From IMG/VR virus record IMGVR_UViG_3300046513_000348, positions 62,001-126,000 of that record: a stretch of DNA of 64,000 bases. One strand, 5' to 3'. Positions within the stretch are counted from its first letter, which is position 1. Every line of letters begins with the position of its first letter. The notes under the pieces were generated by a model. It saw only the letters and a list, made by a program, of their open reading frames with translations, had not been told where the DNA came from and did not search any database. Below are positions 1-64,000 of the stretch, piece after piece. Both the position numbers and the translations under genes were made by a program.

Positions 1-2054
1 GATTCGCGAACGATCTTGCGTGCATTCGAACCAGCCAGTATCTCGTCAGGGATACCGGAGATTTGAACGATGCTCACTGGAACGTAAAGAGTCGTAAGGA
101 TCTTGCGACCAATCCTTTCCATTTCGGTTTTGATGTCTTCAACAAGACGTTGGTCCTTGATCTGTTCGAGCCAAGTCGCAAACTCAGTCACGTTGTTAAC
201 TTCAAGCGAAACCTTCAGCATGGTGTAAGGAGGCTCATCAACCATTCCGTAGACTTTGCCGAATGTACGATTCCAGAACAGATGGTTCCAGTACGGGGTA
301 CGATCCTCGTCCTGAACCTTGTAGGCCTTTGCAGGCTTCAAGTGAGCCATCTTGAAGTACTCGGTCTTGCCGGATTTCACATCGCTGTAGATTCCGTTTT
401 CCTTCTCGGCGATGGTGTCGATCAGATCGTTCAGGTAGATATCCTTCCCGGCCACTATGTCTTTCATCTGGTCGAGCAGGAACTTCTTCACATTCTTCAC
501 GATATCACCAGGCGTAGCTGAGGAGATCATGTTCGCACCCTTCAGTTCCAGTTCCGGCTTCTTAAAGACGTTACCTTCCTGAGCAGATTTCATTGCCCAG
601 TAGTGCTTTGCCATCAAGGTTGGGACGAAGATGTCGAACTTGTACTCGTTCTTCATCTGCACGTCGAACAGACGATCGCGATGGACGCCATAGTTCGCGC
701 TCATCTTGGCATGCAGGTGCGAGGAGGTCTGTGCTGCGAGATAAACTACAACGTCAGACGTCGAGTTCATTTCGTCAGTGAAACCAATCGTACCGTAAAT
801 GCGCTGAACCCATTCCTGTACGGTGAACAGAGTCGAGTCAGTATCGCCACCCAGCACGGAACGACGGACCGAGGTCGGGAAGTTACCGGTGGATGCTGGC
901 ATGTTGTCGCTGAGCCAGAATGCATTGATGATCGGCTGTACGCCAACGAGGACGTCGTTGATGTTCTTGGCCACATGCGCCAGAATGCCGTAGTTGCGTT
1001 CGTCGGTCTTGCGAATCTCTTTCGGCTTCATGCCTTTCGAGAAAGAACGGCACAGCTGACGAGCCAGATTGAGCGTATCTTCCGAAACAGCTTTCAGAAC
1101 GAAGTCGGCTTCTTCAACTGGTAGGGATTCACTCGGAATCCAAATCAGACGACCAAGCAGATCCGAAACGAATTGCTTGTTGTGCTTGTACAGATGGTAG
1201 AAATCACCAACGTACACAAATGCCGCACGTTCCAGCGGAGACATCTTCGAGATGAACTCGTACACCGGACCCATCATCTTGTTCGACTGGAAGTACAGCT
1301 GCCTGGACCGCTCGATACATTCCAATACTTCGTCGGATGTCGGATAAGCCAGGCCGTAGATCCGCATTGCGGTTTCGACCTTTTCCATGTCGGTGATTTG
1401 CGAGATCGACACCAGGTTGTTCAGGATGGTATCGACGTCCATGTAATGGCGATTGCCTTCGATGAACTTCTCGTTGTTGGCGTTACCGTACGCCGTGGTA
1501 TTGCGGCAGTTCGTCGTGAGGGACGAGTGCGAGGTCGGATTGAACAGGCAGGTCGACGGAGTCAGCGATGCGCCCGACAGCGAGTTGTTGGTGGTCTTCT
1601 TGTTATTCTGTTCGAGGTTCTTAAAGATGTACAGAACATCGTCACCAGCATTCTTCGCATCGAACATCTGACCCTTACTAATGTCTCGGCCCACGATGTT
1701 GTCCATGGTGTACAGGGACAGAAGCGATTGTCGCACATCTGGCGAGCAGTAAGAGGTGAAGGTCGGTGACATGGATTCGTCGTTAGCGATCACGTCCGAC
1801 AGGTATTTCGACATCGTAGTTTCTTCGAGACGGCGGTCTTCGAAGTTGCTGCGATGCAGGAAGCGAACCTTCGGGTCATGGAATTCAAACAGACCACCCG
1901 GGCGTAGGTTTTGGATAACGAACTCGCGAGCTTCTTCCAGCGAGATGTTCTTGGTTTTGTGGAGATAGAAAGATGCCTGGTCAACGTAACCATTGAGCAT
2001 CTTCGTATCTCGATGGTATTCGCTTTTCTCTTTACGGAATACAACTGTTTGCAT
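1..2054 (-). CDS. Family B DNA polymerase, polymerase-domain half (phiKZ gp50-like); 3' end lies beyond the window start
   Basis: Absent from the ORF track. Manual translation from ATG 2054 gives MQTVVFRKEKSEYHRD...; motif B-like KKTTNNSLSG; motif C VLGGDTDSTLF near 830-870; synteny with PhuZ as in phiKZ. Confidence 0.9.
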   Translation of the reverse strand, partial: MQTVVFRKEKSEYHRDTKMLNGYVDQASFYLHKTKNISLEEAREFVIQNLRPGGLFEFHDPKVRFLHRSNFEDRRLEETTMSKYLSDVIANDESMSPTFTSYCSPDVRQSLLSLYTMDNIVGRDISKGQMFDAKNAGDDVLYIFKNLEQNNKKTTNNSLSGASLTPSTCLFNPTSHSSLTTNCRNTTAYGNANNEKFIEGNRHYMDVDTILNNLVSISQITDMEKVETAMRIYGLAYPTSDEVLECIERSRQLYFQSNKMMGPVYEFISKMSPLERAAFVYVGDFYHLYKHNKQFVSDLLGRLIWIPSESLPVEEADFVLKAVSEDTLNLARQLCRSFSKGMKPKEIRKTDERNYGILAHVAKNINDVLVGVQPIINAFWLSDNMPASTGNFPTSVRRSVLGGDTDSTLFTVQEWVQRIYGTIGFTDEMNSTSDVVVYLAAQTSSHLHAKMSANYGVHRDRLFDVQMKNEYKFDIFVPTLMAKHYWAMKSAQEGNVFKKPELELKGANMISSATPGDIVKNVKKFLLDQMKDIVAGKDIYLNDLIDTIAEKENGIYSDVKSGKTEYFKMAHLKPAKAYKVQDEDRTPYWNHLFWNRTFGKVYGMVDEPPYTMLKVSLEVNNVTEFATWLEQIKDQRLVEDIKTEMERIGRKILTTLYVPVSIVQISGIPDEILAGSNARKIVRE

Positions 2055-2080
2055 AAATTCCGACTTCCTAAAGTTTACGG

Positions 2081-2132
2081 CATAAAGAATGAAAATCCCC
2101 TTAGAGCAATCCGAAGATCTCTCTAAGGGGAT
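2081..2132 (-). terminator. Hairpin terminator with TATG foot
   Basis: atccccttagag...ctctaaggggat, preceded on + by CATA at 2081. Confidence 0.65.
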
Positions 2133-2169
2133 CGGATCAAAGCAGTAGGGTAGCCAACAAAAAAATATG

Positions 2170-2586
2170 TTAGCTGCCGAACTTGATCTCGACGTCGACG
2201 AAACCCGCCTGCGTGAACATGTCGCGCAAACGGATCAGGTCGCTGGTACTTGCATTCGGAACCGTGCAGATGGCGGCGCCAACTGCAACTTCACGAATCG
2301 ACGCTTGATCGATCCAGGGTTCACCCAGCATCGTTATCGAGCCGTCGGGCTTCTTGATACGATACCAGTTGTATTGACGTGGGTCATTGGGCGTACCAGC
2401 CGGCAGACGACCCGTCGAGAAGACTTCAGCATGCACGGGAGCGAGGTCGCCTTGCAGCACGATAGCCGTTTCGAACGGGAAGTAACCGAGGATTTCGATA
2501 CGCTTGAATCCGGTGCCTAAGACATTCGGGGCGTACACCTCGAAGTCATAGGTCTTTTTATTTTCCATCTGAGCCATTGCAGTCAC
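2170..2586 (-). CDS. Conserved phiKZ-like hypothetical protein, immediately upstream of DNA polymerase
   Basis: 138-aa ORF with good codon usage in the PhuZ-polymerase run. Confidence 0.75.
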   Translation of the reverse strand: MTAMAQMENKKTYDFEVYAPNVLGTGFKRIEILGYFPFETAIVLQGDLAPVHAEVFSTGRLPAGTPNDPRQYNWYRIKKPDGSITMLGEPWIDQASIREVAVGAAICTVPNASTSDLIRLRDMFTQAGFVDVEIKFGS

Positions 2587-2587
2587 C

Positions 2588-2965
2588 TTAGTAGGATGTT
2601 TCGAACTTCTTCACCACAATAGATCTGTTTTTACGGTTGTGCTCAGGACGATATTCGAAACCGTCCTCTGCGTAAATGCCATGACCGCGAAGGATATCGG
2701 CAATAAAGCGCAAGAGTACAAAAAAAGATTCCACGAACAACTTGTAGAATCTTGGATCGGGCTCGAGTTCATCACGATAGAAATTCCCCAGGCGTGACAG
2801 CTGGGGTTCATCGCGACAATCTTCGAGCTCGTAAATGAGGACGTCGAAAACTTGGTTAACGACTTCCTCTAAAACGTATTCAGGAATGCGACTGACCTTG
2901 TGCGAGAGGGCATGCGAGAAATTTCGCAGCGGCTCACGCAGGTCGATAATTACCCGCTCAGACAT
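2588..2965 (-). CDS. Hypothetical protein (possible paralog-array member)
   Basis: 125 aa, tightly packed with neighbours. Confidence 0.75.
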   Translation of the reverse strand: MSERVIIDLREPLRNFSHALSHKVSRIPEYVLEEVVNQVFDVLIYELEDCRDEPQLSRLGNFYRDELEPDPRFYKLFVESFFVLLRFIADILRGHGIYAEDGFEYRPEHNRKNRSIVVKKFETSY

Positions 2966-3381
2966 GCCCTTTCTTCCATTTCATTAACATAAGGTTCCCC
3001 GGCAGCGAGGACACTGATTACCATGTTCATATTTACTAAGCCCTCGAATTGCATTGCGGTTGGAATCCTGCCGAGGATTTCCAGTTCTTTTAAATAGCCG
3101 ACCAAGTCGACGCAGAAGTCATAAGCGGTTTGTGCTGCCCCGTCTGCTTCGTCTTCATAGATCAACCCCCTGCTAACCAGGTCCAGCGACATCACGAGAG
3201 TGTTCTCGTAAAGCTCGAAGAACTGGTTCTGATTGTTGTGATCATCATAGGCCAACGACATGGACATCATGATCATCGACTGCATGAGATCTTTTTGATA
3301 TTCTTCAGTCTGCCCGGCCGCAGAGAAGAAACTCATCCAAGTCTGAATCTTATCCTTGGTTGGAACAATGAATTTTTTCAT
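2950..3381 (-). CDS. Hypothetical acidic protein (possible paralog-array member)
   Basis: 143 aa, overlaps the next gene. Confidence 0.75.
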   Translation of the reverse strand: MKKFIVPTKDKIQTWMSFFSAAGQTEEYQKDLMQSMIMMSMSLAYDDHNNQNQFFELYENTLVMSLDLVSRGLIYEDEADGAAQTAYDFCVDLVGYLKELEILGRIPTAMQFEGLVNMNMVISVLAAGEPYVNEMEERACLSG

Positions 3382-3439
3382 GGTGTAAACAATTCGTCGA
3401 AAGCTGTCTCATAACCATTGCCGGGTGAACGATTGAAAT

Positions 3440-3799
3440 TTACTCGTATACCTCGAACTTAAGAGACATGCTCGTCGTGTGCTTTATCAAATATCGGAAG
3501 TGCAAGTGGTAGGGAGTTCTACCCGTTTGGTGTATCTCCCAGACAATCTTTCCACGCACGTCCAATAAGAACCTAAACAGCCGAGCTTTTTGTTCGTCGG
3601 TATACGGCTCGTGGTGACCCTGATACCAGGCATCACCATAGACCATGTCACGAATGTGAGTCTGATCTCGAGCGCTTCCATTGATCCCGCTACATAAACA
3701 ATCCAGGGCATCATCATAATCAACGATCCCGAATTCCAACGTAAAGAACCGACGAAACATTTTCAAAAGCGGGATTTTGTTGATGATGAGGATTGCCAT
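3440..3799 (-). CDS. Hypothetical protein (possible paralog-array member)
   Basis: 119 aa, 1 nt from the upstream gene. Confidence 0.7.
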   Translation of the reverse strand: MAILIINKIPLLKMFRRFFTLEFGIVDYDDALDCLCSGINGSARDQTHIRDMVYGDAWYQGHHEPYTDEQKARLFRFLLDVRGKIVWEIHQTGRTPYHLHFRYLIKHTTSMSLKFEVYE

Positions 3800-3800
3800 T

Positions 3801-4232
3801 TTAGAAGGATACTTCCATTGCCAAAGCTTTTGCAGGAGTCCAGTTCATGGACTTAGCACTGATTGCCAGATCACCATGCGTATCGTACAGCATGTGCATT
3901 ACGCGATAGACGAACGTATCGATCGCTTGTGCCGCATGGGCCAGGTTCATCACCTTGTAACTATCGGCAGACATGCCGTTGATCCAGGAACCAGAGATAC
4001 GCGCCATGGCGTCCTCTTCTTTACGGTTCCAGTTGTCCATTGCATACATCAGATCGTTCATGATGTAACGATGGCGTGTTTCCGCATCCATCTCGCGCTG
4101 AGTTGCGAGTACGCATGATTCGATAAAACCGTAGACCTCGCCCGGGTAGAAGTAAAAGTCCTCAGCCTTCGTTCCCAGCGCCTGGAAAACAGGTTTGAAG
4201 TCTACGATGTATTTACTAGAAGAAATAGCCAC
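3801..4232 (-). CDS. Hypothetical protein (possible paralog-array member)
   Basis: 143 aa, GTG start with GAGGA Shine-Dalgarno. Confidence 0.75.
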   Translation of the reverse strand: MAISSSKYIVDFKPVFQALGTKAEDFYFYPGEVYGFIESCVLATQREMDAETRHRYIMNDLMYAMDNWNRKEEDAMARISGSWINGMSADSYKVMNLAHAAQAIDTFVYRVMHMLYDTHGDLAISAKSMNWTPAKALAMEVSF

Positions 4233-4638
4233 GTTGGTCCTCGTAATTAGGCGGAACGTCGATTATGAGATCCATTTTGTTGAATAGGTAGAAGTGTCGA
4301 GGCAGTTCAGCAGCAATCTTCGGAAAGTGGCCAAGGATCACTTGCGAGATCCGATGCTCCAGTTCCTCCAGGACGTATTCTGCTTCCCGGTTAACCATGC
4401 AATCCAGGTTAAGAAGTTTGTATTGCTCTTCCTCGTCATACTCCTCGTCACCGAAGAACTTGTCGACCAAAGCCGTCATGATATCGCTGACATTGGTACT
4501 TGTATACGTCTTGCCCTTTTCACATGCTCGACGTATGTACCAGTTCGCTACGTTGCGAAGACTTATTACGTGATTCCCACCGCGGTAAGGCGGTTCCGGA
4601 TAAATACTACCACGATCAAATGTCTTCATGGCGAGCAT
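4216..4638 (-). CDS. Hypothetical protein (possible paralog-array member)
   Basis: 140 aa, overlaps both neighbours. Confidence 0.7.
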   Translation of the reverse strand: MLAMKTFDRGSIYPEPPYRGGNHVISLRNVANWYIRRACEKGKTYTSTNVSDIMTALVDKFFGDEEYDEEEQYKLLNLDCMVNREAEYVLEELEHRISQVILGHFPKIAAELPRHFYLFNKMDLIIDVPPNYEDQRGYFF

Positions 4639-5239
4639 CGATTTTCGCCTGTTCGTTCTTTGTCCACTGGATGACCCGCCAGTCGTCGAATTCTTCCAGC
4701 CAGAATACCCGACCGTCTTTCGAGTTGGTGAGATCGTGAAGCACGAACTGGTTAGGGTTCATGAGGTTCTTCATGAGGTCGGCGATATCTTTCAGCAAGC
4801 TGACGATGCGGACAGCTGCCTTCTTCGATTCCTCGGTGTACGCCTTTTTGTCGATGCGTTCGATCACACGCGGATCCAGATCGAAATCCAGTTCGTAGCG
4901 GATCTGATCGCGAAGACGAGCATCGATGTCGAAACCGAAGATCTTCTTCAGTTCGATGATGCTGAGAATCACATCGGCATCTTCTCCGTACACCCAGGCA
5001 CGACGACCAGAGATGATGGCGGTCATGATGGTACGAATGGAAGACTTGGCCAGATGTTCGAGAGCCCGGTTGGTCAGGTTCTCTTCCTTGATCGCTTCGA
5101 GCGTTTCAAGGATGTCCATCATCGCCATCACGTAAGGGCGCGGGTCAATGATGGTGACCTTTCTTGGTTTGTCAGATATCACGGATGTATCCATCCAATT
5201 CTGTTTGTCCGAAGACTTGGTAAACTCGGCTTCTTTCAC
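4616..5239 (-). CDS. Hypothetical protein
   Basis: 207 aa, AAGGA Shine-Dalgarno, strong codon bias. Confidence 0.75.
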   Translation of the reverse strand: MKEAEFTKSSDKQNWMDTSVISDKPRKVTIIDPRPYVMAMMDILETLEAIKEENLTNRALEHLAKSSIRTIMTAIISGRRAWVYGEDADVILSIIELKKIFGFDIDARLRDQIRYELDFDLDPRVIERIDKKAYTEESKKAAVRIVSLLKDIADLMKNLMNPNQFVLHDLTNSKDGRVFWLEEFDDWRVIQWTKNEQAKIDARHEDI

Positions 5240-5380
5240 CAGACTGTTTCCTTTTAAAATAAATGCCCCAAATCTTCGTTAAAAAGACCCGTAGTGCATT
5301 TGATTAGTGTCCGATATAAGAATATACTTGTAGAATCATAAACGCCTCAAAACGCCGTTTTGCCAAGATAAATTTTGACA

Positions 5381-5423
5381 GCATAAAAAATGCAATCCAG
5401 GAACCCGAAGGTCCCTGGATGCA
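5381..5423 (-). terminator. Terminator after phuZ
   Basis: tgcaatccaggaacc-cgaa-ggtccctggatgca (UUCG loop on minus) followed by TTTTTTATGC on minus. Confidence 0.8.
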
Positions 5424-5433
5424 CAGCTGGATA

Positions 5434-6474
5434 TTACTCGTCGAAGACCAGGCCGTTGGCAGCGACCTTTTCTTTACCGGTGGTCAGCTTGTTGCGAACC
5501 ACGCGGCTGTCGGCTTTCAGTGCGAACTCGTCACGTTGCTTGCGCAGGTTGCGCATGACGATGTCGACAAAGCCGTCGGTGATGGCGTAGTGCAGCGGGA
5601 ACTTGAGGTCCTTCTGCTCTTCGTTGACGTACATCGGAACGCCGACACGCTGGAACTCGACCGGCTGCGAAACACGGGTGTTGTTCAGCGAGTCGTTCAG
5701 GGTTGCCAGCGAGATGATCGAACGGTCACCGATTTCCAGTTTGCCTTGCTGGATGTGCAGGACCGCGACTTGCGGACCGTACGAGGTGACGCCCTTGCGG
5801 GAGAAGTCCAGGACGTTGGCGATGTCACGCGAGTCCAGGTTCTTGTTCTGGCCGGACAGCAGGACTGCCAGGCACGAGATGTCCAGCTGGATCTTGCGGT
5901 CGACGTCTTCGATGGTGCCGTCCAGACCGTTCTGCAGGTAACGCAGGACAACCGGCCGCTCGCGCAGTTCGGCCATGCTGCCGTAGCCGGACAGGACGCT
6001 GATCGTGTTCTTGATGTAGTTCAGGGTGTCGTCGCCGCCGACGGTGAAGACGATGACGTTCTGGCCCATTGCCAGCAGTTCGGAAACGATCGACGGACCC
6101 ATGACGGAACCAGAGCCGCCGGTGGTCGAGTGGACGACGATGTTCCACTTCTTCGGTTTGAAGCGCTGCAGGATCTCGCGGGTGTACTCGATGATGGTCG
6201 AGCCGTGTTCCGAGCGGACGCCGCCGGAGCCGTCGGCGGTTTCGCCGGGTTCTTTTTCGAGGTGGTAGAAGTGCTGTTCCGGCACACCGAAGGTAGATGC
6301 TTTGGAGGTGTCCAGGTATACCGGGTGCAGGGAGGCGTAGCCGGGGATGCGTTTCGCGCGATCGGCTTCGAAGTATTTCGTGATACCGATGCCAGCGCCA
6401 CCGGTACCGTAAATAGCGATCTCATCGAATTCGACGGTATCGATGTCTTTTTCTTGGGCATTCAGTTGCGACAT
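5434..6474 (-). CDS. phuZ: Phage tubulin PhuZ (spindle protein)
   Basis: YGTGGAG nucleotide loop, YLDTS, tubulin signature HSTTGGSGS, LDSRDIAN T7-like loop, GLVFDE C-terminal tail; strong codon bias. Confidence 0.93.
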   Translation of the reverse strand: MSQLNAQEKDIDTVEFDEIAIYGTGGAGIGITKYFEADRAKRIPGYASLHPVYLDTSKASTFGVPEQHFYHLEKEPGETADGSGGVRSEHGSTIIEYTREILQRFKPKKWNIVVHSTTGGSGSVMGPSIVSELLAMGQNVIVFTVGGDDTLNYIKNTISVLSGYGSMAELRERPVVLRYLQNGLDGTIEDVDRKIQLDISCLAVLLSGQNKNLDSRDIANVLDFSRKGVTSYGPQVAVLHIQQGKLEIGDRSIISLATLNDSLNNTRVSQPVEFQRVGVPMYVNEEQKDLKFPLHYAITDGFVDIVMRNLRKQRDEFALKADSRVVRNKLTTGKEKVAANGLVFDE

Positions 6475-6533
6475 TAAAATCTCCAGATTGTAAAAGATGA
6501 CGTTGGCATTGAACCTATTCCAATGCTACATCC

Positions 6534-7175
6534 TCATGGTAATATATCTACGAAAAAATATCGAGTTCGATAACTTGAACCCGGATGCTTGCGGTCTCGG
6601 AATCGACTCCGCAGTGCTCCATAGGAAATCCCTAGAGCTTTGGCAGCATCGATCATTGACGGGTAGATAGTTCCGTCGATTGAGACTGGTATCTTCCTTG
6701 CTTCCCAGGCGGCTTTGATTTTGCCTGAGTCTGCAACTCGTTTACCGATCTTACTTTGCCTGAGCTTACTTTCTTCGCTGACTTGCCGTCCGTGCCCATT
6801 CACCTTTGCATTGGTGAAGACGTTAATCAGTTTGCCAGAATCCTTAAAGAGGTCGAGAAGTTTCTGCTCTTCCTTGTAAGCCTCTTCGCGGTCCTTCACT
6901 TTATAAAAGCTCACTCGCAAGTTTTTATTTTCGTGGCGGTCGTAAAGTTCTTGGAAAGTTTTGGTTGGGTATTTCCCGGCGATCAGTTTATTCCGATGCC
7001 AGGCAATTCGAACGTACAGATTGTTCGTGCTTCCCACATAAAGCATGTCGCTTGCTTCATGGTAGATGATGTACATAGCTGCAAAGCTATGTACCTTTCG
7101 TTGTAGTCGAGCGTGTCCTTTGCGGATCGCTTCTAGAGCAGTTTGCCAGTTGTCATAAGTCTGTTTCGTTTCCAT
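6534..7175 (-). mobile_element. Free-standing GIY-YIG homing endonuclease (Seg-like) with C-terminal NUMOD/HTH DNA-binding domain
   Basis: AMYIIY...LYVGSTNNLYVR.....H, E and N catalytic positions (EEQKLL, KLIN), C-terminal IDGTIYPSMIDAAKALGISYGALRSR; lower GC than neighbours. Confidence 0.85.
6539..6565 (-). promoter_or_regulatory. Putative early (vRNAP) promoter for phuZ
   Basis: Minus strand ...GATATATTAC, containing the phiKZ early consensus TATATTAC, about 65 nt upstream of the phuZ ATG. Confidence 0.6.
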
Positions 7176-7222
7176 AACTTGTACCAGAAAAATATCACTA
7201 ACCTTTGGTTGTGATCATCTTA

Positions 7223-7249
7223 ATGATATATTCTTAACCTTATTTAAAA
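7223..7249 (-). promoter_or_regulatory. Putative early promoter
   Basis: ttttaaataaggttaagaatatatcat aligns ungapped with the 10935 and 50152 sites. Confidence 0.55.
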
Positions 7250-7262
7250 GAGGACTTTCCCC

Positions 7263-8075
7263 ATGCATGCTGGTGGTGCAGTTGAGAAGGCTCTGAGTGA
7301 AATCAAATACCAGATTCCGGAAGAGATCTTGGATTTGGTCTTCATTAAGAAAGCCTATACCTACCGCGACAGGCCTACCAACCTGGATCGCGAAATCATC
7401 AAAAAGGTTATCGGTCCCCGTGTCATGGTGGACTGCAACCTGTTGGGTGGCGTGGACTACATTGTCCCGCTGCTTGACATCTATCGCGAAACCACTGAAG
7501 AGTGGATGGCGATTTACCGGATCCCGAAAGAGTTCACGGACAATCGAAGCATCATGTCGATCCTCGGTATCATGTACATCAACCCTTACATGGTCTCGGC
7601 TCCTGCCGGTCAGAACGTACAAGGCTGGTCGCATGTGATGGCAACTTCCCAGGCCGTCCTGGATGCGATGTCGCCTATCCCGAACTTCACTTCTTCGGAA
7701 GTATCGCTGGAAGGTGAGAACACGATCCTCGTTCGCGATGCCCGTGTACTGCCGCAGTTCAGCTATGCTCGATGCATTCTGTCGTACGACGAGTACATGA
7801 GCAACATCAATCCTCGCTCGTATATAGCTTTCTCGAAGATGTGCGTACTTGCAGTCAAGTCGTTCATCTGGAAGAACCGCGTCATTCCAATGGACAAAGG
7901 CGAAATGACCGCTGGCGTTACGCTGGGTGCGATCAAGGAAGTCATCGACGAATACCGCGATGCGGAAGAACAATACCAGGACTATCGCATGAACACGATG
8001 CGTAAAGTTCTGATGATGAATGACGATGTGCAGAAGCGTCGTCTCATTACCCGCATCGTTGGCGGCTACCGATAG
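7263..8075 (+). CDS. Conserved phiKZ-like hypothetical protein
   Basis: 270 aa, GAGGA Shine-Dalgarno, phage-typical codon usage, followed by a terminator. Confidence 0.8.
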   Translation: MHAGGAVEKALSEIKYQIPEEILDLVFIKKAYTYRDRPTNLDREIIKKVIGPRVMVDCNLLGGVDYIVPLLDIYRETTEEWMAIYRIPKEFTDNRSIMSILGIMYINPYMVSAPAGQNVQGWSHVMATSQAVLDAMSPIPNFTSSEVSLEGENTILVRDARVLPQFSYARCILSYDEYMSNINPRSYIAFSKMCVLAVKSFIWKNRVIPMDKGEMTAGVTLGAIKEVIDEYRDAEEQYQDYRMNTMRKVLMMNDDVQKRRLITRIVGGYR

Positions 8076-8085
8076 CAAACAAAAG

Positions 8086-8118
8086 TATACTCCAGGCCGC
8101 AAGGCCTGGAGTATATGC
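8086..8118. terminator. Bidirectional hairpin, family 1
   Basis: tatactccaggcc-gcaa-ggcctggagtata plus TATGC, between convergent genes. Confidence 0.8.
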
Positions 8119-8126
8119 CGCATGCT

Positions 8127-8897
8127 TTATTGAAACTGACCTGGGTTGGCGTAAGGTGCCGGATAAACAGAGAAGTCTCCGTTGTATCGACCAACGCCTT
8201 TAGTTATGCGAACCTCATCAACGTAGCCGTTCATGATGTAATTCCACTGGGTATCAGTAAGAAGTCGACCCAAACGTAGGGGGCCGCCAGATGTAACTGT
8301 CTTTCCAGTCGAGAAGCTGTTCATCGTCAGAGGTAGGCTTTTGCCATTGACTAGCAAATAGAACGAGTTTCCGACTCGACTCACTGCGACGTGATACCAT
8401 TTGCCGATCTTAATTGACCCGGCAGCGGTTTTGAGGGTAAAAGCATTGGAACCATCTTGCCAGGCATTGTCGAAAACAAGAGTTCCATCATTCGAAACGA
8501 AAAGCGCCCATGCAGCAACGCCACCGGTGCTACCGCTGGTACCGCTTCCAGTAATGAAACAATTTTGCCCATATTGGGAATTTAGGGCTACGAAGTAAAC
8601 ATACGCCTCGATCGTGAAATCACCGGTACCAAAGCTATAGCCGGGTCGATTGATGCCATACGCATAACCGCCGCTTCCGTCGAAGTATGCACTGGTCGGA
8701 CCAAAACGTTTCTGAGCCGAACTCAACATCGCTGGACTAACGACGTTGAGCTGATAGGAATTTATGGTGTCGACGAATGCGGAAGATCCGCCGGCGGTAT
8801 CCATGTGCATCAACAAACTGACATTGCTGATGTATGGGTCAGCGATCGGCGGGTATTCAACGTTTCCGTTTCTCCGGCCCATTAAGATTTCATGCAT
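8127..8897 (-). CDS. LamG/concanavalin A-like lectin-fold protein (possible virion decoration or adhesin)
   Basis: VSLLMHMD, FGTGDFTIEAYVY, WYHVAVSR, YLLVNG, GYVDEVRITKG. Confidence 0.85.
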   Translation of the reverse strand: MHEILMGRRNGNVEYPPIADPYISNVSLLMHMDTAGGSSAFVDTINSYQLNVVSPAMLSSAQKRFGPTSAYFDGSGGYAYGINRPGYSFGTGDFTIEAYVYFVALNSQYGQNCFITGSGTSGSTGGVAAWALFVSNDGTLVFDNAWQDGSNAFTLKTAAGSIKIGKWYHVAVSRVGNSFYLLVNGKSLPLTMNSFSTGKTVTSGGPLRLGRLLTDTQWNYIMNGYVDEVRITKGVGRYNGDFSVYPAPYANPGQFQ

Positions 8898-8949
8898 AAG
8901 TCACCTTAAGAGTATTGTGTTATTTTTTACATAGAATCTCCGGCAAAAC

Positions 8950-8979
8950 CATACACTCCTGGCGTTTGCCAGGAGTGTA
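8950..8979 (-). terminator. Hairpin, family 1
   Basis: tacactcctggc-gttt-gccaggagtgta with CATA at 8950. Confidence 0.75.
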
Positions 8980-8981
8980 GT

Positions 8982-9125
8982 TTAATGCATGCCATCGTAA
9001 AGCCAGGCAACCACTTTGGCCATCCAGCGGAATCGATAAGGTCCGAAAACCTCAGTCAGCTTTCCCCAGTAAACTTTTGCTACCCAGCGCTTTCCTTCTT
9101 TCACTACTTCCGTACGTGTCACCAT
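8982..9125 (-). CDS. Small basic, Trp-rich hypothetical protein (47 aa)
   Basis: Below the ORF-track cutoff. GGAGAG Shine-Dalgarno then MVTRTEVVKEGKRWVAKVYWGKLTEVFGPYRFRWMAKVVAWLYDGMH*; bounded by hairpins. Confidence 0.65.
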   Translation of the reverse strand: MVTRTEVVKEGKRWVAKVYWGKLTEVFGPYRFRWMAKVVAWLYDGMH

Positions 9126-9147
9126 TGTTCTCTCCAATGCAAAAAAA

Positions 9148-9201
9148 ATACCAGGAGTGAACCTGGTATTAAAAGACTCCCGGTGATCGGGACGGGAGTC
9201 T
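9148..9201 (-). terminator. Tandem hairpins followed by a U-tract on minus
   Basis: aataccagg/cctggtatt and gactcccg/cgggagtc. Confidence 0.6.
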
Positions 9202-9216
9202 GGGCCCTGCTGATTC

Positions 9217-9408
9217 TTACTTGACGATCTTACTGATGATCGTGGGCGTGTGTGCTGCAGTGCTGACGACGGCGTCAGCGAATGGCGCGAGCAGGAAGAC
9301 CGTGATTACGGCCATGCAGATCCAGTTCTGGCGACGTTCTTCTTTCGGATCGTTCTTCAGGAATGCTTTCTGGTTTTTGTCTTCGGCGTACCATGCGAAT
9401 TTGCTCAT
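9217..9408 (-). CDS. Small membrane protein
   Basis: 63 aa with hydrophobic WICMAVITVFLLAPFA; ATGA overlap with the upstream gene. Confidence 0.65.
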   Translation of the reverse strand: MSKFAWYAEDKNQKAFLKNDPKEERRQNWICMAVITVFLLAPFADAVVSTAAHTPTIISKIVK

Positions 9409-9593
9409 TTCTTTTTCCTCTTCTTAAATACCGTCTTCTTGACGGGTGTTTCAATTTTAGGCGGTGGTGTAATCCGACGGCGAATACCGTTCACGATTTC
9501 AAAGGCGACAAGGATAGTTCTCAGATTACCGTCCTTGTCGCGTTCCACCATTTTGGTGTGTACGACTTTATTGCTTGGCTTGCTTTTGTCCAT
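9405..9593 (-). CDS. Small basic hypothetical protein
   Basis: 62 aa, KKRKKK tail, overlaps both neighbours. Confidence 0.6.
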   Translation of the reverse strand: MDKSKPSNKVVHTKMVERDKDGNLRTILVAFEIVNGIRRRITPPPKIETPVKKTVFKKRKKK

Positions 9594-10215
9594 CCTCGTT
9601 ATCTTCGAAGTCGATGAGGAACGACTGGCCGTCGAGTACGACGCGAGTTATCGGAAAGCCAGGAAAGACTTCGGCCGATACGGAACAGTAGCCGGGGAAA
9701 TCTTTGATCATCTCGAACTCTCCTTTTGGTTTGAGCCAGAGGAGTCGAAAAAAAGTGTCACACTTCGTTCCCTGCCTCCCAGAGATCAGGAGCAGAGGAT
9801 TGCCTTGGAGCCGGCCCGACCATCGGATGCTCACTTCGTCGAAGGCTTCGTGCAGTTCTGCACTATGACCATCGTAGAGCGTGTACCATTTCTTCTGGTC
9901 GAGATCCTTGACGATCTTGACGCCCTCGGCCTGTGCTTTGACTTCCGGCGCTGCCTGAGCGGCGTTGGCAAAGGCCCACGCGAAGATGACGACGATCGCG
10001 ATGACCCAGTACTTCCATTCGTTACGAACGTAGCTGCAGGTAGCTGCCATGATTGCCTCCAATTTACTGCGTTTGGAAATCCGCCCGTTCTTGTCGAACA
10101 GGTGGTCATTGCGCCGCCGAGCATAGCCGATCTCAGCAAGAGCATTCCGGACGAGAATCTCTTTCTCTTCGACAGAAGAGATCTCGCGCATGTCTGCGTA
10201 AATGATGTTGTTCAT
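9568..10215 (-). CDS. Membrane-anchored protein with a probable periplasmic C-terminal domain
   Basis: Internal TM/signal segment WVIAIVVIFAWAFANAAQA, two C-terminal Cys; start set at 10215 from GGAG spacing. Confidence 0.7.
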   Translation of the reverse strand: MNNIIYADMREISSVEEKEILVRNALAEIGYARRRNDHLFDKNGRISKRSKLEAIMAATCSYVRNEWKYWVIAIVVIFAWAFANAAQAAPEVKAQAEGVKIVKDLDQKKWYTLYDGHSAELHEAFDEVSIRWSGRLQGNPLLLISGRQGTKCDTFFRLLWLKPKGEFEMIKDFPGYCSVSAEVFPGFPITRVVLDGQSFLIDFEDNEDGQKQAKQ

Positions 10216-10263
10216 GTTAAACTCCATTGTAAAAAGTTTGCACTGTTCAGAGCATCTCGCTCT

Positions 10264-10914
10264 TTATTCCCAGTTGATTCGGGCGTCAAGCATAGCCATT
10301 ACGGCTGGCGCCATTTCCTTCGGGAGCCTTTCGGTCATCTCGGTCGCACGGTCCTTGATGTATTCGAGCGTCTCGACGCGTTCTTCGTTCGATCCCAGAA
10401 CGGCCGCTGCGAAATTGTCGGCTTCGACTTCGCGATCGTTGTAGCCTTTGGTGCCGAACGGCGGCGCGTCCACCATGGCGCAGTGATCCAGTTCATGATG
10501 GCCGAGTTCGTGAGCGAGGATAAAGGCCAGGCGTTTCGAATGCTTTTCTTGGAAGAGCTTCGAGGTCACCACGATGGCTTTCACCGTTTTCTCTTCGTCG
10601 AACGTATGGTCGAGCATGAAGAGATGGATCTTCGAACCGGAGTTTTCGTACGACACGACGAGTTCATCGCGACGATACACAATCGCTGCGCCTCCTCCGC
10701 ATGCGTCAATTATGTCGGCAAGTACTTGTACGCCAGGATCTTTGTCCGCCTGATCGATCTTGATGAAGAAGTAACTACCACTCAGCGCGATCGAGTTGGT
10801 ATTCAAGTCGGCAATGATCGAGTTGATTTTATCTTTATTCCAGAATGCATTCATGTTATTCTCCGTAAATTTTGGCAGGTCAAAAAGACCTATTTTAAAA
10901 GGTCGGATAATCAT
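10264..10914 (-). CDS. Zinc metallopeptidase-like protein (HExxH, M48/ImmA-like)
   Basis: FILAHELGHHELDH and REVEADNFAA. Confidence 0.8.
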   Translation of the reverse strand: MIIRPFKIGLFDLPKFTENNMNAFWNKDKINSIIADLNTNSIALSGSYFFIKIDQADKDPGVQVLADIIDACGGGAAIVYRRDELVVSYENSGSKIHLFMLDHTFDEEKTVKAIVVTSKLFQEKHSKRLAFILAHELGHHELDHCAMVDAPPFGTKGYNDREVEADNFAAAVLGSNEERVETLEYIKDRATEMTERLPKEMAPAVMAMLDARINWE

Positions 10915-10934
10915 TACTGACTATCTTCACGGGA

Positions 10935-10961
10935 ACTATATATGTCTGAAATTCTTTATAG
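10935..10961 (-). promoter_or_regulatory. Putative early promoter
   Basis: ctataaagaatttcagacatatatagt; shares the 12-mer TCAGACATATAT with 50155-50166. Confidence 0.6.
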
Positions 10962-10976
10962 TTGAGTTTACTCGAG

Positions 10977-11009
10977 CATAAAACTAGGGTGAGTTTTACC
11001 CCACCCTAG
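10977..11009 (-). terminator. Hairpin plus TTTTATGC
   Basis: ctagggtg...caccctag directly after the AAA ATPase stop codon. Confidence 0.7.
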
Positions 11010-11014
11010 ATCAT

Positions 11015-12334
11015 TTATTCAGGCAATGGCATGCGGGAGATGTGACGAGAATGTACGTCGGCCAGGAAAGCGATCGGATTATCCGGGTTTTCCTTGAATG
11101 CGTTTTCCACCTCGCAGCCAGGCAGGCGGATTGTATTCTTCGACAGCAAAGACATGCAGCGAATATGATGCTCTTCGGAAATGTTGTCATACATCTGTTC
11201 GATGTATTCGAAGATTTCCACCGAGGTCAATTCGTCGATGAGGTATTCGTTGTCGATACGCGACTTGCGACGAACGGCGGGATCCAGATCTTCAGGATGA
11301 TTGGTAGTCATGATGATGATCAAGTTGTCCAGACCAACCACGCCGTCGAACGCATTCAGCAAGCCCGACATGGTAAGACCGCCGCCAGTCAAAGCTTCTG
11401 CCGCAATGGATGCCGCATCTTTCTCTTTGTCTTGCTTACGTTTACGAACTGCGCTGCCTGCCTGGTCCACATCTTCCAGCAAGAGGAACGAACCTGGGCG
11501 AATGTTTGCCAGAGCAGCCATCAGCGTTTCGTTGGTCATGGCGGACAGATCCATGACGTAGATGTCCCGGCGGAAATGCATTGCCAGCAAACGCGACAGC
11601 GTAGTCTTGCCAGTACCAGGCGGCCCGTAGAAAAGGAAAGAAGATTTGTAGGTCAAACCTTTGCGACGGTACCAGTCACGATTCTCGATGAAGTGCTGGA
11701 TCTTCCCAATGATGTCGTTCTTCTGCTCACGGTTCATGCAGAACGTCGAAATGTCCCGCGGAGCTACCTGGCAGATTTCCTTCCAGCCATCGCGACCACC
11801 CACACCGTGCACACTGATCGTGTCAGTCTTGGCCTTCTTCGAATTGAACAGGTTAGTCAGGCGTTCGAATACCGTGTTGTTCAAACCGAAGGTACGAATC
11901 GTGATCTCTTCCTTCTCACGTTCAGCGCCAGACGAATCGAGCTTGCGTTTCGTGAACCAGAACAGACGACGTTCGTAGAAGAAGAAGTGATAGCCGAAAC
12001 CAATGCCCAGGCGATAAGGCGAATAGTTCTCTTCAGCAAACAGATCTTCGCGCCATTGACGGAACATAAAGAAGTTGCGACTGAACCGTTTGTAGCCCGA
12101 CTGCATGAACCACTTGTCGAACAAAGTGTATGCATCGATGTTACCATCGTAACCTGCATTGTTCAGGCTCATCGTCACGGTCGTGAAGCGAATGAACGCA
12201 TCCCAGATACGAGATGGCAGATTCTTCAGATAGAACATCAAACCACCGATCAGTGGGATTGCGATCGTTGCGACCAGTGGGTTAGCTCTGGTGATTTCGT
12301 TGTAGTGGCTGATGATCGAAGTGATCCAGTCCAT
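11015..12334 (-). CDS. Bcs1-like membrane-anchored AAA+ ATPase
   Basis: N-terminal TM segment, BCS1_N-like GFGYHFFFY...EEITIRTFG, WYRRKGLTYK, Walker A GPPGTGKT, Walker B LLLEDVD, LTMSGLLNAFDGV, MTTNHPEDLDPA..R..RID. Confidence 0.88.
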   Translation of the reverse strand: MDWITSIISHYNEITRANPLVATIAIPLIGGLMFYLKNLPSRIWDAFIRFTTVTMSLNNAGYDGNIDAYTLFDKWFMQSGYKRFSRNFFMFRQWREDLFAEENYSPYRLGIGFGYHFFFYERRLFWFTKRKLDSSGAEREKEEITIRTFGLNNTVFERLTNLFNSKKAKTDTISVHGVGGRDGWKEICQVAPRDISTFCMNREQKNDIIGKIQHFIENRDWYRRKGLTYKSSFLFYGPPGTGKTTLSRLLAMHFRRDIYVMDLSAMTNETLMAALANIRPGSFLLLEDVDQAGSAVRKRKQDKEKDAASIAAEALTGGGLTMSGLLNAFDGVVGLDNLIIIMTTNHPEDLDPAVRRKSRIDNEYLIDELTSVEIFEYIEQMYDNISEEHHIRCMSLLSKNTIRLPGCEVENAFKENPDNPIAFLADVHSRHISRMPLPE

Positions 12335-12391
12335 TTGAAACTCCTAAAGGGTTGACTAGATTAGAAATCTGACAAACAGAAAAATACCTAA

Positions 12392-12415
12392 CCATCCTGC
12401 CGTGAGGCAGGATGG
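12392..12415 (-). terminator. Hairpin, family 2
   Basis: ccatcctgcc-gtga-ggcaggatgg. Confidence 0.7.
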
Positions 12416-12419
12416 AGGA

Positions 12420-13010
12420 TCAACGGAGTTTCGATAGATCAAGGTAAAACGACATTGCACGGTAGGGTTTCGGGAAGTACAACTTCGCCTTACCCAGATA
12501 GTGGCCAGGACTATCGTTGCCAATCAGACGGGAGAATACGGCGACCTCGATGATTGCCGAAGTGTCGTTCAGTTCAGCACGGCTGATCGTTCCCTTGAAA
12601 ACGTAGAGATGTAACCGCTCTGCGACTTTCGAAGCATTGAGGTTTCCAACATCTTCCTTAGCCAGGTTTTCGTAATTGATGCAGTCCAGTGCCATCGGCG
12701 CATGCCAGCCCGGAGTCGTCTTGGCGAAGTAAAACACGATCTCGCGATCTTCCGCCAGGGAAAAACTCATGCCAGGGACCCATCTTTTCGGCTCATGACC
12801 CACGATGTTCGTCAGACGTCCTAACGGGGGATTGTACAGGTCGTATTCGTTTACAGGCGCTACAAGCTCTTTTTGTTGTTCTGAGCTGCGCTGTTGTGTC
12901 CGAGGTGTCCGGAGCGCTGCCACGAGGCTCTGAGGACTTGCCAGGGGCATTCCTGCCTCCTCATCACGCTCCCCGCTCGCTGCGCGCTTGCGATCTACGA
13001 AAGTTTTCAT
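12420..13010 (-). CDS. Hypothetical protein
   Basis: 196 aa, GGAG Shine-Dalgarno. Confidence 0.7.
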   Translation of the reverse strand: MKTFVDRKRAASGERDEEAGMPLASPQSLVAALRTPRTQQRSSEQQKELVAPVNEYDLYNPPLGRLTNIVGHEPKRWVPGMSFSLAEDREIVFYFAKTTPGWHAPMALDCINYENLAKEDVGNLNASKVAERLHLYVFKGTISRAELNDTSAIIEVAVFSRLIGNDSPGHYLGKAKLYFPKPYRAMSFYLDLSKLR

Positions 13011-13022
13011 TTTTTTACTCCA

Positions 13023-13324
13023 TGACTTTTATTCAAAAGATCAAAAGTCAAATAGGATAAAACACCAAGACCACCTTTCGGCGGCCTTGGGTTTCGGGAT
13101 TGGGGATTATCAAGCATGTTGTATCCCTCTGTACGAGAGGGATACTAACTTCTTTTTTACACAAAGCGAGTAGCTTTGTCATTTCTTTGTTTTTGAAAAA
13201 AAGACTTCTTTCTTATTAATATAAATACGTTAGTATTTATATTCATTATAATACTAAGAATAATAAAGTCTCGCACTATATCAAAGTAGGCAATAATAAA
13301 TAACATAAACACCGTAGACGGTGT
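13023..13324. other. AT-rich divergent intergenic region with at least six inverted repeats
   Basis: Stems at 13023-50, 13060-94, 13121-45, 13161-79, 13202-71 (apical 13218-43) and 13309-24. Confidence 0.7.
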
Positions 13325-13406
13325 CGAGTTTCTTTCGCGGTAAAATTTTCGGAAAACGCAGATCTTCTGACCTTGAATCCACCATACTTTTCGAGAGGAC
13401 ATACAG

Positions 13407-14054
13407 ATGGGTTTGGTAGCCACCATGCGCGACGTGCAAACCAGCACGAAGCCCGAAGAACTGAATCGATACAATCCGGAACGGCCGATCATGGTCGATG
13501 GCAGTCTGAGCGAACTCGTGACTCACGCTCTGAACATCGCCTATTCCAAACGCAGCATGACTACGGGTGATCCGTTTTACGGCAATCCCAATCCGACTGG
13601 CAATCCTGCGCCAGGTGCTGGCTTCGTGCCGAACATTCAAGCACCGGATGCGAACCGTACCGAAAAGGTCGTTCGTCCGACGCTCGAAGGCATGCAGATG
13701 CACCAGGAAGAAGCCGAGCACGTTGCCGCTGCTCTGTCCACGGTGCTGAACGCCAAGGACAAAGATGCGACTTCGTATCTGGCCCAGGAACCACTGGTCG
13801 TGTACGCCCTGCCAGCCGACGGCATGGTGAGCGAAGAAATGAATGCCGACATCGACATGTATGCTGAAAGCGGCGCGGTCGACATCGGTGATTTCGTCTT
13901 CGTCTTCTCCGACAACAACGATCCGACGATCGCTCAAGACTATCGTCCGGTCGACCTGAACCAGCGCGTCAAGGATTACGAAGGCAAAGGAGCCCGGGTC
14001 TACAAAGACCTGCAGTCGTTCCTGATTGCGCTGCCAGATTTGCGTCGTAAGTAA
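13407..14054 (+). CDS. Conserved phiKZ-like protein, probable head protein
   Basis: 215 aa, DGSLSELVTHALNIAYSK motif, possible protease site TLE/G; GAGGA Shine-Dalgarno. Confidence 0.7.
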   Translation: MGLVATMRDVQTSTKPEELNRYNPERPIMVDGSLSELVTHALNIAYSKRSMTTGDPFYGNPNPTGNPAPGAGFVPNIQAPDANRTEKVVRPTLEGMQMHQEEAEHVAAALSTVLNAKDKDATSYLAQEPLVVYALPADGMVSEEMNADIDMYAESGAVDIGDFVFVFSDNNDPTIAQDYRPVDLNQRVKDYEGKGARVYKDLQSFLIALPDLRRK

Positions 14055-14060
14055 TCCGCC

Positions 14061-15308
14061 ATGCCTGGTCAGATTAAAGCTGTGATGGATCAGGAGTTCA
14101 GTCATCTTCCGATCGACAAGAAACTCTTGGATCGCATCCTGAAATACGAACGCGATTTCATTAACAAAAACGAAGACCACATCACCTTCTTCGGTGGCCA
14201 CCTGATGGGTGTGCAAGTGGTTCGCTTCGATCCGCGTGATCGTGCTTACTGGTTCGACGACGTTCTCGAGATCAACGAGTCCTCGCTCCAGGAAGTTCTG
14301 TACGCACTGAAAAGCGAAGAACACAAAAACGAACCACTGATCGACCCAGAGTTCAATGTCCGCAGTGACGTGATGAACATCACTTGTGGCTACCTGGTCC
14401 ATCGGTTCATGAACGCAACTCACCTCCCACTCGACAAACGGGAACAAGGTGCAGAAGCAGTCATCCGCATTATGCTCTACAAGTTCCTGACCTCGCTGCT
14501 CTGGAACTACTTCAAATACCCGGCCAATCCACAAGTGGCAGAAGCGACCTACAATGCTCTGTCGCTGAAGTTCGGCCTGAAGAAAAACGGCAATTGGAAG
14601 AAGTATCTGGACGAGCGTGCTCACCTGACATTGGCCAAGGGTTCGATTCACCACAAGACCCTGGTCGACATGCGTGATGATGAAGCTTTCCTGTACTTCA
14701 TCGGCGATACCCAAGGTCGTGTGCGCGGTACGGTGAAATCCATCTACGCAATCTTCGACCGCATGAACAAAGCAGGCGTTCGCATCATTTCTTCGTCTTC
14801 AGTGATGGAGTACGATGGCGAATTGATTCTGAAGGACAAGTCTCGAACTTACCAGGCCGAGATCCGTTACATTGCCGACATCATCGGTGACCGTGGTTCC
14901 TTCGTCAAACCTGAACTCCTGCGCATCATCGAGAAATCGGTTCCGACAGCCAATCCGACGATGCTGATCAAAACGCTGAACTGGATGTCCGACAATGCTG
15001 GTTACGGCAAAGACGATATCGTTAATCAACTGACGATGAAAACAGTCATCTATTCTTTCAACTACCTGACCCGCAATCCAGGTCTCGTTAAAGGTCGCCG
15101 TGACATCTCTGGTGTTCTGGTGAGTCTGCGTGGCTCCTTCACTGCTTCCCGTGCTTCGGATGAAGATCTGATGGAACTTCGCGAGATGGCTGAGAAAGTG
15201 GCAGGCTTCGCAACGGGATCCAAAAATGAAACGGTTCTGAAAGCAATTCGTACGGCAGTGCTGTTGTACATCATCGGCCGCATCATGTCGAAAGACTACT
15301 ACAGCTGA
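14061..15308 (+). CDS. Conserved phiKZ-like protein, probable virion structural protein
   Basis: 415 aa, KNEDHITFFGGHLMGV; located next to the terminase block. Confidence 0.7.
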   Translation: MPGQIKAVMDQEFSHLPIDKKLLDRILKYERDFINKNEDHITFFGGHLMGVQVVRFDPRDRAYWFDDVLEINESSLQEVLYALKSEEHKNEPLIDPEFNVRSDVMNITCGYLVHRFMNATHLPLDKREQGAEAVIRIMLYKFLTSLLWNYFKYPANPQVAEATYNALSLKFGLKKNGNWKKYLDERAHLTLAKGSIHHKTLVDMRDDEAFLYFIGDTQGRVRGTVKSIYAIFDRMNKAGVRIISSSSVMEYDGELILKDKSRTYQAEIRYIADIIGDRGSFVKPELLRIIEKSVPTANPTMLIKTLNWMSDNAGYGKDDIVNQLTMKTVIYSFNYLTRNPGLVKGRRDISGVLVSLRGSFTASRASDEDLMELREMAEKVAGFATGSKNETVLKAIRTAVLLYIIGRIMSKDYYS

Positions 15309-15310
15309 TC

Positions 15311-15745
15311 ATGATCCTCACGCGCTCGTCTGATCTGCCAAGTGGCGGACTTCATGATTTTAAGGGACAGTACCTGGCATTGCTGGAGGAGGCAAACTCC
15401 GAACAGTTCTTCTACGGTACTCCCTTGGACCCAAAAGCTTTCCGTCAGGTAATCTTGCATGGCGGAAACGTAGTAGGCGCATTCGAATACGGCACGACTG
15501 AGTTCGAAGGACGCAACTACTACCGGACCAATCGTCCGTACACCAGGAAAGAGTTTCGTGGTCAAGGCCACATGCGTGAAGCACTGGAATTCTGGTACGT
15601 CCACCGACGTCCTGCTCTGAGCTGGATCGATGATGAGAACGTCTCGTCGATTCGCCTCTTCCAGTCCCTGGGCTTCCGCATCGGACGTTCGTACTTCCAC
15701 AAAAACAAAGACGGTCACTTCTACATCTTGACACACGATGCGTGA
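15311..15745 (+). CDS. GNAT-family acetyltransferase
   Basis: Motif A EFRGQGHMREAL and motif B NVSSIRLFQSLGF. Confidence 0.85.
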   Translation: MILTRSSDLPSGGLHDFKGQYLALLEEANSEQFFYGTPLDPKAFRQVILHGGNVVGAFEYGTTEFEGRNYYRTNRPYTRKEFRGQGHMREALEFWYVHRRPALSWIDDENVSSIRLFQSLGFRIGRSYFHKNKDGHFYILTHDA

Positions 15746-16310
15746 CATTCCGCCTCTCTACCACATCTCGTTCAATCGTAAGCTGCCTTTAACTCTGGTT
15801 CCTCGTGAGCCCTGGGGATCTGAGTTGCAGCCTGACGAGAACACTCCACAAGACATTCCAACCGATCCGGATGCATGGATCTTCGCAGAGTTTAGGACTC
15901 CTCGAGTTTCTTTCTCGCCGACTCTCCTGCACTGCGTTCAGGCGGTATACCCAAACACCCACCACATTTTCGAAGACCCTCGTGGTATTAAGGAAGGTGT
16001 TGAGTTTGCGGTCTATCGTTACGACCCTCGTTCCCGCGCCAGGATCATGTTCCCTGAAGACTTGTCCAAGCAAAGAGCGGTCTGGGACGCACACGTCACT
16101 CAGGAACATTGTTTCCTCGACCCTGTTCAAATTTACTATTGCGGCAGCATCATTGCCCGATTGCAAAATGGTGTCAGGGGGTTTGATGTTATTCCATTTA
16201 ACGATAAGTCCATGAAGCCGATTAATTCGAAAGTACCAACTGCCGATGATATCGTCTTCAAACAAAGCGTACGCTTGCGCGGGGACAAATACCAGCTGAA
16301 GTTTTTCTGA
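15738..16310 (+). CDS. Hypothetical protein with a possible ADP-ribosyltransferase-like fold
   Basis: LYHIS...PRVSFS...DAHVTQEH pattern; 8-nt overlap with the GNAT gene. Confidence 0.55.
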   Translation: MRDIPPLYHISFNRKLPLTLVPREPWGSELQPDENTPQDIPTDPDAWIFAEFRTPRVSFSPTLLHCVQAVYPNTHHIFEDPRGIKEGVEFAVYRYDPRSRARIMFPEDLSKQRAVWDAHVTQEHCFLDPVQIYYCGSIIARLQNGVRGFDVIPFNDKSMKPINSKVPTADDIVFKQSVRLRGDKYQLKFF

Positions 16311-16312
16311 CG

Positions 16313-16356
16313 GCATATACTCCTACTCCTGGCTTGCGCCAGGAGTAGGAGTATGC
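16313..16356. terminator. Bidirectional hairpin, family 1, TATG on both sides
   Basis: atactcctactcctggc-ttgc-gccaggagtaggagtat flanked by GCATA and TATGC. Confidence 0.85.
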
Positions 16357-16363
16357 TTTTGTT

Positions 16364-18547
16364 TTAGTAAACCGTACCGCCCGAATCGGTAACCCGACGA
16401 TAGACACCGGCAAAGATGTCCCTGTCGTTTGGCCGGTTGGCATTGATGCGTTTGTTTTCCCTGGACTTTTTGATGAGGTCCGAGACACTAAACGTTTCGC
16501 CTTCCTCTTCCACGATTTGGGAAGCCAGATTCTTCATCTCCGATTCGAGACGCATGATGACGAAGTGGTCTTTTGCATTTGCCAGCTGATCGGCGACTGC
16601 TTTCAGATCTTCGCGAAGTTGTTGTTGTTTGCGATCGAACGCGCTCATCTCCGTGTACGACTTCTTGACGAGCGTCGAACTCATGAGGTTAGTTGCATCC
16701 AAACCGTAGTACTGCAGATTACGACCGAACTTAGCCAGCCACATCGGAAGCAGCCAAGCCACCACGCCGTCGTCATGTCCACCTTTCGGGTGATCCACAC
16801 GACCGTTAATGACTTCCAGCGCCAGCAGCTGGTCGATGGTCTTGACGTCGTTGATTCGATCCATGGCATGGCGCACAGCTTCTTGCAGAACCTGGCCGTA
16901 GAGCAAGGAACGAGCATTGTCGCCGGTTGCACTCGTCTTGAAGCCGAATGCCGTTTTGTATTGGTTGTACAGATCGCCGTAGGTGTACTTGGTCGCTCCT
17001 CGGATTTCATCCATGACGTCCTTGTACTTCTCCATGTCCTGCACGATGCTGTTGTACAGTCGCTTGAAAGCGTTCTGACCATTCAGTCGGAACAGCAGGA
17101 GTAGCTGATCGATCAGGGATACACCAGTCGACTTACGTTCGATTACGGCGATGAGTTTAGGCCAGCGCTGCAGCTGATCAAAGAACCACTGGCCAAATTC
17201 GATCAGGTTGGACATCTGGACAAAGCAGGTGCCGATTGTTTCGAGAGTTGTCAGGTCGACATATTGCAATGCGATCTCGTCTTTACCACCGGCTTCGGAG
17301 GTATCGACACCGACTGCAATGTTGCCTTCTTCCATGAGGGCATCGCGGGTCTTCAGGCTGACGTACCATTTCGTCATGTAGCGCATCTTCGGGTCGATCT
17401 CCGCCACGAAGTCTTCACGCTGGTTTGCACGAATGGTGTCAAGTTGGTCTGCGGTAAGAGGGGATCCGCGGCCGCCAGAAGTCCAGACGTTGAAGTAATC
17501 TCGGTCGGCCTCTTCGCCGCTAATCATTGCCTTCTTGATGTTGTCGTAGTGCTGGGCATCGGAGATACCGAGCATGCGATGGCTGAACGTGCAGTTGATC
17601 GCAAAGCCGTTCGCACTGCCTGCCAACACCATCTTCTTCAGGTCATCGTGATCCTTGCAATCAAAGATCAGATCCGTGAATGGGAAGGAGTCGGTCAGAA
17701 TCTGGTAAGCATACTTACCGTCGCGATCGTCTTTCTTGCCCGCGGTAGTCGCCAGCACAATGCCATGGTGGGCATTGTTTTCTTTTGCACTAACGAATGC
17801 CGCGTTGGTTGTCGACAGAATGGTAGTCAGGGTTGCTTTGAGCCAGGAGATGTAAGCAAATTCGTCAATGCGGATGTTTGCAGACGTAAAGCCTCGACCA
17901 ACTTTATAAGCACCCTTCTCGTCGCCTCGTGGGACGTGGGTTTCATACTTGTTGTCAACTGCCGACAAGTAGATGTATTCTTGGTTGCTCGGATCTTTCT
18001 TCGGAGTGGACCTTCGCAGGTACATCGGAAGAACTTCCTCATACTCCTTGAGACGAGCAATGTCGTTTCGACGCAGCTGGTCTTCTTTTGTCAGGAGGTG
18101 GATACTGGAGTGAACCAGACCGAAGTTCAACAGGTATCGGTCAAGCGCCGAAATGTTCACTGACTTGCCAGTCTGACGTGGCTGAATCAGGAAGGTGGTA
18201 ACGTGATTGAAGTAGCACCACCAGAGTGCACAGTTACCGCGGTTCGCTTTCACAACACTCGGTTTCATCGAGCCCTGAACTGGGATCCTGGCAATCTCGC
18301 GGAAGAAGTACCATGGGTTCTCGAAGCACTCCTTGGTGATCAGAGCTTTCATTTCGAGAGACAGGTTGTTCTCATCGAAAGGATCAACTCCCACCAGGTC
18401 CTCGTTATGTAAGGCCAGAGGCCAGAGGTTGTTCTTTACCCCCATATCCTCAAGGATATAACAGATGTCGACAAAGGACTTGTTGGGGGTGTCTATGTCG
18501 ATAATGGCATGCGGATATCGCTTCCAGTCTTGCTCGAACAGAATCAT
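16364..18547 (-). CDS. terL: Terminase large subunit (phiKZ gp25-like)
   Basis: ENPWYFFREI, Walker A QPRQTGKS, Walker B IRIDEF, nuclease VGVDTSEA and HPKGGHDD. Confidence 0.93.
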   Translation of the reverse strand: MILFEQDWKRYPHAIIDIDTPNKSFVDICYILEDMGVKNNLWPLALHNEDLVGVDPFDENNLSLEMKALITKECFENPWYFFREIARIPVQGSMKPSVVKANRGNCALWWCYFNHVTTFLIQPRQTGKSVNISALDRYLLNFGLVHSSIHLLTKEDQLRRNDIARLKEYEEVLPMYLRRSTPKKDPSNQEYIYLSAVDNKYETHVPRGDEKGAYKVGRGFTSANIRIDEFAYISWLKATLTTILSTTNAAFVSAKENNAHHGIVLATTAGKKDDRDGKYAYQILTDSFPFTDLIFDCKDHDDLKKMVLAGSANGFAINCTFSHRMLGISDAQHYDNIKKAMISGEEADRDYFNVWTSGGRGSPLTADQLDTIRANQREDFVAEIDPKMRYMTKWYVSLKTRDALMEEGNIAVGVDTSEAGGKDEIALQYVDLTTLETIGTCFVQMSNLIEFGQWFFDQLQRWPKLIAVIERKSTGVSLIDQLLLLFRLNGQNAFKRLYNSIVQDMEKYKDVMDEIRGATKYTYGDLYNQYKTAFGFKTSATGDNARSLLYGQVLQEAVRHAMDRINDVKTIDQLLALEVINGRVDHPKGGHDDGVVAWLLPMWLAKFGRNLQYYGLDATNLMSSTLVKKSYTEMSAFDRKQQQLREDLKAVADQLANAKDHFVIMRLESEMKNLASQIVEEEGETFSVSDLIKKSRENKRINANRPNDRDIFAGVYRRVTDSGGTVY

Positions 18548-18576
18548 AGGTCACCAAATAAAATGTTACACTGCGT

Positions 18577-18618
18577 CATAAGGTTAGTACTCGACTGAGC
18601 TTTCGCCCAGTCGAGTAC
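18577..18618 (-). terminator. Hairpin (GAAA loop) with TATG upstream of terL
   Basis: Minus strand gtactcgactgggc-gaaa-gctcagtcgagtac...TTATG. Confidence 0.75.
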
Positions 18619-18624
18619 GTAGTC

Positions 18625-20307
18625 TTACCAGGTCAGGACTTGATTCACCGGCGCACCTGCCACCGCGAGAACCAGATCTCCCTGAGCGCCTTCTTTCACG
18701 AACTGGAGATACCAGGTCGTGTCTTGAGTGACGCCGAAGTTGACGGTGAAGCGCTTATTCCAGTAATCGGAGATCAGCAGCTTCACTTTATTCGTACCGT
18801 TGCCATCCGTGAAGATGAAGTGGGTCGGTTGAACCGGCTCAGTTTCATACAGCGGGTTGGTCAGAGGACGAGTGTTGTCGTAGAAGGCAGCCAGCCATGC
18901 TTCTTTCGTTGCATAGTCGGACTTGACTTCGATTTCGGACAAGTTCTGGTTGATGAACTTCGCACGGAACGAATTGCCTTCGCCGTATTCCGGAGTCTGA
19001 TTCGGATCGAACGATACGCGCCACTTGGTCCCGGTGAGATCGCCGGCGCGCAGCAGGGTGATGCCGATGGTCTGCACGAAACGCCATGCACGCCAGTTGC
19101 CGTTGACCTTGGACAGGTCCAGTGCCACGGTCAGCTGTTGCTTGACGCCGTACAGAGTCGGATCCAGTACTGGCGAGCCTTGTCCGGTTTCCACCAGCGT
19201 ACTCACGTCGTACATCATGTTGCGATCCAGGTTCAACAGGAACCAGCGCAGACGGTAACCAGCCGCATTGCTGACCCACACTGGGTACGGGAACAGCTTC
19301 ACGGTCAGCTGGTTCTCCACGTCCACCACCAGACAGTCGATGTCGTGGGTGATGAAGCGGGAAGCGCCGACTTCCGAACCGGTGTAGCTGACTTCGCTCT
19401 GGCTCAGAGCGTAGCGCAGGCTCATCTTGAAGTGCTCGCCCGCTTGAGTCGGAACGAACGACGACAGGCCCAGTAGGGTCATGCGGCCGCCGTCCACGTT
19501 CATCTTCTTCGGTTCGCCGCTGTTGTAGTTGATCACGCCCAGCAGGTTGATCGAGTTCAGCGTGAGGTTCAGCGGAACTTCCAGACGGTCCGGCACGAGC
19601 TTGCTCATGAGCGGGCCTTCCAGTGCGATACCAGTCACGGCCTTGATCGTCAGATCGTTCGAGCTGGTGAACGAAGTCACCGTTGCACGCAGTTCTTTCG
19701 AGGACAGCGGGGCACCGGTATCGTCGAAGAGGGCCACGTAGAGGAACTCGCCGTTCTTGACGTCGGTCGTGGTGTAGGCGGTCGGCACGTAGTACTGGGC
19801 CACGTTCTCGCCGTTCGGAATCACGCACAGCTGCAGCGGAATCGCAGTACCGATCGGGAGACCGGATTGATCCAGCATGAGGCTGATAATTTCTTCAGCA
19901 CCGTTGACTGGGTTACCACGATAGACGCGGGCGGTCTTTGCATTGCGGGCATTCACGTAGCAACGACCGTCCACTTGCAGACGGTGAGGCATGACGCTTT
20001 TGTCGATGAAGCAGCGGAAGGCGTCACGGGTCTGACCCATGAGCAGATCTTCCGAATCCATGTCGGCAATCGGCTTCGGCGTGATGCGTTTCAGGATCGG
20101 CGTCCAGTCGTCGTTATGACCGATCACCTGGTAGGTGATATGGTAATCCGTGTCTTCGACGTAGTCGTCGACCTTCGGAATGTATTTACCGTTGGCCAGG
20201 TCGCCCAGCCAAATTTCTTTCTTTGCCCAGCGGTGCCAGAGGTTGCTCGTATCCCGGATAGGTACGGCACCATCGGAACCCCAGGGCAACGGATTTTCTT
20301 CTGCCAT
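18625..20307 (-). CDS. Virion structural protein (phiKZ gp26-like)
   Basis: 560 aa, beta-rich, GKYIPKVDDYVED; synteny between terL and sheath. Confidence 0.75.
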   Translation of the reverse strand: MAEENPLPWGSDGAVPIRDTSNLWHRWAKKEIWLGDLANGKYIPKVDDYVEDTDYHITYQVIGHNDDWTPILKRITPKPIADMDSEDLLMGQTRDAFRCFIDKSVMPHRLQVDGRCYVNARNAKTARVYRGNPVNGAEEIISLMLDQSGLPIGTAIPLQLCVIPNGENVAQYYVPTAYTTTDVKNGEFLYVALFDDTGAPLSSKELRATVTSFTSSNDLTIKAVTGIALEGPLMSKLVPDRLEVPLNLTLNSINLLGVINYNSGEPKKMNVDGGRMTLLGLSSFVPTQAGEHFKMSLRYALSQSEVSYTGSEVGASRFITHDIDCLVVDVENQLTVKLFPYPVWVSNAAGYRLRWFLLNLDRNMMYDVSTLVETGQGSPVLDPTLYGVKQQLTVALDLSKVNGNWRAWRFVQTIGITLLRAGDLTGTKWRVSFDPNQTPEYGEGNSFRAKFINQNLSEIEVKSDYATKEAWLAAFYDNTRPLTNPLYETEPVQPTHFIFTDGNGTNKVKLLISDYWNKRFTVNFGVTQDTTWYLQFVKEGAQGDLVLAVAGAPVNQVLTW

Positions 20308-20319
20308 GGTTTTACCTTT

Positions 20320-22908
20320 TTAAGTAGCGTCGGACAGACGCAGGAAATTGTTGAGAACGACTTTGCCCGACATGTAGGTCAGGATAACTTTTTGCAGGAA
20401 GTTGAAGTGACTACGACTCACCGTCATCACGTTGTTGTGGTGGATCGGATGAATGATCACGTAATCGCTATTCAGCGCATTTGCTGCTTGGGTTGGGTCG
20501 AATGCCAGGATAGGCTCGTAAGGAGCGCAGATCGCTTTCACGCCAGCCATGTCCAGGTTATCTGTGATCACTGCAGGATCGATCACACGATCTACGAGAT
20601 CGTAAATGATCTTGCAAAGGAACGGAGTGAACACCGGATACTTCTCGTTGATCACGTTCGGAGCAGACGGTACCGGTTCAGGCAGGTTCGCCGACAGATA
20701 TTCGCTCACCGACGCATCGATGACACGGGAAGCAGCACGAAGGCTGTAGGTATCGCCATCCGTCAGGGAACGCATCGGTACCACCATGTCACGCACGGCA
20801 TATGGAACACCGTTCTGGGCACTCGGAACGAGATATGCTGTATCCTTCTCCGAATACTTCAGACTGTCACGATGGTAGAGGCGGCCGTCCACCACAATGC
20901 GCAGGACTCGATCGTCACGGATGTTGAACACCGAGTTGCGAGAAAGCAATTCCCACTTCACGAAGTTAACATCTTCCGCTTTCTCACGGGTCATGTCCTT
21001 CTTGCAGAAGCCCATCGCACGAATTGCGATTTCCTGCTTTTGCGTTTCAGGATTGATGAGGTATTTCTTGTTGTGGATGTAACCTTTGTAACCCTGGATG
21101 ACGTAGTCGATTCCTTCGATGATCGAACGGCCATTAAGGAACAGGTCCAGTTCGCCCATCGGAACTTCCAGAGGACGGCTACCAGTCACACCGTTCACGG
21201 TGGTTACTTGAGTGAGATCGAATTCCAGCAGACCGTCACGACAGTCCGTTTGGAAGATGTAGCCCAGCGGGATCTTGTCCGAACGAACCAGGGTACGGAT
21301 GGCATTCATGTTCACCAGCCACTGGAGCTCGTCACCAATCATGGCGTAGTTGGCCGAGCCAGTTACGTCACGCCAGTTATTCAGTGATACGCCGTCGAGC
21401 TTGTCGCAGATGTACATGCGGTAGTTCAGTTTCGGATCCAGCGTCTGCTTTTGCTTGTCGTAGGTATCGTCGATCTGCTGCGAAGCACGACCAACAACCA
21501 TTTCGACCAGAGTGCAAGCTGCATTGTTCACGATGTAGCGGGTACCGACCGGATGGTAGTACCAGCCCAGGAGCAGGCCGTTTGCGTCGTACTCATAAGC
21601 CGTCGCATTTTCATACAGACCGCGAGGCACAGATACGGAACGCTGGCCATTGAACACTTCCACTTTCATGGGAGTGTCGCCCAGGATCTTGGACATGGCA
21701 TTGTAGCCGTATGCTTCCTGGACCATCGCGCGAGTGATGGTTTTGTAAGTCGGCTGTTCCATGATCAGGTTGTACTTCGAATTCTCGAGGTACGCTGCCT
21801 GCCAGTTGGGTACTGCCGAATACTCGCCGACCATTGCCGGGAGGATTTGCGTATTGCTCAACTTGTACAGCTCATGGATACGGTTGTTCTCGAACACCAG
21901 GGAGCGATTGAAACCGTTCTCACGAATCATTGCCAAGACGCGCAACTTCTGCGGATCCGTCCAGGTAGGATGTCCGTCGACGAAGGCATTCACCAGCTGG
22001 ACACTCATGGAGTAATCCTTGTGCGTGACCATGCGCAGTGCCTTGGCGGTGTTCTTGTGGTGGTACAAGCCGTTTGCTTTACCGACGGCAGGACGCTCCA
22101 CGAGGAACAGATCCACGTCGTCTTCGTATTGAATACGAGGCATCGTAGCGCCGTAATGCAGCAGATACTTACGCTGCTGGTCACGAGTCGAATCGAATGC
22201 TGGAAGTTTGTTGATTTCGAACTCGACGACTTTACTCACCGACGAATCGTAAACCCAGTCAACCAGGTCGCCGACCTTGCAAGTGAATGGCGAGATCTCT
22301 TCGTAGTACAGGCCGTTGATGATGGCCCATGCGTAACCGACGGTCTTGGAACGGTAAGCTTGAAGATCTTGCTGCATGGCAAGGATCTCTGCCATGGTAC
22401 CCGGAGAACCACCTTTGGTCACCACCTTTTCAGTCAGCGACTGGGAACGCGATGATTGGTAGAACGCATTGGTGTAGACACGGAAGTACAGGTCTTCGTT
22501 GTTGTAGTCGATCTTCAGCTGCTCTTCGCGTTTGCGAGTTGCGATCAGCAAATTGCCAGCCCGGGTAACCATGTAGTAGGTTTCGAACTTCGGAGCGATA
22601 CGACCGTTGTTCGCATAAAGGTCAGCCAGCATGCCCATTCGGTTGCAGACCTCTTGCAGACTCACCCAGCGAATCTCCACAGGGAACAGGCCCAGGAAGT
22701 CAGGATGCAATCCACCGATCTGATACAGGTGGTAGTAATTCTTGTTATCGGGCAGGAAGATCTGCAACCAGTCCGATTCGAATTGTACGACTTCGCCACT
22801 GTTACGGCTGATTCGTTTAGGGCGAGTGATGAAATGACGATCCTGTCGTGGCGAGCACCAGACATTATCGATAGCATGTTGTACGAGATAATCCATTTTC
22901 GACGCCAT
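20320..22908 (-). CDS. Virion structural protein (phiKZ gp27-like)
   Basis: 862 aa, N-terminal YLVQHAIDNVWCSPRQD; synteny. Confidence 0.75.
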   Translation of the reverse strand: MASKMDYLVQHAIDNVWCSPRQDRHFITRPKRISRNSGEVVQFESDWLQIFLPDNKNYYHLYQIGGLHPDFLGLFPVEIRWVSLQEVCNRMGMLADLYANNGRIAPKFETYYMVTRAGNLLIATRKREEQLKIDYNNEDLYFRVYTNAFYQSSRSQSLTEKVVTKGGSPGTMAEILAMQQDLQAYRSKTVGYAWAIINGLYYEEISPFTCKVGDLVDWVYDSSVSKVVEFEINKLPAFDSTRDQQRKYLLHYGATMPRIQYEDDVDLFLVERPAVGKANGLYHHKNTAKALRMVTHKDYSMSVQLVNAFVDGHPTWTDPQKLRVLAMIRENGFNRSLVFENNRIHELYKLSNTQILPAMVGEYSAVPNWQAAYLENSKYNLIMEQPTYKTITRAMVQEAYGYNAMSKILGDTPMKVEVFNGQRSVSVPRGLYENATAYEYDANGLLLGWYYHPVGTRYIVNNAACTLVEMVVGRASQQIDDTYDKQKQTLDPKLNYRMYICDKLDGVSLNNWRDVTGSANYAMIGDELQWLVNMNAIRTLVRSDKIPLGYIFQTDCRDGLLEFDLTQVTTVNGVTGSRPLEVPMGELDLFLNGRSIIEGIDYVIQGYKGYIHNKKYLINPETQKQEIAIRAMGFCKKDMTREKAEDVNFVKWELLSRNSVFNIRDDRVLRIVVDGRLYHRDSLKYSEKDTAYLVPSAQNGVPYAVRDMVVPMRSLTDGDTYSLRAASRVIDASVSEYLSANLPEPVPSAPNVINEKYPVFTPFLCKIIYDLVDRVIDPAVITDNLDMAGVKAICAPYEPILAFDPTQAANALNSDYVIIHPIHHNNVMTVSRSHFNFLQKVILTYMSGKVVLNNFLRLSDAT

Positions 22909-22919
22909 AAAAAGAAGTT

Positions 22920-22950
22920 ACCCTACCCACCGGAACCCGGCAGGTAGGGA
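22920..22950 (-). terminator. Hairpin related to family 2
   Basis: ccctacc...ggtaggg between the 22963 and 22908 genes. Confidence 0.55.
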
Positions 22951-22962
22951 TGAACGAGTTTC

Positions 22963-23862
22963 TTACGACTTCAGCGTTGCGGTCATCTGCAACACGAAAT
23001 CGTCTCTAGCGCTCTTGGCCGGAACACGCTCACTCATTTTGGAGAGCATCGAGCGCGTGTAAGCACGCTCCGTTACAGCGCTCATGCAGATTGCCATGAA
23101 CGTCGGAACATGTTCGATAGCCACTGCGACCACCTCGTTGGAGTTGGCGCCGAACCAGGTCGAGTTCAGGATCGGATACAGCAGAATGCTGCTGAAGTTC
23201 TTCAACTGAACGCTGCCAGTCATCTCTTCCAGGCGGTTGCAGTAGTCCGTGATGTCCTTGACGTAGTCTTGGCCATCCAGGATCTGCATGACCTGGTCGA
23301 TGTTGATTCGAGTGGCTTTGGCGATGCCCTGGCACACGCGCAGGTACTCACGTTCGTCCGGACGTTCCTCGTCTGCGAACAGCGAGAAGAAGAACCAGGC
23401 CGAGAAGATCGTAAGCTTGTACTGATTCTCTGGCTCGAGCCCGAAACGCCGTTGGATGTTTTCGGCCAGCCAATGAGAATACACCGACGCTGGGAACGTT
23501 GCACCCGAGCGGAACAGGGTCGGGGATTCGGTGCGCCAGATGTGTTCGAGGCCGGCACGGGCCTTGAGCAGATTGTAATCCGCAACCGAAGAAACCTTCA
23601 GCTCACCACTCTGACGGTTCCGCGTGACGAAGCTTCGAGCGTCGACATAGAGACCATCGTATGGTGCCTTCTCTACATAGAGAGGGTGCGTGAATGCAGG
23701 AATGTCGACGGGCATGTCCGACGTATCCTCGATGACGGTATAACCGTCGTCGTTTTTAGCAAGATAATTTGATACCGTTGCTTTCACGATCGCTGCTTTG
23801 GTCGCATCCGTGCTGTAGCGGCGTCCAAACGTCGTATCGTAAGCAGATCGAAAAATAGGCAT
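22963..23862 (-). CDS. Virion structural protein (phiKZ gp28-like)
   Basis: 299 aa, SAYDTT and IPAFTHP; divergent from the sheath gene. Confidence 0.72.
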   Translation of the reverse strand: MPIFRSAYDTTFGRRYSTDATKAAIVKATVSNYLAKNDDGYTVIEDTSDMPVDIPAFTHPLYVEKAPYDGLYVDARSFVTRNRQSGELKVSSVADYNLLKARAGLEHIWRTESPTLFRSGATFPASVYSHWLAENIQRRFGLEPENQYKLTIFSAWFFFSLFADEERPDEREYLRVCQGIAKATRINIDQVMQILDGQDYVKDITDYCNRLEEMTGSVQLKNFSSILLYPILNSTWFGANSNEVVAVAIEHVPTFMAICMSAVTERAYTRSMLSKMSERVPAKSARDDFVLQMTATLKS

Positions 23863-23975
23863 TTTTTGCCACCTTTAAACATGTAAATTTTTATCGCCTG
23901 TTACCCGGGCAATAAAGTGTTGGAATCCGAAATAAACGTCATATCATGAACCTCATTTCTAAGGAAGGCTGAAAC

Positions 23976-26081
23976 ATGGCTACTGCCAATTTCAACTCGA
24001 TGCCTCAGAACATTTCTGACGGCATCCGGGACAAGTCGATCCCGGATCCGATCCTGCTGCCGAAGCAGTACGCCACGCACCTCCCGCTGTGGTTTATCTT
24101 CGGTAAAAAGGGTCCTTCCGGTCGCGTCGTTGCCGACGGCGCTGTTCGTGAACAGCTCTTCGGTGCCGAATCGTTCCTGGCTTCGTCCAAGTTCTTCACC
24201 CACCAAACCCAATACGCCAACTCGGTCACCAGCAAAGGCAATCAAGGCATCTATCAGCGTATCTACGCCGAGAACGCCAAGAAGGCCATGATGCGTGTCT
24301 GGCTGGACGTGCTGCCGGTCAATGTCCCGCTGTACAAACGTGGCACCGATGGCAAGTACATGCTGGACGCGACGGGTTCCCCGATCCCGACCGGTACCAC
24401 CACGCCTGGTTTCCAGATCAAGCTGGTCAAGACCCCGATCAACACCCAGAACGGCGGCGAGTTCGGTCAGGCATCCCAGATGGCCGGCGATCAGATCAAC
24501 GCCGAGAACGCGGTTCAGTCGACCCGCTTCCCGTTCCTGGACATCCCGGTTTCGTTCGTTGGCCAGTACGGCGACGACCTGGGCTTCCGCATGTGGGCTC
24601 CGGTCCAAGGTTCGCGCGTCGCTGTCGACACCGAACTGCTGGAAGACAACAAGGCCTACCCGTACATCTTCGAATGCCTGGATCGTTCCTCGGACACCAT
24701 CCAGAACATCGCGACGGTGACCGGCACCCAGTCGATGACCGCAGTGATGCGCCGTGACCAGGTGAAAGCCTCGGTTGGCGATCAGGCCATCTCGTTCGAA
24801 CCGCGCTTCTTCGAGATGTACAACGACCGCGAACGTACTGGCATGGCCCCGCTGTACGGTCCGTTCGACGAAGTGCATGTCTACTACGACAACCTCGTCA
24901 CCCTGCTGAAGCAGTTCTACGACGCCGAAACCCCATTCATCGACCAGTTCTCGGACTTCGATGGCTCGGGCTACAGCGACAGCGACGACGGTGAGATCCA
25001 CCGCTTCAACTTCATCTCGGGCAAGAGCTCGAAGAACGTTCCGTATCACTCGTTCATCATCGATCGTTCGGCCGCTAACGCCGAAGCTTTCTCCGACATC
25101 TCGACGGTGTGGGGCGAAGGCGGCGCCGATGGCGACATGGACCTCGACACCTTCGACCGCCTGGTCGCAGCCGAGATCCGCAAGTACGGTTCGATCGAAA
25201 ACGAAGTCACGGAAAATCGCCTGGGCAACCCGGAATCGATCTTCTACGACACCGGCTTCGGCTCGGAAGTCAAGCTCGACCTGGCGAACTTCATCGCCGT
25301 CCGTAAGGACACCTTCCTGGTGTGGTCGCTGCAAGACGCCCAGCAGGCTCGTCCGCTGACTGCCGACGAAGAATCGTCGCTGGCGATCGCTCTGTTCACC
25401 CGCGGCCAAATGCTGCCGGAATCGACCGAGTTCGCTACGCCGGCCTGCCGCTTCATGATCGTTGCTTGCGACGGTCGTCTGGTTGGCTCGACCAATCGCA
25501 AGCGCCTGCCGCTGTCGCTGGAAATCGCGACCAAGTCCGCTGAATACATGGGTGCTGGTAACGGCCTGTGGAAATCGGCGTTCTCCTTCTCGCATGGTCC
25601 TCGTGCAGAAGTGTCGCTGTTCCGTGACGTGAACGTGACCTGGCGTCCGATCGCTGCTCGTCAGCGTGACTGGGCAAACGGCATGGTCTACGTCCAGAAG
25701 AAGGACATGGAAAAGCTGTTCTTCCCTGGCCTGCGTACCGGCTACAGCAACGAGCGTTCGATCCTGACCTCGTTCTTCACCGTCATGGTGTTCGTGGACC
25801 TGCAGAAAGTCGCAGACCGCGTGTGGGCCGAGTTCTCGGGTGCTGACCAGTACTCGAACGAACAGTTCAAGAAATACGTGGAAGCAGAGTTCCGCCGCCA
25901 GACCGAAGGCAAGTACGACGGTCGTGTGGAACTGCGTGGTACCGTCAGCTTCACCGCTGTCGACGAGTACAACGGCTTCTCGTGGACCCTGAATGTGGAC
26001 GTGGGTGCGGACAACATGAAGACCGTTCAATACACCCTGCTGACCGGCTACCGTCGCGAGTCGATGCCGGCGGCTAACTAA
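23976..26081 (+). CDS. Tail sheath protein (phiKZ gp29-like)
   Basis: 701 aa, GIRDKS, HLPL, FGAESF, YDTGF, LPESTEFATP; strong codon bias. Confidence 0.88.
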   Translation: MATANFNSMPQNISDGIRDKSIPDPILLPKQYATHLPLWFIFGKKGPSGRVVADGAVREQLFGAESFLASSKFFTHQTQYANSVTSKGNQGIYQRIYAENAKKAMMRVWLDVLPVNVPLYKRGTDGKYMLDATGSPIPTGTTTPGFQIKLVKTPINTQNGGEFGQASQMAGDQINAENAVQSTRFPFLDIPVSFVGQYGDDLGFRMWAPVQGSRVAVDTELLEDNKAYPYIFECLDRSSDTIQNIATVTGTQSMTAVMRRDQVKASVGDQAISFEPRFFEMYNDRERTGMAPLYGPFDEVHVYYDNLVTLLKQFYDAETPFIDQFSDFDGSGYSDSDDGEIHRFNFISGKSSKNVPYHSFIIDRSAANAEAFSDISTVWGEGGADGDMDLDTFDRLVAAEIRKYGSIENEVTENRLGNPESIFYDTGFGSEVKLDLANFIAVRKDTFLVWSLQDAQQARPLTADEESSLAIALFTRGQMLPESTEFATPACRFMIVACDGRLVGSTNRKRLPLSLEIATKSAEYMGAGNGLWKSAFSFSHGPRAEVSLFRDVNVTWRPIAARQRDWANGMVYVQKKDMEKLFFPGLRTGYSNERSILTSFFTVMVFVDLQKVADRVWAEFSGADQYSNEQFKKYVEAEFRRQTEGKYDGRVELRGTVSFTAVDEYNGFSWTLNVDVGADNMKTVQYTLLTGYRRESMPAAN

Positions 26082-26099
26082 TCCGAAACGAGGTAAATC

Positions 26100-26966
26100 A
26101 TGAGTCGTCTCGCTGACGCAATGATGGCTACAGGTCGCTCGTTCGCGATCGGCGCCACTCATCGCATGTCCAACCCGAACTACGGCGGAGTCATGGGCTG
26201 GTCGCCCAACCCGACGCAGTGGGTCAACAAAACCGGTTACGTTCGTCGTAACCTGATTCCGATCGTGCTCCGTGCACCGGCCGGTTTCGCCTACATGCCC
26301 AACCCGGATGACTGGTACGCAGCTACCCGCTCGATCTTCGAGACGCTGCCGATCAGCATCGAGGGCATGAACTCCACCCTGACCGTGGCTGCATCCGACA
26401 CCCCGTACGGCGGTGCTGGTGAACAGTTCCAGGATCCGACCAACGTGACGCGCGAACGTACCAACCCGAGCTTCACGCTGCCTGACCTGTACGGTGCGCC
26501 GGTCAACGCCTATCTGGAATCCTGGATCCAGTACCTGATCATGGATCCGGAAACCAAGACGGCGCTGATCAACACCCTGGGTGGCCAGATCCCGCCGGAC
26601 ATGATGGCCGACATTTACACGATGGACATGCTCTTCATCGAGCCTGACCCGCAGCAAGCGCAAGTCATCCGCGCCTGGATCGTGTACAACATGTTCCCGC
26701 TGTCCGGCGGCGAAGTGGTGGGTCGTCGTGACATCACGACCGACATGGAATCGATCCGTTACAACATCTCGATGGCCGGCTTTGCGCAGGTCGGTACGGG
26801 TGTGAAGGCGTTCGCCCAGTCGGTCCTCGATGGCATGCGTATTGCTGGTGCGAATCCGTTCCACCGCAAGACCTACCTGGAAGGCATCGACGCGGACATC
26901 ATCCGTGCCAAGACCGGTTTCGGCAACCAGATCGAAGAACTGGCGAACAACCAGGTCGTCGCGTAA
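26100..26966 (+). CDS. Tail tube protein (phiKZ gp30-like)
   Basis: 288 aa directly after the sheath gene; YVRRNLI, IMDPETK, LFIEPDP, NMFP. Confidence 0.85.
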   Translation: MSRLADAMMATGRSFAIGATHRMSNPNYGGVMGWSPNPTQWVNKTGYVRRNLIPIVLRAPAGFAYMPNPDDWYAATRSIFETLPISIEGMNSTLTVAASDTPYGGAGEQFQDPTNVTRERTNPSFTLPDLYGAPVNAYLESWIQYLIMDPETKTALINTLGGQIPPDMMADIYTMDMLFIEPDPQQAQVIRAWIVYNMFPLSGGEVVGRRDITTDMESIRYNISMAGFAQVGTGVKAFAQSVLDGMRIAGANPFHRKTYLEGIDADIIRAKTGFGNQIEELANNQVVA

Positions 26967-26995
26967 TCCCTCACGGGAATACAAAAAAAATAAGG

Positions 26996-27029
26996 CCGCC
27001 TACCCCGCAAGGGGTAGGTGGACTTATGC
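26996..27029. terminator. Bidirectional hairpin (GCAA loop) plus TATGC
   Basis: ccgcctacccc-gcaa-ggggtaggtgg between convergent genes. Confidence 0.8.
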
Positions 27030-27033
27030 CGCA

Positions 27034-27897
27034 TTATGCACGAGCGGTAGTCGAGTGGCGTTCGTGTTCGCGATCCAGTACCTGTTCGGTAACCTGAGCA
27101 TACGGAGGCATGTGAGTATGGTCTTTCGGATCGACGCCCTGAGGAGTCATCTCACGGCGTTCCTGACGACCACGGCGATCGCCATCGCGGCGCTCGGTAC
27201 CACGCGGTTGATTCATGGCGCCAGCGAATGCCAGGCCCATAGCGGTCTGTGGAATGGCCACCACGGGGTCAGCGCCCGGAGTCTGGAGTTCCACCGTACT
27301 CGACGATGCCGACGGCTCTGCGGCCGGCGTAACCGTGCGCAGTTCAGGTGCAGTCGAGTTGCGTTCATTGATCAGCTCTGCGGCCTGCCCTGCCGGGATG
27401 ACAGGAGTGCCACCGATATGCCAACGCCAGAAAGGACGTTGGTCAGTGGTGACGGACGCAGTCGGAACATCCTTGATGATGTTTTCCGGCGTGAAGCCGA
27501 AGATGCGATCCAGGATCGTGAAGTCCGTGAATACCGGGGTCGTGATGCCGAGGGTAACCAGAACCGACTCGGTAGTACCAATCGCCATGTAGCGATCGTA
27601 CCACGGTCCCAGAGGGTAGAACACGGCAACGAGGTCGTTGCCGTGTGCCTTCACGTAGTAGGTGATGTTGTCAGTCGGATCGCGGAAGACCACGAAACGA
27701 TCAGCAACCAGCATCTGAGCATAGTGACGAGCCAGTGGGCTGATCTCCACTGCCGGTGCTTGGGAGCCGCCGGTCGAGCTGACCAGTTCAGCGAACGCCG
27801 AGGTCAACATGTTGAGGGGCAGGTCGACGATGTCTTTGTCCAGGTTCTCGCTGTGGAGGGCTTCCATGGTACGACGGCTAAGATAGGATTGGGTCAT
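27034..27897 (-). CDS. Hypothetical protein with a disordered Arg-rich C-terminus
   Basis: Start reset to 27897 (AAGGAG Shine-Dalgarno), 287 aa. Confidence 0.75.
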   Translation of the reverse strand: MTQSYLSRRTMEALHSENLDKDIVDLPLNMLTSAFAELVSSTGGSQAPAVEISPLARHYAQMLVADRFVVFRDPTDNITYYVKAHGNDLVAVFYPLGPWYDRYMAIGTTESVLVTLGITTPVFTDFTILDRIFGFTPENIIKDVPTASVTTDQRPFWRWHIGGTPVIPAGQAAELINERNSTAPELRTVTPAAEPSASSSTVELQTPGADPVVAIPQTAMGLAFAGAMNQPRGTERRDGDRRGRQERREMTPQGVDPKDHTHMPPYAQVTEQVLDREHERHSTTARA

Positions 27898-28020
27898 GTT
27901 GTTCTCCTTGAAAAGGTTTTGGCCAAAAAAGATTTTGATTGCGTTTCGTAAATCCGAGAGAGCATAACACCCATAATTGCTACTGGCCGAAGCCAGTAGC
28001 AATTACAGATGGGTTTCGTC

Positions 28021-28521
28021 TTACGACGAGAAGGCGGTGCTGTAGCCCTCGGACAGGAAGCCGCGAACTGCTTTCAGTTCGCCCTTCGAGTTCTGGGTGC
28101 CGCGAACCTTGTACTTCACGGTCGCATCGCCCCACAGGTCGCGCTCGCCGTCGACCTTGAAGGCGCCGCTTTCCTTGTCCAGGACACGGTTCGGCACGCG
28201 CTGGTGTTTCTCGAACGAGACTTCCATGCGGTTGCGGCCGATTTCGAAGACGCCCGACACCGTCGAGACGTCCTTGTTGTTGCGCTTGTGCTCGAGGGCG
28301 ATCTCGCCTTGTGCCAGGGTATTGGCGGCGATGAAGTCCGAACGGTATTCGTCGTCGCGTTCCATCTGGTCGACGTCGCGGCCGTCTTCGGTTGCGATCT
28401 TGCGGAACAGGCCGTCGTCCTTCAGGGTGTTGTTGCTGTCGACGCCGGTGCCTTGCACTGCCTTGATGCGATCGGCCAGGGTGCGGGTTTTCGGGCTGAC
28501 GTTGAATTCTTTATCGCTCAT
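28021..28521 (-). CDS. Hypothetical protein, probably highly expressed
   Basis: 166 aa, extreme C/G-ending codon bias. Confidence 0.8.
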   Translation of the reverse strand: MSDKEFNVSPKTRTLADRIKAVQGTGVDSNNTLKDDGLFRKIATEDGRDVDQMERDDEYRSDFIAANTLAQGEIALEHKRNNKDVSTVSGVFEIGRNRMEVSFEKHQRVPNRVLDKESGAFKVDGERDLWGDATVKYKVRGTQNSKGELKAVRGFLSEGYSTAFSS

Positions 28522-28579
28522 GATGCTGCCTTTGTAAATTACAGGGGTTAACGTTAACTACTTGTAAAAGAACCGGGTT

Positions 28580-29065
28580 CTAGTTACCGCGGTTACCAAA
28601 GCTGCGGGCCTGGCCATTCCAGTTGCCGCCGCTGTGATTCCTTTGTCCTTGCGGACGATTCGGGGTCCACTCGCGCTTCGGATAGGGAGCACGAGGGGCA
28701 GGCGTTTCATGTACGACGGGCGGCGCCGGCGGTACGTACTTGGCCTGGTTGAAATTGTACTTGGTCACGAACTTGGCCTTGAAGCCGACAGCGACCTTGA
28801 TGCCGTCTTTGGTTTCGGTGAAGTTTTCATCGGCGCCATTGGCGACGAGAACGACGTACTTGCCTTCGTGGAGAGTAACCACGGGACGGCGAACGCGTTC
28901 GTTAATACCTTCGGGCCAGTTGGTTTCGTCGAAGCGAATGGCGTGAATTGCGCTACCCGGTTCGATATAGCTTTCGGTCGATTTACCGATTGCCTGTTCG
29001 AGGAGTTTCAGATCGAACTCCCGGTCCAGAAACATGATCGTTCCGGACTTCTCATTACTGGTCAT
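28580..29065 (-). CDS. Hypothetical protein with a Pro/Arg/Gly/Asn-rich tail
   Basis: Start 29065 after AGGGA Shine-Dalgarno. Confidence 0.75.
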   Translation of the reverse strand: MTSNEKSGTIMFLDREFDLKLLEQAIGKSTESYIEPGSAIHAIRFDETNWPEGINERVRRPVVTLHEGKYVVLVANGADENFTETKDGIKVAVGFKAKFVTKYNFNQAKYVPPAPPVVHETPAPRAPYPKREWTPNRPQGQRNHSGGNWNGQARSFGNRGN

Positions 29066-29169
29066 GAATGTCCCTTTGTAAAAATCGATTATCACAGCTC
29101 TTACTAAACCAGTAAGACTGCCATTATTTTTTTACGCATTGTGAAAGAGTAATACCGAAACTCATTGCA

Positions 29170-29196
29170 GTAATATGTTGCTGAAAATAAATAGAA
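29170..29196 (-). promoter_or_regulatory. Putative early promoter
   Basis: ...ttttcagcaaCATATTAC directly downstream of the protease terminator. Confidence 0.45.
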
Positions 29197-29198
29197 CA

Positions 29199-29230
29199 GC
29201 ATATATCCCAGGGGCTTGTGGCCCCTGGGA
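29199..29230 (-). terminator. Hairpin plus TATGC
   Basis: tcccaggggc-ttgtg-gcccctggga with GCATA at 29199. Confidence 0.75.
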
Positions 29231-29242
29231 ATGCGCAGCTTA

Positions 29243-30022
29243 TTACAGCTTCGGGGTGTTCAGCAGCTCCATGAAGTTGCGACGTGCTTGTGGCGTATCG
29301 CGAACTTCCCAGCCACAGGCCGACATCAGCGCTTGTACCGGCACGATCGACGACTCGTTCGAACCAGGTGCATTGCGAATGTGACGTGCTGCTTGACGGA
29401 TCGTACCTTGGGTGAAGGTCTTCTCGTTGTACGATTCGAGCGCCGGCGAGTTGTACTTCGTCGCCTGCTTGATGCCCGGTTCGTTCACGTAGTCAAAGGT
29501 GACGACGTGTTTCATTTCCTTGATGACGCGACCGCCGATGCGATGCGGCATCGAGAAGCAACGGATGGAGAAGCAGACGTTCTCTTCACCGTTCTCGATC
29601 GACTTCTCCAGAGCAGGACCGTAGTAGCCGCTCGGACCGATCTCGCTCATGATGCCGACGTACGGCTTGCCGTTGTCGTCTTTGAAGTTGTCGAAGTCCA
29701 GCCAGATGCGACGATGGTGGCAGCAGGTCAGGGTTTCTTCGACAGTCAGCAGACGCTCGATGAATTGCTCATCGGACATCATGCCTTGTTTCGGATGACC
29801 GTACTCGCCACGCAGGACGCCCTTCTTGGCCATGCGGACCAGGTCGCTTGCTTCTTCGAAGAATTTACGACCGTAGTTGTAGTCGTAGAATTCATTCTTG
29901 TTGTTGACCATGTTCAGGGCACCTACCAGAAATGGATAGTAACCCCGTTCATTCTTTTTGATAGTGCCCGCAACGTTCCGGCCGTTCAGAACTTGACAGG
30001 ACACTTCGACGGTATTTTGCAT
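29243..30022 (-). CDS. Prohead (head maturation) protease (phiKZ gp175-like)
   Basis: LRGEYGHP, CCHH, catalytic FSIRC, TFDYVNEPGI. Confidence 0.9.
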   Translation of the reverse strand: MQNTVEVSCQVLNGRNVAGTIKKNERGYYPFLVGALNMVNNKNEFYDYNYGRKFFEEASDLVRMAKKGVLRGEYGHPKQGMMSDEQFIERLLTVEETLTCCHHRRIWLDFDNFKDDNGKPYVGIMSEIGPSGYYGPALEKSIENGEENVCFSIRCFSMPHRIGGRVIKEMKHVVTFDYVNEPGIKQATKYNSPALESYNEKTFTQGTIRQAARHIRNAPGSNESSIVPVQALMSACGWEVRDTPQARRNFMELLNTPKL

Positions 30023-30043
30023 GTCTTTCCTGCGCTAAAAAAA

Positions 30044-30766
30044 TTACATACGGAGATATTCTTCGATTTTCTCCACACGCTCGGAAGGATTGTTCAGTGC
30101 GGCAATGAAGCCGCGGCTCTGATACGAACCGGCAATCCGAGTAAGCGTGGAGCTTGCCGAGTACTCGATGGTACGGATACTCGTCGGGACCTGTTCCTTT
30201 TGAGTCAGGTCGGCAACCGACTTAACGGCATGCCTGAACATTTTGCTACGATCGGATTTAAGACGCGTGTTGTGCGCCACGATCAGTTCGGTCACCTCGA
30301 CCTGTTCCGTGATATTCGTGCCTGCATGCTTGGGAGCCGAGTCGAACACTTTGCAACGGTCAAGATAATTGATGAACCAGGGAACGCGAGCCTTTGCGAT
30401 GATCTCGGTGAAGATGTGATAAACGATACCACTGTTCTTCACCAGATCCAGACTCGGGCTTACTACGGTATTTGCATCAAAGTGATACATCACGTAGCAG
30501 TCGCCATCGACATCGACTTCCGAGATCGACGACGGCTTGAGTGGAATGAAGGCGTTCGTCATCGTGATAAAGTAGGAATTGCCTACAATCCACGCGCAAA
30601 TGCCAACGGTTTTGTTTTCGGAACCTACGGTCGCGAGCTTAACTTCGACGAAGCGTTTGGGGATCATGACAGAACAAGCAGCATTCGTCATGAGTACCCC
30701 ATCCTTCGAAACTACGAAGTGCTTCTCGGCAAGCTTAGGGTCCCGGGTGAGACCCTTGACGTTCAT
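30044..30766 (-). CDS. phiKZ gp176-like protein, putative virion RNAP-associated subunit
   Basis: 240 aa adjacent to the protease; VPWFINY and STLTRIAGSY; synteny. Confidence 0.6.
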   Translation of the reverse strand: MNVKGLTRDPKLAEKHFVVSKDGVLMTNAACSVMIPKRFVEVKLATVGSENKTVGICAWIVGNSYFITMTNAFIPLKPSSISEVDVDGDCYVMYHFDANTVVSPSLDLVKNSGIVYHIFTEIIAKARVPWFINYLDRCKVFDSAPKHAGTNITEQVEVTELIVAHNTRLKSDRSKMFRHAVKSVADLTQKEQVPTSIRTIEYSASSTLTRIAGSYQSRGFIAALNNPSERVEKIEEYLRM

Positions 30767-32199
30767 ACGTCGATTTCAACCTGGCTTGCGAACCAGCTGG
30801 CGACGTAGTTCGTCATCGACAGGTTCAGGGCGTCTTCCTTGGTGATGTCCGGATTAGCGACCATCGCTTCGGTAACGCCCATCAGGATCTGCAGCGCGTC
30901 GGTGTGGTTGAAGATGACTTCGCACACGACCTTCATCGCCAGGGTGTCGACTTCCTTCAGGGCGGGTGCGTACACGCCTTCCAGGTAGTCGCGGCAGTTC
31001 TCGACGATCAGCTCACGGTTGGCGATGACGACCAGATCTTCGGTGGTGCGGACGTACTGGCGAACGAACACGTCGATCGCACGGCGCACATCCAGCAGTT
31101 CCGACGAAGCGGCGTTCAGCTTGGCCTGCGTAGCGTGGTATGCCCAGGCCTGCTTGAACTTCTCGACGTTCTCGACGATCTCGTTCACGTAGACCTTCTT
31201 GTCGCCGGAGACGACCGAGCCCAGAACGGTTTCGATGTCGCCGCCGTCGGCCATGAAGCGGTCGAAGACAGGCTTGTTGACGTAGACGACTTTGCCATCG
31301 ACCTTGTCGATCAGCTTGCCGGTCTTTTCCATGTTGCGCTGGATCATCAGCTGCGTGTACAGCGCGGAGCCGGCGACTTCTTGCAGGCTCTTCAGGACCA
31401 TGGTATACTTGTTCGAAGACAGACGACCCAGACCCGTCACTTCCGGCAGGTTGTCCGAATCGTTCAGCAGCTTGGTGGCGATCAGGAAGACTGCGAAGTT
31501 GCGGGACAGGCCTTTGACGCGATCCGAACGGAACATGTCGTAGTGGGCGTATGCGCCCTTGTCGCCGCAGAACACGACGTTCCATACTTCACGGATCAGT
31601 TCCATGCCGGCCTGCGAAACGAACGCTGCAACAGCGGTGTCGTAGGCATCGGCGCCGATCTTCATCAGGTCGACGATGGCTTCATCCGACATGGGCTTGA
31701 AGTCCAGTTGGAAGGCCATTTCACGCGGCGGCGTGATCTTGCCGAAGTTGTCGATCTGGTTCACGATGTCGGCCACATCCAGCAACGGTGAACCGGAAAC
31801 CATTTCGATCTTGAAGCTGCGGATACCGCAACGCTCGTCCAGATTCTGGGCGGCCTTGATGGCATTGTGCAGTTCGCCGATGACCGGCAGGACGACGGTG
31901 GTGGCGTGAGCAACGTGACCTGCCAACTGGATACCCAGTTCTTTCGAAGCGGCTTCCAGGTAAGCGGTATGCACGTCGTCGACGGCTTCACCGCCGCTCA
32001 CGCGGATTTCGTTCTGCTGGTACAGGTCAGCCGGCAGTTTGTCGATGTCGCCCAGATCGTCCAGGGTCGTGCCCCAGGTCTTGGTCGCAGCCATGGCTTC
32101 AGCCAGAGGCGTATCGCCCATCGGGCGCAGGGAAACGCCTTTGTCAGCCAGCAAGGCGACCAGGTCGGTAGTGGAGGTGAGGGCTTCGAGGTTCAGCAT
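30763..32199 (-). CDS. phiKZ gp177-like conserved protein
   Basis: 478 aa, helical, strong codon bias; synteny. Confidence 0.7.
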   Translation of the reverse strand: MLNLEALTSTTDLVALLADKGVSLRPMGDTPLAEAMAATKTWGTTLDDLGDIDKLPADLYQQNEIRVSGGEAVDDVHTAYLEAASKELGIQLAGHVAHATTVVLPVIGELHNAIKAAQNLDERCGIRSFKIEMVSGSPLLDVADIVNQIDNFGKITPPREMAFQLDFKPMSDEAIVDLMKIGADAYDTAVAAFVSQAGMELIREVWNVVFCGDKGAYAHYDMFRSDRVKGLSRNFAVFLIATKLLNDSDNLPEVTGLGRLSSNKYTMVLKSLQEVAGSALYTQLMIQRNMEKTGKLIDKVDGKVVYVNKPVFDRFMADGGDIETVLGSVVSGDKKVYVNEIVENVEKFKQAWAYHATQAKLNAASSELLDVRRAIDVFVRQYVRTTEDLVVIANRELIVENCRDYLEGVYAPALKEVDTLAMKVVCEVIFNHTDALQILMGVTEAMVANPDITKEDALNLSMTNYVASWFASQVEIDV

Positions 32200-32211
32200 G
32201 GTTTCGATTCC

Positions 32212-32484
32212 TTAGGCGGAGACGTTGGGAGTACCGGCGCCGCTCTGGTGTTTGCCTTGCAGGACCGACTTGTTGAATTGGCCACCCGGCAGATTGCGGA
32301 TGCGACCCGACAGTTTCTTGTTGACGGCCAGCACGGCGGCTGCGTACACGTTCTCGCGTGCAGCCGGCATGCCGAACAGATTGCGGACGTTCTCGTTGCT
32401 CATCATCGACGAGACGGTGAGACGAGTCATTTCCGCGACGTTGGCAAGGATTGCCATGTTGATTTCGGGCGAAGCATGCGCCAT
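32212..32484 (-). CDS. Small hypothetical protein
   Basis: 90 aa, AGGA Shine-Dalgarno. Confidence 0.7.
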   Translation of the reverse strand: MAHASPEINMAILANVAEMTRLTVSSMMSNENVRNLFGMPAARENVYAAAVLAVNKKLSGRIRNLPGGQFNKSVLQGKHQSGAGTPNVSA

Positions 32485-32522
32485 GATCGTTTCCTATTAA
32501 AAAGTATTTACCACGAGACAGA

Positions 32523-32554
32523 CATAAATGGGTGAGGATATACCTCACCCATTT
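32523..32554 (-). terminator. Hairpin plus TATG after the vRNAP beta gene
   Basis: aaatgggtgagg-atata-cctcacccattt. Confidence 0.75.
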
Positions 32555-32566
32555 TCATTTTCTCAA

Positions 32567-35500
32567 TTACGAGTCGTATGCGGCCACAGCAAGTTCCGCA
32601 CCGCGCATCAAGATGGCCACGGTAGTGCCAACCTTGTCGGGCGAAGTCACAATACGACGCTGACTCGACGTGTAGCTGAACCGCCCCAGGATCTTCCTGC
32701 CATCCTGAGCTTGCATGGGTTCCTTGATGACCTTGCCGATAATCGATTTCAACTGATTAACGAGCACGATCTTGTCACCCACACCTGCTGGTTCTGGCCC
32801 GGTGATGTAGATACGAATTGCGATCGAGTCCAGAGGAATGGAATTCCCCTTAACTTTAAAGCCCTCGTCCACTTCACCAGTGACCACTGTCTTGTTCATT
32901 GACTTACGACGAGCTGCCAATTCGCGGTCGCCTTGGTTGACAATTTTGCGGATGTTATCCGACATGTCTTCCTTATCGCCGCGGTAGAACACCTCGATTC
33001 GTTCGACAACGCCATCGTATTTAGCTTTCGGAGCCTGAGAGCCAAGGGCTTTCAAACTATCAATGTCCGCTTCATCGTAAAGGTCGAGACCGCTCGTGAT
33101 CTCGTCCTGGATGAGGCACAATACGTCATCGTATTTCACCGCTTCGCCTGCTTTAACCAAACGAGAAATCGCCTGTTTGAAGCTGACAATAATGGTGCGT
33201 TGTTTTGTCTGTTCCGTCACCAACATGTCGGCCAGTTCTTGGCTAATCACGCTAGCGTCTTCAATCACGTCAGAAGGTTCGCACATAGCGAAGTATGCGT
33301 AGGTGCCGTTGCACCATGTCACCTGACGTGGGTTCAGGGTATCCGGTTTGAAGTAGCCTTTGTTGTAAGCGATTGCGTCGCCTTCCTGGAACTTCGTACC
33401 GACCTTGAGATTAGTTACGAGCATGTGCGGAATCGTCATGCCAGCGTTTTCGCCGTATTGACGACCCAGGGGATAACCCTTGACCGATCCGTCAGCATAC
33501 TGGACGGTAATGCCATGATCGGTGATTTCTTTAACGACGCCTTTCTGCTTGGCAGTGGTGGCGAAGAGTTCGGAAGTACGATGAGGGATAACTGCCTCGT
33601 AACCAGTACGCAGGATGTTTTCCATCTGACCGTTGACAGCCACTCCGTGATCATGCTGAATGGAAATGAATCCCATTCGTTTCATGTCATCGTGAGTAGC
33701 CGCGGGAGATGCCAGGACGCTCGACGAGAAGATCGAGCTCATGCCGAAGTCTTTCTGATCGACATCGACGGGCATGCCCAGTGTATTTTTCAGTTGCGCA
33801 TTTGGAGCCAGGTAAGTATTGATGCCGACCTCACCCGAGTCTTTGGTAGCCTCGGAGATAATCCCTTTATCGTTCTTACCATATTCACGGGTAGCTGCCG
33901 TCATCGTGTCTTTCGAACGACCACCGGCACCGGTGAAAGTAACTTCCTCACGCTGTTTGACGTTTGCGATCGGATTGATGTCCTTCACGACGACGATCGA
34001 CTGGTCTTGGGCCAGCGATTGCCAAACAGCGAAAGGTTTCATTTCGATCGGATAACGCGACTTGCCTGGGCGAGCATTGTGGACACGCATGGCTTTCACG
34101 AGTTCCTGGTATACTGCACCAGCCACACGTTCGTAACCCTTGATGCGCATCTCGCTCATGTCGAGCTCAGGACGATGCATGTCGTCCATCAGCAGTTCTG
34201 TCGCAAAGACCAGAATGCCCATGAAGTCGGTCGGTTGTTTGAGTTGGGTCAGTACCTCACGCGTAATCGGATCCACGAAAAGATCGCGAGCGAGATTGAT
34301 TTCCCGCAGAACACGAGTACCGCCACCAGTCGAATCGAATACGTTCTGGTAGACGCCCTTCTGATCGAAGTCGGTAATGCTGAAGCCGCGTATGACGCGT
34401 TTGAACTCCAGGAAACCACCGAGTAACAGACAGGCCAAACGGTCCTGCTTAGAGAACAGCAGGGTTTCGTCGTTAAAGACCAGAGCCACTTCGTCAGGTT
34501 GTGCATTCACGCGAGTGCCGACAGGGACACGACGCGTTTGGATTTTGAGGCGACGTACGAGTTCAGTCAAGCCGTAATCGTAAGCCAGAATCATGCCGAT
34601 CGGAACATACTTGCCGCCGATCTTCAGTTCGCAGTACTCCGCAGGAGCGCCACCGATGTCCAGGCCCAGAATGTCTTCCAGTTCACCTAGCGGTTTGACG
34701 TTCTCTCCCTCGATGAGGTAGAAGCTGTCGCCTTCGTAGTAGACGATGTGCTTCTTGTTGGAGATTGCGATTGGAACGAAGCCCTTCTTGATCCAAGGGG
34801 CAACGATTTCCATGTTGAAGTTTTCTTCGATCTTGGTCAAGTCCAGATGGAACACGAAGTTCAGGCCGTCTTCTGCCTTCACCGTGAACTGCTTGATCTG
34901 CTTGGCCAGCGACGAAACGCTACGAGGAGCTTTGACGCCCATCTGGAAAACGTTCGCCGTCTTCACATCGCTGATGCGATCGACGTCCGGACTGAAGCCC
35001 AGAGACATCACTTCATTGACGATCCACTGGCCGTAATCATTCACTGCCTTGCGGCTGCGATAGATAAAGAACTTGCCGTAGTAGCTGGTCAGAGCCACCT
35101 TGTTGGATGCCACCTTACGGATCGGGAAGTCGCCACGCTGGTTACGCATGGAGTACTTGACGCCGTTAGCCGTGTAGGTCCCGTCTTCCTGGATTTCAGG
35201 AATAGGGAAACGAAGCGTGGTCGGGGAACCTTCCACAGGGACGAGACGAACCATGTAGTTCATGTTCGAACCCATCACGGTTTCAGTCTTCTCGACCTCG
35301 AGGTTGTCAATGATGACGTTCGCATTCTGGACGTGAGTAATCATGCCCAGGATGTGCTTCGGCAGCGTCTTCGTGATGTAACGCTTTTGGGCTTCTTCGA
35401 TCGGCGAATACAGCATCGATTCGTCAACGACGGTAGCGCCCGGAGCCACCACATGTTTGTTGTTAATGTCGAGTTCCCCTTCCTCGATTTTCATCGCATC

Positions 35501-36997
35501 GAGGAGAGTGCCCTTGCCGCCCGGCATTGGGTTAGGCAGGGTTTTGTATTTCTCGGCTAAGGTCGTCAAGCGACGATACTCGGCAGCAGTCATGAGACTT
35601 GCTTCAGCGAGAACGCCGCAGCGGTCTTTGATCTTCTCGTCGTAGGTGCGAGTGTCGCCAACAGCCAGAGGAAGGACTTCGCCAGTCGACGGATTCACGA
35701 CGTCACGGGTTTCTTCAGCCGCATTGATCTTTTCGAGCTCAGCCAGGTCAGCATCGATGATCGCGTTGACGTCAGCATTGAGTTCCAACTTGGAAGAATC
35801 CTCGTCTTCTTTCGCAGTAACGCGAGCGGCTTCGCGAAGGATCTCTTCGCTAGATTTCACCCCGCTTCCGTTTAAGCTCGAAGATGAGGTCGTCGAGTCC
35901 TCCAAGTCGCTTCCTTTTTTTACCGCGATTTCCTCCTCATCTTCCGCGTTCGGCATGGAGACGGCATTATCCTTCTCCTCGCTCTCGTCTTCCTGTTCTT
36001 CAGGAGCCGGAGCTGCACCGTGCGTATTAATGACGGGTTTCGGGCCTTGCAGGGCGTCTTGCAGCTCTGCATCGCCATCGATAGCGACATCCGAACGAGC
36101 CGAGGCTAGGGTCATGTACATCCGCAGGAAGTACTTCTGCAGTTGCGCATTCTCGTAGCTGGTCGATTCGTAGGGCTGGCCCTGCTGAGGGTCGACGGTC
36201 TTTGCCTTGACATCGGCGCGATACTTTTCGACGGTCGACTTCTTCCACCAGTGCAGTCGGTCCAGATTGATGGCGACCCACTGATTGTGGTCCTGGATGA
36301 TCAGGTTGATGAAGCGGTAGTTCTTCGGTTCGATGCGGTCGAAGATGTTCGGGGTCGGTTCATCGCTCAGCCACTTCCAGATCTCCAGCAGCACGCGAGC
36401 GCCGTCGTTGTTGAAGACCTTCAGTGATGCCTGGTCCATGTTCTTCATGGCGGTGTTCAGGCGAGACACGGCAGGCAGGATCATCGGGACATCGATGACC
36501 ATGAACTGATGACGCTGCGTTGCCTTGGCGACTTCGTTCATCGTGGACGTGACCGTGTGCATCATGTCGACCCACTCATTGTAATCCGCGAACAGCGAAC
36601 GGATGTACTTGTAGCCATGATGCAGCAGGGCATAGTTGGCGACGACCAGGGTCTTCTCGTCCTTCGGCATCTTGTCCAGATCAGTCAGACGACGGAAGCG
36701 GCGATTGCGAACCAGATAACCACGCATGATCGGATTCGGATCGAACGTCACCTTCTGGGGTTTGTTCGGCGGATCGATCAACAACAGCGGAGTGTAGATC
36801 TGGATCGGCTTGGTGTAGGGGCGGAACAGCGGATGATCGCTGCCGGGACCGACATCGACCTTACTGTTGCTCACGTAATGCAGGAAAGCGTTTTGAGGAA
36901 GTTGGTACTCCCTCAGGCCGGAGATCGGTGGGGCTACAAGCTGAGTAGCCTTACGAATCATCCGCGCCTTTTCAAACGCTGGATAAAGAATGTTCAT
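32567..36997 (-). CDS. Virion RNA polymerase beta subunit, N-terminal part (phiKZ gp178-like)
   Basis: 1476 aa; QRGDFPIRK, ALTSYYGK, GGRS, GIISEATKDSGEVG, HDDMKR, EDASVIS, GDK.V..NQLKS. Confidence 0.92.
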   Translation of the reverse strand: MNILYPAFEKARMIRKATQLVAPPISGLREYQLPQNAFLHYVSNSKVDVGPGSDHPLFRPYTKPIQIYTPLLLIDPPNKPQKVTFDPNPIMRGYLVRNRRFRRLTDLDKMPKDEKTLVVANYALLHHGYKYIRSLFADYNEWVDMMHTVTSTMNEVAKATQRHQFMVIDVPMILPAVSRLNTAMKNMDQASLKVFNNDGARVLLEIWKWLSDEPTPNIFDRIEPKNYRFINLIIQDHNQWVAINLDRLHWWKKSTVEKYRADVKAKTVDPQQGQPYESTSYENAQLQKYFLRMYMTLASARSDVAIDGDAELQDALQGPKPVINTHGAAPAPEEQEDESEEKDNAVSMPNAEDEEEIAVKKGSDLEDSTTSSSSLNGSGVKSSEEILREAARVTAKEDEDSSKLELNADVNAIIDADLAELEKINAAEETRDVVNPSTGEVLPLAVGDTRTYDEKIKDRCGVLAEASLMTAAEYRRLTTLAEKYKTLPNPMPGGKGTLLDAMKIEEGELDINNKHVVAPGATVVDESMLYSPIEEAQKRYITKTLPKHILGMITHVQNANVIIDNLEVEKTETVMGSNMNYMVRLVPVEGSPTTLRFPIPEIQEDGTYTANGVKYSMRNQRGDFPIRKVASNKVALTSYYGKFFIYRSRKAVNDYGQWIVNEVMSLGFSPDVDRISDVKTANVFQMGVKAPRSVSSLAKQIKQFTVKAEDGLNFVFHLDLTKIEENFNMEIVAPWIKKGFVPIAISNKKHIVYYEGDSFYLIEGENVKPLGELEDILGLDIGGAPAEYCELKIGGKYVPIGMILAYDYGLTELVRRLKIQTRRVPVGTRVNAQPDEVALVFNDETLLFSKQDRLACLLLGGFLEFKRVIRGFSITDFDQKGVYQNVFDSTGGGTRVLREINLARDLFVDPITREVLTQLKQPTDFMGILVFATELLMDDMHRPELDMSEMRIKGYERVAGAVYQELVKAMRVHNARPGKSRYPIEMKPFAVWQSLAQDQSIVVVKDINPIANVKQREEVTFTGAGGRSKDTMTAATREYGKNDKGIISEATKDSGEVGINTYLAPNAQLKNTLGMPVDVDQKDFGMSSIFSSSVLASPAATHDDMKRMGFISIQHDHGVAVNGQMENILRTGYEAVIPHRTSELFATTAKQKGVVKEITDHGITVQYADGSVKGYPLGRQYGENAGMTIPHMLVTNLKVGTKFQEGDAIAYNKGYFKPDTLNPRQVTWCNGTYAYFAMCEPSDVIEDASVISQELADMLVTEQTKQRTIIVSFKQAISRLVKAGEAVKYDDVLCLIQDEITSGLDLYDEADIDSLKALGSQAPKAKYDGVVERIEVFYRGDKEDMSDNIRKIVNQGDRELAARRKSMNKTVVTGEVDEGFKVKGNSIPLDSIAIRIYITGPEPAGVGDKIVLVNQLKSIIGKVIKEPMQAQDGRKILGRFSYTSSQRRIVTSPDKVGTTVAILMRGAELAVAAYDS

Positions 36998-37009
36998 TTT
37001 TCTTCCCAG

Positions 37010-38620
37010 TTAACGGGTCAGGTTATGACAGACCAGTTCAGCCGTCGAAACAACTGCCGAAGCGATCAACCGACCACGCGGGTCAACATATGCAATTTTC
37101 TTTTTGAGCAGGGCGTGTACTTCTGCCACTCCCTCGTCGGTGTAGAGCGAGTTCGCCGATCCGGTGTCACCGTCGAAGTCTGCATTCAGCATTGCCAGAC
37201 GAATCATGTTCGGGCAAAGCGTGTTAATGAATGCTTCCCCACGAATCGGGAAGGACATGACGACTTCGCCGAAGCGCTGCCAGTTCTCATCGAGAGGCCA
37301 CCGCTTTTCGCTGTTGGTGGTCGTCTTGACGTAGGCGATCGATGGATAGATACTGCCCAGAGATGCGACCGGATAACGAGTCACAAACAATGGGAGGGTA
37401 CTAAGTTTTTTAATAGTGGACAGATAAATGAGCTCGGCGTAGGTAACCGGGCTTACATCGTTTTTGTCCAGCGTTTCAGGCAGCTCGCTAATGTCATGCA
37501 TCAACCTCACATCGCCGTCTTTGTTCTTGTAGATCAAGGCCATGAAGTGGCTACCCACAACAACCGGCTTATGACGCATCTCGACGTTCTGGAAGAGCGT
37601 GAAGAGTTTGTCGATGCCTTCGTCACTGAACCAGCGGTCCCATTCGTCCGCCTTCAGAACAACCTGCTCGCTCTTGAAGGTATTCTTGTTGACGAGTCGA
37701 ACTGGCGAACCAGGACCACTGTGCAGATGGTTCAGGAAGTTGTTCTTGAACTCGAAGATCGCCACAGGACGACACGCGCGGATAGCCTGATAGAGACCGT
37801 AGACCGTGTGGTTCGGCCCGACGTTGCCCGGATCACCCAGTTCCACGATACCTTCGTCCAGAGGCGAGATGACGTTACGAGTGCCGTCTGCAACGTGGCG
37901 TGATGCCCACTTGCCGAGGACCAGCTTGCGCTTACCGTCGATCAGGTTGGACAGACTCTCGTGGATTTCGTTAAACGTCATCTGCAGCTTGAAACGAGCA
38001 GCATCGGAAACATCACGATCGTTCTTACCGTCACCTGGAATCGTGTTCGATACGGCCAGGAGCTTACGGTAGATCTTGTTGATTTCGTCTTCTTCAGTAC
38101 GACCGTCGTCCCCAACCATCAAGTCACGCATAGCGGCTGGGATCACCATGACTTTATCAGTCATGGCAACGTGTTTATAGTTGACGATCATTTTCTGCGC
38201 TTCTTGTTTCTCCGGACTGTTAGTCGGTGCGAAACGGATTTCTTTCCAGTAGCGTAGGAAGAAGTTAAAGCCGGTCTTGCCGTTGATCGGATCGGACGGA
38301 AGGAAGTCTTTTTCTTTGTCGTCCCAAACAGCGTAACCTTTACCGGACACGATGTCCATGTAGAGACGCTTGTTGCCAACTAAGGCGTGGAAGTAGGCCG
38401 GATGGAAGATCTGGGCCTTGGTGTTAATGTAGGAGAAAGTATCTGCACGACGCTCTTCGCCAACCTTACCGAAGATGAGGGCAGAGAACAGTCCGTCTGG
38501 GTGAAAATTCACCCCGGTGTTATCGAAGATATCGAGAGCCGTAACGGGACGAAAGCGTTTCAGGCGTTCATCCTTTGGATCAAGAACCTTGATATTAAAA
38601 GGTATATCAACACGTTTCAC
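37010..38620 (-). CDS. Virion RNA polymerase beta' subunit with catalytic loop (phiKZ gp180-like)
   Basis: DGLFS..IFG, GTRNVI, TRYP, catalytic NADFDGD. Confidence 0.93.
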   Translation of the reverse strand: MKRVDIPFNIKVLDPKDERLKRFRPVTALDIFDNTGVNFHPDGLFSALIFGKVGEERRADTFSYINTKAQIFHPAYFHALVGNKRLYMDIVSGKGYAVWDDKEKDFLPSDPINGKTGFNFFLRYWKEIRFAPTNSPEKQEAQKMIVNYKHVAMTDKVMVIPAAMRDLMVGDDGRTEEDEINKIYRKLLAVSNTIPGDGKNDRDVSDAARFKLQMTFNEIHESLSNLIDGKRKLVLGKWASRHVADGTRNVISPLDEGIVELGDPGNVGPNHTVYGLYQAIRACRPVAIFEFKNNFLNHLHSGPGSPVRLVNKNTFKSEQVVLKADEWDRWFSDEGIDKLFTLFQNVEMRHKPVVVGSHFMALIYKNKDGDVRLMHDISELPETLDKNDVSPVTYAELIYLSTIKKLSTLPLFVTRYPVASLGSIYPSIAYVKTTTNSEKRWPLDENWQRFGEVVMSFPIRGEAFINTLCPNMIRLAMLNADFDGDTGSANSLYTDEGVAEVHALLKKKIAYVDPRGRLIASAVVSTAELVCHNLTR

Positions 38621-38648
38621 AATGTGTCCTTAATGGAGAAATCGTAGT

Positions 38649-41600
38649 ATGGCGTCTAAAAAGAAGCGGGGTGGACGCGACGATATCGAGTGGGACAGCG
38701 ACTTAGACTTCGACATACCGGACTTCGGGGGTGATAACCCCGAAGTCACGTCGAATAATCGCAAACCTATTGCCACTGGCCTAAAGTCGGCGGCTGAGGG
38801 ATTCGGCAAGACGTTCACCAATGAGGCACGTCTGCGCAAAACCCTTACGAGATCGCTCCCCCGGGAGTACGAAGAACCTATCTCGAAAGCCTTCGAAATC
38901 AAAGATGGCGCACGGGATCTATACAATATCGCGGGCAGTCAAGTCAACGAAACTGTTCGCGAAACTAAACGTTCTGTCGGTCGCATTGCACGCAATCTGG
39001 AAAGTGCCCTGCCCCGAGGCGTTTATGAGAAGGTTACCAAATGGGCTGCAACGGCAGACCAAGATAACAGTTCTGGTCCGTCGAAAGACGAAGTGGAACA
39101 GGGTACGATCAACAATGCGATGCTCGAGATCTTCGCCGAATCGACGAAGGCCGATGCCGATAATCGCAAGAAAGATCAAGCTCGCGAAATAATGCAGGAC
39201 GCTATCGATAAGAAGCGTCATGCCGATATGACCGCCATCCTGGGCTCGATTGATCAGTCGCTGATCTCTCTGCAGACTTTCCAGGACAAGGCTGGTACGA
39301 ACTACATGAAGAAGTCGCTGGAGCTCCAGTTCCGCTCTTACTTCGTACAAAACGACATGCTGCAACTGCAGACTAAGTTCTTCGAAGAATTCAAGAACAG
39401 TCTCGGAGCAATTACCAAGAACACCGGCTTGCCTGACTATGTCAAGAAGGCTCCCAAGGAAGCTCTCATGGAGCGTCTGCGCGAGAAGACATTCGACTCG
39501 CTGGGTAACACGATTGCTAAGAAGCGCAATGAATGGCTCTCTGGCGTTGTGCGTAAAGCTGGTAACAAAATCAAAGATACGTTCCAGGATGTTCGCGATG
39601 GTGCATCGCAGATCCTCGATACGGCCGAAATGGCAACGAGTATGTACGGCTCCGGTATGGGTCCGTCGGCTCCTGAATTCGCAGGAGACCTGGCCGGCGG
39701 TTACGCAGGTAATAAAGCCCAGGACTTCATGGCGAAGCACATCAAAGCCTACATGTTGAAGAATCCTGGCGCCCTTAAGAAGGGCAACCAGCTTTCGATG
39801 ATCGCTGGCAACTTGCCGCAGTGGATCAATCAGCAAGTCACGTCGGGCCAGCATGCTGACAAAATTCCGGATTGGCTGAAGGACATCTTGGCTCAAGACG
39901 GCGAGCGTTCTGGCGTTGCGATTAATCGCGAAGTCGACCTCGAGCGTGCAGCACAGTTCAGCGATAAGAACTCCCGTTCCCTGAACTACGTGATCCCGCA
40001 GCTTCTGTCGAAGATCCATCACGAACTTTATGTCACTCGTACTGGCGATGTCGGCTCCAAGCCGCTGTCCTATGACTTCGAGAAAGGCAAGTTCGTCACC
40101 AGTAAAGAACGTCAGGAACAACTGGCAAACTCCATCGTGTCCAAGCGCACCGTGGAGCATACCCAAGGTCAAGTCGACAGTATCTTCAAGGAGATCGATC
40201 CGGAAGGTAAGCTTGACAAAGAAACCCGTGACGAGATCGCGAAGAAAATCTACGGTGCCAATAAAAAAGGCGCTTTCTTCGACCGTGACGAAATGATGAG
40301 AACCGTTGACAACGATAAGGCTGCTGCACTTCTGAGCGCATATGTTGATCGTGATTCCAAGAAGGGTCACGAAAACAAGATGTCGAAGATGTTCGGTCGT
40401 GTCGGTGGCAACAACGGTGAGGTTCAAGACCTTATCCAGGAACTGATCGACAACGGCCGGCATGGCGAGTTGGCAGACCTGGGCATCATCGACTTGAAGT
40501 CCGGCAAAATCAATCTTGACGTCGTTCGTCAAATGGAACTCGGTCAGTGGAAACTGCCTGAAGATCCAACCCAACAATCAACACCTGGCCAATCCGGTCA
40601 GCCCGGTGGTTCCCGCCCTCCGAAGGTGCGTCCTCCGAATACCCGTCAGGGTGGTTTCATTCGTCTCGGCTCTGCTGCGAACGAAGCGAACCGTAACCAG
40701 GCTGCTACCGGTCCTGCTGGTGCAAGCCTGGAAGACCTGACCAAGGCGTTCAAGGAAGCCATGGGTTCGTCTGGTGGAAACGCCAGCGGCACGGATGAGA
40801 AACTGATCAAGGCTATCTCCGAAGCCAGCGGCAAAACCGAACTCACTGAGATCCGTGACATCTTGAAGCGGATTGAAGAGAAGGGCATTCAAGGCGGCGG
40901 CATTATGACGCCTGAGATGCTCGAGCAATACATGAGCGGTAAGTTCGGCGGCTTCTTCGGTAAAGCAGGGCAGATGGGTCGTGGCGCTGTCGGTAAAGTT
41001 GGCAACTGGCTCAAGGGCGGTTTCAATAACTCGATGGGCCTTGGCAAGAAACTTGGCGGCTGGGCAAAGACTGGCGGCAAGAGTGCTTTCAATTGGCTCG
41101 GTGAACAGAAAGACAAGTTCGACCTTTTCATCGGCAACGAAGTTGAGCCTCGACTGAACAAAGCAAAACTGGAAGCGGGTCGTTATTACGACATCAACTC
41201 CAAGAAAATCGTAACCAAGTTCGAAGACATCACCGGCGATATCAAAGACCTTGATACCGACAAGATCGTCCTCAAGTACTCTGAGTTGAAAGACTCGGTG
41301 CTGAAGAACTTCGAGACTGGTAAATCTGTCCTGGGGCGCATGACTTCCTGGGGTAAGAAATCCATCGAGTTCACTACCAAGAAAGCTAAGGAACTGGCTG
41401 AGAAAACCTTTAGCCTTGGTAAGACTGCCCACGGCATGGCTTGGAGCGGACTCAAGAAAGCTTATGAGTTCCTGACGGACGGTCCGATGGATGTGTATCT
41501 GAAAGACAACTATGAAACACCTGTCCTTCTGAAACGCGTTATGGCACAGGGCCTGTACTTCGATAAGGAATCCCTCGACTCGATTACGAAAGTGAGCGAG

Positions 41601-44600
41601 ATCAAGGGTGCTGTGGTCGACAATCAGGAAAACGTTCTTATCACCAAGGAAGACCTGCACAACGGTCTCTACGACAAGCACGGTAAAGAAATCAAGACGG
41701 GCTTCGATCGGGTCCTCCAATTCGTTGGCGGTTCGATCAAGAAGACCATCGGTACCTACAAGAAAATCCTTGGCAAGGCTAAGGACATGGGTGTTAAGGC
41801 AATGGGCTGGCTGAAAGGACTCTTCGGGTTCGATTCGCCGTTCACTGTCTTCTCCAAACGAACGAACGACATCCTCGGTGCCATCTACAACCTGTTGAAT
41901 GACAGGATGCCTGGCGAGAGATCCCCTGACCTGGACACTGCAGCTGAGCAGGCTTCCTCTGCAAGTGGTGGCGGTGGTAAGGGCGAGGTCAAGAAGAAGG
42001 TCGGCGTGTTCAAGGAGGCCTTCATGAAGAGGTTCTCCAGCGCAAAAGACAAAGCCGAAGAAAAGCTCGAACACGCCAAGCTGAAAGCAGGCGAGGTTTA
42101 CGAGAATCGGGACGAGCACTGGAACAAGGCTCGTGATGAGGTTGCCAAGCATACTGGTAACGCTAAGGAACGCGGAATCGCAGTTTGGGACAAGATGTAC
42201 AAGCTGATGGAGGAGCGTTTGCCTGCCGCCAAGAAGAAAGTCTTTGGCGACACTGATGGCGACGGCGATCGCGATGGCGACATCGACGATACCCGTTCAA
42301 GGCGACAGAAGGCAAAGGATGCGGCTCGGGAAGCGAAGGACAAGGCTCTTGGCAAAGTCAAGGACTCTGGCGCCTACGCTACCATTGCCAAACTCCTGGC
42401 GGATCTCATCAAGAAAAACAAAAAAGAGGAAGAAGAGGACGACGACGATGGCATTGGTCTCGACGACGTTCTCGGAGATGGTGACGATAACGACGAACAC
42501 CATGGCGACAAGAAGAAGGCGCGTGACGCTAAACGCAAACGCCGCCTGAAACGTCTCAAGGCCAACAAGCCTCGTGGTCGCATGGGTCGTGGCTGGGACA
42601 AGCTGAAGAGTAAGATTCCTGGACGCGGCTTGCTTGGTCGCGGTGCTGGCACCGTTGCTCGTGGCGCAGGTGCACTTGCCGAAGGCGGTGCTGCAAGTGC
42701 CCGTGCCGCTGGCGGTGTCGCTCGCGCTGGTGGTGCAGTAGCTCGTGGCCTGGGTCCTACCGCTCTTCGCCTTGTTGGCACGGTTGGTCGCGTCGGCCTG
42801 ATGGGCGCTGGTACTCTGTTGGAAGGCGGCTTGATGAGCGCAGGCATGGTGTCCGGTGGCCTGAGTCTCTTGGGTTCTGCCTTGGGTATGGCAGGAACTG
42901 CTATTGCTGCAATCGTCTCCTCTCCAATTACGGTTCCGCTGTTGGCAGCTGCAGCTATCGGTACCGCCGGTTACTTCGCCTATAAGTGGCTGACTAAACC
43001 GGATCCTCAACCAATCGAAAAAGTACGACTCGTGCAGTATGGCTGGAAGGCCTCTAATATCGAAGCGTACAAGAAGATGAAGTCGCTGGAGCAGAAGGTT
43101 GCCTCCGCGGTTGTCTTTAAGGGTGAGAACGCAGAGTTCGATTCCAAAAAGCTTAACTTCCAAGACATGATGAAGGACTTTGGCCTCGATCCGACCAACA
43201 AGGATCACGCCTCGAAATTCATCGACTGGTTTGCCAATCGTTTCCGCCCGATTTACCTGCATCATAGGGCGTTGATTAAGATCGTCAAATCACCAAAAGA
43301 ACTGGACAGTGTCGACGATAATAAACCCGACATCAAGAAGCAGTACCTTGATCAGTGTTTGTTCCCTGGCGAACATTACGACATTACAACCAGTCCGATC
43401 AAAGACGAACCTCACTTGTTTACCTCCCAAGGCTCTGCGGAGCGCGCAATCACTGAAGCGAAAGCTGAGGTTGAGAAGGAAGGTACCAAGAAGGACGACA
43501 AGAAAGAGAAACCACTACCACCAGGCGGATTTGGCACGGCATTAAAAGCCGAGTTGGCTAAGAAAGACCTGGAATCCGAAAAGAAAAAGGACGCCGCAAC
43601 TAACGCTGCTGGAGTTCCGAACAAGATCGGCGCAGATCTCGAAAAGACTTCTGCGATGAATCGCCTCAAGGCCGCAACCGCTGGCTCGATGGCCGGACCT
43701 GGCTCGGATCCCAACAATCCAGTCAATAGTCCCGCTGCTCCGGACGGTAAACCAGCTGGTCCTCCTAAGTCGAAAGACGTTAAACCGAAAAGCGGCGACG
43801 CTGAAAAGGTTAAGGCGGAACTGATCAAAAATATGCCTCGCTTCGGTATCACCACGCCGAACCAACAGGCAGCCATCCTCGGTAACGTGGAACATGAGTC
43901 TGGTTTCCAGCCAATCTCTGAGAACCTGAACTACAAACCCCAGACGCTGCAAAAGCTCTGGCCTAACCGTTTCCCTGATTCGGCTACTGCTCAAGCAACT
44001 GCTGCTAAAGGTCCTGTTGGCATTGCTAACACGATCTACGGCGGCCGCATGGGTAACACCGAAGCCAATGACGGTTGGGACTACCGTGGACGCGGTCCGA
44101 TCCAAATCACCGGTAAGAGTAACTACTCCGCATTGTCGAAGATCATGGGCAAGGACATTGTCGATGATCCCGATAAGCTCGTTACAGATCCGAAGACTTC
44201 TGCCGAATCGGCACTGGCTTATTGGAAGCTCAATCCCCAGCTGGGTAAACTGGCTGATGCGGGTAACTTCCAGAAAGTCCGTCAGCTGATCAACGGCGGC
44301 AGCATCGGAGCGGAAGACGCGAATGCTCGCGTTTACGATTACCTGGATAAAATCAAATCCGGAGAGATGAAACTGGATGGCACTTCGTCCAGTGGCGAAG
44401 GTGGTACCATTACCCAGACCGCAACTGTTTCTTCTCCGAAACCGACTACGGCAAATAGCGTCGAGAACAACCCGAATGCGGGTCCGACGCCTTCTACGTA
44501 TTCGCGGCCATCTCCTGCATCCATGGTCGCTTCCCCTCGACCAAGCTACGACGCGTCCTCGAGCTCCAGCTCGGTACCACAGGCTGCTCCGGTTCGTTCA

Positions 44601-44891
44601 GCTACGCAGGATCCGTATTACCAGTCTCAGTCGAAAGTCAACACTGGCGATTCCATCGGCATCATGAAGGATTCGCTGGATGAATCGAAGGCGCAAACGG
44701 GTCTCCTGACTCGCATCGCTGACGCTCTTGACAATCTTCCGAAGGCTTTGGCCGAAACTCTGGCGGGAAATGCTTCAGCAACCCCTCCAGCAGCCACGGA
44801 GAAGCCTTCAGAGGCGAATAACTATGGTCGGACGCCCACGCCTATGCCGAAAGCGTCGAATGCCTTTAAACGCCAATTGGCTGGTGCATAA
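38649..44891 (+). CDS. Tape-measure/tail-associated lysin (phiKZ gp181-like) with a C-terminal GH19 muralytic domain
   Basis: 2080 aa; YMKKSLELQFR, KNTGLPD, Gly/Ala hydrophobic segments; HESGF..ISENLNY, IANTIYGGRMGN, DGWDYRGRGPIQITGKSNY, INGG. Confidence 0.88.
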   Translation: MASKKKRGGRDDIEWDSDLDFDIPDFGGDNPEVTSNNRKPIATGLKSAAEGFGKTFTNEARLRKTLTRSLPREYEEPISKAFEIKDGARDLYNIAGSQVNETVRETKRSVGRIARNLESALPRGVYEKVTKWAATADQDNSSGPSKDEVEQGTINNAMLEIFAESTKADADNRKKDQAREIMQDAIDKKRHADMTAILGSIDQSLISLQTFQDKAGTNYMKKSLELQFRSYFVQNDMLQLQTKFFEEFKNSLGAITKNTGLPDYVKKAPKEALMERLREKTFDSLGNTIAKKRNEWLSGVVRKAGNKIKDTFQDVRDGASQILDTAEMATSMYGSGMGPSAPEFAGDLAGGYAGNKAQDFMAKHIKAYMLKNPGALKKGNQLSMIAGNLPQWINQQVTSGQHADKIPDWLKDILAQDGERSGVAINREVDLERAAQFSDKNSRSLNYVIPQLLSKIHHELYVTRTGDVGSKPLSYDFEKGKFVTSKERQEQLANSIVSKRTVEHTQGQVDSIFKEIDPEGKLDKETRDEIAKKIYGANKKGAFFDRDEMMRTVDNDKAAALLSAYVDRDSKKGHENKMSKMFGRVGGNNGEVQDLIQELIDNGRHGELADLGIIDLKSGKINLDVVRQMELGQWKLPEDPTQQSTPGQSGQPGGSRPPKVRPPNTRQGGFIRLGSAANEANRNQAATGPAGASLEDLTKAFKEAMGSSGGNASGTDEKLIKAISEASGKTELTEIRDILKRIEEKGIQGGGIMTPEMLEQYMSGKFGGFFGKAGQMGRGAVGKVGNWLKGGFNNSMGLGKKLGGWAKTGGKSAFNWLGEQKDKFDLFIGNEVEPRLNKAKLEAGRYYDINSKKIVTKFEDITGDIKDLDTDKIVLKYSELKDSVLKNFETGKSVLGRMTSWGKKSIEFTTKKAKELAEKTFSLGKTAHGMAWSGLKKAYEFLTDGPMDVYLKDNYETPVLLKRVMAQGLYFDKESLDSITKVSEIKGAVVDNQENVLITKEDLHNGLYDKHGKEIKTGFDRVLQFVGGSIKKTIGTYKKILGKAKDMGVKAMGWLKGLFGFDSPFTVFSKRTNDILGAIYNLLNDRMPGERSPDLDTAAEQASSASGGGGKGEVKKKVGVFKEAFMKRFSSAKDKAEEKLEHAKLKAGEVYENRDEHWNKARDEVAKHTGNAKERGIAVWDKMYKLMEERLPAAKKKVFGDTDGDGDRDGDIDDTRSRRQKAKDAAREAKDKALGKVKDSGAYATIAKLLADLIKKNKKEEEEDDDDGIGLDDVLGDGDDNDEHHGDKKKARDAKRKRRLKRLKANKPRGRMGRGWDKLKSKIPGRGLLGRGAGTVARGAGALAEGGAASARAAGGVARAGGAVARGLGPTALRLVGTVGRVGLMGAGTLLEGGLMSAGMVSGGLSLLGSALGMAGTAIAAIVSSPITVPLLAAAAIGTAGYFAYKWLTKPDPQPIEKVRLVQYGWKASNIEAYKKMKSLEQKVASAVVFKGENAEFDSKKLNFQDMMKDFGLDPTNKDHASKFIDWFANRFRPIYLHHRALIKIVKSPKELDSVDDNKPDIKKQYLDQCLFPGEHYDITTSPIKDEPHLFTSQGSAERAITEAKAEVEKEGTKKDDKKEKPLPPGGFGTALKAELAKKDLESEKKKDAATNAAGVPNKIGADLEKTSAMNRLKAATAGSMAGPGSDPNNPVNSPAAPDGKPAGPPKSKDVKPKSGDAEKVKAELIKNMPRFGITTPNQQAAILGNVEHESGFQPISENLNYKPQTLQKLWPNRFPDSATAQATAAKGPVGIANTIYGGRMGNTEANDGWDYRGRGPIQITGKSNYSALSKIMGKDIVDDPDKLVTDPKTSAESALAYWKLNPQLGKLADAGNFQKVRQLINGGSIGAEDANARVYDYLDKIKSGEMKLDGTSSSGEGGTITQTATVSSPKPTTANSVENNPNAGPTPSTYSRPSPASMVASPRPSYDASSSSSSVPQAAPVRSATQDPYYQSQSKVNTGDSIGIMKDSLDESKAQTGLLTRIADALDNLPKALAETLAGNASATPPAATEKPSEANNYGRTPTPMPKASNAFKRQLAGA

Positions 44892-44899
44892 ACGATAGG

Positions 44900-44937
44900 A
44901 TACGAGAGTGGGGAAACCCACTCTCGTATTTATTATG
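44900..44937 (+). terminator. Hairpin (GAAA loop) plus TATG
   Basis: atacgagagtggg-gaaa-cccactctcgtat then TTATTATG. Confidence 0.8.
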
Positions 44938-44963
44938 ACCTGTATTTATTTAAAGGAGTCGCA

Positions 44964-46850
44964 ATGGGCATCACAAGTCGCGACGTAAAGTGGTTGCGGA
45001 GATCCTTCTTACTGGCAACGGACAATCTTGATGATCAGTCCCTGCAAGAGTTCGGATATACGGACACCATCGCACGTCCATTCGATACCAGCCCCGGCGG
45101 TAACGAAGTGATCAATCCCCTGCCTCAATTCACGAGGCATGCGGACATCAAAGTCAAATCTGCGCTGGTCAAGAATTCGTTTGGTATCGGTCGCTGGTAC
45201 GACGAAACCTACGGCCAGTTGCAACAGAAAATCTACATGCGCTTCGGTGTACCCGAATTCACTCCGATGACGCAGTTCTTCACTGGCTTCTACAGCTACC
45301 AAGCAAGCCTCTTGGCTCGTACTGGTCGTGCCAGTGCCAGTATTGGTTACTACCTGGGCCGCGGTGTTGGTCTGGCTGTTACCATCTTCAACATTCCGCT
45401 TCTGATTGGTTCGGTGGCGTTTGAAGCATATCGCTTCTTCATGGACAAAGGAACTTCGAAGTTTTACTACTTCAAGCCTGCCATGCACCTGTACTGGAAC
45501 ACAGTCACCACGCTCGTGAACCACTACTGCGTCAACCGCGGTATCGTTCCCCGTGTCTTCACGTCGGATGACAACCAGTCCATGGCATCCGAGAACAACT
45601 ACTCCAAGGAAGAACTGAAGCGATTCGCTGAAGTCCTGGAGATCTTCGATGAGAACGGTCAGGTCGACATGTATCGATACGCGTCCCTGGCTCACCGTCG
45701 TAAGAAAGCGTTCATGCATGCTTTGAAAGCAGGCCTGGATGTGGATGACTTGAACTTCGCTTCCATCTCCGCACGATACAAGAGCATCGTCAAGAGTACC
45801 GTCGATGTTCCTCGTGGTCGTACTCACAAGGAATACATGGAACTCTGGATGGCGAGTAATCATGGTAACGCTAGCGGCGGTAAAGAAGGTGATACCGAGT
45901 CGAATGCCGAGGCACAAGTCAACACTGCTGAAAAGGAAGATCGCGCAAGTCTGTGGGATCTGGTGAAGACCGAGCTTGACGATGGTTCCGCTTTCGTCTG
46001 CTTCCGCGTCAACTCCACTGGTGAAGTCTCCGAGTCGTTCTCGAACTCCACTACCAAATCGGCAATCGAAGACAAGATCAATGGCATGGCCTCGTCGAAG
46101 CGTTCTACCAACTTCAGCTTCTCCGGTGGTAAGCTGGCAGGCCTGGTCGATGGTGCAGTGGGTCAGGTGAAAGACTTCATTGGCGGCGTGGCTGACCAGT
46201 TCAACATTGCAGGTCTTGCGGTGCTGGGTGGTGCGGCTTTCGTGGATATCCCGGAACACTGGGAATCGTCCTCGGCTTCCCTGCCAACGCAGTCGTACAC
46301 GGTGAGTCTGGTATCGCCCTACGGCAATGCCCTCTCGCAGCTGTTCTCCATGTACATCCCGTTGTTCATGCTCCTGGCCGGCGCTCTCCCCCGCTCGACC
46401 GGTAAGCAGTCCTATACATCACCTCCGCTCGTTCAGCTCTTCGACAAGGGCAAGCAACAGACGCGACTTGGCATGATCGACTCGATCTCGGTTCGCCGCG
46501 GCATCACGAACCTGCCTTACAACAAACACATGCAAGCGATGGGCATCGAAGTGACCTTCTCCGTGAAGGACCTTTCCTCCATCATGCACATCCCGATCTC
46601 CGAAGGTTTCAGCCTGAATCCGACCAAGGGCCTGTTCGATGAAGATACCGTCTTCTCGGACTACATGGGCGTCCTGGCAGGCCTCGACCTGGATGATCAG
46701 ATCTATCCTTTCCGCAAGCTGTTCCTGAACATGACTCGTTGGACGACAAACTGGCGCAGCTGGACTTCCGCTTCGCACATCGCGTCCTTCCTGGGTAACG
46801 GTACGCCTCTGCGATTCGGTTCCATCTTCTACAAGGGCGTGGATCCTTAA
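44964..46850 (+). CDS. Tail/baseplate structural protein (phiKZ gp182-like)
   Basis: 628 aa; DTSPGGN.VINP.PQFTR..D, RFGVPEF, SPYGN; follows the gp181-like gene. Confidence 0.8.
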   Translation: MGITSRDVKWLRRSFLLATDNLDDQSLQEFGYTDTIARPFDTSPGGNEVINPLPQFTRHADIKVKSALVKNSFGIGRWYDETYGQLQQKIYMRFGVPEFTPMTQFFTGFYSYQASLLARTGRASASIGYYLGRGVGLAVTIFNIPLLIGSVAFEAYRFFMDKGTSKFYYFKPAMHLYWNTVTTLVNHYCVNRGIVPRVFTSDDNQSMASENNYSKEELKRFAEVLEIFDENGQVDMYRYASLAHRRKKAFMHALKAGLDVDDLNFASISARYKSIVKSTVDVPRGRTHKEYMELWMASNHGNASGGKEGDTESNAEAQVNTAEKEDRASLWDLVKTELDDGSAFVCFRVNSTGEVSESFSNSTTKSAIEDKINGMASSKRSTNFSFSGGKLAGLVDGAVGQVKDFIGGVADQFNIAGLAVLGGAAFVDIPEHWESSSASLPTQSYTVSLVSPYGNALSQLFSMYIPLFMLLAGALPRSTGKQSYTSPPLVQLFDKGKQQTRLGMIDSISVRRGITNLPYNKHMQAMGIEVTFSVKDLSSIMHIPISEGFSLNPTKGLFDEDTVFSDYMGVLAGLDLDDQIYPFRKLFLNMTRWTTNWRSWTSASHIASFLGNGTPLRFGSIFYKGVDP

Positions 46851-46864
46851 ACAAAAAAGATACA

Positions 46865-46899
46865 GCATATACTCCTGGCCGCGAGGCCAGGAGTATATG
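46865..46899. terminator. Bidirectional hairpin, family 1, TATG on both sides
   Basis: catatactcctggcc-gcga-ggccaggagtatatg. Confidence 0.85.
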
Positions 46900-46906
46900 T
46901 TTGTGT

Positions 46907-48157
46907 TTACCAGAAGTCGCCACTGCCGCCGGTCAGAATACCCTCTTTGTCCAGACCACTCAGGATTGAACCTTTGTCTGGATTGCTGAGGATAGCATTC
47001 TTATCGGAGTTACTCAGGATCGCGTTCTTGTCCGAGTTGGCAAGAATCTCACGCTTTGCTTGTTCCATGTCGATACGTGGATCAGCATCGCGCAGAATCG
47101 CATTACTTGCCGACGAAGCCGTCGACATTGGGTAACGACTCTTGATTGATTCAGTCACCGTTTTCGGTTCAGGGAAAGCGTCCACTGCAGCGTACCAGCG
47201 GGTACTCGGATCATTGGACATCTTGGCACCGTTGGAGAACAGATCTTTCGTTTCTTTGGAAGCGCCCATCAGACAAGTCAGATCGTTCATGGAAGTGGAC
47301 GAGCCGGCTGGTTGGAAAGAAGACTTATTCCAGTTGGGATCGATCTTCGAATAGGCGCCTTGATACTCGTAGAACTGACCGAGCGTTTGGGTGCCCGGGA
47401 CAGCTACTTTCGTATTGGCCGTCAATTTCTTAACTGCCGAGGAATCCATCATTCCGACGACACCAGTGCCCAGATGGTCAGCCATCGAAGACACCGACAG
47501 ATAGTCGCCGCGCTTCAGTGCGCCAGGCAGAGAAGTACTCGCCATGTTGTACAGGACATTACCCTTATTGGCAAGGGTCGTGGAATCCCTCACAGCGCCT
47601 GCAACGATACCGAACGAATTGGAGATACCCGCCATGCTAGCTTGATCGACCACCTGCCCGTAGATCTTCCCCAACGAACCATTGGGAGACAGAAGAACAC
47701 TCGTCTTACCCGTGATAGCGTTCAACGTGTTCGTAATACCACGCAGGTCTTTCAGGTTACCGCTCTTAACGGCCTTGACGAGTCCGTCTACTTGAGCGTA
47801 TGCCTGGGTTGCGGTCTTGAGTGCATTGCCGGCACTCTTGACCATCCCGGCTGCCGACTTGACACTCTTGAGCGTATCGCCAATCAGCGATTTCGCTTTT
47901 GATGCAGTGGAAGGCAAGGAGCCATCGAGTTGGTCCTTGAGACTTGCCGCCGCTTCGTTAGTTGGTCCTGCGAGTTTTTGGCCCGAGGTGAATTTACTCA
48001 GGAAGCTGAACTGGTCGTACAGATCGGTGCTGGTGCCAGTGATGTCCTGATAGCTGTTAACAGCCTCGGGAGTTGTCTTCTGGTATACGTCCGCAACGAT
48101 TGTTTCTTCGTCTGGTTTCCTGGCAAAGATACTCTTCGCGAGTTGGGCATTAGCCAT
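46907..48157 (-). CDS. Hypothetical (probable virion) protein with C-terminal 9-aa repeats
   Basis: 416 aa, Ala/Ser-rich. Confidence 0.75.
   Translation of the reverse strand: MANAQLAKSIFARKPDEETIVADVYQKTTPEAVNSYQDITGTSTDLYDQFSFLSKFTSGQKLAGPTNEAAASLKDQLDGSLPSTASKAKSLIGDTLKSVKSAAGMVKSAGNALKTATQAYAQVDGLVKAVKSGNLKDLRGITNTLNAITGKTSVLLSPNGSLGKIYGQVVDQASMAGISNSFGIVAGAVRDSTTLANKGNVLYNMASTSLPGALKRGDYLSVSSMADHLGTGVVGMMDSSAVKKLTANTKVAVPGTQTLGQFYEYQGAYSKIDPNWNKSSFQPAGSSTSMNDLTCLMGASKETKDLFSNGAKMSNDPSTRWYAAVDAFPEPKTVTESIKSRYPMSTASSASNAILRDADPRIDMEQAKREILANSDKNAILSNSDKNAILSNPDKGSILSGLDKEGILTGGSGDFW
46931..47047 (-). repeat. Degenerate 27-bp (9-aa) tandem repeat, about 4.5 copies
   Basis: ILANSDKNA ILSNSDKNA ILSNPDKGS ILSGLDKEG ILTG. 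Confidence 0.8.
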
Positions 48158-48205
48158 TTGTCACCTGTTAGAAAAAAATATAGGTCACAACATCAAAGCA
48201 GAATC

Positions 48206-48237
48206 CTACTATCGTGACCCGAAGGTCACGATAGTAG
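48206..48237 (-). terminator. Hairpin (UUCG loop on minus)
   Basis: ctactatcgtgacc-cgaa-ggtcacgatagtag. Confidence 0.75.
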
Positions 48238-48249
48238 TTTCCATATGAT

Positions 48250-48420
48250 TTACTTCTTCAGGTCGCAGGGCTTACGTTCCGGGTAGAAGAACCCGCAGGC
48301 CTTCGTATCGTCCGTAGTCATCTTGACGTTGTCCGAATGGTTCAGGTAAACCATCGGATTGCCGCACTGGCCGAGACCAGGGAAGAAGTCACGACATTGA
48401 CCACATTTGTCTTGTTCCAT
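48250..48420 (-). CDS. Small Cys-rich, probable metal-binding protein (56 aa)
   Basis: Below the track cutoff: MEQDKCGQCRDFFPGLGQCGNPMVYLNHSDNVKMTTDDTKACGFFYPERKPCDLKK*; AGGA Shine-Dalgarno. Confidence 0.7.
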   Translation of the reverse strand: MEQDKCGQCRDFFPGLGQCGNPMVYLNHSDNVKMTTDDTKACGFFYPERKPCDLKK

Positions 48421-48428
48421 GACAGTTC

Positions 48429-48953
48429 CTATTTATCGAGCGGTTTGAAGTTCATGTCCTTAAACCGCACAAAGTGATGCTCCTTCTCGCCGCGAAGGAT
48501 AGCGCGTACATCGTCGAGAACGGCAATGTACAGAGACGCGATCTTTGGTCGAACAGCCAGGTGATCCTTACCTTTTACAAAGTAGTGATCAAACGGCAGC
48601 GTTTCATTGATCATCGCATGAACCCAGTCAGTGTGCGTCTGGAGTTTCAGGATGGTCGCATCCACGGTCAGTTCCGCGAACTTGTCGCATTGGAACTTCT
48701 TCGTCAGCCGCACGAAGTTACGAGCCACATGAGGCTCCATCGTACGGATGTTATCGCGGGTACCACCGGTGTTCAGGTAGTGCCAGAGGTTTTCGACAGA
48801 GCGGAAGTGAGCCAGTGTCGGGTGATGAAACGGCTCTCCGGTATCGTAAGAAGGAGAAAGGATTTGACCCAGCGGAGTTTTAGCCTTCGTGTGGGTGTTG
48901 ATGTGAGTGATGCCGTCTTTTTGCGGATCCGGCCTGACGGTAAAGTCAATCAT
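48429..48953 (-). CDS. T4 gp30.3/NADAR-like protein
   Basis: DGITHIN..KAKTPLGQILS...F.HP...FRSVENLWHYL...LKLQTH...LPFDHY; start reset to the ATGA overlap. Confidence 0.55.
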   Translation of the reverse strand: MIDFTVRPDPQKDGITHINTHTKAKTPLGQILSPSYDTGEPFHHPTLAHFRSVENLWHYLNTGGTRDNIRTMEPHVARNFVRLTKKFQCDKFAELTVDATILKLQTHTDWVHAMINETLPFDHYFVKGKDHLAVRPKIASLYIAVLDDVRAILRGEKEHHFVRFKDMNFKPLDK

Positions 48954-49531
48954 TTCATTTCTCCAGTCTGATTCTTCTTCTTGTTTTTCAGCTCTTTCAG
49001 TTTTGCCCACAGCTTCTCCAAATGGGCATCGTCCTTTTCATCACCCTCGAGTTGAAGATAGTCACTGATCTCCGAAAGGAGACGAGTTTCTTCATCTTCT
49101 TCCTTGAGGCTCATGAGGACGTCAGGGGTTAATGGATAGCGGACCTTGCCGACAATGCGTCGGTTGCCCTTCATTTTCCAAACAGCAATCAGTTCGATTT
49201 CCTGAACGTCTGCCACTACAGCTGCGTTCACGAAAGTACTGATAGACATGCCCTCTTCTTCGGAGAAGATTTGGGAAGTCAAATTGCCGCGGGCCGAGGT
49301 ACGAGCCTCGGGCGTTTGCTTAACGCCGTTCTTCGGATCGTTAACGTAACGCTTCAGTAGTGTGTCCCAGGTCTCGAGGCGTGTGATCTTGAGACCGCGG
49401 AACAGAAATCGATGCACCAGATACCAGAGAATGTTCTTCGGCCTTCTGGGAAAGTCGAATATGTCTTTGGAGGTTAGCTCCATTCGACTATTGACTCTTT
49501 TAGTCACACGACTATCTTCTTTACGTGCCAT
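48950..49531 (-). CDS. Conserved hypothetical protein
   Basis: 193 aa; YVNDPKN, SARGNL. Confidence 0.75.
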   Translation of the reverse strand: MARKEDSRVTKRVNSRMELTSKDIFDFPRRPKNILWYLVHRFLFRGLKITRLETWDTLLKRYVNDPKNGVKQTPEARTSARGNLTSQIFSEEEGMSISTFVNAAVVADVQEIELIAVWKMKGNRRIVGKVRYPLTPDVLMSLKEEDEETRLLSEISDYLQLEGDEKDDAHLEKLWAKLKELKNKKKNQTGEMK

Positions 49532-49600
49532 TTGTTAGGCTCCAAAAATGAGTATGGTAGGCCATACCTTAAAACGTGCTGCGTTAAAAGTAACTTTGGT

Positions 49601-50113
49601 TCATTCTCCAAAGTGGTCAAAGAGTGAGGTCAGGAATTGGATCAGCGTTTCCGTGTAGCTATAGAGCTGCCGATGATTATGCTCCATCGCTCCGTAAAGA
49701 GCCTTGTCGGCCTCTTTCATCAATTCGTAGTACCGGTCAATCTGTTCCAGCGTTTGTTGCAGCTTTGCAGGAACGTCGTCAACGTAGTAGCCATCTTCTA
49801 CGAACAGGAATTTGTCAAACTTAACGGTCTTGGCATTCTTGATGAAGAACAAGCCGCGTTCAATGTGCTTATTTTCTTTGAGGGTAGCATTTACCTCCAC
49901 GAGAGATTTTAGTAAACCAGCCAACGTTTCGGAGAAGCTTTCGATTCTTCCTAACGATGCTGGGCTAGCGCCTAGCCGAAGCTGAGTAGACCCAACTCTT
50001 TCTATGGCCAATTTCAAACGGACATAGATGTTGTTCGGATCTATCTCTACGACTTCTTCTGGCTTTTTCTCAGCGACTTTGCCACTGAGCAACTTGAAGA
50101 GTCTTTGTATCAT
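49601..50113 (-). CDS. Hypothetical protein
   Basis: Start at MIQRLF, downstream of the promoter motif. Confidence 0.65.
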   Translation of the reverse strand: MIQRLFKLLSGKVAEKKPEEVVEIDPNNIYVRLKLAIERVGSTQLRLGASPASLGRIESFSETLAGLLKSLVEVNATLKENKHIERGLFFIKNAKTVKFDKFLFVEDGYYVDDVPAKLQQTLEQIDRYYELMKEADKALYGAMEHNHRQLYSYTETLIQFLTSLFDHFGE

Positions 50114-50151
50114 GTGATGATCAACGTTCAGTTTAGACAGAGATCCCAAGA

Positions 50152-50178
50152 GTAATATATGTCTGACATGTTTTAAAG
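50152..50178 (-). promoter_or_regulatory. Early (vRNAP) promoter
   Basis: ctttaaaacatgtcagacaTATATTAC, exact phiKZ early consensus core. Confidence 0.7.
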
Positions 50179-50188
50179 GAGAGTTACC

Positions 50189-50620
50189 GTGTCCGGTCAA
50201 AAACCTGAGGATATCGAGCGGAGTTTCCAGGATCTGGATTACACGCAGGGTATCCGCCGCCGTATCGTAGAAGGCATCGCTGATAAAGCGATTGCCAATG
50301 AAGATCCCGAAATGCTGGACAAGACCATGAAGGCCTTGGACGGCATGGACAAACAGTCTCTGGGCAAACTCAAGATCAATGAGAAAGCCAAGGAAAACGA
50401 AACGAAAGCTGGCGAGTCCGAGGCACTGGCAAAGTATTTGGTTACTTTGTCAGACCGTCGTGCTGGCAGCGCTAAACCGGAGATGCAAGATAGCGACATC
50501 CCCGGTCGTAAGCTTCCGTCGGAACGTCGTCCCAACTACGATCCGTCGATCCGTGATGCAACGGCGGGTACTGAAAACACCGCCGAGTTCACGGCACGTA
50601 TCGAAGGCGACCAGAAGTAA
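50189..50620 (+). CDS. Conserved hypothetical helical protein
   Basis: 143 aa, AAGGAG Shine-Dalgarno, GTG start. Confidence 0.75.
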   Translation: MSGQKPEDIERSFQDLDYTQGIRRRIVEGIADKAIANEDPEMLDKTMKALDGMDKQSLGKLKINEKAKENETKAGESEALAKYLVTLSDRRAGSAKPEMQDSDIPGRKLPSERRPNYDPSIRDATAGTENTAEFTARIEGDQK

Positions 50621-51421
50621 TTACGCTTCCGGAATACGCTTCTGTTTCACCAGCATGCGGTCCAACTCTTCGATAGGGATGGATCGCGTGTCGTCCGGCA
50701 CATCGACCTTCAGCACCCGATCGTCCGGATAGACAATGCTGAAGACTTCGACGTTCACGAACTTCACACACAACTTATCCTGGATCCCTGCCTCGAGCAG
50801 GGCCAGGGAGTTTATGCCCTGTTTGAGTTGGTCGATGGTCTCGTCGTGGGTTTCCGGATCGTTGTTGATGTAGACCATCGGAGCCACGAGAATCAGATAC
50901 GGCTTGGGGTTGCGAATGAGCTCGTTGGAGTGCGCATTCAGGTAATCCACGAAATCGTACATGACCATCATGTGATAATTTTCGGCACACTTCGTCGGGG
51001 TCATTTCCTCGATCGGTTTGCTGAAGACATTCACGCCAACGATACCACGCAGCTGCATGTGGACGAGAGTACGCAAGATGGCCATCTCGTCGTCGGACAG
51101 CTCGTAAGGCCAGACATTGACATCGAGGAACGGCCGCTGGTGTTCCTGGTGGTTGTGCGCCACGTATTCCTTCATCGCATCAGCAATCTGCGGATAGAGG
51201 AACTGGAAGACGTTGGTGATCGTCGATTCCGGCAGCGCGTTCGCATCACGTTCCATGTACAACTTGCGGAACGTCTCGTGATCGATCCCTGGGAAGAAGT
51301 CGCCCTTACGCTGATGATATCCGTTTCGGATGATCTCTGCATAGGCTTCCGGATTCATCATGCGAATGATTGCGGCTCGGATGTCGAAGATCGAATCGAT
51401 GTGTACGTAGAAACCTTTCAT
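50621..51421 (-). CDS. Conserved phiKZ-like hypothetical protein
   Basis: 266 aa; YVHIDSIFDIR, LDVNVWPY. Confidence 0.75.
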   Translation of the reverse strand: MKGFYVHIDSIFDIRAAIIRMMNPEAYAEIIRNGYHQRKGDFFPGIDHETFRKLYMERDANALPESTITNVFQFLYPQIADAMKEYVAHNHQEHQRPFLDVNVWPYELSDDEMAILRTLVHMQLRGIVGVNVFSKPIEEMTPTKCAENYHMMVMYDFVDYLNAHSNELIRNPKPYLILVAPMVYINNDPETHDETIDQLKQGINSLALLEAGIQDKLCVKFVNVEVFSIVYPDDRVLKVDVPDDTRSIPIEELDRMLVKQKRIPEA

Positions 51422-51927
51422 TACTTACCTCCGCCCACGGCTTCCTTGATGATGTTGGTGTCCAGATACAGTGTAGCCGTAATCAGCATCACCAGCATAC
51501 GGTTGTTACGCAGCATCATTTCGATGGCTTGGGGGTTCGTGAGACGGTCACGATATTCCTTCGGCATCATCGACAGCTTCTCGTCTTCGTTATCTTGCGT
51601 GAAGAACGATTCGGCGATGTGTTTCACGTAACGATCGTAGTCTTCCTTTTCCAGCACGAAGCGCTGACGGAAAATGGCCGTCAAGGTGAACACCAGGTTG
51701 ATGTGGATCGTGTCCTTGTAGATGAAGTCGATCAGCTGCTCCATCGCTTCTTCAGTGAAGAAGAGCCAGGGCTGGATCATCTGCAGCGTTTCCGCTACGA
51801 ACTTCGCTTCGAACAACTTGTCTTCACCAGAAGCCAGGTGAAAGAAGTAATGGGCAAAGGCCCCGTCGATCGCCTTCTCGGCGACCTTGTTGATTTCGGC
51901 AATTGGTGTCATAAAGAATCCAAACAA
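51421..51927 (-). CDS. Hypothetical protein
   Basis: 168 aa, TAATG overlap with the next gene. Confidence 0.7.
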   Translation of the reverse strand: MFGFFMTPIAEINKVAEKAIDGAFAHYFFHLASGEDKLFEAKFVAETLQMIQPWLFFTEEAMEQLIDFIYKDTIHINLVFTLTAIFRQRFVLEKEDYDRYVKHIAESFFTQDNEDEKLSMMPKEYRDRLTNPQAIEMMLRNNRMLVMLITATLYLDTNIIKEAVGGGK

Positions 51928-51939
51928 AGATAAAGTAAA

Positions 51940-51965
51940 CAGATCGTGGCGTTAGCCACGATCTG
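51940..51965 (-). terminator. Hairpin
   Basis: cagatcgtggc-gtta-gccacgatctg. Confidence 0.7.
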
Positions 51966-51977
51966 CTACACGTATGG

Positions 51978-52661
51978 TCAAAGCGTGGTGTCGTAGTGCA
52001 TGCCGATCAGGATGTTGCGCAGCGACTTGGTAGACGTCACCTCACCCGCGTACGGGGACAATGCATCCATCGAAGCGCCGCCGGTCTTGAGAATCTGTTG
52101 ATTCATCAAGCGGTTACCTTTCACGTCACCACCACGCCAGTGCATGAATTCTTCAATCGTGCGAGACAGACCGAAAGCTTTCAGCAGGGACAGCTCGGGA
52201 TAGCTAATCTTCGAGCCTTTGGAATCACCGGTGACCTGACCAGTAAAGTCGTCGATGGAGTGGTTATTTTCAGGGATGGAGATCTTCTCCACCAGAAGCT
52301 GTGCCTGACGCCGCACCGGGAAGGGCAGGATCAGATACGCATTGGGAGTCAGGAACCATTCGCCGGAATCGTCCTGATACCAGATTTGTTGGAAGAATTC
52401 GATGCCGTACTTGGGACCGAGTTCGTGAAGGTTGCGATCGACACTCAGCTTAAACTTGCTGCCAGGCGGATCAACATAAACGAGCGCGCCTTCCTTGCGA
52501 CGCATGCGTTCCATCCAATCATCGAACTGTTTGTCGTTCAAGTACTTGGGACTATTTGGATCGAAGAGCTGTTGATACAGCGCTACGTTTGGATTGCCGG
52601 GTGCGATGGAGTCGATGACACCGAGTATCACCTTCTCCGCCGCTTTTCTGTTTTTCGCCAT
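51978..52661 (-). CDS. Virion RNA polymerase beta subunit, C-terminal part (phiKZ gp149-like)
   Basis: PVRRQAQLL.KISIP, TGQVTGDSKG.KISYPE, EF...RGGD (beta flap/switch region); start at the TAATG overlap. Confidence 0.85.
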   Translation of the reverse strand: MAKNRKAAEKVILGVIDSIAPGNPNVALYQQLFDPNSPKYLNDKQFDDWMERMRRKEGALVYVDPPGSKFKLSVDRNLHELGPKYGIEFFQQIWYQDDSGEWFLTPNAYLILPFPVRRQAQLLVEKISIPENNHSIDDFTGQVTGDSKGSKISYPELSLLKAFGLSRTIEEFMHWRGGDVKGNRLMNQQILKTGGASMDALSPYAGEVTSTKSLRNILIGMHYDTTL

Positions 52662-53140
52662 TAACGTTGTTCCTGAGGTACGCGGATAAGACGGATGGTT
52701 ACCTTCTTGTCGTTGCAGCATTCCGCCATGTGCTTGGTGCCAGGGGAATGCCCGTCCCAGAAGCCGAGAGCGTGAGAAGAGACATTGGCCATGTCCTGGT
52801 TACGCATGAAGCCCGCCACGCAGTTGTATTGCTTACCCGCAGCGTTAGTCTTGATACGTGCACCAGGAGCATCGATGTTGTCCCAGTCGGCAGGACACTC
52901 GTGCCAGCGCCAGCCATTCTTTTTACACCATTCGACGATGAGTTTATCCGGGCCATCCGCCATGCCGGACACGAACACCGTGTTCTCTGGAGTAAAGTGA
53001 TTATCGTTAATGAAACCTATCAGGCAAGCCTCGAAGGTTTCGTAGTCGTTGTATTTCCGGCTACCAAAAACGGTACAAACGTTTTTGAACTTACGCAGTT
53101 CGTCACGCCGGATGGGACGAACGGGCTTCCCGTCGCTCAT
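52661..53140 (-). CDS. SLOG-superfamily (DUF2493/YspA-like) protein
   Basis: VFGSRKYNDY, VSGMADGPD, PADWD, AGFMRNQDM, FWDGHSPGTKHM. Confidence 0.85.
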   Translation of the reverse strand: MSDGKPVRPIRRDELRKFKNVCTVFGSRKYNDYETFEACLIGFINDNHFTPENTVFVSGMADGPDKLIVEWCKKNGWRWHECPADWDNIDAPGARIKTNAAGKQYNCVAGFMRNQDMANVSSHALGFWDGHSPGTKHMAECCNDKKVTIRLIRVPQEQR

Positions 53141-53230
53141 GATTCCGCTATCCTTATTGAGGCCCGATAATTGAGCGAGTGCTCATCTTATCGGGCTAAA
53201 AGGAGAGCGATCTTTCACGCTCTCCGGTGT

Positions 53231-54637
53231 TTACATCCAGTACGGTTTGTACTTGTCCAGTCGCATACGCAGCAGGTCCAGGGTCGACAGGAATTTGATT
53301 GGGTGTTCGTCGTTGTTCAGAGTCCACCATCCACGGGTACCGCCCAGGATCATGTCCCAGTCGTAACCCTTCTCTTTGATACCGCTGAACAGCTCTTGCG
53401 GAGTGCACAGCAGGCCTTGGTTGCGAAGCTCGGGCATCAGACGACTCATCTGCATGAGTTCCATCGTGATGTTCAGAGCGCGTTGCAGCATCGGATCGCT
53501 GTCGATCTTCGAACGAACCTTCGTACGCGACAGCTTGGCGTCAGGACGCAGCGTCAGGTAGTAGTTCGTATCGTTACCTTCGAGACCGAAAGAATCCGGG
53601 TGATCCCACAGATTATAGAATTCGGTCATTGCTGGCAGAACGCCATGCTTCTGCGACACCACCAGGCGAATCGGTACACCCGACGGGCCGGACTTGCCGC
53701 GCAGTTCGACCGCATGCAAGACATTCAGGTCGGTGTCGCCTTCGGCTTTATCGAATTCGTCGCGTGGGAACAGCGGCAACTTGGTCTGCTTGTGGATCAG
53801 CTTCTCCAGGTTGTAGAACTGGAGGATCGAGTTCATGATGTAGGTGAACTTGTCGGTCACACCCTTCATCTTGACGTTGCCCTGAATGTTGGACAACTTC
53901 TTCTTCTCGGGGTTGTACTGGTCCATGTTGAAGATCGGGCCGACCTGTGCCGTCATGGAATAGTAATGCGACGCCTTATGCAGCAAAGGCGGGAACTCGG
54001 ACAGCAGACGCAGCTTCTGGATACCCTGCTTCATGAACATGGTCTCGGCACCTTTGCCGCCCAGTTCGATGTCGTCGTTCATCTTGGCGACGTCTTTGGT
54101 CACGAAGTCGGTGAACGAGTCCAGGCCGCCGAAAGTCGGAATGATCATGTCCATCAGCTCTTTGGTACCGAGCTTCAGGAAAGGCAGCAGCGCGCGGTAT
54201 TCCTTCTTCTTGCCGAGCTCGATCTTCTGCTCGAGGAATTCCTTGGTCTGGTCGTAGTACTCGTCGCCGGTGTATTGCTTGCGCGAGGTCACGATGAAGC
54301 GTTCGGATTCGATCGGATCGATACCATCGAACTCAGGGAGTTGGAGCGCGAGGTCGCCAACACGAGTGCCCTGTGTGTTCATTTCGGTTTCGTACATCGA
54401 ACCAGTCGACTGCGCGTGAATGCGATACATCGCCCGCAGGTTTTTGTACAGCATGGTGGTGGTCTTGAACAGGTTACCACCGCCGACGTAACCGCTCAAC
54501 ATGGCGTGTCCGCCATTCAGAACAGCTTCGTCATGCTGGCCGTAATACCAACGACCGGTGATAATATCCAGGCCGGCGCCGACGTTGACCATCGGTGCGA
54601 GGTGCTCTGCTTTTTGATACGGTTGTTTAAACAACAT
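53231..54637 (-). CDS. uvsX: UvsX/RecA-like recombinase (phiKZ gp152-like)
   Basis: NVGAGLDIITG, Walker A GGGNLFKTT, YETE, LDSFT, RGKSGPSG. Confidence 0.85.
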   Translation of the reverse strand: MLFKQPYQKAEHLAPMVNVGAGLDIITGRWYYGQHDEAVLNGGHAMLSGYVGGGNLFKTTTMLYKNLRAMYRIHAQSTGSMYETEMNTQGTRVGDLALQLPEFDGIDPIESERFIVTSRKQYTGDEYYDQTKEFLEQKIELGKKKEYRALLPFLKLGTKELMDMIIPTFGGLDSFTDFVTKDVAKMNDDIELGGKGAETMFMKQGIQKLRLLSEFPPLLHKASHYYSMTAQVGPIFNMDQYNPEKKKLSNIQGNVKMKGVTDKFTYIMNSILQFYNLEKLIHKQTKLPLFPRDEFDKAEGDTDLNVLHAVELRGKSGPSGVPIRLVVSQKHGVLPAMTEFYNLWDHPDSFGLEGNDTNYYLTLRPDAKLSRTKVRSKIDSDPMLQRALNITMELMQMSRLMPELRNQGLLCTPQELFSGIKEKGYDWDMILGGTRGWWTLNNDEHPIKFLSTLDLLRMRLDKYKPYWM

Positions 54638-54749
54638 ATGAATGCTCTCCAATCATTTGAAACGAAGAATGCGTGAGTCAAACTATGGGTTTATTCGTTA
54701 AAAATTATAGTTTGACTCTTGTTTACTTGTCTAACCGTGAGACTTAAAA

Positions 54750-55628
54750 ATGGATAACGTCTTTGGCGCCCAGCACTTTTCTGACCGTGACCCGGAACAG
54801 AACCTGATTCAAATGAACGCTCTGTTCATGGATCTCATCACCCAATCGGCAACGGCTGACTGCCAGAGCTTCCCCCTGAAGGAGCATTTCGCTGACTTCT
54901 ACATGAAGGCCCGCTTCTCGATCGAGAACACCTTCGACAAACTCATGTCGGTCTCCCCGATCGAATTGCGTCCCTACGGCATCTTCCAGCGCTTCGTCAA
55001 CTCGATGCCTTACTCGGACACGATGCAATACCGTGCCGAAGTTCCTGAAGGCCTGCGGGTGACCTATCTGGATTACCTGGAAGTCCTGATTCCTGCCCAG
55101 CAGCGTGCCAACAAGATCATCGCGGACGTGATCGATCCGTTCACCAAGTTCGTCGGCAAAATGATCAGCGATGAGATCTACCGCAATCAGGTCGGCCACG
55201 AGATCAAGGAATTCAAGAAGCTCGAACCGGAATATCAGAAGACCATCAAGGACTTCAGTAACTGCTTCGGCAAGAACGACTACCACTCCTCGGCAGCTTT
55301 CGGCGAAGTCGTCAAGCGCTCGAATGATTGGCGTGTCGTGTTCGAGAATACTTTCGAACTGCGCGACTACTACAGGGAATTCCCGCACAAGGAAATCTCC
55401 GCGAAGCTGAACCGCCTGTACGAAATGCTCGACACCCTGATCGACCAGGTCAAGCTCGACCATTACGCCGCAGTCGAAAAGAACGTGACCCAGCTGCTCT
55501 CGACCGGCATGTATCACATCGCCAAAGAGATCGAACTGGCTGCCCTGACGACCTTCCGTACGAAGACCTTCATCACGGCAATCAACACCACGATCATGAA
55601 CATCGAGGAAATGGCTTACGCAACTTAA
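54750..55628 (+). CDS. Probable virion (head) protein, phiKZ gp153-like
   Basis: 292 aa, helical, VPEGL..TYLDY; synteny between uvsX and RNase H. Confidence 0.6.
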   Translation: MDNVFGAQHFSDRDPEQNLIQMNALFMDLITQSATADCQSFPLKEHFADFYMKARFSIENTFDKLMSVSPIELRPYGIFQRFVNSMPYSDTMQYRAEVPEGLRVTYLDYLEVLIPAQQRANKIIADVIDPFTKFVGKMISDEIYRNQVGHEIKEFKKLEPEYQKTIKDFSNCFGKNDYHSSAAFGEVVKRSNDWRVVFENTFELRDYYREFPHKEISAKLNRLYEMLDTLIDQVKLDHYAAVEKNVTQLLSTGMYHIAKEIELAALTTFRTKTFITAINTTIMNIEEMAYAT

Positions 55629-55647
55629 GCCAAAAAAAATCATAGCG

Positions 55648-55693
55648 GCATACTACTCTACCAGTCCCCTAGGGGACTGGTAGAGGCTTATGC
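55648..55693. terminator. Perfect 30-bp palindrome, bidirectional, TATGC on both sides
   Basis: ctctaccagtcccct|aggggactggtagag with GCATA at 55648 and TATGC at 55689. Confidence 0.85.
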
Positions 55694-55700
55694 TGTTGCA

Positions 55701-56120
55701 TTAAGGCATTACGAACAGTTCATCTTTCTTCACGAGCAGCTCGCGTACGTCTTCGACGATCTTCTTCGTCTGTCCGTAAACAAGCCAGCAGGGCATCAAT
55801 ACAACGATCTGTCTTGCCATCCGTGTGAGTTCCTGATCGGTGAGTTCAGAGCTCAGGCGAATGGGGCATACCAGATTTTCGATCGGACGGTTGGACCAGA
55901 TCTTATCGTTGTAGGCGAGCGGTAAGGCCACCGCGTCAGGGTCCTTGCACAAGTCGAACTTCTCTTGCAGGCGAAGTCGGGTCGTCCTGTCTAATTCTGC
56001 CTGACCGGAAACCTTCCCGGACAAAGATGACAGGAACACGAGACGTTTGGTGCGCCGGGGGAGTATATGAAAGAGGACCCTCAGCGCTCTGGAACGGAAT
56101 CTCTTGTTGGGTTGGTTCAT
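55701..56120 (-). CDS. Hypothetical protein
   Basis: 139-aa basic ORF. Confidence 0.7.
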   Translation of the reverse strand: MNQPNKRFRSRALRVLFHILPRRTKRLVFLSSLSGKVSGQAELDRTTRLRLQEKFDLCKDPDAVALPLAYNDKIWSNRPIENLVCPIRLSSELTDQELTRMARQIVVLMPCWLVYGQTKKIVEDVRELLVKKDELFVMP

Positions 56121-56153
56121 GTCGTAAAACGTTTGAACGAAAAGTTAATCATC

Positions 56154-57734
56154 TTACTTGGCCTTTTTCTTACCCGCTTTGTTCAAGCGGAGATTGGAGT
56201 AGTAACCACAGTAAGCCCCGACGTCATCATTACTTTGGATAACGGTGAAGTAGCGGAAGACACCCGGCGATTCTTCCCACGACAGCATCGTGACTTTCGG
56301 CACCGATTCTTCAACACGCTTCAGGCCATTGCGATCGGGAAGATCGATGCCGAAGGTGAGAATCGTTGGGAGGACGTGCTCGACGCCATTCGAATCGCGG
56401 AAATTAGCGTCAACAGAGATCGAAGCTACCCCAGGCTTGATCGACGCTAAAAGCTTCGCTACGTGTACGTCCTGCTTCTTCTTCTGGATCACGGACGCTT
56501 CATATAAATGAGGCGTAAGATCGGTAATCGTGAAGCGTTTTGCTTCGTCTTTACCATCCAGGAAGTCGTTCATCCACATGGCAACGTTGTTCATTGCCAT
56601 GACCGCTTCAAGGGCCTTCTTGGGCGGTTCGATGACTTCGGTGACGATCTGTTTATCAGCCGATACCATGCTGTTGCTGTGGCTCACGGGCTGGTAGACC
56701 GAGAAGGTTCCGTATTCCGTGAACTGCTTGAAGACCATCGGCTTGAAGAAGGTGCTCAGGTGAGCGACCACCATCTCGTTTGCTTGTTCGCCGTTCTCGC
56801 AGTGGAACTCGATCAGCTTCTCGATGGACTCGATTGGCTGTGCAAGTTTCAGCACGGAGTACGACGTATCGGACAGGCGCTTGCCGAACAGGCCCAGGTC
56901 CTTGTCTACTGCACCCATGTAGTAGGTGCCGGGAACGTGATTCGAATGATCACCGTTGAAGAACAGCTTCTGATGGACCATGAGCGGATGCTTGTCCACT
57001 TCGCCCATCTTCCAATAGCCAGTTGCTTCCGAACGCTTGATGATGGGTTCTTTCATGCCAGCAACGGTCATGTTCTTGCCCAGGTTCGCGTTCATGTCGG
57101 CCATGACGTTACCCATGAAGATCGAATGACCCTTCAGCCACGAAGCGTGGATGTTAAAGTCTTTCATCTCGTTCTTCAGACGCCAGGCACGTTTCCACAG
57201 CTCGACGTTCTTGATGGTCTGGCCATCGCGACGGCACCAGTTGTTCTTTGCCCACAGCGGCAGCACTTTGTTCCAGCCATCGAGCGTGTATTCGCTATCC
57301 GCATAGATTTGGATTGTGCGAATGTTTTCACGCTGGCAGTATTCCAGCGCCATGATGAGAGCGCAGAGCTCGGCCACGTTGTTGGTGGTACGCAGGCCAG
57401 GTTCGTCGATTGGTGCAGGACCGAAGCCGTCCAGATAGAACAGCGGAGTTACTTCCTGGGCTTCCATGAAACGATCGAGAATGCTGATCGTCTCTTCGTT
57501 CATGTAACGCTCGTCCAGGCTTTCGTAAGGGTTCCCACCCTTACGATGAGCGTCCAGCATCGTCTTCTCGACGTAGCCTTCATTGGTTACGTAGTAGTCG
57601 GCGTTGCCGCTACCTTTCTTGGGCGCCTCCAGCGAATACGCATAGCCGTGGAATCCCCAACCACCGTCACCGGGATTAGGAACGCACGAACCATCCGTAT
57701 GCAGGATGATCGCATCGATTTTTTGTTCACTCAT
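56154..57734 (-). CDS. rnhA: Ribonuclease HI with a long C-terminal extension (phiKZ gp155-like)
   Basis: HTDGSC.PNPG.GGWG, TNNVAEL, DSEY, KNVELW, WLKGH, GNVMAD. Confidence 0.92.
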   Translation of the reverse strand: MSEQKIDAIILHTDGSCVPNPGDGGWGFHGYAYSLEAPKKGSGNADYYVTNEGYVEKTMLDAHRKGGNPYESLDERYMNEETISILDRFMEAQEVTPLFYLDGFGPAPIDEPGLRTTNNVAELCALIMALEYCQRENIRTIQIYADSEYTLDGWNKVLPLWAKNNWCRRDGQTIKNVELWKRAWRLKNEMKDFNIHASWLKGHSIFMGNVMADMNANLGKNMTVAGMKEPIIKRSEATGYWKMGEVDKHPLMVHQKLFFNGDHSNHVPGTYYMGAVDKDLGLFGKRLSDTSYSVLKLAQPIESIEKLIEFHCENGEQANEMVVAHLSTFFKPMVFKQFTEYGTFSVYQPVSHSNSMVSADKQIVTEVIEPPKKALEAVMAMNNVAMWMNDFLDGKDEAKRFTITDLTPHLYEASVIQKKKQDVHVAKLLASIKPGVASISVDANFRDSNGVEHVLPTILTFGIDLPDRNGLKRVEESVPKVTMLSWEESPGVFRYFTVIQSNDDVGAYCGYYSNLRLNKAGKKKAK

Positions 57735-57789
57735 TTTGAAGTCCGTTGTAATAGGCCATTGACAATGAATAGGTGTCAGGCCTAAGTTT

Positions 57790-58107
57790 TTATCGACAGT
57801 CTTCTACGAGACGTCGTGTTTTCAGAATAACACCTTCAACCACATCGATGTGTTTCTCGAGATCGTCGATATGCTTCTTGATGCGCTTGTCCATTTCTGC
57901 TTCGCTAAGATCCTTCAGTTCTTCCGCCTTCAGTTTCGGACGGTTAGGATATCGAGGCATGTTTTCTTTAGTGCACATGTCAATGACATACGCATGGTTC
58001 TTCTTAACAATGATATATTGTTCTATTTCCTTGGGCTCTTCTTTTCGTGGAACGTACATGCACGAGGTCAAAAGGAGCAGGACGATGAAAACGATTAGTT
58101 TCTTCAT
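57790..58107 (-). CDS. Outer-membrane lipoprotein, putative o-spanin
   Basis: MKKLIVFIVLLLLTS|C lipobox, C..E.MP.YP..P, C-terminal coiled coil ending in Cys. Confidence 0.75.
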   Translation of the reverse strand: MKKLIVFIVLLLLTSCMYVPRKEEPKEIEQYIIVKKNHAYVIDMCTKENMPRYPNRPKLKAEELKDLSEAEMDKRIKKHIDDLEKHIDVVEGVILKTRRLVEDCR

Positions 58108-58166
58108 TACGAGGTATCCAGCAAAAGCGAATGTAAGGGGAAGGCCACGATTAGCCTCCCCCTTCG

Positions 58167-58634
58167 TCATTCTTCGTATTTACTAAAGAAGTCCATGTAG
58201 GCCTTCTTTCTGTCGTTCTTGTCTTCCGGAATCTTTTCAGGGACGGCAGGAAGCTTCTTTGGACGGTGCCTCTTCTGAGGCTTTTTAGTTTCTGGGACTT
58301 CTGGAGCAGGTGGGTCCGCTTTAGGCGGCTCTGGGCGCTTGACCTCCACCGGAGGATCGGGCTTCTTCACTGCTGCTTCGAGTTCCTTAATTCTCTTCTC
58401 CAGTCGTTGCACATTAACTGCATCGACGGACTTCTCTAGTTTGATGTGTTCTTGTGACAGTTGGTAAAATCTTGGGATGATCAGGAAGAGCGAAAAGATC
58501 AATCCAGAGACAAAGAAGAGCAAGAACACCTTCTTCTTCTGAGTCCTCATCCCCTCTTTCAGAGATAACCCGCCTAAGACCAGTTCTTTAAGGAAAGGCC
58601 AAACGAGCCGAAAGATGTACATTGCTGCAGACAT
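58167..58634 (-). CDS. Inner-membrane protein, putative i-spanin
   Basis: KKK plus TM (VFLLFFVSGLIFSLFLII), coiled coil, Pro-rich tail; directly upstream of the lipoprotein gene. Confidence 0.65.
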   Translation of the reverse strand: MSAAMYIFRLVWPFLKELVLGGLSLKEGMRTQKKKVFLLFFVSGLIFSLFLIIPRFYQLSQEHIKLEKSVDAVNVQRLEKRIKELEAAVKKPDPPVEVKRPEPPKADPPAPEVPETKKPQKRHRPKKLPAVPEKIPEDKNDRKKAYMDFFSKYEE

Positions 58635-58745
58635 GCAGAGGACCTCTTATCAATTTTATGACGGTTCTGTGTTCCTCATGTATTTTACCACCAAGTGGTG
58701 GGAAAAATAAAACTTTTTTAACAGATTTATTTTACCAGGCGTGCC

Positions 58746-60047
58746 ATGGACATTATCAAAGGCTTTGCTCTGAATCGCAATTTCATCAATAACACCCCAG
58801 GTGTTGTTGCTGATATTGGCGAGTTGTCGACTAAGGGCTTCACGTTCGTCAAGGAACCCCGCGTTTATTCCTCGCAAACATATCCCACAATATCACTGGT
58901 GCACTTCCCTTCGCCGGGTAGTGGTGTGGGCACGTCCGCTTCGATTCCGGATGCCCAGAAAGACCATATCCTGAAGGTCATCAACAAGATTTACGAGAAG
59001 TCGGCCAGTGCAACCATCGTGTTCGCTCCGGGCGCTTTCATCGAATACCTGTTGGCTCAGATGGGTAATGAAGTCGCCGACATCACCGTCGGAGGCGTCG
59101 TTGCCAATGGCAACTACTCGATCATCGAATGGATCCAATGGCGTAACACGGCAGGTAGCGCCGGTAACGTCAACAAGATCTGGTTCTCGAATGCGGCATT
59201 CGAAGGCCAGTTCGACGAATACGAAATCACGGTCATTCCGCCGTTCCTGCCCCCGAATCAGTTCTTCGGCCAGCCTGCTGAAGTCAAGTATCTCCTGGGC
59301 AACCTGAGCTACTCGCAGGAAGTGGAAAAGATTCAGGACGCCCGCGGCAAATCGTCCGAGACCATCCTCTGGGGTAATACGTACAACTACGTGAACCCAG
59401 TGAATCAGAATGACAAGACGCCTGCGAAGTTCACCTGCCTGATCTACGGTATGGCAGGCAACAACATCGACCTGATCAAGGACGCGATCGTTCAGTACCT
59501 GCTGGCGAACTCGACCTACACTCGTGACCAGTGGAAGAACATCCTGCCGGATCTTTTTCTGCGGACTGAATTCCTGATCTTCCCGCAGTGGGAACGTATG
59601 GCGATCGAGAATGTGGTCGGCAGCAACAACGGCATCTTCTCGCCGGTCGTTGACCTGACCGCGATCATGAACAAGCTGGTGGTCGAATCGGTCGAATACG
59701 ACGAGACTCACGTCCGCACCAACGGCCAGGCATTTACCTTCCCGTACATGTCGGTTGCCGCTACCTCGATCGGTCACATCGAAAACCGCGATGGCAAGAA
59801 GAAAATCACGGATTGGTATCCGGACTACTTCTTCGTGAACAATACGAACGCCGACTTCAACCGCATGTCGCTCACCACTCAGGAATGGGTACTGATGATC
59901 ATGGAAATGTTGAAGATCGCCCGCGACCTGACCACGAGCTCCACGATCCCGCAGGGTTACTCCCGCGTTAAACGTGGCACCCGCCTCTTCCTGGCCAAGA
60001 GCCACAAGAGCGTCCAATACCTCGTGGCAGCGCCTGGTACCTACTAA
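58746..60047 (+). CDS. Virion structural protein (phiKZ-like)
   Basis: 433 aa; IKGF, GELS, KIWFS...F..QFDEYEI, W..ILPDLF.RTEF. Confidence 0.7.
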   Translation: MDIIKGFALNRNFINNTPGVVADIGELSTKGFTFVKEPRVYSSQTYPTISLVHFPSPGSGVGTSASIPDAQKDHILKVINKIYEKSASATIVFAPGAFIEYLLAQMGNEVADITVGGVVANGNYSIIEWIQWRNTAGSAGNVNKIWFSNAAFEGQFDEYEITVIPPFLPPNQFFGQPAEVKYLLGNLSYSQEVEKIQDARGKSSETILWGNTYNYVNPVNQNDKTPAKFTCLIYGMAGNNIDLIKDAIVQYLLANSTYTRDQWKNILPDLFLRTEFLIFPQWERMAIENVVGSNNGIFSPVVDLTAIMNKLVVESVEYDETHVRTNGQAFTFPYMSVAATSIGHIENRDGKKKITDWYPDYFFVNNTNADFNRMSLTTQEWVLMIMEMLKIARDLTTSSTIPQGYSRVKRGTRLFLAKSHKSVQYLVAAPGTY

Positions 60048-60685
60048 TGGCGAACGAACTCTTGCCATCGATTGGCATGTCGGGGCAATGGAAACTCAAA
60101 GCCCCGTTTGACACCAAGATCGTTGCGAACCTCACCTACACTTGTAAAGAAGTCCGCAAGCTGGGTGCGATGATTGCAGCGGGTGTCGATGCCTTCGAAG
60201 AATTCTACGTTCCAAACGAAATCACTCGTGACGTGTACGACCAACACGTCGCTAGCGATATCTCGGTCATCACTCTGTCCTCTTCGTCTGGCAACTGGAT
60301 TAATGTCCCGACGCCTTACCTGGATGGCTGGCCCAATGCTAACGTAATCCCTTACGTTGTCGTTGGTCTGATCGCTGATATCGGTGCATTACCCAACACG
60401 ATTGATCCGACATTCCTTGCCGAGAAGGTGAAGAACACGATCATGAGTTCCCTGGGTCATGAACCCCAGATCACTTTCGTTGCTCTGTCGGAAGTCACCA
60501 ACATGCCTTTCGATGAGCACGAAGCTCTGGAGAATCTCCGTATGTCGAACATCGAGGACGACAACACGGATTACTCCCGCCGTATCAAAGCCGAAGCTGA
60601 CCTGGCAAAAGCGCGCGCAGAAATTGCCGCACTCCAGCAGTTCATCATCGACTCGGGTGTACCAATTCCAGTTGTGACCGGATAA
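60047..60685 (+). CDS. Conserved phiKZ-like hypothetical/virion protein
   Basis: 212 aa, TAATG overlap, C-terminal coiled coil. Confidence 0.75.
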   Translation: MANELLPSIGMSGQWKLKAPFDTKIVANLTYTCKEVRKLGAMIAAGVDAFEEFYVPNEITRDVYDQHVASDISVITLSSSSGNWINVPTPYLDGWPNANVIPYVVVGLIADIGALPNTIDPTFLAEKVKNTIMSSLGHEPQITFVALSEVTNMPFDEHEALENLRMSNIEDDNTDYSRRIKAEADLAKARAEIAALQQFIIDSGVPIPVVTG

Positions 60686-60691
60686 ACAAAA

Positions 60692-60731
60692 GACATACCT
60701 ATCCTGCCCTCGCGGGCAGGATAGGATTATG
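60692..60731. terminator. Bidirectional hairpin, family 2, TATG on both sides
   Basis: cctatcctgccc-tcgc-gggcaggatagg. Confidence 0.85.
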
Positions 60732-60736
60732 TTCGT

Positions 60737-61513
60737 TTAGTACAGAGTCGAGATTGGAGTAAAGTCAGAAACAGCCAAGCACTTGTTATACAAGCGAATT
60801 CGATCCATATTACCGTTGATGCCAGAATAGCCAGGGCCGCCATTTCGAGCATCGTAATAATTACCGATGTACAGGTTCGAACCGAAGCCGATTGCCGAGT
60901 TATAAATCTCAGTCGATGTTCCAACAAGCTTACCTCCCAAGAAGAGGTAGACCTTGCCGTCCTTACGGCCAACGGCATGATGCTGCCATAAACCATTCGC
61001 AGCACGCATGGTTGCCTTGACGAGTGTCCTGGACGAAGTGCCGCCGTCAGTAACGTTCAAGATCGGATAGAGATCCGACAGGCCCCAGAAACTCATACCG
61101 CCTGCGGCAGTAAAGGCACCGTAAGAAAGGAAGACGTTATTGCCGCCGGTGAATGTATAGTTGCCCTGACCGTTGCAGAACGCCCAGGTTTCGAACCAGA
61201 AGTCCCCAGGGAAATTCAGTTCGGCGGATCGTGGCGTATACAGACTACCACAAGCTGACGAAGGCTGTTGCGACTGAAGGAAGCTCTGCGTACCGTTGAT
61301 TTTTCGTGCAGTCGACAAACTAACGTCAGCAGCCTGGATCGTTCCGTAGGTACGTGCCGTATTAACGGAGTCCTTCCAGGAGGCTCCTTCAAAGTCCATC
61401 GCCAGGACAGCTCCGCTGTCGCCGTACGAAAAGCCCTTCTTTTTCAAAAGGTTAGATTCAAGCATAGAGTATTGCTCCTTAGATTTCATAGGATTTCGCG
61501 TAAATACGGACAT
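60737..61513 (-). CDS. LamG/concanavalin A-like lectin-fold protein
   Basis: VLAMDFEG, GDFWFETW, WQHHAVGR, YLFLGG, GNMDRIRLY. Confidence 0.8.
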   Translation of the reverse strand: MSVFTRNPMKSKEQYSMLESNLLKKKGFSYGDSGAVLAMDFEGASWKDSVNTARTYGTIQAADVSLSTARKINGTQSFLQSQQPSSACGSLYTPRSAELNFPGDFWFETWAFCNGQGNYTFTGGNNVFLSYGAFTAAGGMSFWGLSDLYPILNVTDGGTSSRTLVKATMRAANGLWQHHAVGRKDGKVYLFLGGKLVGTSTEIYNSAIGFGSNLYIGNYYDARNGGPGYSGINGNMDRIRLYNKCLAVSDFTPISTLY

Positions 61514-61542
61514 AACCATCCTACCCTTTCGGGTAGGATGGA
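61509..61542 (-). terminator. Hairpin, family 2 (GAAA loop on minus), with TATG
   Basis: ccatcctaccc-tttc-gggtaggatgg after the sbcC stop codon. Confidence 0.8.
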
Positions 61543-61548
61543 AACGTG

Positions 61549-64000
61549 TCAGTTTAACGTGACGTGTTCATTGAACACCGTATTCGATGGCAGCATCAGA
61601 TTGTCAGTACTGAGCACGCAGGTTTGTGCCAGACTACTCAATGCGCCGTGGTTCGATTCGTAGTGGGAGACCATGAAGATCTGACCATACGCATCTTCGT
61701 CGATCAGCTTCTTGATGAAGTAAATCGCACGTTCACGGTGCACGTCGTCGAATGCTGCTTCGAACTCGTCAAGGAACAACGGAATATGCCCCAAACCCAG
61801 TTGCCTCAAAGCACAGATCCGAAACGCGAAGTTGAAAATGTCGACGATCGATTCCGATCCCTCGTTCACATCCTTCTTCGGTTTCTCGCCCTTGTTCATC
61901 GCAAACGGGAACTTGTAATCCATATCCGCTTGGCCATCCTCCATGATGAACGGAAGGATTTCCAACGGGTATGACCAGACCGATCCGACCACTCGGTTCA
62001 TACGTGAAACGAAGACGTTTACGAAGCGATGAAGACCTTCCGCAATCGCCCCACTCGTCGGCGATAATGCAATGTGTGCCATCTTCGCCACTCGTTCGTT
62101 CATGATTGCTTCGTCCAGCTGATACTGGATCTCGTCCACGATCTGCTGCTGGCTGGTCAGTTGCGCTAATGCATCTTCCTTCCGTGCCAGTTGAGTTTGA
62201 AGGGAAAGGATCAGTTGCCACAAGGCCTCCTGGAAACGGCTATACACATAGCCCTTGATGTGATCTTGGTGAACGCCATGTGCACTGAGCATCTTTTCGT
62301 GCAGTGCTGCAACACGATTGCTCTGTTGGATCAGGTTCTCGACGTCGGCCAGTTCTTCCGTCAGGCCTTTCAGCTTACGAGTCTGAACGCCCATCTTCTC
62401 TTCGATACCAGACATTTCGGTTTCGATGGATTCGAGAGTATCAGCGTCGAGATTCTTTTTGAGCTCGATCTGTTCTTGCGCAGATTCCAAGATCTTCTTC
62501 TGCTTGGCGATCTCGACTTGATGCTCGATGTCGCTTTGCATAGTGTAAAGCTCGGCTGCCACACTGCCCGGATATTGTATCAGGCGATTGTTCTGCGTGA
62601 TCTCGTTAAAGTAAGCACGAAGGTTCGGAGCGGAACGCATCATGTTGATGACGTTGCGATAGGCGTCAGCATACTCGGTGTATTCCGCCATGTACTTCGA
62701 CTCATCGCTGATCCGCTGGACCAGATTGTCCGAATCTTCCTTCAACTGAGCCAATACCGTTTCGGCTTTCTTGATATCGTCTTCCGACGCTTTCGTGGTC
62801 CAGGAATGCGAGCATTGCGGGCAAGTGATCGAATCTTTCTGGACGTGATCGCGACGATGCTCGATATCGGCATTTAAACGCGATATGCGGGCCTGTAGGG
62901 CCGTGTACTGGCCCGAATGCTGAGTGAGTCGAGCCTGAGCCATCTCGGCCTTCTCGCGCGTATAAACACCGTCGTTGGAAGGCAGGCTAGAAATCTTGTC
63001 GTAGAGCTCGTGATAGATTTCTTTCAGCGTAGCCGCCATCTGGACCGCGTCGAACTCGATCCGGACATTAGGAAGAGCAATGAAGGTCTCTTCATAAGCG
63101 ATGGTTTCCTTAGCCGTGGTTACCTTGGCTTGGAGTTCAGCCAGAGATTCTGTACCGGCCTTCACCAGCATGTCATACTTCTTCTTGACACGGGAGTGCT
63201 CGGTGTACAGGTGCTGCTGCATTTGTTGTGCAGCAGCGATCTCGATCTTGATCACATCACGGCAGTCGAGCAGATCCTGATGGTTATCATGACCCGACGA
63301 AGTAATCAGTTCGGTATTGAGCCGATCGATCTCGTTACCGTAACGATCCAGGTCATGCCAGTTCGATTCCAACACTTGCAATACTTCCGGACCTTTCTTG
63401 GCCTCAGCATTGCGCATGTCGTAGATCTCACCAATCAGGGCCTTGATATCGTAGACTTCGTTGTTCAGGGTCTTGATGACGTTTGCATCTGCCAGCTTGA
63501 TGCGTTCATCCACCAGACGCTTCTGCAAGCGCTTGATTGCGCCCTGTGCGTCACGGTGTGCTTCCTGGAGCTTCTTGTAGATACTCATGGCGTAGGTGAA
63601 GTCGGTATCGGCCAGTCGAACCAGCCAGTAACGACGACGACCAGGACTCATGGTGGTCAGGAGTTCTTTGCCCAATGCCAGAGCACGGATTTCATTGGTG
63701 ATGTGGAAATGCTCTTCGACCAGAGCACGGTACATCTCGATCTTACCGTCACCATTCATCTCCACGCCATCGCACATAAAGCTATGATGAGGCTTCGGCC
63801 CTTCAAATGACGACGACAGTTCGTAGAACTTGCCGTTGTATTGGATGTCGATTTCTTTGCGACCATTGATACCAAAGTCATCTTTATCGGCAGGCAGTGG
63901 CCACATCTCGTTCATGAGGGAGCTCTTACCGCTACCGTTCGTTCCCAGAACCATCTGGAGAATGTACAGCAAATCGGGCGTGTACAGGAAGCGTTTGATT
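61549..64000 (-). CDS. sbcC: SbcC/Rad50 SMC-like ATPase (phiKZ gp165-like); 5' end lies beyond the window end
   Basis: Walker A GTNGSGKSS, long coiled coils, zinc hook CPQC, Walker B LFLDEF, H-loop MVSH; frame open to the window edge. Confidence 0.9.
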   Translation of the reverse strand, partial: IKRFLYTPDLLYILQMVLGTNGSGKSSLMNEMWPLPADKDDFGINGRKEIDIQYNGKFYELSSSFEGPKPHHSFMCDGVEMNGDGKIEMYRALVEEHFHITNEIRALALGKELLTTMSPGRRRYWLVRLADTDFTYAMSIYKKLQEAHRDAQGAIKRLQKRLVDERIKLADANVIKTLNNEVYDIKALIGEIYDMRNAEAKKGPEVLQVLESNWHDLDRYGNEIDRLNTELITSSGHDNHQDLLDCRDVIKIEIAAAQQMQQHLYTEHSRVKKKYDMLVKAGTESLAELQAKVTTAKETIAYEETFIALPNVRIEFDAVQMAATLKEIYHELYDKISSLPSNDGVYTREKAEMAQARLTQHSGQYTALQARISRLNADIEHRRDHVQKDSITCPQCSHSWTTKASEDDIKKAETVLAQLKEDSDNLVQRISDESKYMAEYTEYADAYRNVINMMRSAPNLRAYFNEITQNNRLIQYPGSVAAELYTMQSDIEHQVEIAKQKKILESAQEQIELKKNLDADTLESIETEMSGIEEKMGVQTRKLKGLTEELADVENLIQQSNRVAALHEKMLSAHGVHQDHIKGYVYSRFQEALWQLILSLQTQLARKEDALAQLTSQQQIVDEIQYQLDEAIMNERVAKMAHIALSPTSGAIAEGLHRFVNVFVSRMNRVVGSVWSYPLEILPFIMEDGQADMDYKFPFAMNKGEKPKKDVNEGSESIVDIFNFAFRICALRQLGLGHIPLFLDEFEAAFDDVHRERAIYFIKKLIDEDAYGQIFMVSHYESNHGALSSLAQTCVLSTDNLMLPSNTVFNEHVTLN

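What the first reader, a model, noticed from the sequence alone, without database searches (positions are those of the whole stretch)
2081..61542. Hairpin+TATG(C) element replaces the U-tract at most gene ends and is doubled at convergent junctions
Seen: about 15 hairpins (2081, 5381, 8086, 8950, 10977, 16313, 18577, 26996, 29199, 32523, 44900, 46865, 55648, 60692, 61509) have TATG at or near the 3' foot in the transcribed direction, often with a weak or absent U-tract. At four convergent junctions (16313, 46865, 55648, 60692) TATG appears on both strands. Established: TATG is the phiKZ late-promoter core. Inference: at convergent junctions there is no sense gene to drive, so TATG is either a phage-RNAP-specific termination or RNA-processing signal, or it launches antisense transcripts. 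Some 'late TSS' calls could be processed ends.
Basis: partly seen in the sequence, partly recalled or inferred. Interest (0 to 1): 0.65.

Follow-up and report, generated by a model that had tools for sequence, protein, structure and literature searches.

The report
Jumbo-phage terminators: hairpin plus TTATG
The hairpin-plus-TATG elements are real and are this phiKZ-like phage's version of a conserved transcription terminator already mapped by RNA sequencing in phiKZ, so the finding is sound but largely known; why the terminator shares TATG with the late-promoter core is still unexplained.

Summary
The window is part of a 218.7-kb phiKZ-like (Chimalliviridae) phage genome that is syntenic with Ralstonia phage RSF1. 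All 15 cited hairpins exist and fold strongly. Each has TATG at or just past its 3' foot on the transcribed strand.

The enrichment is far beyond chance. In the window, 18 of 25 terminator-side flanks carry TATG, against 4.5 expected. In the genome it is 55 of 94 against 13.8. At convergent junctions it is 27 of 32 sides.

The motif is longer than TATG: TTATG-Y-Y-G/T-T, with the G usually 4-8 nt after the last G:C pair of the stem. This matches the published phiKZ terminator motif (hairpin + YTTATKYYGT; 61 sites with mapped 3' ends; bidirectional at convergent genes). In the phiKZ tables I read, no transcription start is called at a terminator's own TATG.

RSF1 keeps the signal at orthologous junctions even where the stem sequence has been replaced. 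The termination reading is therefore supported. The antisense-promoter and "late TSS are processed ends" readings are not.

"Most gene ends" is overstated: 25 of 57 genes have a hairpin, about 17 of those carry TATG, and U-tracts often co-occur or substitute.

Verdict: a new member of a known kind. The unexplained part is the shared TATG of terminator and late-promoter core.

The parts
2081..2134 (-). Bulged hairpin (2095-2134, UUCG loop) followed by a T-rich spacer and TTTATGCCGT (TATG 2081-2084). It lies between gene 2170-2577(-) and the DNA polymerase gene start at 2054.
   Evidence: Fold -26.8 kcal/mol, z -4.3. TATG coordinates. Exact match to YTTATKYYGT.
5382..5420 (-). Hairpin 5395-5420 (UUCG loop), then a U-run, then TTTATGCTGT (TATG 5382-5385), downstream of the PhuZ-like gene 5434-6474(-).
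   Evidence: Fold -24.1 kcal/mol, z -4.9.
8086..8117 (.). Terminator at a convergent junction (7263-8075 + / 8127-8897 -). The + side reads TATATGCCGC (TATG 8114-8117). The - side has a U-rich tail (CTTTTGTTTGC) and no TATG.
   Evidence: Fold -26 kcal/mol, z -6.2.
8950..8979 (-). Hairpin 8952-8979 whose foot overlaps TATGGTTTTGCC (TATG 8950-8953), downstream of an unannotated stretch or gene 9217-9408(-).
   Evidence: Fold -24.1 kcal/mol, z -5.4.
10977..11009 (-). Hairpin 10984-11009 followed by TTTTATGCTCG (TATG 10977-10980), downstream of gene 11015-12334(-).
   Evidence: Fold -18.9 kcal/mol, z -3.9.
16314..16355 (.). Bidirectional terminator between 15738-16310(+) and the terminase gene 16364-18547(-). 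The stem is 17 bp. TATG lies on both strands: 16352-16355 on +, followed by CTTTTGTTTT, and 16314-16317 on -, followed by CCGTC.
   Evidence: Folds -35.3 and -35.0 kcal/mol, z -7.9 and -10.2.
18577..18618 (-). Hairpin 18587-18618 (GAAA loop) followed by TAACCTTATGACGC (TATG 18577-18580), between 18625-20307(-) and the terminase start. The RSF1 orthologue has a different stem but the same AACCTTATGAC tail.
   Evidence: Fold -26.5 kcal/mol, z -5.4. Orthologue comparison.
26996..27028 (.). Terminator at a convergent junction (26100-26966 + / 27034-28002 -). The + side reads ACTTATGCCGC (TATG 27025-27028). The - side reads CCTTATTTTTTTTG, i.e. TTAT followed by a U-tract.
   Evidence: Fold -28.9 kcal/mol, z -3.5.
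29200..29230 (-). Hairpin 29206-29230 followed by TATATGCTGTTC (TATG 29200-29203), downstream of the head-protease-like gene 29243-30022(-).
   Evidence: Fold -25.6 kcal/mol, z -4.7.
32523..32554 (-). Hairpin 32526-32554 whose foot runs into TTTATGTCTGTC (TATG 32523-32526), downstream of the 1476-aa RNAP subunit gene 32567-36997(-). The RSF1 orthologue keeps both the stem and the ATGTCTGTC tail.
   Evidence: Fold -20.1 kcal/mol, z -5.1. Orthologue comparison.
44900..44937 (+). Hairpin 44900-44929 (GAAA loop) followed by TTATTATGACC (TATG 44934-44937), between the co-directional genes 38649-44891(+) and 44964-46850(+). A TTTATGCACC also lies on the opposite side.
   Evidence: Fold -26.9 kcal/mol, z -6.8.
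46866..46899 (.). Bidirectional terminator between 44964-46850(+) and 46907-48157(-). TATATG forms the foot of the stem on both strands (46896-46899 on +, 46866-46869 on -), and each is followed by a T-rich tail. It is nearly identical in RSF1.
   Evidence: Folds -35.9 and -28.5 kcal/mol, z -9.8 and -7.0.
55649..55692 (.). Bidirectional terminator between 54750-55628(+) and 55701-56120(-). The + side reads GCTTATGCTGT (TATG 55689-55692) and the - side reads TAGTATGCCGC (TATG 55649-55652). Neither side has a U-tract.
   Evidence: Folds -28.5 and -26.7 kcal/mol, z -5.1 and -4.9.
60694..60731 (.). Bidirectional terminator between 60047-60685(+) and 60737-61465(-). The + side reads ATTATGTTCG (TATG 60728-60731) and the - side reads TATGTCTTTTG (TATG 60694-60697).
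   Evidence: Folds -27.8 and -26.2 kcal/mol, z -6.9 and -6.5.
61511..61541 (-). Hairpin 61516-61541 (GAAA loop) followed by TTATGTCCGTA (TATG 61511-61514), downstream of the SbcC-like gene 61549-64074(-).
   Evidence: Fold -25.4 kcal/mol, z -6.5.
9147..9170 (-). Example of the second terminator class in the same window: a hairpin followed by a plain U-tract (TTTTTTTTGC) with no TATG. Others of this class or with weak tails are 12392-12415, 51938-51967, 53202-53225 and 48206-48237.

Best explanation
These are the phage's transcription terminators, of the type already described for phiKZ. Each is an RNA hairpin at the end of a transcription unit: a GC-rich stem of 10-17 bp with a purine-rich 3' arm and a GNRA or UUCG tetraloop on the transcribed strand. 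The hairpin is followed by a short U-rich stretch that usually reads (U)UUAU, and then by G-Y-Y-G/U-U. The G lies about 4-8 nt after the last G:C pair, which is where intrinsic terminators normally release the RNA. At convergent gene pairs one palindromic element (CATAA-stem-loop-stem-TTATG) serves both strands, so TATG appears on both strands.

What is shown here: the anatomy, the enrichment, the strand and position rules, and the conservation in RSF1.

What is taken from experiments on relatives: transcript 3' ends map within a few nt of the G of TATG at the equivalent phiKZ elements, and no start site is called there.

What is inferred: UUAU gives a weak RNA:DNA hybrid, and the U-then-G step acts as a pause, as in the Y(-1)G(+1) elemental pause of multisubunit RNAPs (my own knowledge). 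Together they would take over the role of a long U-tract. Whether TATG is read specifically by the polymerase is open.
For: Identity of the phage: the genome is a phiKZ-like phage syntenic with RSF1 and encodes split RNAP subunits, including a homologue of phiKZ gp123.

Enrichment: 18/25 in the window, 55/94 in the genome and 27/32 convergent sides carry TATG, against shuffle means of 4.5, 13.8 and 5.9.

Directionality: terminator sides 52/94 against opposite sides 11/68.

Extended consensus only at hairpins: after TATG, Y in 44/52, Y in 51/52, G/T in 43/52, T in 29/52. The 91 other intergenic TATGs show nothing of this. Of 51 TATGYYKT sites in the genome, 29 directly follow a GC hairpin, against 2-7 for control words.

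Geometry: the G lies 4-8 nt after the last G:C pair in 36/48 cases, with the mode at 7.

RNA-level bias: loops read as GNRA or UNCG on the transcribed strand in 23/39 cases, against 7/39 if read on the other strand. The 3' arm is G-rich in 35 cases against 13.

Position tied to the hairpin, not to the next gene: the TATG-to-start-codon distance ranges over 20-143 nt without a peak.

Conservation: RSF1 shows 44/92 against 10 expected. At orthologous junctions TATG is kept in 15/18 while the stems are often entirely different.

Literature: phiKZ has 61 terminators with a stem-loop + YTTATKYYGT and six bidirectional ones. The Table S4 rows show TTATG tails with 3' ends at about -4 to +4 from the G, and CATAA...TTATG pairs at convergent genes. 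Motif A of 201phi2-1 resembles it, and eight 201phi2-1 terminators stop transcription in a terminator trap.
Against: There are no RNA data for this phage, so ends and starts are not mapped here.

3' ends mapped in phiKZ cannot by themselves separate termination from processing or trimming back to a hairpin.

The phiKZ stem consensus (CCYCCCC...GGGRRGG) is not matched here: 0 hits with up to 3 mismatches. The exact 10-mer YTTATKYYGT occurs only 3 times in the window against 1.5 expected, so the similarity is one of architecture and a degenerate tail.

One hairpin at a divergent junction (genome 128529, outside the window) has TATG facing both genes, which looks like a promoter arrangement.

A relative with 31% GC (G001) shows little enrichment, 12/50 against 6 expected, so the element is not universal in the family.
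Confidence: 0.8

Rival explanations
1. Terminator-plus-promoter modules. The hairpin ends the upstream unit. The TATG behind it is a late promoter of the non-virion RNAP (start at G) that restarts transcription into the next gene, and at convergent junctions it fires antisense RNA.
For: [quoted passage not shown] At co-directional junctions here the G is always at least 20 nt upstream of the next start codon, leaving room for a leader. A hairpin at a divergent junction has TATG facing both genes. TATG is depleted inside genes on both strands (Markov O/E 0.69 sense, 0.52 antisense, the lowest of 256 words; synonymous shuffles give 328 observed against 620), as expected for a polymerase signal.
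Against: 27/32 sides at convergent junctions have TATG where there is no gene to drive. The YYGT extension is specific to hairpins, and no conservation downstream of TATG was reported for phiKZ late promoters. In the phiKZ tables read (P008-P126) no start is called at a terminator's own TATG or at the bidirectional terminators, and nearby late starts use a second TATG. The upstream regions of the major capsid and tail sheath genes here have no TATG. The distance to the next gene is unconstrained. The depletion test is confounded by general TpA avoidance.
Confidence: 0.1
2. RNA processing or stability element. Transcripts read through and are then cut in the single-stranded UUAUG next to the hairpin, or trimmed back to it. 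The hairpin then protects the 3' end, and TATG marks a nuclease site.
For: 3'-end mapping in phiKZ cannot distinguish termination from processing. The hairpins carry very stable tetraloops, typical of protective 3' structures. The genome encodes a ribonuclease-annotated homologue (RSF1 ORF057; window 56154-57734).
Against: 201phi2-1 terminators reduce downstream expression in uninfected host cells, without phage nucleases, although which motifs those eight carried was not checked here. The 4-8 nt spacing from the stem and the U-rich tail fit termination geometry. Many elements also carry or alternate with ordinary U-tracts.
Confidence: 0.07
3. A DNA-level element: cruciform-forming inverted repeats or a small repeated cassette spread through intergenic DNA (for recombination or replication), in which TATG is merely part of the repeat.
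For: Several stems are similar to one another (for example ATACTCCTGGC-type stems at 8086, 8952, 16317 and 46864). 16317 matches genome position 156261 at 82-91% identity.
Against: The element is directional relative to gene ends (52/94 against 11/68). The loops show a bias that depends on the RNA strand. Orthologous stems in RSF1 are often unrelated in sequence while the structure and the tail persist, which indicates selection on function rather than a copied repeat.
Confidence: 0.02

Closest known systems
Conserved phiKZ terminator motif, stem-loop + 5'-TTAT-3' region (BCCYCCCCHWWDGGGRRGGBYTTATKYYGT; Putzeys et al. 2024, PMC10914365)
   Same: A GC-rich hairpin with a purine-rich 3' arm, followed within 1-3 nt by (Y)TTAT-G/T-Y-Y-G-T. 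It sits after gene ends. At convergent genes it forms palindromic CATAA...TTATG pairs with ends mapped on both strands. The phage family and the polymerases are the same.
   Different: The stem sequence differs (ACUCCUGGC-like or varied here, CCYCCCC in phiKZ), and the phiKZ consensus string finds nothing in the window. The host clade and GC content differ (52% here). Transcript ends have not been mapped for this phage.
201phi2-1 terminator motif A (and the A/B combinations), Microb Biotechnol 2024, PMC11512511
   Same: The authors describe it as strongly resembling the phiKZ terminator motif. There are 132 mapped ends, 15 of them bidirectional, and several were shown to work in a terminator trap.
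   Different: The motif sequence itself was not available to me (no supplement is held), so the match to this window is indirect.
phiKZ late promoter core TATG (G = +1), recognised by nvRNAP subunit gp123 (PMC4666361, PMC12809450)
   Same: The same four bases. The polymerase family is the same, and a gp123 homologue is present with 7 of 14 pocket residues identical.
   Different: phiKZ late promoters have no upstream hairpin and no reported conserved bases after TATG. Here TATG comes with a hairpin and a YYGT extension, occurs where there is no gene to drive, and is absent upstream of the capsid and sheath genes.
Canonical bacterial intrinsic (Rho-independent) terminators, including bidirectional ones (own knowledge)
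   Same: A GC-rich hairpin followed by a U-rich segment, with release a few nt past the stem. A palindromic version serves convergent genes. About a third of the elements here also have a real U-run.
   Different: In 37 of 52 TATG-type sides there is no run of at least 6 U in 8. A specific A and G interrupt the tract, and bases downstream of the release point are conserved.
Elemental pause consensus G(-10) Y(-1) G(+1) of multisubunit RNAPs (own knowledge; not tested here)
   Same: A U-to-G step lies 6-7 nt after a G-rich stem arm, which fits Y(-1)G(+1) with a G-rich position near -10.
   Different: It was defined for bacterial RNAP. No pausing data exist for jumbo-phage polymerases.

Membership tests
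phiKZ-type conserved terminator (hairpin + YTTATKYYGT) | GC-rich stem-loop placed just after gene ends or transcription-unit ends | tested here: met
   89 of 295 hairpins lie in the 8.5% of the genome that is intergenic. All 15 cited sites fold with z -3.5 to -10. 25 of 57 window genes have one downstream.
phiKZ-type conserved terminator (hairpin + YTTATKYYGT) | 3' tail (Y)TTAT-K-Y-Y-G-T directly behind the stem | tested here: met
   The position matrix gives T,T before TATG and then Y 44/52, Y 51/52, G/T 43/52, T 29/52. The G lies 4-8 nt after the last G:C pair in 36/48. TTAT followed by a U-run (K = T) also occurs.
phiKZ-type conserved terminator (hairpin + YTTATKYYGT) | Stem sequence CCYCCCC / GGGRRGG as in the published consensus | tested here: not met
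   0 matches to the 30-mer consensus with up to 3 mismatches. The stems here vary; only the purine/G-rich 3' arm is shared (35 against 13).
phiKZ-type conserved terminator (hairpin + YTTATKYYGT) | Bidirectional form at convergent genes | tested here: met
   16 of 17 convergent junctions in the genome carry a hairpin, and 27/32 sides have TATG. Four of six in the window are two-sided. phiKZ pairs T012/13, T018/19, T059/60 and T070/71 look the same.
phiKZ-type conserved terminator (hairpin + YTTATKYYGT) | Transcript 3' ends map at the element | not testable with these tools
   No RNA run holds this phage. The four 'metatranscriptomic' sets are contigs of 90-95% relatives and show no ends.
phiKZ-type conserved terminator (hairpin + YTTATKYYGT) | Conservation in related phages independent of stem sequence | tested here: met
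   RSF1 shows 44/92 against 10 expected. At orthologous junctions TATG is kept in 15/18 with a median stem-arm similarity of 0.72 and several unrelated stems. It is not met in the AT-rich relative G001 (12/50 against 6).
phiKZ late promoter (TATG, start at G) | TATG immediately upstream of mapped 5'-triphosphate starts of late genes | not testable with these tools
   No RNA data for this phage. In phiKZ, starts are not called at terminator TATGs.
phiKZ late promoter (TATG, start at G) | Occurs upstream of late (structural) genes irrespective of hairpins | tested here: not met
   The upstream regions of the capsid gene (genome 177948-180167) and the tail sheath gene (window 23976-26081) have no TATG. 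The 91 hairpin-free intergenic TATGs show no shared context. 27/32 convergent sides have TATG with no gene downstream.
Canonical intrinsic terminator | Hairpin followed by a U-tract (here: at least 6 U in 8) | tested here: inconclusive
   Of 94 terminator sides, 37 have TATG only, 15 have TATG and U, 21 have U only and 21 have neither. The short UUAU may act as a minimal tract.

The most novel reading that the evidence does not exclude
The same four bases serve to start and to stop. The pocket of the beta-like RNAP subunit (phiKZ gp123) that binds non-template TATG at late promoters would also catch TATG in the transcription bubble during elongation. That would give a sequence-specific pause with the RNA end a few nt past the hairpin, which replaces the long U-tract. 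The doubling at convergent junctions and the genome-wide avoidance of TATG inside genes would both follow from this. I found no paper that makes this link: TATG is not mentioned in the terminator paper, and termination is not mentioned in the open-promoter structure paper I searched.
Probability: 0.2. Interest if true: 0.75.

Novelty: new member of a known kind. Interest (0 to 1): 0.35.

Why it matters
For annotation, the hairpin + TTATGYY element gives a simple, strand-specific marker of transcription-unit ends in RSF1-type jumbo phages. Standard terminator finders, which expect a U-tract, score these elements poorly. It also shows that the phiKZ terminator design extends to phages of Ralstonia/Burkholderia-type hosts with 52% GC, though not to every relative.

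For mechanism, the terminator tail contains exactly the TATG that the non-virion polymerase reads at late promoters. That raises a question which can be tested directly: how do these sigma-less polymerases decide to start or to stop at the same bases? Terminators that work without a U-tract are also useful parts for engineering.

Tried and rejected
RNA evidence:
- The look-up of sequencing runs found only DNA-type metagenome contigs (rhizosphere and soil).
- Laying four 'metatranscriptomic' contig sets on 26601-32600 gave fragments of relatives at 90-95% identity and no information on ends.

Polymerase-specific classes:
- I looked for a split between U-tract and TATG terminators by genome region (20-kb bins) and found none.
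- I looked for a split by the nearest upstream promoter-like motif (early-like ATATAT or TTTTACA) and found no association.
- phiKZ early-region terminators also read TTATG.

gp123 pocket conservation: 7 of 14 residues are identical and several changes are conservative. The AT-rich relative that lacks the motif has the same residues, so the test does not discriminate.

Wider comparison: the search for related loci with the terminase returned only two loci. One full relative (G001) was analysed and showed little enrichment. RSL2 and SURPRISE13 were not fetched.

Strict pattern searches with the published consensus gave 0 hits for the 30-mer and 3 for the 10-mer.

Rfam: no family matched in the window. 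Sigma-70-like promoter matches are at chance level in 1-20000 (17 against 16.7).

Codon-aware depletion of TATG is real (z = -13), but other TA-containing words share it, so it is only weak support for a signal.

The supplements of the journal versions of both transcriptome papers are not held. The bioRxiv supplement of the phiKZ paper was used instead. I read phiKZ TTS rows T001-T076 and TSS rows P008-P126, not the whole tables.

Full report
What the window is. The 64-kb window is bases 62001-126000 of a 218,660-bp IMG/VR virus record with 52% GC. Its nearest DNA relatives are Ralstonia phages RSF1 and RSL2 and Burkholderia phage SURPRISE13. Gene order and orientation follow RSF1 (Chiangmaivirus, a phiKZ-like jumbo phage): DNA polymerase, PhuZ tubulin, terminase, tail sheath, head protease, split RNA polymerase subunits and a 2080-aa tail fibre/transglycosylase. 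I called genes with a self-trained Markov model combined with tblastn against RSF1. This gave 208 genes covering 92% of the genome. DNA runs holding the sequence come from rhizosphere and soil metagenomes.

Checking the observation. A scan for inverted repeats (stem of at least 8 bp, loop 3-9) finds 295 hairpins, and 89 of them lie in the 8.5% of the genome that is intergenic.

In the window, 18 of 25 flanks on the side into which a gene is transcribed contain TATG between -8 and +16 of the stem end. Shuffled flanks give a mean of 4.5 and never more than 10 in 2000 trials. On the opposite sides the count is 3 of 17. Genome-wide the figures are 55 of 94 against 13.8 expected. At convergent junctions they are 27 of 32 sides against 5.9. 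TATG is the single most common 4-mer in these flanks.

Three corrections apply.
- Six convergent junctions in the window carry a hairpin. Four are two-sided for TATG (16317, 46868, 55656, 60698). Two (8086, 26996) have TATG on the + side and a U-rich tail on the - side.
- Only 25 of 57 genes in the window have a downstream hairpin; the rest sit inside operons. About 17 of the 25 carry TATG. So the element marks most transcription-unit ends, not most gene ends.
- U-rich runs often accompany TATG (15 of 52 sides genome-wide) or replace it (21 sides).

Anatomy. Aligned on TATG, the hairpin-linked copies share more than four bases. T is favoured at the two preceding positions. After the G come Y (44/52), Y (51/52), G or T (43/52) and T (29/52). 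The 91 other intergenic TATGs show no such context. Of 51 TATGYYKT sites in the whole genome, 29 directly follow a GC-rich hairpin, while control words of similar composition do so 2-7 times. The G lies 4-8 nt after the last G:C pair of the stem in 36 of 48 cases, most often 7 nt.

On unidirectional elements the four-base loops read GNRA or UNCG on the transcribed strand in 23 of 39 cases, against 7 of 39 if read on the other strand. Fifteen of 16 convergent hairpins have GNRA on one strand. The 3' arm of the stem is G-rich in 35 cases against 13. These strand-dependent properties point to a function in the RNA or in the transcribing complex, not to a symmetric DNA element. The distance from the G to the next start codon at co-directional junctions ranges from 20 to 143 nt without a peak. 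The TATG is therefore positioned by the hairpin, not by the downstream gene.

Conservation. RSF1 shows the same enrichment: 44 of 92 terminator-side flanks against 10 expected (maximum 20), and 22 of 34 convergent sides. At junctions flanked by orthologous genes the stems are often completely different in sequence between the two phages, yet a hairpin is present and the tail is kept. Examples are AACCTTATGAC after the gene upstream of terminase, and TCTTATGACG at genome position 217065. Own TATG corresponds to RSF1 TATG in 15 of 18 sides, and the asymmetric junctions (TATG on one side, U-run on the other) stay asymmetric.

A more distant relative does not share the pattern. It has 31% GC and a terminase 68% identical, and I fetched it whole. 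It shows only 12 of 50 against 6 expected, and it has long hairpins with ATAT loops instead. The element is therefore widespread in the family but not universal.

What is already known. In phiKZ the late promoter is TATG with the G as the start, and each of the four bases is needed for transcription by the non-virion polymerase in vitro. A 2026 structure shows the beta-like subunit gp123 binding the non-template TATG in a pocket under the beta-lobe. The authors describe that pocket as incomplete in the transcribing complex.

Separately, ONT-cappable-seq of phiKZ found that 61 terminators share a stem-loop followed by a TTAT region, with consensus BCCYCCCCHWWDGGGRRGGBYTTATKYYGT. It also found six bidirectional terminators at convergent genes. 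In the supplementary table (rows T001-T076) the tails read TTATG in most of these. By my count the stated 3' end falls between about -4 and +4 of the G. The pairs T012/T013, T018/T019, T059/T060 and T070/T071 are CATAA-hairpin-TTATG palindromes between convergent genes. The 201phi2-1 study reports a motif that 'strongly resembles' it, and shows that eight terminators of that phage work in a terminator trap in the uninfected host.

In the phiKZ start-site table (rows P008-P126) most late starts have no hairpin upstream. None is called at a terminator's own TATG or at the bidirectional terminators. The few late starts close to a terminator (P049, P054, P075) use a second TATG about 5-20 nt further on.

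Interpretation. The best reading is that these elements are the phage's terminators, the RSF1-clade counterpart of the phiKZ motif. That the element marks transcript ends is taken from the experiments on relatives. It could not be tested here because no RNA data exist for this phage.

How it works is inferred. The hairpin, a weak UUAU hybrid and a U-to-G step a few nt past the stem resemble a minimal intrinsic terminator combined with an elemental pause (Y at -1, G at +1; my own knowledge). The conserved YYGT lies just downstream of the release point.

The promoter reading is weak for the hairpin-linked copies. They occur where there is nothing to drive. They carry an extension not reported for phiKZ late promoters. 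The capsid and sheath genes of this phage have no TATG upstream. One hairpin at a divergent junction outside the window (genome 128529) has TATG facing both genes and is the best case for a promoter role. Processing or trimming to the hairpin cannot be excluded without biochemistry.

The shared TATG. The coincidence between the terminator tail and the late-promoter core is not discussed in the papers I could search. TATG is depleted within genes of this phage. By a trinucleotide Markov expectation, O/E is 0.69 on the sense strand and 0.52 on the antisense strand, the lowest of all 256 words. Against synonymous-codon shuffles it is 328 observed against 620 expected. This fits a polymerase signal, but general TpA avoidance contributes.

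The gp123 homologue here (genome 174886-176574, 28% identity) keeps 7 of 14 pocket residues, including the Phe that stacks on G. The relative without the motif has the same residues, so this test says nothing either way. phiKZ early-region terminators also use TTATG. I found no link between terminator class and promoter-like motif class or genome region. There is therefore no evidence that the element is specific to one polymerase. RSF1 and RSL2 are reported to be rifampicin-sensitive, so host polymerase may also transcribe parts of such genomes.

Verdict. The termination reading is supported, while the antisense-promoter and processed-end readings are not. The element is a new member of a known kind. 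What remains of interest is whether TATG is actively read during termination.

Noticed in passing
window 7226, 10938, 50155 (ATATAT cores); genome-wide 22 intergenic sites, e.g. genome 31831, 35170, 55691, 72938, 210141: A long AT-rich motif of the form ...AATTTCAG-N-ATATAT-(C/T/A)A... recurs in intergenic DNA, mostly oriented with the downstream gene. It resembles the phiKZ early promoter (TTTAAGATCTATATTAC in the published table) and is probably the early (virion RNAP) promoter of this phage.
   Followed up: partly
window e.g. 6495-6501(-), 10236-10242(-), 28540-28560(-), 29080-29090(-); genome-wide 27 intergenic TTTTACA: TTTTACA(A) sits upstream of start codons, just before the Shine-Dalgarno. 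27 of its 40 copies are intergenic. 21 lie within 60 nt upstream of a same-strand gene start, mostly 8-25 nt from it. RSF1 has 9 such sites. It is a second promoter-like or leader motif of unknown role, and differs from the phiKZ middle motif.
   Followed up: partly
whole genome, coding regions: TATG is one of the most avoided 4-mers inside genes (sense O/E 0.69; antisense 0.52, the lowest of 256; 328 observed against 620 in synonymous shuffles). ATAT and GAGG are also strongly avoided. The avoidance of TA-containing words in general confounds this.
   Followed up: partly
window 23890-23916 (divergent junction between 22963-23862(-) and tail sheath 23976-26081(+)): A small A/T-ended hairpin between two divergent late genes is conserved in RSF1 with changes on both arms (TTTATCGCC/GGCAATAAA here, TTTATTGCCG/CGACAATAAA in RSF1). 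There is no TATG on the sheath side. It may be a regulatory element of the divergent promoters.
   Followed up: no
genome 128529-128552 (window coordinate 66529, just outside the window): A hairpin at a divergent junction has TATG on both sides, each facing a gene, and RSF1 keeps the arrangement. It is the one case that looks like a hairpin-linked promoter rather than a terminator.
   Followed up: no
loci L012-L022 (IMGVR_UViG_3300007083_000004, 200,349 bp, 31% GC): A relative with a 68%-identical terminase has long intergenic hairpins (14-22 bp), very often with ATAT loops, and little TATG enrichment. This is a different terminator style within the same phage family.
   Followed up: partly
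window 8086, 8952, 16317, 46864; genome 156261: Several terminator stems are near-copies of one another (ATACTCCTGGC-type). 16317 matches genome 156261 at 82-91% identity. Such repeats could serve as recombination points.
   Followed up: no
window 20308-20370 (upstream of 20320-22908(-)): An imperfect hairpin (CCCTACCTGCC...GGTGGGTAGGG) is followed by TTCTTTTTATG, in which the ATG is the called start codon of the 862-aa structural gene. Here TATG overlaps a start codon, so it cannot be a start site for that gene.
   Followed up: no
window 1-20000: Sigma-70-like promoter matches are at chance level (17 against 16.7 in shuffles). This fits transcription mainly by phage polymerases, although RSF1 and RSL2 are reported to be rifampicin-sensitive.
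   Followed up: no

Follow-up and report, generated by a model that had tools for sequence, protein, structure and literature searches.

No AAA ATPase other than Bcs1 is known to take a folded protein through a membrane. Folded-protein transport in bacteria is the business of Tat, a system that depends on the proton-motive force, and since the host Rieske protein is already exported by Tat, a Bcs1-like protein made by a phage must have a different client. Bacteria indeed use Tat for the Rieske translocation step (PMC8662606). Orthologues of Bcs1 have been described in all three groups of jumbo phages (Iyer et al. 2021, PMC7824862). What, then, would a phage do with such a machine? This article deals with one example, found in a window of 64,000 nucleotides (positions 62,001 to 126,000 of the IMG/VR virus record IMGVR_UViG_3300046513_000348) and confirmed as a true Bcs1-family AAA ATPase of the phage-type branch. 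The sequence is new, while the kind of gene is already known (PHROG 7485; Iyer et al. 2021). The source phage is large and phiKZ-like, judging from PhuZ and from its similarity and common local gene order with RSL2 and RSF1; it was present in one rhizosphere DNA run, probably that of the sample it came from, and was not found in RNA runs. In our view the protein is most likely a cytoplasm-facing, membrane-anchored Bcs1-family ring working on folded clients, a full model to which we give a probability of about 0.4.

The gene is an ATG-initiated ORF that fills exactly the interval 11015–12334 on the minus strand (Table 1). A 437-aa ORF on the opposite strand (11042–12355) was dismissed as its mere shadow. 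A stem-loop separates the Bcs1-like gene from its upstream neighbour, and is not listed by the consensus scan because its T-tract is interrupted. On the other side, an intrinsic-terminator-like hairpin starts 6 nt past the stop codon, which suggests that the Bcs1-like gene ends its own transcript. Annotated terminators also lie just upstream of the gene in phiTE, CcrColossus and LucasX. The gene thus appears to be stand-alone, monocistronic and non-structural.

Table 1. Features of the Bcs1-like locus, numbered from the first letter of the window
Feature	Position	Strand	Details
Downstream HExxH zinc metalloprotease, M48-like	10264..10914	minus	Pfam M48
Intrinsic-terminator-like hairpin	10984..11009	minus	10 pairs, TTTTAT tail; consensus scan and sequence
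Bcs1-family AAA ATPase gene	11015..12334	minus	439 aa, ATG start; ORF
AAA core and helical lid	11033..11635	minus	aa 234-434
Bcs1-specific middle (BCS1_N) domain, beta-rich	11744..12250	minus	aa 29-197; PF08740
Predicted single transmembrane anchor, NPLVATIAIPLIGGLMFYL	12227..12283	minus	aa 18-36; Kyte-Doolittle
Shine-Dalgarno AGGAG	12341..12345	minus	6 nt 5' of the ATG; read from sequence
10-bp stem-loop, CCATCCTGCC-TCAC-GGCAGGATGG	12392..12415	minus	T-rich tail; read from sequence
Upstream 196-aa protein	12420..13010	minus	syntenic in the window's sublineage

The sequence-only reading of this gene had proposed a full-length Bcs1-like AAA protein with a BCS1_N-like domain, and this is borne out by sequence, profile and fold. 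Every motif that it quoted as a Bcs1-type signature is present: DWYRRKGLTYKSSFLFYGPPGTGKT, LLLEDVD, TMSGLLNAFDG and MTTNHPEDLDPA. Both Pfam models score above their cut-offs, BCS1_N (PF08740) with 44.7 bits against a gathering cut-off of 28.1 (profile positions 1–181 of 182) and AAA with 64.4 bits (aa 234–366). The BCS1_N domain is directly N-terminal to the AAA domain, as in the Bcs1 family, and the AlphaFold2 (AF2) model has the strands of this middle domain at aa 52–190; a profile of the BCS1_N domain alone matched 7,754 cluster representatives. Within the AAA domain, the Walker A (G237–K243), Walker B (E287–D288) and sensor-1 (N345) residues, as well as arginines R356 and R359, are invariant in an alignment of 28 sequences. 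Three hallmarks of Bcs1 are found here: an “ED” Walker B, a short spacing (45 aa) between Walker A and Walker B, and no aromatic pore-loop-1 motif. They are common to all 111 of the phage, bacterial and fungal members checked; outgroup AAA proteins carry a “DE” Walker B and a longer Walker A–B spacing. The alignment to yeast Bcs1 also supports this point. A phmmer search of the PDB puts Bcs1 on top (best 6sh3, E 8.5e-29), and the single-chain AF2 model (pLDDT 84) finds its best Foldseek matches in Bcs1 heptamer subunits, over the whole length and with 8tp1_A first (E 6.4e-29, TM 0.69/0.72, 445 columns). The Pfam lid model AAA_lid_BCS1 (PF25426) is undetected by sequence in the phage protein (E up to 1), but the AF2 model has a four-helix lid at aa 371–434, and the phmmer alignment to Bcs1 reaches aa 420. 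Finally, PHROG 7485 is matched end to end at E 4.9e-148, which takes the family assignment far beyond chance.

Mitochondrial Bcs1/BCS1L (6sh3, 6uko, 8tp1, 9gs2) is the best match in both sequence and fold, with the same domain order (short N-terminus, one membrane helix, middle domain, AAA, helical lid), the same predicted topology and the same three hallmarks. It differs in being only about 20–25% identical, in belonging to a separate tree group, in the Pfam lid model, which goes undetected in the phage protein, and in its client: the phage genome lacks a Rieske gene. FtsH is likewise a membrane-anchored AAA protein, of the classical clade, but it has an M41 protease domain, two membrane helices and an aromatic pore loop, where the phage protein has one predicted helix and neither of the other two. 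Several GenBank records automatically name the phage gene “FtsH”. Such “FtsH” or “cell division protein” labels are misannotations, as NCBIfam FtsH scores 38.5 bits where its cut-off stands at 600, and there is no M41 match. The defence ATPase of IetAS was also considered and rejected: the strongest PADLOC IetA match (49 bits) covers only a stretch of 80–110 aa around the P-loop, NCBIfam IteA reaches 39 against a cut-off of 510, and no subtilase (IetS) is found as a neighbour. These weak matches, far under the curated cut-offs, speak against the suggestion that the protein is a membrane-protein extractor or a counter-defence or exclusion factor, either removing membrane-bound host effectors or blocking superinfection. 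There is no defence-island context either, nor a threading loop for extraction; the case for such a role is one of general plausibility only (early expression, predicted anchoring, a sporadic and accessory-like distribution in bacteria), and we consider it quite improbable.

Homologues occur in 163 phage records, all of 142 kb or larger among the matches listed. The closest public relative is metagenomic and 85% identical; identity is 57–61% to the proteins of RSF1, RSL2 and the FLC phages, and 33–36% to those of the phiKZ group, where the phiKZ and PhiPA3 versions have an extra insertion and reach 508–524 aa. The phage orthologues (phiKZ gp286, PhiPA3 gp347, RSF1 ORF017, CcrColossus gp235) belong to the same family and have the same anchor layout. 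A scan of IMG/VR on a generic Walker A returned mostly unrelated AAA proteins, full-length ones being limited to L006–L008. As homologues are also found in phages that are not phiKZ-like, such as CcrColossus and phiTE, a role at the early infection vesicle, as suggested earlier, or at the phage nucleus is unlikely as a general function.

The description of the family as mostly eukaryotic proves to be incomplete. Bcs1-type motifs turned up in at least 359 stretches of bacterial or archaeal genomes, in a motif scan based on the alignment of an eight-sequence subset, the N-domain and post-Walker A sub-alignments being too variable, and most of the 80 stretches inspected encode homologues with the full architecture. 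Giant-virus clusters exist as well as phage ones. The bacterial proteins (Isosphaeraceae/Singulisphaera, Rhodobacteraceae, Zoogloea and others) combine BCS1_N and AAA domains with a hydrophobic N-terminus and the same hallmarks; unlike the phage protein they have a recognisable AAA_lid_BCS1, and they fall in a separate tree group. Their distribution is sporadic (8/301 and 2/301 sampled genomes). In a quick, moderately supported and weakly rooted tree, in which fungal representatives alone stand for the eukaryotes, phage, bacterial (SH-aLRT 89) and fungal (SH-aLRT 100) groups are separate, and the window protein lies in the phage-type group (41 rows, SH-aLRT 88). The window protein does not group with the eukaryotic (fungal) Bcs1-like proteins in this tree, and with this separation its function may have diverged.

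In phiKZ, gp286 is present in pooled samples from 10, 20 and 30 min of infection, and Grad-seq places it in high-molecular-weight fractions but outside the clusters of the 30S and 50S subunits (PMC10914614). In size-exclusion chromatography with mass spectrometry (SEC-MS), PHIKZ286 came off the column together with the 70S ribosome, as did its neighbour PHIKZ285, and PHIKZ286 crosslinks to rplL, rplK and rplJ (PMC10449902). These crosslinks to the ribosomal stalk hint at a different kind of client. In Rhodobacteraceae, moreover, a Bcs1-like gene comes third, and overlapping, in the RtcB2-PrfH ribosome rescue/repair operon, a linkage seen for three of the eight Bcs1-like genes that turned up among 301 evenly sampled genomes. 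One could thus picture a ribosome-directed AAA protein that docks at the L7/L12 stalk of host ribosomes and, for example, tethers these to the membrane, or remodels, recycles or protects them under takeover or a ribotoxin attack, with no membrane translocation at all. However, L7/L12 is abundant and readily crosslinked, and the absence of gp286 from the 30S and 50S clusters speaks against this reading. The lysates used for Grad-seq and SEC-MS contained Triton or kept membrane complexes (PMC10914614, PMC10449902), and because such complexes were preserved, the SEC co-elution may reflect size alone. The RtcB-PrfH-linked proteins belong to a single sublineage, which lies in the bacterial branch rather than the phage branch, and the phage genome encodes neither RtcB nor RF-1. 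We hold a purely ribosomal role to be unlikely. A bolder version would extend it to phage and prokaryotic Bcs1-like rings at large, which would then be ribosome-associated machines rather than exporters: in phages, a ring placed at the inner membrane would engage the L7/L12 stalk, tethering or remodelling host ribosomes during takeover or countering ribotoxin-type defences; in Rhodobacteraceae, the protein would act as a third, hitherto overlooked component of RtcB2-PrfH repair; and mitochondrial Bcs1 would be a later specialisation of an activity that was different in the ancestor. This wider scheme seems rather improbable to us.

The preferred reading, that of a membrane-anchored ring, calls for an anchor. 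As proposed from the start, the protein has a predicted N-terminal transmembrane segment, with a 19-residue Kyte-Doolittle mean of 1.67, just over the usual threshold. It is the only hydrophobic segment in the protein, falls inside a long AF2 helix (19–51), and is followed on its C-terminal side by a basic cluster (K38, R43, R49). The same layout of a hydrophobic segment and then a basic cluster, with a net charge of +1 to +4, is kept in 13/13 phage homologues, and of 28 wider homologues, about 25 have both the segment and the cluster. Among the best 150 BCS1_N representatives listed, the N-domain nearly always starts at residue 35–50, which fits a short anchor. By the positive-inside rule, the N-terminus would be periplasmic and the middle and ATPase domains cytoplasmic, an orientation that matches that of Bcs1 in mitochondria and that an exporter of the Bcs1 kind would require.

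Could the protein instead be soluble or peripheral? YjoB of B. subtilis (7w42) is a soluble relative, a prokaryotic AAA chaperone with no membrane anchor, whose whole-chain fold resembles the model over about 430 aligned columns. In fold it ranks second to Bcs1 among the matches, and the phage protein might likewise be a soluble or peripheral chaperone or disaggregase, using its hydrophobic stretch for oligomerisation or peripheral binding. The candidate anchor is, after all, only moderately hydrophobic, barely above the usual threshold and rich in Gly and Pro, and the phiKZ orthologue was recovered in cleared lysates. Those lysates, however, are the ones with Triton or preserved membrane complexes, the segment and its basic cluster are kept in very divergent homologues, and both sequence and fold are clearly nearer to Bcs1 than to YjoB (E 6e-29 versus 3e-16, the latter with 17% identity). 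A YjoB-like role is in our opinion improbable.

The surroundings of the gene are the next source of clues. The upstream 196-aa protein is 33% identical (E 6e-38) to the protein encoded in the same upstream position of a related locus, L175, and has no Pfam or PHROG match; its highly conserved N-terminal motif was rejected as a shared signal, having a single occurrence in the genome. The downstream M48-like protease, whose true start is probably M21 at 10854, scores 25.3 bits with Pfam M48 (cut-off 20.3) and shows a weak fold match to BepA. Three homologues with 28–31% identity all keep residues H135, E136, H139, E162 and D166, and the window has the same order of a 200-aa unknown protein, the Bcs1-like protein and an HExxH protease as loci L174 and L175. 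In this sublineage one might therefore imagine a two-part machine of the FtsH kind, in which the ATPase would feed or activate the adjoining protease against membrane proteins, for instance those of host defence or of the envelope. Yet the protease is absent from RSF1, from the phage collection (and hence from RSL2 too) and from all the other phage neighbourhoods checked, a word-based search with the protease as query returned only the query, a terminator-like hairpin separates the two genes, and the ATPase has no threading pore loop. An operon of AAA protein and protease was accordingly rejected as a general feature, and for this sublineage the two-part machine is very improbable. Any functional link between the Bcs1-like gene and either neighbour is only putative.

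No partner conserved across phages emerged either: when the neighbourhoods of 13 loci were compared by blastp at 1e-3, the Bcs1-like gene was the only one in common. In ten phages its neighbours are small hypothetical proteins and genes of nucleotide or DNA metabolism (primase/helicase, MazG, ThyA, ligase, NAD salvage), with none of them conserved. No membrane-related neighbour is conserved across the phages examined, the small downstream ORFs share no common length, hydrophobicity or sequence pattern, and the gp285-like upstream gene is limited to phiKZ and PhiPA3. This mostly non-structural company has to be weighed against the published proposal, drawn from the phyletic spread over the three jumbo-phage groups, of a membrane-proximal chaperone of virion assembly that binds and translocates folded proteins destined for the head (Iyer et al. 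2021, PMC7824862). In its favour, a terminase and a virion structural protein lie 4–6 kb away in the window, and in phiKZ-type phages the annotation marks some of the neighbours as virion-associated. The phiKZ protein, however, is already there at 10–30 min. Capsids of nucleus-forming phages are built at the membrane but filled at the nucleus, so that a membrane-to-head translocation step is not obvious. We regard an assembly role as doubtful.

How, then, would a membrane-anchored Bcs1-family ring work? By analogy with the solved structures of Bcs1, where the ring is seven-fold, and given that phiKZ gp286 behaves as a high-molecular-weight species, the protein would form a ring on the cytoplasmic side of the host's inner membrane during the first half of infection. 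With no loop of the kind found in threading unfoldases, the ring most likely grips its clients folded or partly folded, and would hold them in the cavity that its middle and AAA domains enclose. An ATP-driven conformational change would then insert these clients into the inner membrane, move them across it or release them from it. This would amount to an ATP-powered route for folded proteins, independent of both the proton-motive force and the host Tat system. As no client or partner is conserved, translocation is an argument by analogy only, and it is from this analogy that we infer the function.

For the window alone, the outcome is that a phage gene from a known but uncharacterised family is correctly annotated. 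This family is conserved in many jumbo phages, phiKZ and PhiPA3, both well studied, among them, and the protein is made in infected cells, where it is found in large complexes. The sporadic bacterial members and the separate groups of the quick, moderately supported tree bear on the origin of mitochondrial Bcs1. If the phage rings do move folded proteins across or into the inner membrane, they would represent a second, ATP-driven route for folded proteins in bacteria, and would offer a compact system in which to study the mechanism of Bcs1.

The product of the Bcs1-like gene matches Pfam BCS1_N over residues 29-197 (44.7 bits, model positions 1-181 of 182) and Pfam AAA over residues 234-366 (64.4 bits). 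The sequence-only reading had taken it for a full-length phage Bcs1-like translocase, a claim to be dropped if BCS1_N found no match; since the domain scores above its gathering cut-off of 28.1 bits, that ground for rejection falls away. The four Bcs1-type motifs quoted there are all present in the protein. Its catalytic machinery is intact: the Walker A segment G237-K243, Walker B residues E287 and D288, sensor-1 N345, R356 and R359 are invariant in an alignment of 28 sequences. This alignment also served as input for a confident AlphaFold2 model (mean pLDDT 84). In it, residues 19-51 form one long helix and residues 52-190 a domain rich in beta structure; the AAA core bears a lid of four helices. 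When the model was compared with the PDB by Foldseek, subunits of the Bcs1 heptamer ranked first (best match 8tp1_A, E 6.4e-29, 445 aligned columns, TM 0.69/0.72), followed by the soluble Bacillus subtilis protein YjoB (about E 3e-16) and then by p97/Cdc48/FtsH-type ATPases; phmmer against PDB sequences gave the identical ranking. Together with an end-to-end match to PHROG 7485 (“unknown function,” E 4.9e-148), the Pfam domains and fold confirm the family assignment, and membership of the Bcs1 family is very probable. The phiKZ-group orthologues (PhiPA3 gp347, locus L003, 3845-5419; phiKZ-type gp286, locus L165, 3387-4913) have 508-524 residues and align with the 439-residue protein in two pieces, and thus carry an insertion relative to this form.

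Bcs1 hallmarks were checked in 111 members of the family (phage, metagenomic, bacterial and fungal), with one unrelated AAA protein as outgroup. In all 111, Walker B is of the inverted “ED” type and the Walker A-B spacing is 42-52 residues, and an aromatic-hydrophobic-Gly pore-loop-1 motif occurs in none; the outgroup has a “DE” Walker B and a longer spacing. Because the window protein displays all three hallmarks (“ED” Walker B, short spacing, no aromatic pore-loop-1 motif), its sequence argues against a threading unfoldase of the FtsH or Clp type.

Phage Bcs1-like genes are already known as a kind; the gene described here adds a new member to this phage family, which is functionally uncharacterised. 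With the window protein as tblastn query, homologues were found in 163 of 50,697 phage records, all of at least 142 kb among the matches listed. They include phiKZ-like Pseudomonas phages, phages of Erwinia, Serratia, Klebsiella, Salmonella, Xanthomonas, Caulobacter and Brevundimonas, and the 142-kb Pectobacterium phage phiTE. BCS1 orthologues have been described in all three jumbo-phage groups, with a proposed membrane-proximal role in assembly (Iyer, Anantharaman, Krishnan, Burroughs and Aravind, Viruses 2021; PMC7824862). In GenBank the CcrColossus gene is named “AAA+ ATPase and BCS1 domain protein”; the labels FtsH, “cell division protein” and “chaperone” on other homologues are mislabels. 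Several BCS1_N+AAA clusters in the ESM Atlas are dominated by Uroviricota, and giant viruses have related clusters there. As phages other than phiKZ-like ones carry the gene, the early-infection-vesicle role first suggested for it is unlikely as a general function, and so is a role specific to the phage nucleus.

The family had also been called mostly eukaryotic. It is indeed universal in eukaryotes and sporadic elsewhere, but a motif scan covering 185,579 species genomes returned 359 stretches of bacterial or archaeal DNA that encode relatives. Most of the 80 loci kept encode a complete N-domain plus AAA, and a hydrophobic segment at the N-terminus is usual; BCS1_N scores 54 bits in the Mameliella protein and 120 bits in that of Singulisphaera, and Pfam AAA and AAA_lid_BCS1 also score in both. 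With a Singulisphaera protein as query, 3,339 of the 8,000 candidates scored reached E <= 1e-10, and an N-domain-only profile found 7,754 representatives of 50%-identity clusters, 3,829 of them at E <= 1e-10. Among the best 150 of these 7,754, almost every protein is 400-470 residues long, with the domain beginning at residue 35-50. Such genes are rare: they were present in 8 of 301 genomes drawn from the family of a Rhodobacteraceae match, in 2 of 301 Planctomycetota genomes and in none of 14 model prokaryotes. In a quick maximum-likelihood tree built from 112 sequences, the fungal proteins form a clade (SH-aLRT 100), and the phage-type and bacterial proteins a group each (88 and 89); the branching order of the three is tentative, as the root depends on one long outgroup. 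The phage-type group unites all 13 phage proteins with 20 metagenomic relatives and eight MAG contigs, and the window protein lies in a fully supported nine-member subclade that includes phage RSF1.

The sole strongly hydrophobic N-terminal stretch of the window protein, residues 18-36 (NPLVATIAIPLIGGLMFYL), is of moderate hydrophobicity (Kyte-Doolittle 1.67) and rich in Gly and Pro. In each of the 13 phage homologues examined, phiKZ and PhiPA3 included, a basic cluster (net +1 to +4) lies no more than 15 residues C-terminal of a segment of this kind, whose N-terminal flank is neutral or slightly acidic, except in Noxifer (+1). With the basic cluster C-terminal of the segment, the positive-inside rule predicts that the N-terminus is outside and the ATPase in the cytoplasm, the arrangement of mitochondrial Bcs1. 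A soluble chaperone resembling YjoB, the second match in both PDB searches, is thereby set against a conserved anchor layout, and seems improbable. Our preferred reading is that this Bcs1-family protein would form a ring on the inner membrane's cytoplasmic side, take up folded clients and drive their insertion, export or release with ATP, without threading unfolded chains; as a whole, we hold this tentatively, at a probability of about 0.4.

What is known of the phiKZ orthologue gp286 (KTN4_344) fits a membrane-anchored ring in its size behaviour. The protein was detected in pooled 10/20/30-min samples, among ATPases sedimenting in high-molecular-weight fractions and not among proteins clustering with 30S or 50S (Gerovac et al., 2024; PMC10914614). 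For the orthologue this amounts to early-to-middle expression and a large complex. A virion assembly chaperone is a reading that we consider unlikely. An equally unlikely alternative is that the ATPase acts on ribosomes. It was considered because PHIKZ286 crosslinks to rplL, rplK and rplJ (Fossati et al.; PMC10449902), and because a Bcs1-like gene is third in a bacterial operon behind RtcB and an RF-1-domain (PrfH-like) gene. Membrane complexes were retained in the lysates of both studies, and the 70S co-elution that gp286 shares with its neighbour PHIKZ285 (PMC10449902) may partly be a matter of size.

That operon occurs at 7 of the 80 bacterial loci, mostly Rhodobacteraceae with one labelled Rhizobiaceae-group (MAG). 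All three genes were called at L130, L140, L149, L156 and L157, with overlapping starts and stops at the two loci checked, L130 (3400-6540) and L140 (3456-6504); at L124 and L137, RtcB alone was seen upstream. The arrangement recurs at three of eight Bcs1-like matches in an even genome sample, one being the L130 genome again; bacterial genomes with a Bcs1-like gene third in an RtcB2-PrfH operon also include L167 and L170. RtcB2-PrfH is a ribosome rescue and repair module countering colicin-E3-type rRNases, described as a two-gene operon with no ATPase mentioned in the literature searched (PMC9304027, PMC9223846). Against a ribosomal role in the phage, the operon-linked genes make up one sublineage of the bacterial branch (quick tree), and the phage genome contains neither an RtcB nor an RF-1 gene. 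In four betaproteobacterial MAGs (L116, L117, L119, L136) a convergent Peptidase_U32 gene adjoins the Bcs1-like gene. RNA-hydroxylation factors are among the members of that family, making this possibly another translation-related neighbour, or a coincidence.

Partners were also sought among the genes next to the Bcs1-like gene in ten phages. Besides small hypotheticals, these neighbours belong to nucleotide or DNA metabolism (primase/helicase, MazG, thymidylate synthase, NAD-dependent ligase, PRPP and NAMPT enzymes); blastp clustering of the phage neighbourhoods found none common beyond close relatives. A membrane-protein extractor or counter-defence factor, as raised in the sequence-only reading, appears quite improbable. 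The window's sublineage keeps a same-strand trio of a ~200-residue unknown protein, the Bcs1-like gene and a ~205-216-residue HExxH zinc protease, although flanking proteins fell to ~30% identity. The protease, which has a weak fold match to BepA, would suit a split FtsH-like pair with the ATPase, but it is kept beside the gene only in this sublineage, has no homologue in RSF1 or the whole phage collection searched (and is therefore absent from RSL2), and is separated from the ATPase gene by a terminator-like hairpin. This speaks against an obligate partner, and the protease is treated as a lineage-specific neighbour; the split pair is the least probable of the alternatives. The protease also gave weak Peptidase_U49/Lit-like and M78 signals, and its true start is probably M21 (10854). 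Over its first ~20 residues (MKxFVDRKRAASGERDE), the upstream member of the trio hardly differs from a homologue of 33% overall identity, which suggests a functional N-terminal tag or a binding peptide; the phage genome has a single copy of this motif.

Features of the Bcs1-like locus and its surroundings
Feature	Position	Strand	Remarks
PhuZ tubulin	5434-6474	-	phrog_4733, E 5e-84
GIY-YIG/I-TevI-type homing endonuclease	6534-7175	-	directly adjoins PhuZ gene
256-aa protein	8127-8897	-	concanavalin-A-like/Laminin_G_3 domain
HExxH zinc metalloprotease	10264-10914	-	directly downstream of Bcs1-like gene; Pfam M48 above cut-off
Terminator-like hairpin	10984-11009	-	6 nt past Bcs1-like stop codon; scan and sequence
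Bcs1-like gene	11015-12334	-	ATG start; ORF spans whole interval, 439 residues
AGGAG ribosome-binding site	6 nt 5' of ATG	-	of Bcs1-like gene; sequence
Stem-loop	12392-12415	-	5' of Bcs1-like gene; sequence
196-aa unknown protein	12420-13010	-	upstream member of trio
Terminase large subunit, 727 aa	16364-18547	-	PHROG models

The gene is present in single copy in the 218,660-bp IMG/VR contig (97% complete by CheckV), of which the window covers bases 62001-126000, and looks monocistronic because hairpins flank it here and terminators are annotated just 5' of the homologue in phiTE, CcrColossus and LucasX. Three very long ORFs antisense to real genes, at 9250-10920 (+, 556 aa), 11042-12355 (+, 437 aa, the shadow of the Bcs1-like gene) and 13281-14714 (-, 477 aa), are shadow ORFs rather than genes, a possible trap for a reading based on ORFs. 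PhuZ and the large terminase identify a phiKZ-like jumbo phage, whose nearest cultured relatives are the Ralstonia and Burkholderia jumbo phages RSF1, RSL2, FLC and SURPRISE13 (57-61% protein identity); the sole sequencing run containing it is a rhizosphere metagenome. Of two PHROG-aligned stretches in the terminase, the best covers only residues 1-222, and the remainder may be divergent or carry an insertion. In PHROGs, the 256-residue protein matches parts of large virion and baseplate proteins. To a specialist, the presence of a Bcs1-like gene in such a phage would come as no surprise; its function is a testable question, for which good model systems exist.

What the first reader, a model, noticed from the sequence alone, without database searches (positions are those of the whole stretch)
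13023..13324. Hairpin-packed AT-rich divergent spacer: candidate replication origin or structured RNA
Seen: the longest intergenic stretch in the window (about 390 nt) and visibly the most AT-rich. It holds tgactttt/aaaagtca, a minus-strand G-U-containing stem ccaaggccgcc-GAAA-ggtggtcttgg, gtatccctct/agagggatac plus a U-tract on plus with no upstream plus gene, acaaagc/gctttgt, a nested AT palindrome 13202-13271 with apex aatataaatac-gtta-gtatttatatt, and acaccgt/acggtgt. Inference: a DNA-unwinding or cruciform origin, a packaging or nucleus-anchoring site, or small RNAs terminated from both sides.
Basis: partly seen in the sequence, partly recalled or inferred. Interest (0 to 1): 0.6.

Follow-up and report, generated by a model that had tools for sequence, protein, structure and literature searches.

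The report
Conserved palindromic non-coding hub, jumbo phage
The 396-base gap between two diverging genes of this soil jumbo phage is a conserved, single-copy non-coding module (the easiest-to-melt DNA of the genome, centred on a palindrome, next to a structured RNA ending in a terminator), which makes it a candidate for the still unknown replication origin of nucleus-forming phages.

Summary
The window belongs to a 218.7-kb phiKZ-like jumbo phage related to Ralstonia/Burkholderia Chiangmaivirus. All the inverted repeats exist. The gap 13011-13406 is the genome-wide minimum of duplex stability and the maximum of hairpin density, and the same holds at the syntenic site of phage RSL2.

Nine relatives keep the module. 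Hairpins A, B and C covary (93.5% of cells paired, 21 of 33 pairs changed on both sides). Hairpin A pairs only on the minus strand, through G-U pairs under mostly GNRA loops. It sits in a terminator / U-tract / GATCTTYTGA-box arrangement that occurs again behind a coding gene elsewhere in the genome. A non-coding minus-strand transcript of about 140 nt therefore most likely ends at A.

The core, 13222-13239, is conserved in sequence and is not a generic promoter. The same 18 bases lie in the AT-rich part of lambda-type origins, inside O genes.

Function is not shown. My best guess (0.4) is a transcription-activated origin, which fits a phage with an RNase H gene and no detectable primase. Nearly as likely (0.33) is a small-RNA locus with its control site. 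GC skew gives no support, there are no iterons, and no RNA data exist.

The parts
13033..13042 (-). Left outer box, GATCTTTTGA on the minus strand, 22 nt before the start codon of the left gene; probable promoter element of that gene.
   Evidence: Inverted copy of the right box (repeat I13). The motif occurs only 3 times in the genome: the two here, each facing its flanking gene, and a third behind a terminator. Conserved in relatives.
13055..13090 (-). Hairpin A (13065-13090; 11 bp, two G-U pairs, GAAA loop) plus a U tract (13055-13064): terminator of a minus-strand non-coding transcript.
   Evidence: Flagged by the terminator scan. The 11-bp core is 100% paired in 9 sequences, with 8 of 11 pairs changed on both sides. 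Pairing is 97.5% on the minus strand and 80.7% on the plus strand. Loops on the minus strand are GAAA, GCAA, GUAA, GUCA, and a 3-nt AAA in L240. The same hairpin + U tract + box arrangement follows a coding gene at genome 215250.
13102..13107 (-). Invariant GGGGAT (AUCCCC on the minus strand) in the unpaired linker between hairpins A and B.
   Evidence: Invariant in the eight-sequence alignment; kept in 8 of 10 sequences in the wider set.
13121..13145 (-). Hairpin B (10 bp). On the plus strand it is followed by a T run.
   Evidence: 8 of 9 pairs changed on both sides in 9 sequences. The strand cannot be decided from the window's own Watson-Crick pairs.
13161..13179 (-). Hairpin C (7 bp). On the plus strand it is followed by a T-rich tract.
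   Evidence: The stem is replaced by a different sequence in the Chiangmaivirus clade. The same stem with another loop is in L239, and a GCGAAGC-type hairpin is in L243.
13190..13202 (.). T5-G-A7 box, a T-run/A-run motif kept in all ten relatives. It is a near match to the phage's generic promoter-like motif YTTTTAMAAT and a candidate start region for the leftward RNA.
   Evidence: Alignment. The generic motif lies 12-45 nt before start codons in this genome and in RSL2. The match to that motif is by eye only.
13202..13271 (.). AT-rich imperfect palindrome. The apex is 13218-13243 (11-bp arms, loop GTTA). The conserved 18-mer is 13222-13239. An inverted pair TTAGTATT/AATACTAA lies at 13230-13237 and 13250-13257. 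This is the duplex-stability minimum of the genome.
   Evidence: The 18-mer is invariant in 8 sequences and exact in 8 of 10. It is single-copy in this genome. AATACTAA occurs 3 times in the genome, 2 of them here. The syntenic site in RSL2 is the stability minimum there too.
13262..13280 (+). Conserved A-rich/CTC box (AAAATTCTC..AC in relatives) right of the core; possible start region for rightward transcription.
   Evidence: Conserved columns. The function is inferred only.
13309..13324 (.). Hairpin D (6-7 bp) in front of the right box.
   Evidence: It covaries (3 of 5 pairs changed on both sides). Different stems occupy the same place in L239 and L243. The strand is not decided.
13361..13370 (+). 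Right outer box, GATCTTCTGA, 36 nt before the start codon of the right operon (a 215-aa protein, then a PHIKZ032-like head protein).
   Evidence: Nearly invariant in 10 sequences. The box and what follows it resemble the third copy at genome 215250.

Best explanation
The gap is one conserved, single-copy non-coding module. Each flanking gene has its own outward-facing GATCTTYTGA box. The roughly 320 nt between the two boxes is a separate unit. At its centre is an AT-rich palindrome, the easiest DNA in the genome to melt, and its sequence rather than merely its pairing is conserved. To the left lies a structured RNA of about 135-150 nt, read on the minus strand (hairpins C, B, A), that ends at hairpin A and its U tract just before the left gene's box. 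To the right a shorter stretch ends at hairpin D. I think the module is most likely the phage's replication origin, of the transcription-activated kind. Short transcripts diverging from the core would underwind and open the palindromic unwinding element. An RNA 3' end or RNA-DNA hybrid, trimmed by the phage's RNase H-containing polymerase accessory protein, would then prime DNA synthesis in a phage that has no recognisable primase. SHOWN: the anatomy; the single copy; conservation in ten phages; covariation and strand specificity of hairpin A; the stability minimum in two genomes; the recurrence of the terminator-plus-box arrangement; an RNase H gene and no detectable primase domain. INFERRED: that the RNA is made; where it starts; that the core opens or binds a protein; and any role in replication.
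For: Conserved synteny and sequence blocks. Covariation: 96.5% of cells paired with 0 of 500 shuffles as good, against 33-51% for slid controls; 93.5% paired and 21 of 33 pairs changed on both sides in 9 sequences. The covariance model finds exactly one copy per genome and also detects relatives it was not trained on: L243 at 68.6 bits, L239 at 40.6 and L240 at 22. Hairpin A is minus-strand specific and the minus-strand fold has z = -6.8. A 14-bp GNRA terminator, U tract and the same box follow a coding gene at genome 215250. The site is the genome-wide minimum of duplex stability and the maximum of hairpin density in this phage and in RSL2. The core is not a generic promoter. The exact 18-mer lies beside the iterons inside lambda O-type replication genes: 87 viral contigs, against 4 for a composition-matched control palindrome. 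In an unbiased sample those O genes carry either the exact 18-mer or nothing within 6 mismatches. It also sits next to direct repeats in unrelated contigs, for example L021 at 63% G+C. The genome has an RNase H domain in a 549-aa frame and no DnaG zinc-ribbon or Prim-Pol match. The literature states that chimalliviruses lack a primase, carry an RNase H-clamp on the polymerase, and may start replication at RNA-DNA hybrids (PMC13648698).
Against: There is no direct evidence of replication function. Cumulative GC skew shows no turn at genome 75.2 kb. There are no iterons, and no initiator gene is adjacent: the left protein models as a beta-sandwich, not a DNA binder. If the structured RNA starts at the core it runs away from the unwinding element, unlike ColE1, T7 or T4 oriF primers. 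No promoter for it was identified with confidence. No RNA-seq run holds this phage. The 18-mer also turns up by chance in coding genes of bacteria (Gemella, aspartyl-tRNA synthetase). Its loop is GTA in the closest relatives and the core has diverged in L240, so the cross-phage identity may be coincidence. L242 has lost hairpins B and C. phiKZ has no equivalent gap.
Confidence: 0.4

Rival explanations
1. A small-RNA locus with its control site and no role in replication. The core palindrome is a promoter/operator region from which a structured RNA of about 140 nt (and perhaps a short rightward one) is made. The RNA acts in trans on phage or host messages or proteins. The AT-richness simply reflects promoter DNA.
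For: The same covariation, strand specificity and terminator-module evidence as above. An invariant unpaired AUCCCC lies between hairpins, as seed regions do in small RNAs. The T5-N-A5 box resembles the generic promoter-like motif. The only other very AT-rich locus of the genome (genome 53990-54080) looks like a pair of back-to-back promoter motifs.
Against: It does not explain why the core is a unique, sequence-invariant palindrome unlike any of the phage's recurrent promoter motifs. It does not explain why this is the stability minimum in two genomes, nor the identical 18-mer in lambda-type origins. There is no Rfam family and no transcript data.
Confidence: 0.33
2. The hairpins are long structured 5' leaders (riboregulators or attenuators) of the two flanking operons, both transcribed from the core.
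For: Hairpin A followed by U residues could act as an attenuator in front of the left gene. Conserved leader structures are common. Both flanking units would then share one control region.
Against: Each flanking gene has its own conserved box 22-36 nt before its start codon. The same box follows a true end-of-gene terminator elsewhere. In the Chiangmaivirus clade a generic YTTTTAMAAT motif lies between hairpin A and the left gene. The right-hand leader is not unusually structured.
Confidence: 0.12
3. A packaging initiation (pac) site or another DNA-handling site used by the terminase, whose large-subunit gene lies 3 kb away (16364-18547, minus strand).
For: It is close to the large terminase gene. 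It is a unique, conserved, AT-rich site with repeated half-sites. The termini of these phages are unconfirmed (PMC11898562).
Against: A strand-specific RNA-type structure is not expected at a pac site. Nothing in the contigs marks molecule ends here: the contig breaks at the palindrome in runs X2-X3 are what an assembler does at inverted repeats. No small terminase gene is adjacent.
Confidence: 0.06
4. Nothing special: an AT-rich spacer with chance hairpins.
For: Divergent spacers are often AT-rich.
Against: Conservation with compensatory changes across phages whose flanking proteins share only 33-59% identity. Genome-wide extremes in two genomes.
Confidence: 0.03

Closest known systems
Lambda-type origin (ori inside gene O: iterons, AT-rich unwinding region, palindrome)
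   Same: An AT-rich unwinding segment built around a short palindrome. The very same 18 bases (window 13222-13239) form that segment in a set of enterobacterial lambdoid prophages, directly beside their iterons and inside a Phage_rep_O gene followed by a lambda P gene.
   Different: Here there are no iterons, no O or P genes, and the site is intergenic. The flanks are hairpins and short transcription units instead.
Transcription-primed or transcription-activated origins (ColE1 RNA II/RNA I, T7 primary origin, T4 oriF/oriG)
   Same: A structured RNA of about 100-150 nt with three stem-loops next to an easily melted region; dependence on RNase H-type processing is plausible; no dedicated primase is needed for the first primer (knowledge of those systems; PMC13648698).
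   Different: No promoter was mapped. If the RNA starts at the core it points away from the AT-rich region. No antisense partner is shown and no RNA-DNA hybrid is shown.
Herpes simplex virus oriS/oriL (AT-centred palindrome between divergent transcription units)
   Same: An AT-rich palindrome sitting between two diverging genes, in a virus that replicates inside a compartment (textbook knowledge).
   Different: No flanking initiator-binding boxes or initiator gene were recognised here. The resemblance is one of layout only.
Phage and bacterial small RNAs ending in an intrinsic terminator
   Same: Several hairpins, an unpaired conserved linker, and a last G+C-rich hairpin followed by U residues.
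   Different: No Rfam family matches. No target is known. In the Chiangmaivirus clade the U tract is only 2-3 residues.
SPbeta-like phages: non-coding region upstream of the yonO RNA polymerase gene
   Same: The identical 18-mer palindrome, extended by compensating flanks to 12 bp, lies in a large divergent non-coding region.
   Different: There it follows a perfect sigma-70-type promoter, and the pyrimidine tract is on the other side of the GTTA loop. SPbeta itself lacks the exact motif.

Membership tests
Intrinsic (hairpin plus U tract) terminator | G+C-rich stem-loop directly followed by a U run on the transcribed strand | tested here: met
   Hairpin A on the minus strand: 11 pairs, 7 of them G-C, tail UGUUUUAU. 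L239 and L243 also have U-rich tails. The Chiangmaivirus clade has only UCUU(U/A)C.
Intrinsic (hairpin plus U tract) terminator | Transcripts actually end there | not testable with these tools
   No RNA run holds the phage. Indirect support only: the same hairpin / U tract / box arrangement follows a stop codon at genome 215250.
Conserved structured RNA | Base pairs kept through compensatory changes, beyond controls | tested here: met
   0 of 500 shuffles reach the observed values. Slid controls pair 33-51% against 93.5-96.5% observed. Caveats: only 7-9 sequences in about 3 clades, and alignment A9 is fitted to the model.
Conserved structured RNA | Membership of a described RNA family | tested here: not met
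   No Rfam 15 match at gathering score in the whole window. Only chance-level hits at E of at least 0.49 in 12900-13500.
Iteron-type origin (lambda, P1, plasmid theta origins) | Three or more direct repeats (iterons) beside the AT-rich region | tested here: not met
   Only two-copy, low-identity direct repeats. There are half-sites AATAC(T/G)(A/T)A, 2-3 copies, partly inverted.
Iteron-type origin (lambda, P1, plasmid theta origins) | Initiator gene at or next to the origin | tested here: not met
   The flanking proteins have no replication-family hits. The left protein models as a beta-sandwich with no DNA-binding fold found.
Any replication origin | DNA unwinding element: local minimum of duplex stability | tested here: met
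   Global minimum at 50, 100 and 150 bp in this genome and at the syntenic site of RSL2.
Any replication origin | Strand-compositional switch or replication initiation mapped at the site | tested here: inconclusive
   No turn of cumulative GC skew at genome 75.2 kb. The skew is weak everywhere and probably set by transcription. No coverage time-course is available.
Transcription-primed origin (ColE1/T7/T4 oriF type) | Promoter whose transcript enters or hybridises at the unwinding element | tested here: inconclusive
   No confident promoter. The T5-N-A5 box is a near match to the generic motif in either direction.
Transcription-primed origin (ColE1/T7/T4 oriF type) | RNase H present and no dedicated primase | tested here: met
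   PF00075 hit at 75 bits in a 549-aa frame; PF01807 and PF09250 absent. This agrees with PMC13648698. Absence of a Pfam hit does not prove there is no primase.
phiKZ-type early promoter region | Recurrent AT-rich consensus found upstream of early operons | tested here: not met
   The recurrent motif ATATATTAC (7 copies, all on the minus strand, in this genome and in RSL2) and GATATATT are absent from the gap.
pac site | Preferred DNA ends or terminase binding at the site | not testable with these tools
   Only assembled contigs were available. Published genomes have unconfirmed termini.

The most novel reading that the evidence does not exclude
This module is the replication origin of a clade of nucleus-forming-type jumbo phages. 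It would be a primase-independent origin in which short divergent non-coding transcripts open a palindromic unwinding element, and an RNA end or RNA-DNA hybrid processed by the RNase H-clamp primes synthesis. In this reading the 18-bp palindrome is a portable unwinding module also used by lambda-type and SPbeta-like phages.
Probability: 0.3. Interest if true: 0.85.

Novelty: new variant of a known kind. Interest (0 to 1): 0.62.

Why it matters
How nucleus-forming jumbo phages start DNA replication is an open question. They have no recognisable primase or clamp. A 2026 preprint (PMC13648698) proposes that RNA-DNA hybrids may serve as start sites, but no origin has been mapped.

This locus gives that question a concrete, testable address in culturable phages (RSL2, RSF1, FLC6/FLC8, SURPRISE13, RsoM3USA). 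It is single-copy and conserved, it is the most easily melted DNA of the genome, and a conserved structured RNA lies beside it.

Even if it is not an origin, it is an undescribed conserved non-coding RNA locus in a phage group where almost no small RNAs are known. The module also documents a promoter-like box and a terminator style of these phages.

The same 18-bp palindrome inside lambda-type origins is a separate lead on what makes an unwinding element work.

Tried and rejected
- **Rfam:** no family at gathering score in the window, and only chance-level hits at relaxed E-values. There are no tRNA or tmRNA genes.
- **Generic promoter idea for the core:** rejected. TAAATAC is not enriched, and AATACTAA occurs 3 times in the genome. 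The recurrent motifs ATATATTAC, GATATATT and CTTTTACAAT are not in the gap.
- **GC skew:** no signal at the site.
- **Polypyrimidine asymmetry:** not exceptional in this genome. Only the T-rich and A-rich extremes either side of the palindrome stand out.
- **Left gene as an SRA/PUA-like DNA binder:** this was an ESM Atlas feature lead (score 0.92). It is not supported. The AlphaFold model (pLDDT 70) is a beta-sandwich behind a disordered basic N-terminus. The best PDB match has Z = 5.5, to a phage baseplate protein, and Foldseek gave nothing at E <= 0.001. The right gene gave no lead.
- **Conserved small ORFs in the gap:** none. Open frames differ in place and length among the ten sequences.
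- **phiKZ synteny:** the head-protein homologue PHIKZ032 has only a 90-nt divergent gap, and the covariance model finds nothing convincing in phiKZ.
- **More relatives through the right-hand protein:** almost none in viral or metagenome contigs. Relatives came instead from homologues of the left protein.
- **RNA evidence:** no RNA run holds the phage. The laid DNA runs are assemblies only.
- **Literature:** no paper holds the 18-mer, and nothing on this region appears in the Chiangmaivirus papers.
- **A 30-nt BLAST of the core against named phages:** only AT-rich noise apart from the Chiangmaiviruses.
- **Significance of the 18-mer across phages:** only partly settled. The matched control palindrome gives 4 hits against 87. 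However, singleton hits in AT-rich contigs and coding hits in bacteria are at chance level.

Only genetic code 11 was used.

Full report
**What the window is.** The window is bases 62001-126000 of a 218,660-bp viral contig from a rhizosphere metagenome. Its genes match the phiKZ-like Ralstonia/Burkholderia jumbo phages of the genus Chiangmaivirus (RSL2, RSF1, FLC6, FLC8, SURPRISE13, RsoM3USA). Nucleotide identity reaches about 78% in the best-conserved gene, and protein identity is about 55-59% in the gene next to the finding. The finding lies in the 396-nt gap between two genes:
- 12420-13010 on the minus strand, a 196-aa protein with no family hit;
- 13407-14054 on the plus strand, 215 aa, phrog_29071.

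A homologue of the phiKZ head protein PHIKZ032 follows on the right. The large terminase gene is 3 kb further on.

**Check of the observation.** The region is far from what chance gives.
- Six terminator-like sites were found, against 1.4 in shuffles.
- It is one of only two places in the genome with at least 80% A+T over 60 nt, and the richer of the two.
- It is the least stable duplex of the whole genome at 50, 100 and 150 bp. At 50 bp it lies 5.6 sd below the mean.
- It has the highest density of perfect hairpins of any 396-nt window.
- The highest T fraction and the highest A fraction of the genome lie side by side here, on either side of the palindrome centre.
- At the syntenic site of RSL2 the same two extremes hold: minimum stability at all three scales and maximum hairpin density.

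**Conservation.** All annotated Chiangmaiviruses have the same divergent gap of about 480-500 nt. Homologues of the left-hand protein, at 33-54% identity, led to four more syntenic loci from soil and other metagenomes: L239, L240, L242 and L243. The ten-sequence alignment shows two kinds of conservation.

The first kind is blocks kept in sequence:
- the 18-mer TAAATACGTTAGTATTTA at 13222-13239. It is exact in eight of the ten; the loop is one base shorter in L239, and L240 has diverged;
- a T-run/A-run box at 13190-13202;
- an A-rich/CTC box right of the core;
- GGGGAT at 13102-13107;
- two outer boxes, described below.

The second kind is hairpins kept in structure while their sequence changes.

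**The hairpins are real, and hairpin A belongs to the minus strand.**
- On seven sequences, the three left hairpins are 96.5% paired on the minus strand, with ten pairs changed on both sides. None of 500 shuffles reaches this, and slid controls pair only 33-51%.
- The mirror structure on the plus strand is 86.5% paired. Hairpin A alone falls to 80.7%, because its G-U pairs become A-C mismatches.
- The loops of A on the minus strand are GAAA, GCAA, GUAA and GUCA, with a 3-nt AAA loop in L240.
- The window's own fold has z = -6.8 on the minus strand and -3.5 on the plus strand.
- A covariance model built from these seven sequences finds exactly one copy per genome in this phage, RSL2 and SURPRISE13, and nothing convincing in phiKZ. 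It also detects the element in three relatives it was not trained on: L243 at 68.6 bits, L239 at 40.6 and L240 at 22.
- On the nine sequences, 93.5% of cells pair and 21 of 33 pairs have changes on both sides. The 11-bp core of hairpin A is paired in every sequence. That alignment is fitted to the model, so it leans towards the structure.
- Hairpin D on the right also covaries, but the right half as a whole is not unusually structured (z = -0.5).
- L242 has lost hairpins B and C.
- No open reading frame is conserved across the gap.

**The outer boxes and the terminator module.** The motif GATC(A/T)T(C/T)TGA occurs three times in the genome. Two copies bracket this gap as an inverted pair, 13033-13042 on the minus strand and 13361-13370 on the plus strand. 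This is repeat I13. Each faces its flanking gene, 22 and 36 nt before the start codon, and both are conserved in the relatives.

The third copy, at genome 215250, follows the stop codon of a protein gene. It comes after a 14-bp perfect hairpin with a GTGA loop and a U tract, and it precedes the next gene. That is the same order as hairpin A, U tract, box and left gene here.

I therefore read hairpin A as a terminator and the box as the promoter element of the next gene. Since nothing coding lies upstream of A on the minus strand, the transcript that ends there is non-coding. If it starts near the T-run/A-run box it would be about 135-150 nt long. That box is a near match, by eye, to the phage's generic YTTTTAMAAT motif, which lies 12-45 nt before many start codons in this genome and in RSL2. 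The start of the RNA is inferred, not shown.

**What the core is not.**
- It is not one of the phage's recurrent promoter motifs. ATATATTAC occurs seven times, all on the minus strand, in this genome and also in RSL2. GATATATT and CTTTTACAAT likewise occur elsewhere, and none is in the gap.
- AATACTAA, which forms an inverted pair in the core, occurs only three times in the genome.
- The gap has no iterons.
- The flanking proteins show no replication or DNA-binding family.
- An Atlas hint that the left protein is SRA-like was not borne out by a model of moderate confidence, which looks like a beta-sandwich.

**A lead from other phages.** The exact 18-mer occurs in 87 viral contigs, against 4 for a palindrome of the same composition and shape.
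- Most hits are prophages of about 46 kb. In bacterial genomes the same context is found in Citrobacter, Enterobacter, Morganella and related genera. In these the 18-mer lies inside a lambda O-type replication gene that is followed by a lambda P gene. It sits directly beside runs of iterons of at least three different kinds, which is the place of the AT-rich unwinding part of ori-lambda.
- In a sample drawn through the P protein, and so not biased by the motif, O genes carry either the exact 18-mer or nothing within six mismatches. That points to constraint.
- A second group is SPbeta-like phages, where the 18-mer follows a perfect sigma-70-type promoter upstream of the yonO polymerase gene. 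SPbeta itself lacks it.
- Several unrelated contigs have direct repeats next to it, including L021 at 63% G+C.
- In each lineage the flanks extend the palindrome with different, compensating bases.

Against reading too much into this: exact copies also sit in bacterial coding genes by chance. Singleton hits in AT-rich contigs are at the level of the control. The loop is GTA in the closest relatives of this phage. And the pyrimidine tract lies on opposite sides of the loop in jumbo and SPbeta-like phages. I treat the match as moderate support for an unwinding-element role, not as proof.

**Context from the literature and the genome.** Chimalliviruses are reported to lack a primase and a clamp. 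They carry an RNase H-clamp protein on the polymerase, and the authors of that report suggest that RNA-DNA hybrids may start replication (PMC13648698). No origin is described in the papers I could search. This genome has an RNase H domain in a 549-aa frame (window about 57084-57713, minus strand) and no DnaG zinc-ribbon or Prim-Pol match.

**Weighing.** Three things are solid:
- the module is single-copy and conserved;
- it has a sequence-conserved palindromic core at the genome's stability minimum;
- it has a strand-specific structured element ending in a terminator.

What it does is inferred. One model explains all the features together: the origin reading, in which divergent short transcription opens the core and an RNA end or hybrid primes synthesis. 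It has no direct support, shows no skew signal, and faces an awkward RNA direction, so I give it 0.4. A small-RNA locus with its own control site explains the RNA features equally well, but not the uniqueness of the core or its twin in lambda-type origins; I give it 0.33. Long leaders of the flanking genes (0.12), a pac site (0.06) and chance (0.03) follow.

**Limits.**
- No RNA data exist for this phage.
- The DNA runs are assemblies only. They show that relatives at about 90% identity live in other soils, and that assemblers break at the palindrome.
- The comparative set is ten sequences in about three clades.
Only genetic code 11 was used.
- The large protein search was used once, for the left protein, because Pfam and PHROGs had left it open.

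Noticed in passing
window 16317-16354, 8086-8115, 46866-46899, 44900-44929, 27974-28005, 48206-48237, 55656-55685 (and about 40 more in the genome): The phage's usual end-of-operon signals are very long perfect palindromic hairpins (13-17-bp arms, 4-nt loops such as GCGA, CACG, GAAA). Many have conserved outer flanks of the type CATATACTCC ... GGAGTATATG. GGAGTATATG occurs 9 times against 0.07 expected.
   Followed up: partly
window 6547 and 50160 (minus strand); genome 30395, 46971, 58440, 190158, 201839: ATATATTAC occurs 7 times, always on the minus strand, usually behind an AT-rich stretch. RSL2 has the same count and the same strand bias. It is probably the early (virion RNA polymerase) promoter consensus of this clade, close to what I recall for phiKZ.
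   Followed up: partly
window 6496, 10235, 10901, 28570 and about 20 other places in the genome: The promoter-like motif YTTTTAMAAT(G) lies 12-45 nt before start codons, mostly of minus-strand genes. It is conserved as a class in RSL2, where CTTTTAAAATG is the commoner form.
   Followed up: partly
loci L066 3722-3739, L007, L083, L021, L011 3044-3061 and others: The 18-mer TAAATACGTTAGTATTTA is shared with the AT-rich part of lambda-type origins inside O genes of enterobacterial prophages. It is also shared with SPbeta-like phages upstream of yonO, and with contigs where it abuts direct repeats. A matched control palindrome gives 4 hits against 87.
   Followed up: partly
genome 53949-54135 (8 kb before the window start): This is the only other stretch with at least 80% A+T over 60 nt and the second-least stable duplex. 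It carries GATATATT-type motifs on both strands and a CTTTTACAAT motif, so it looks like a promoter cluster rather than a second copy of the module.
   Followed up: partly
genome 215175-215310, minus strand (outside the window): Third copy of the GATCTTTTGA box. It comes right after a 14-bp GNRA-looped terminator and U tract that follow a stop codon. The bases after the box resemble those after the right-hand box of the finding.
   Followed up: yes
window 12420-13010 (minus strand), protein P0001: The left-hand protein has a strongly conserved, disordered, basic N-terminus (the motif DRKRAASGER is kept down to 33% overall identity) in front of a beta-sandwich domain with no clear structural relative.
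   Followed up: partly
locus L011 3324-5210, 5376-6077, 6257-6928: In an SPbeta-like metagenomic phage the yonO-type RNA polymerase gene appears split. Its N-terminal and C-terminal parts (both phrog_8308) lie on either side of an HNH endonuclease gene.
   Followed up: no
window 57084-57713 (minus strand; genome 119084-119713): An RNase H domain lies in a 549-aa open frame. It is probably this phage's counterpart of the RNase H-clamp protein recently described for chimalliviruses (PMC13648698).
   Followed up: no
window 11234-15320, runs X2-X4: Relatives at roughly 88-94% identity occur in other rhizosphere and soil metagenomes (two further studies). Their contigs break at the palindrome. Their core reads with a GTA loop, and they have a longer pure pyrimidine tract to its left.
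   Followed up: partly
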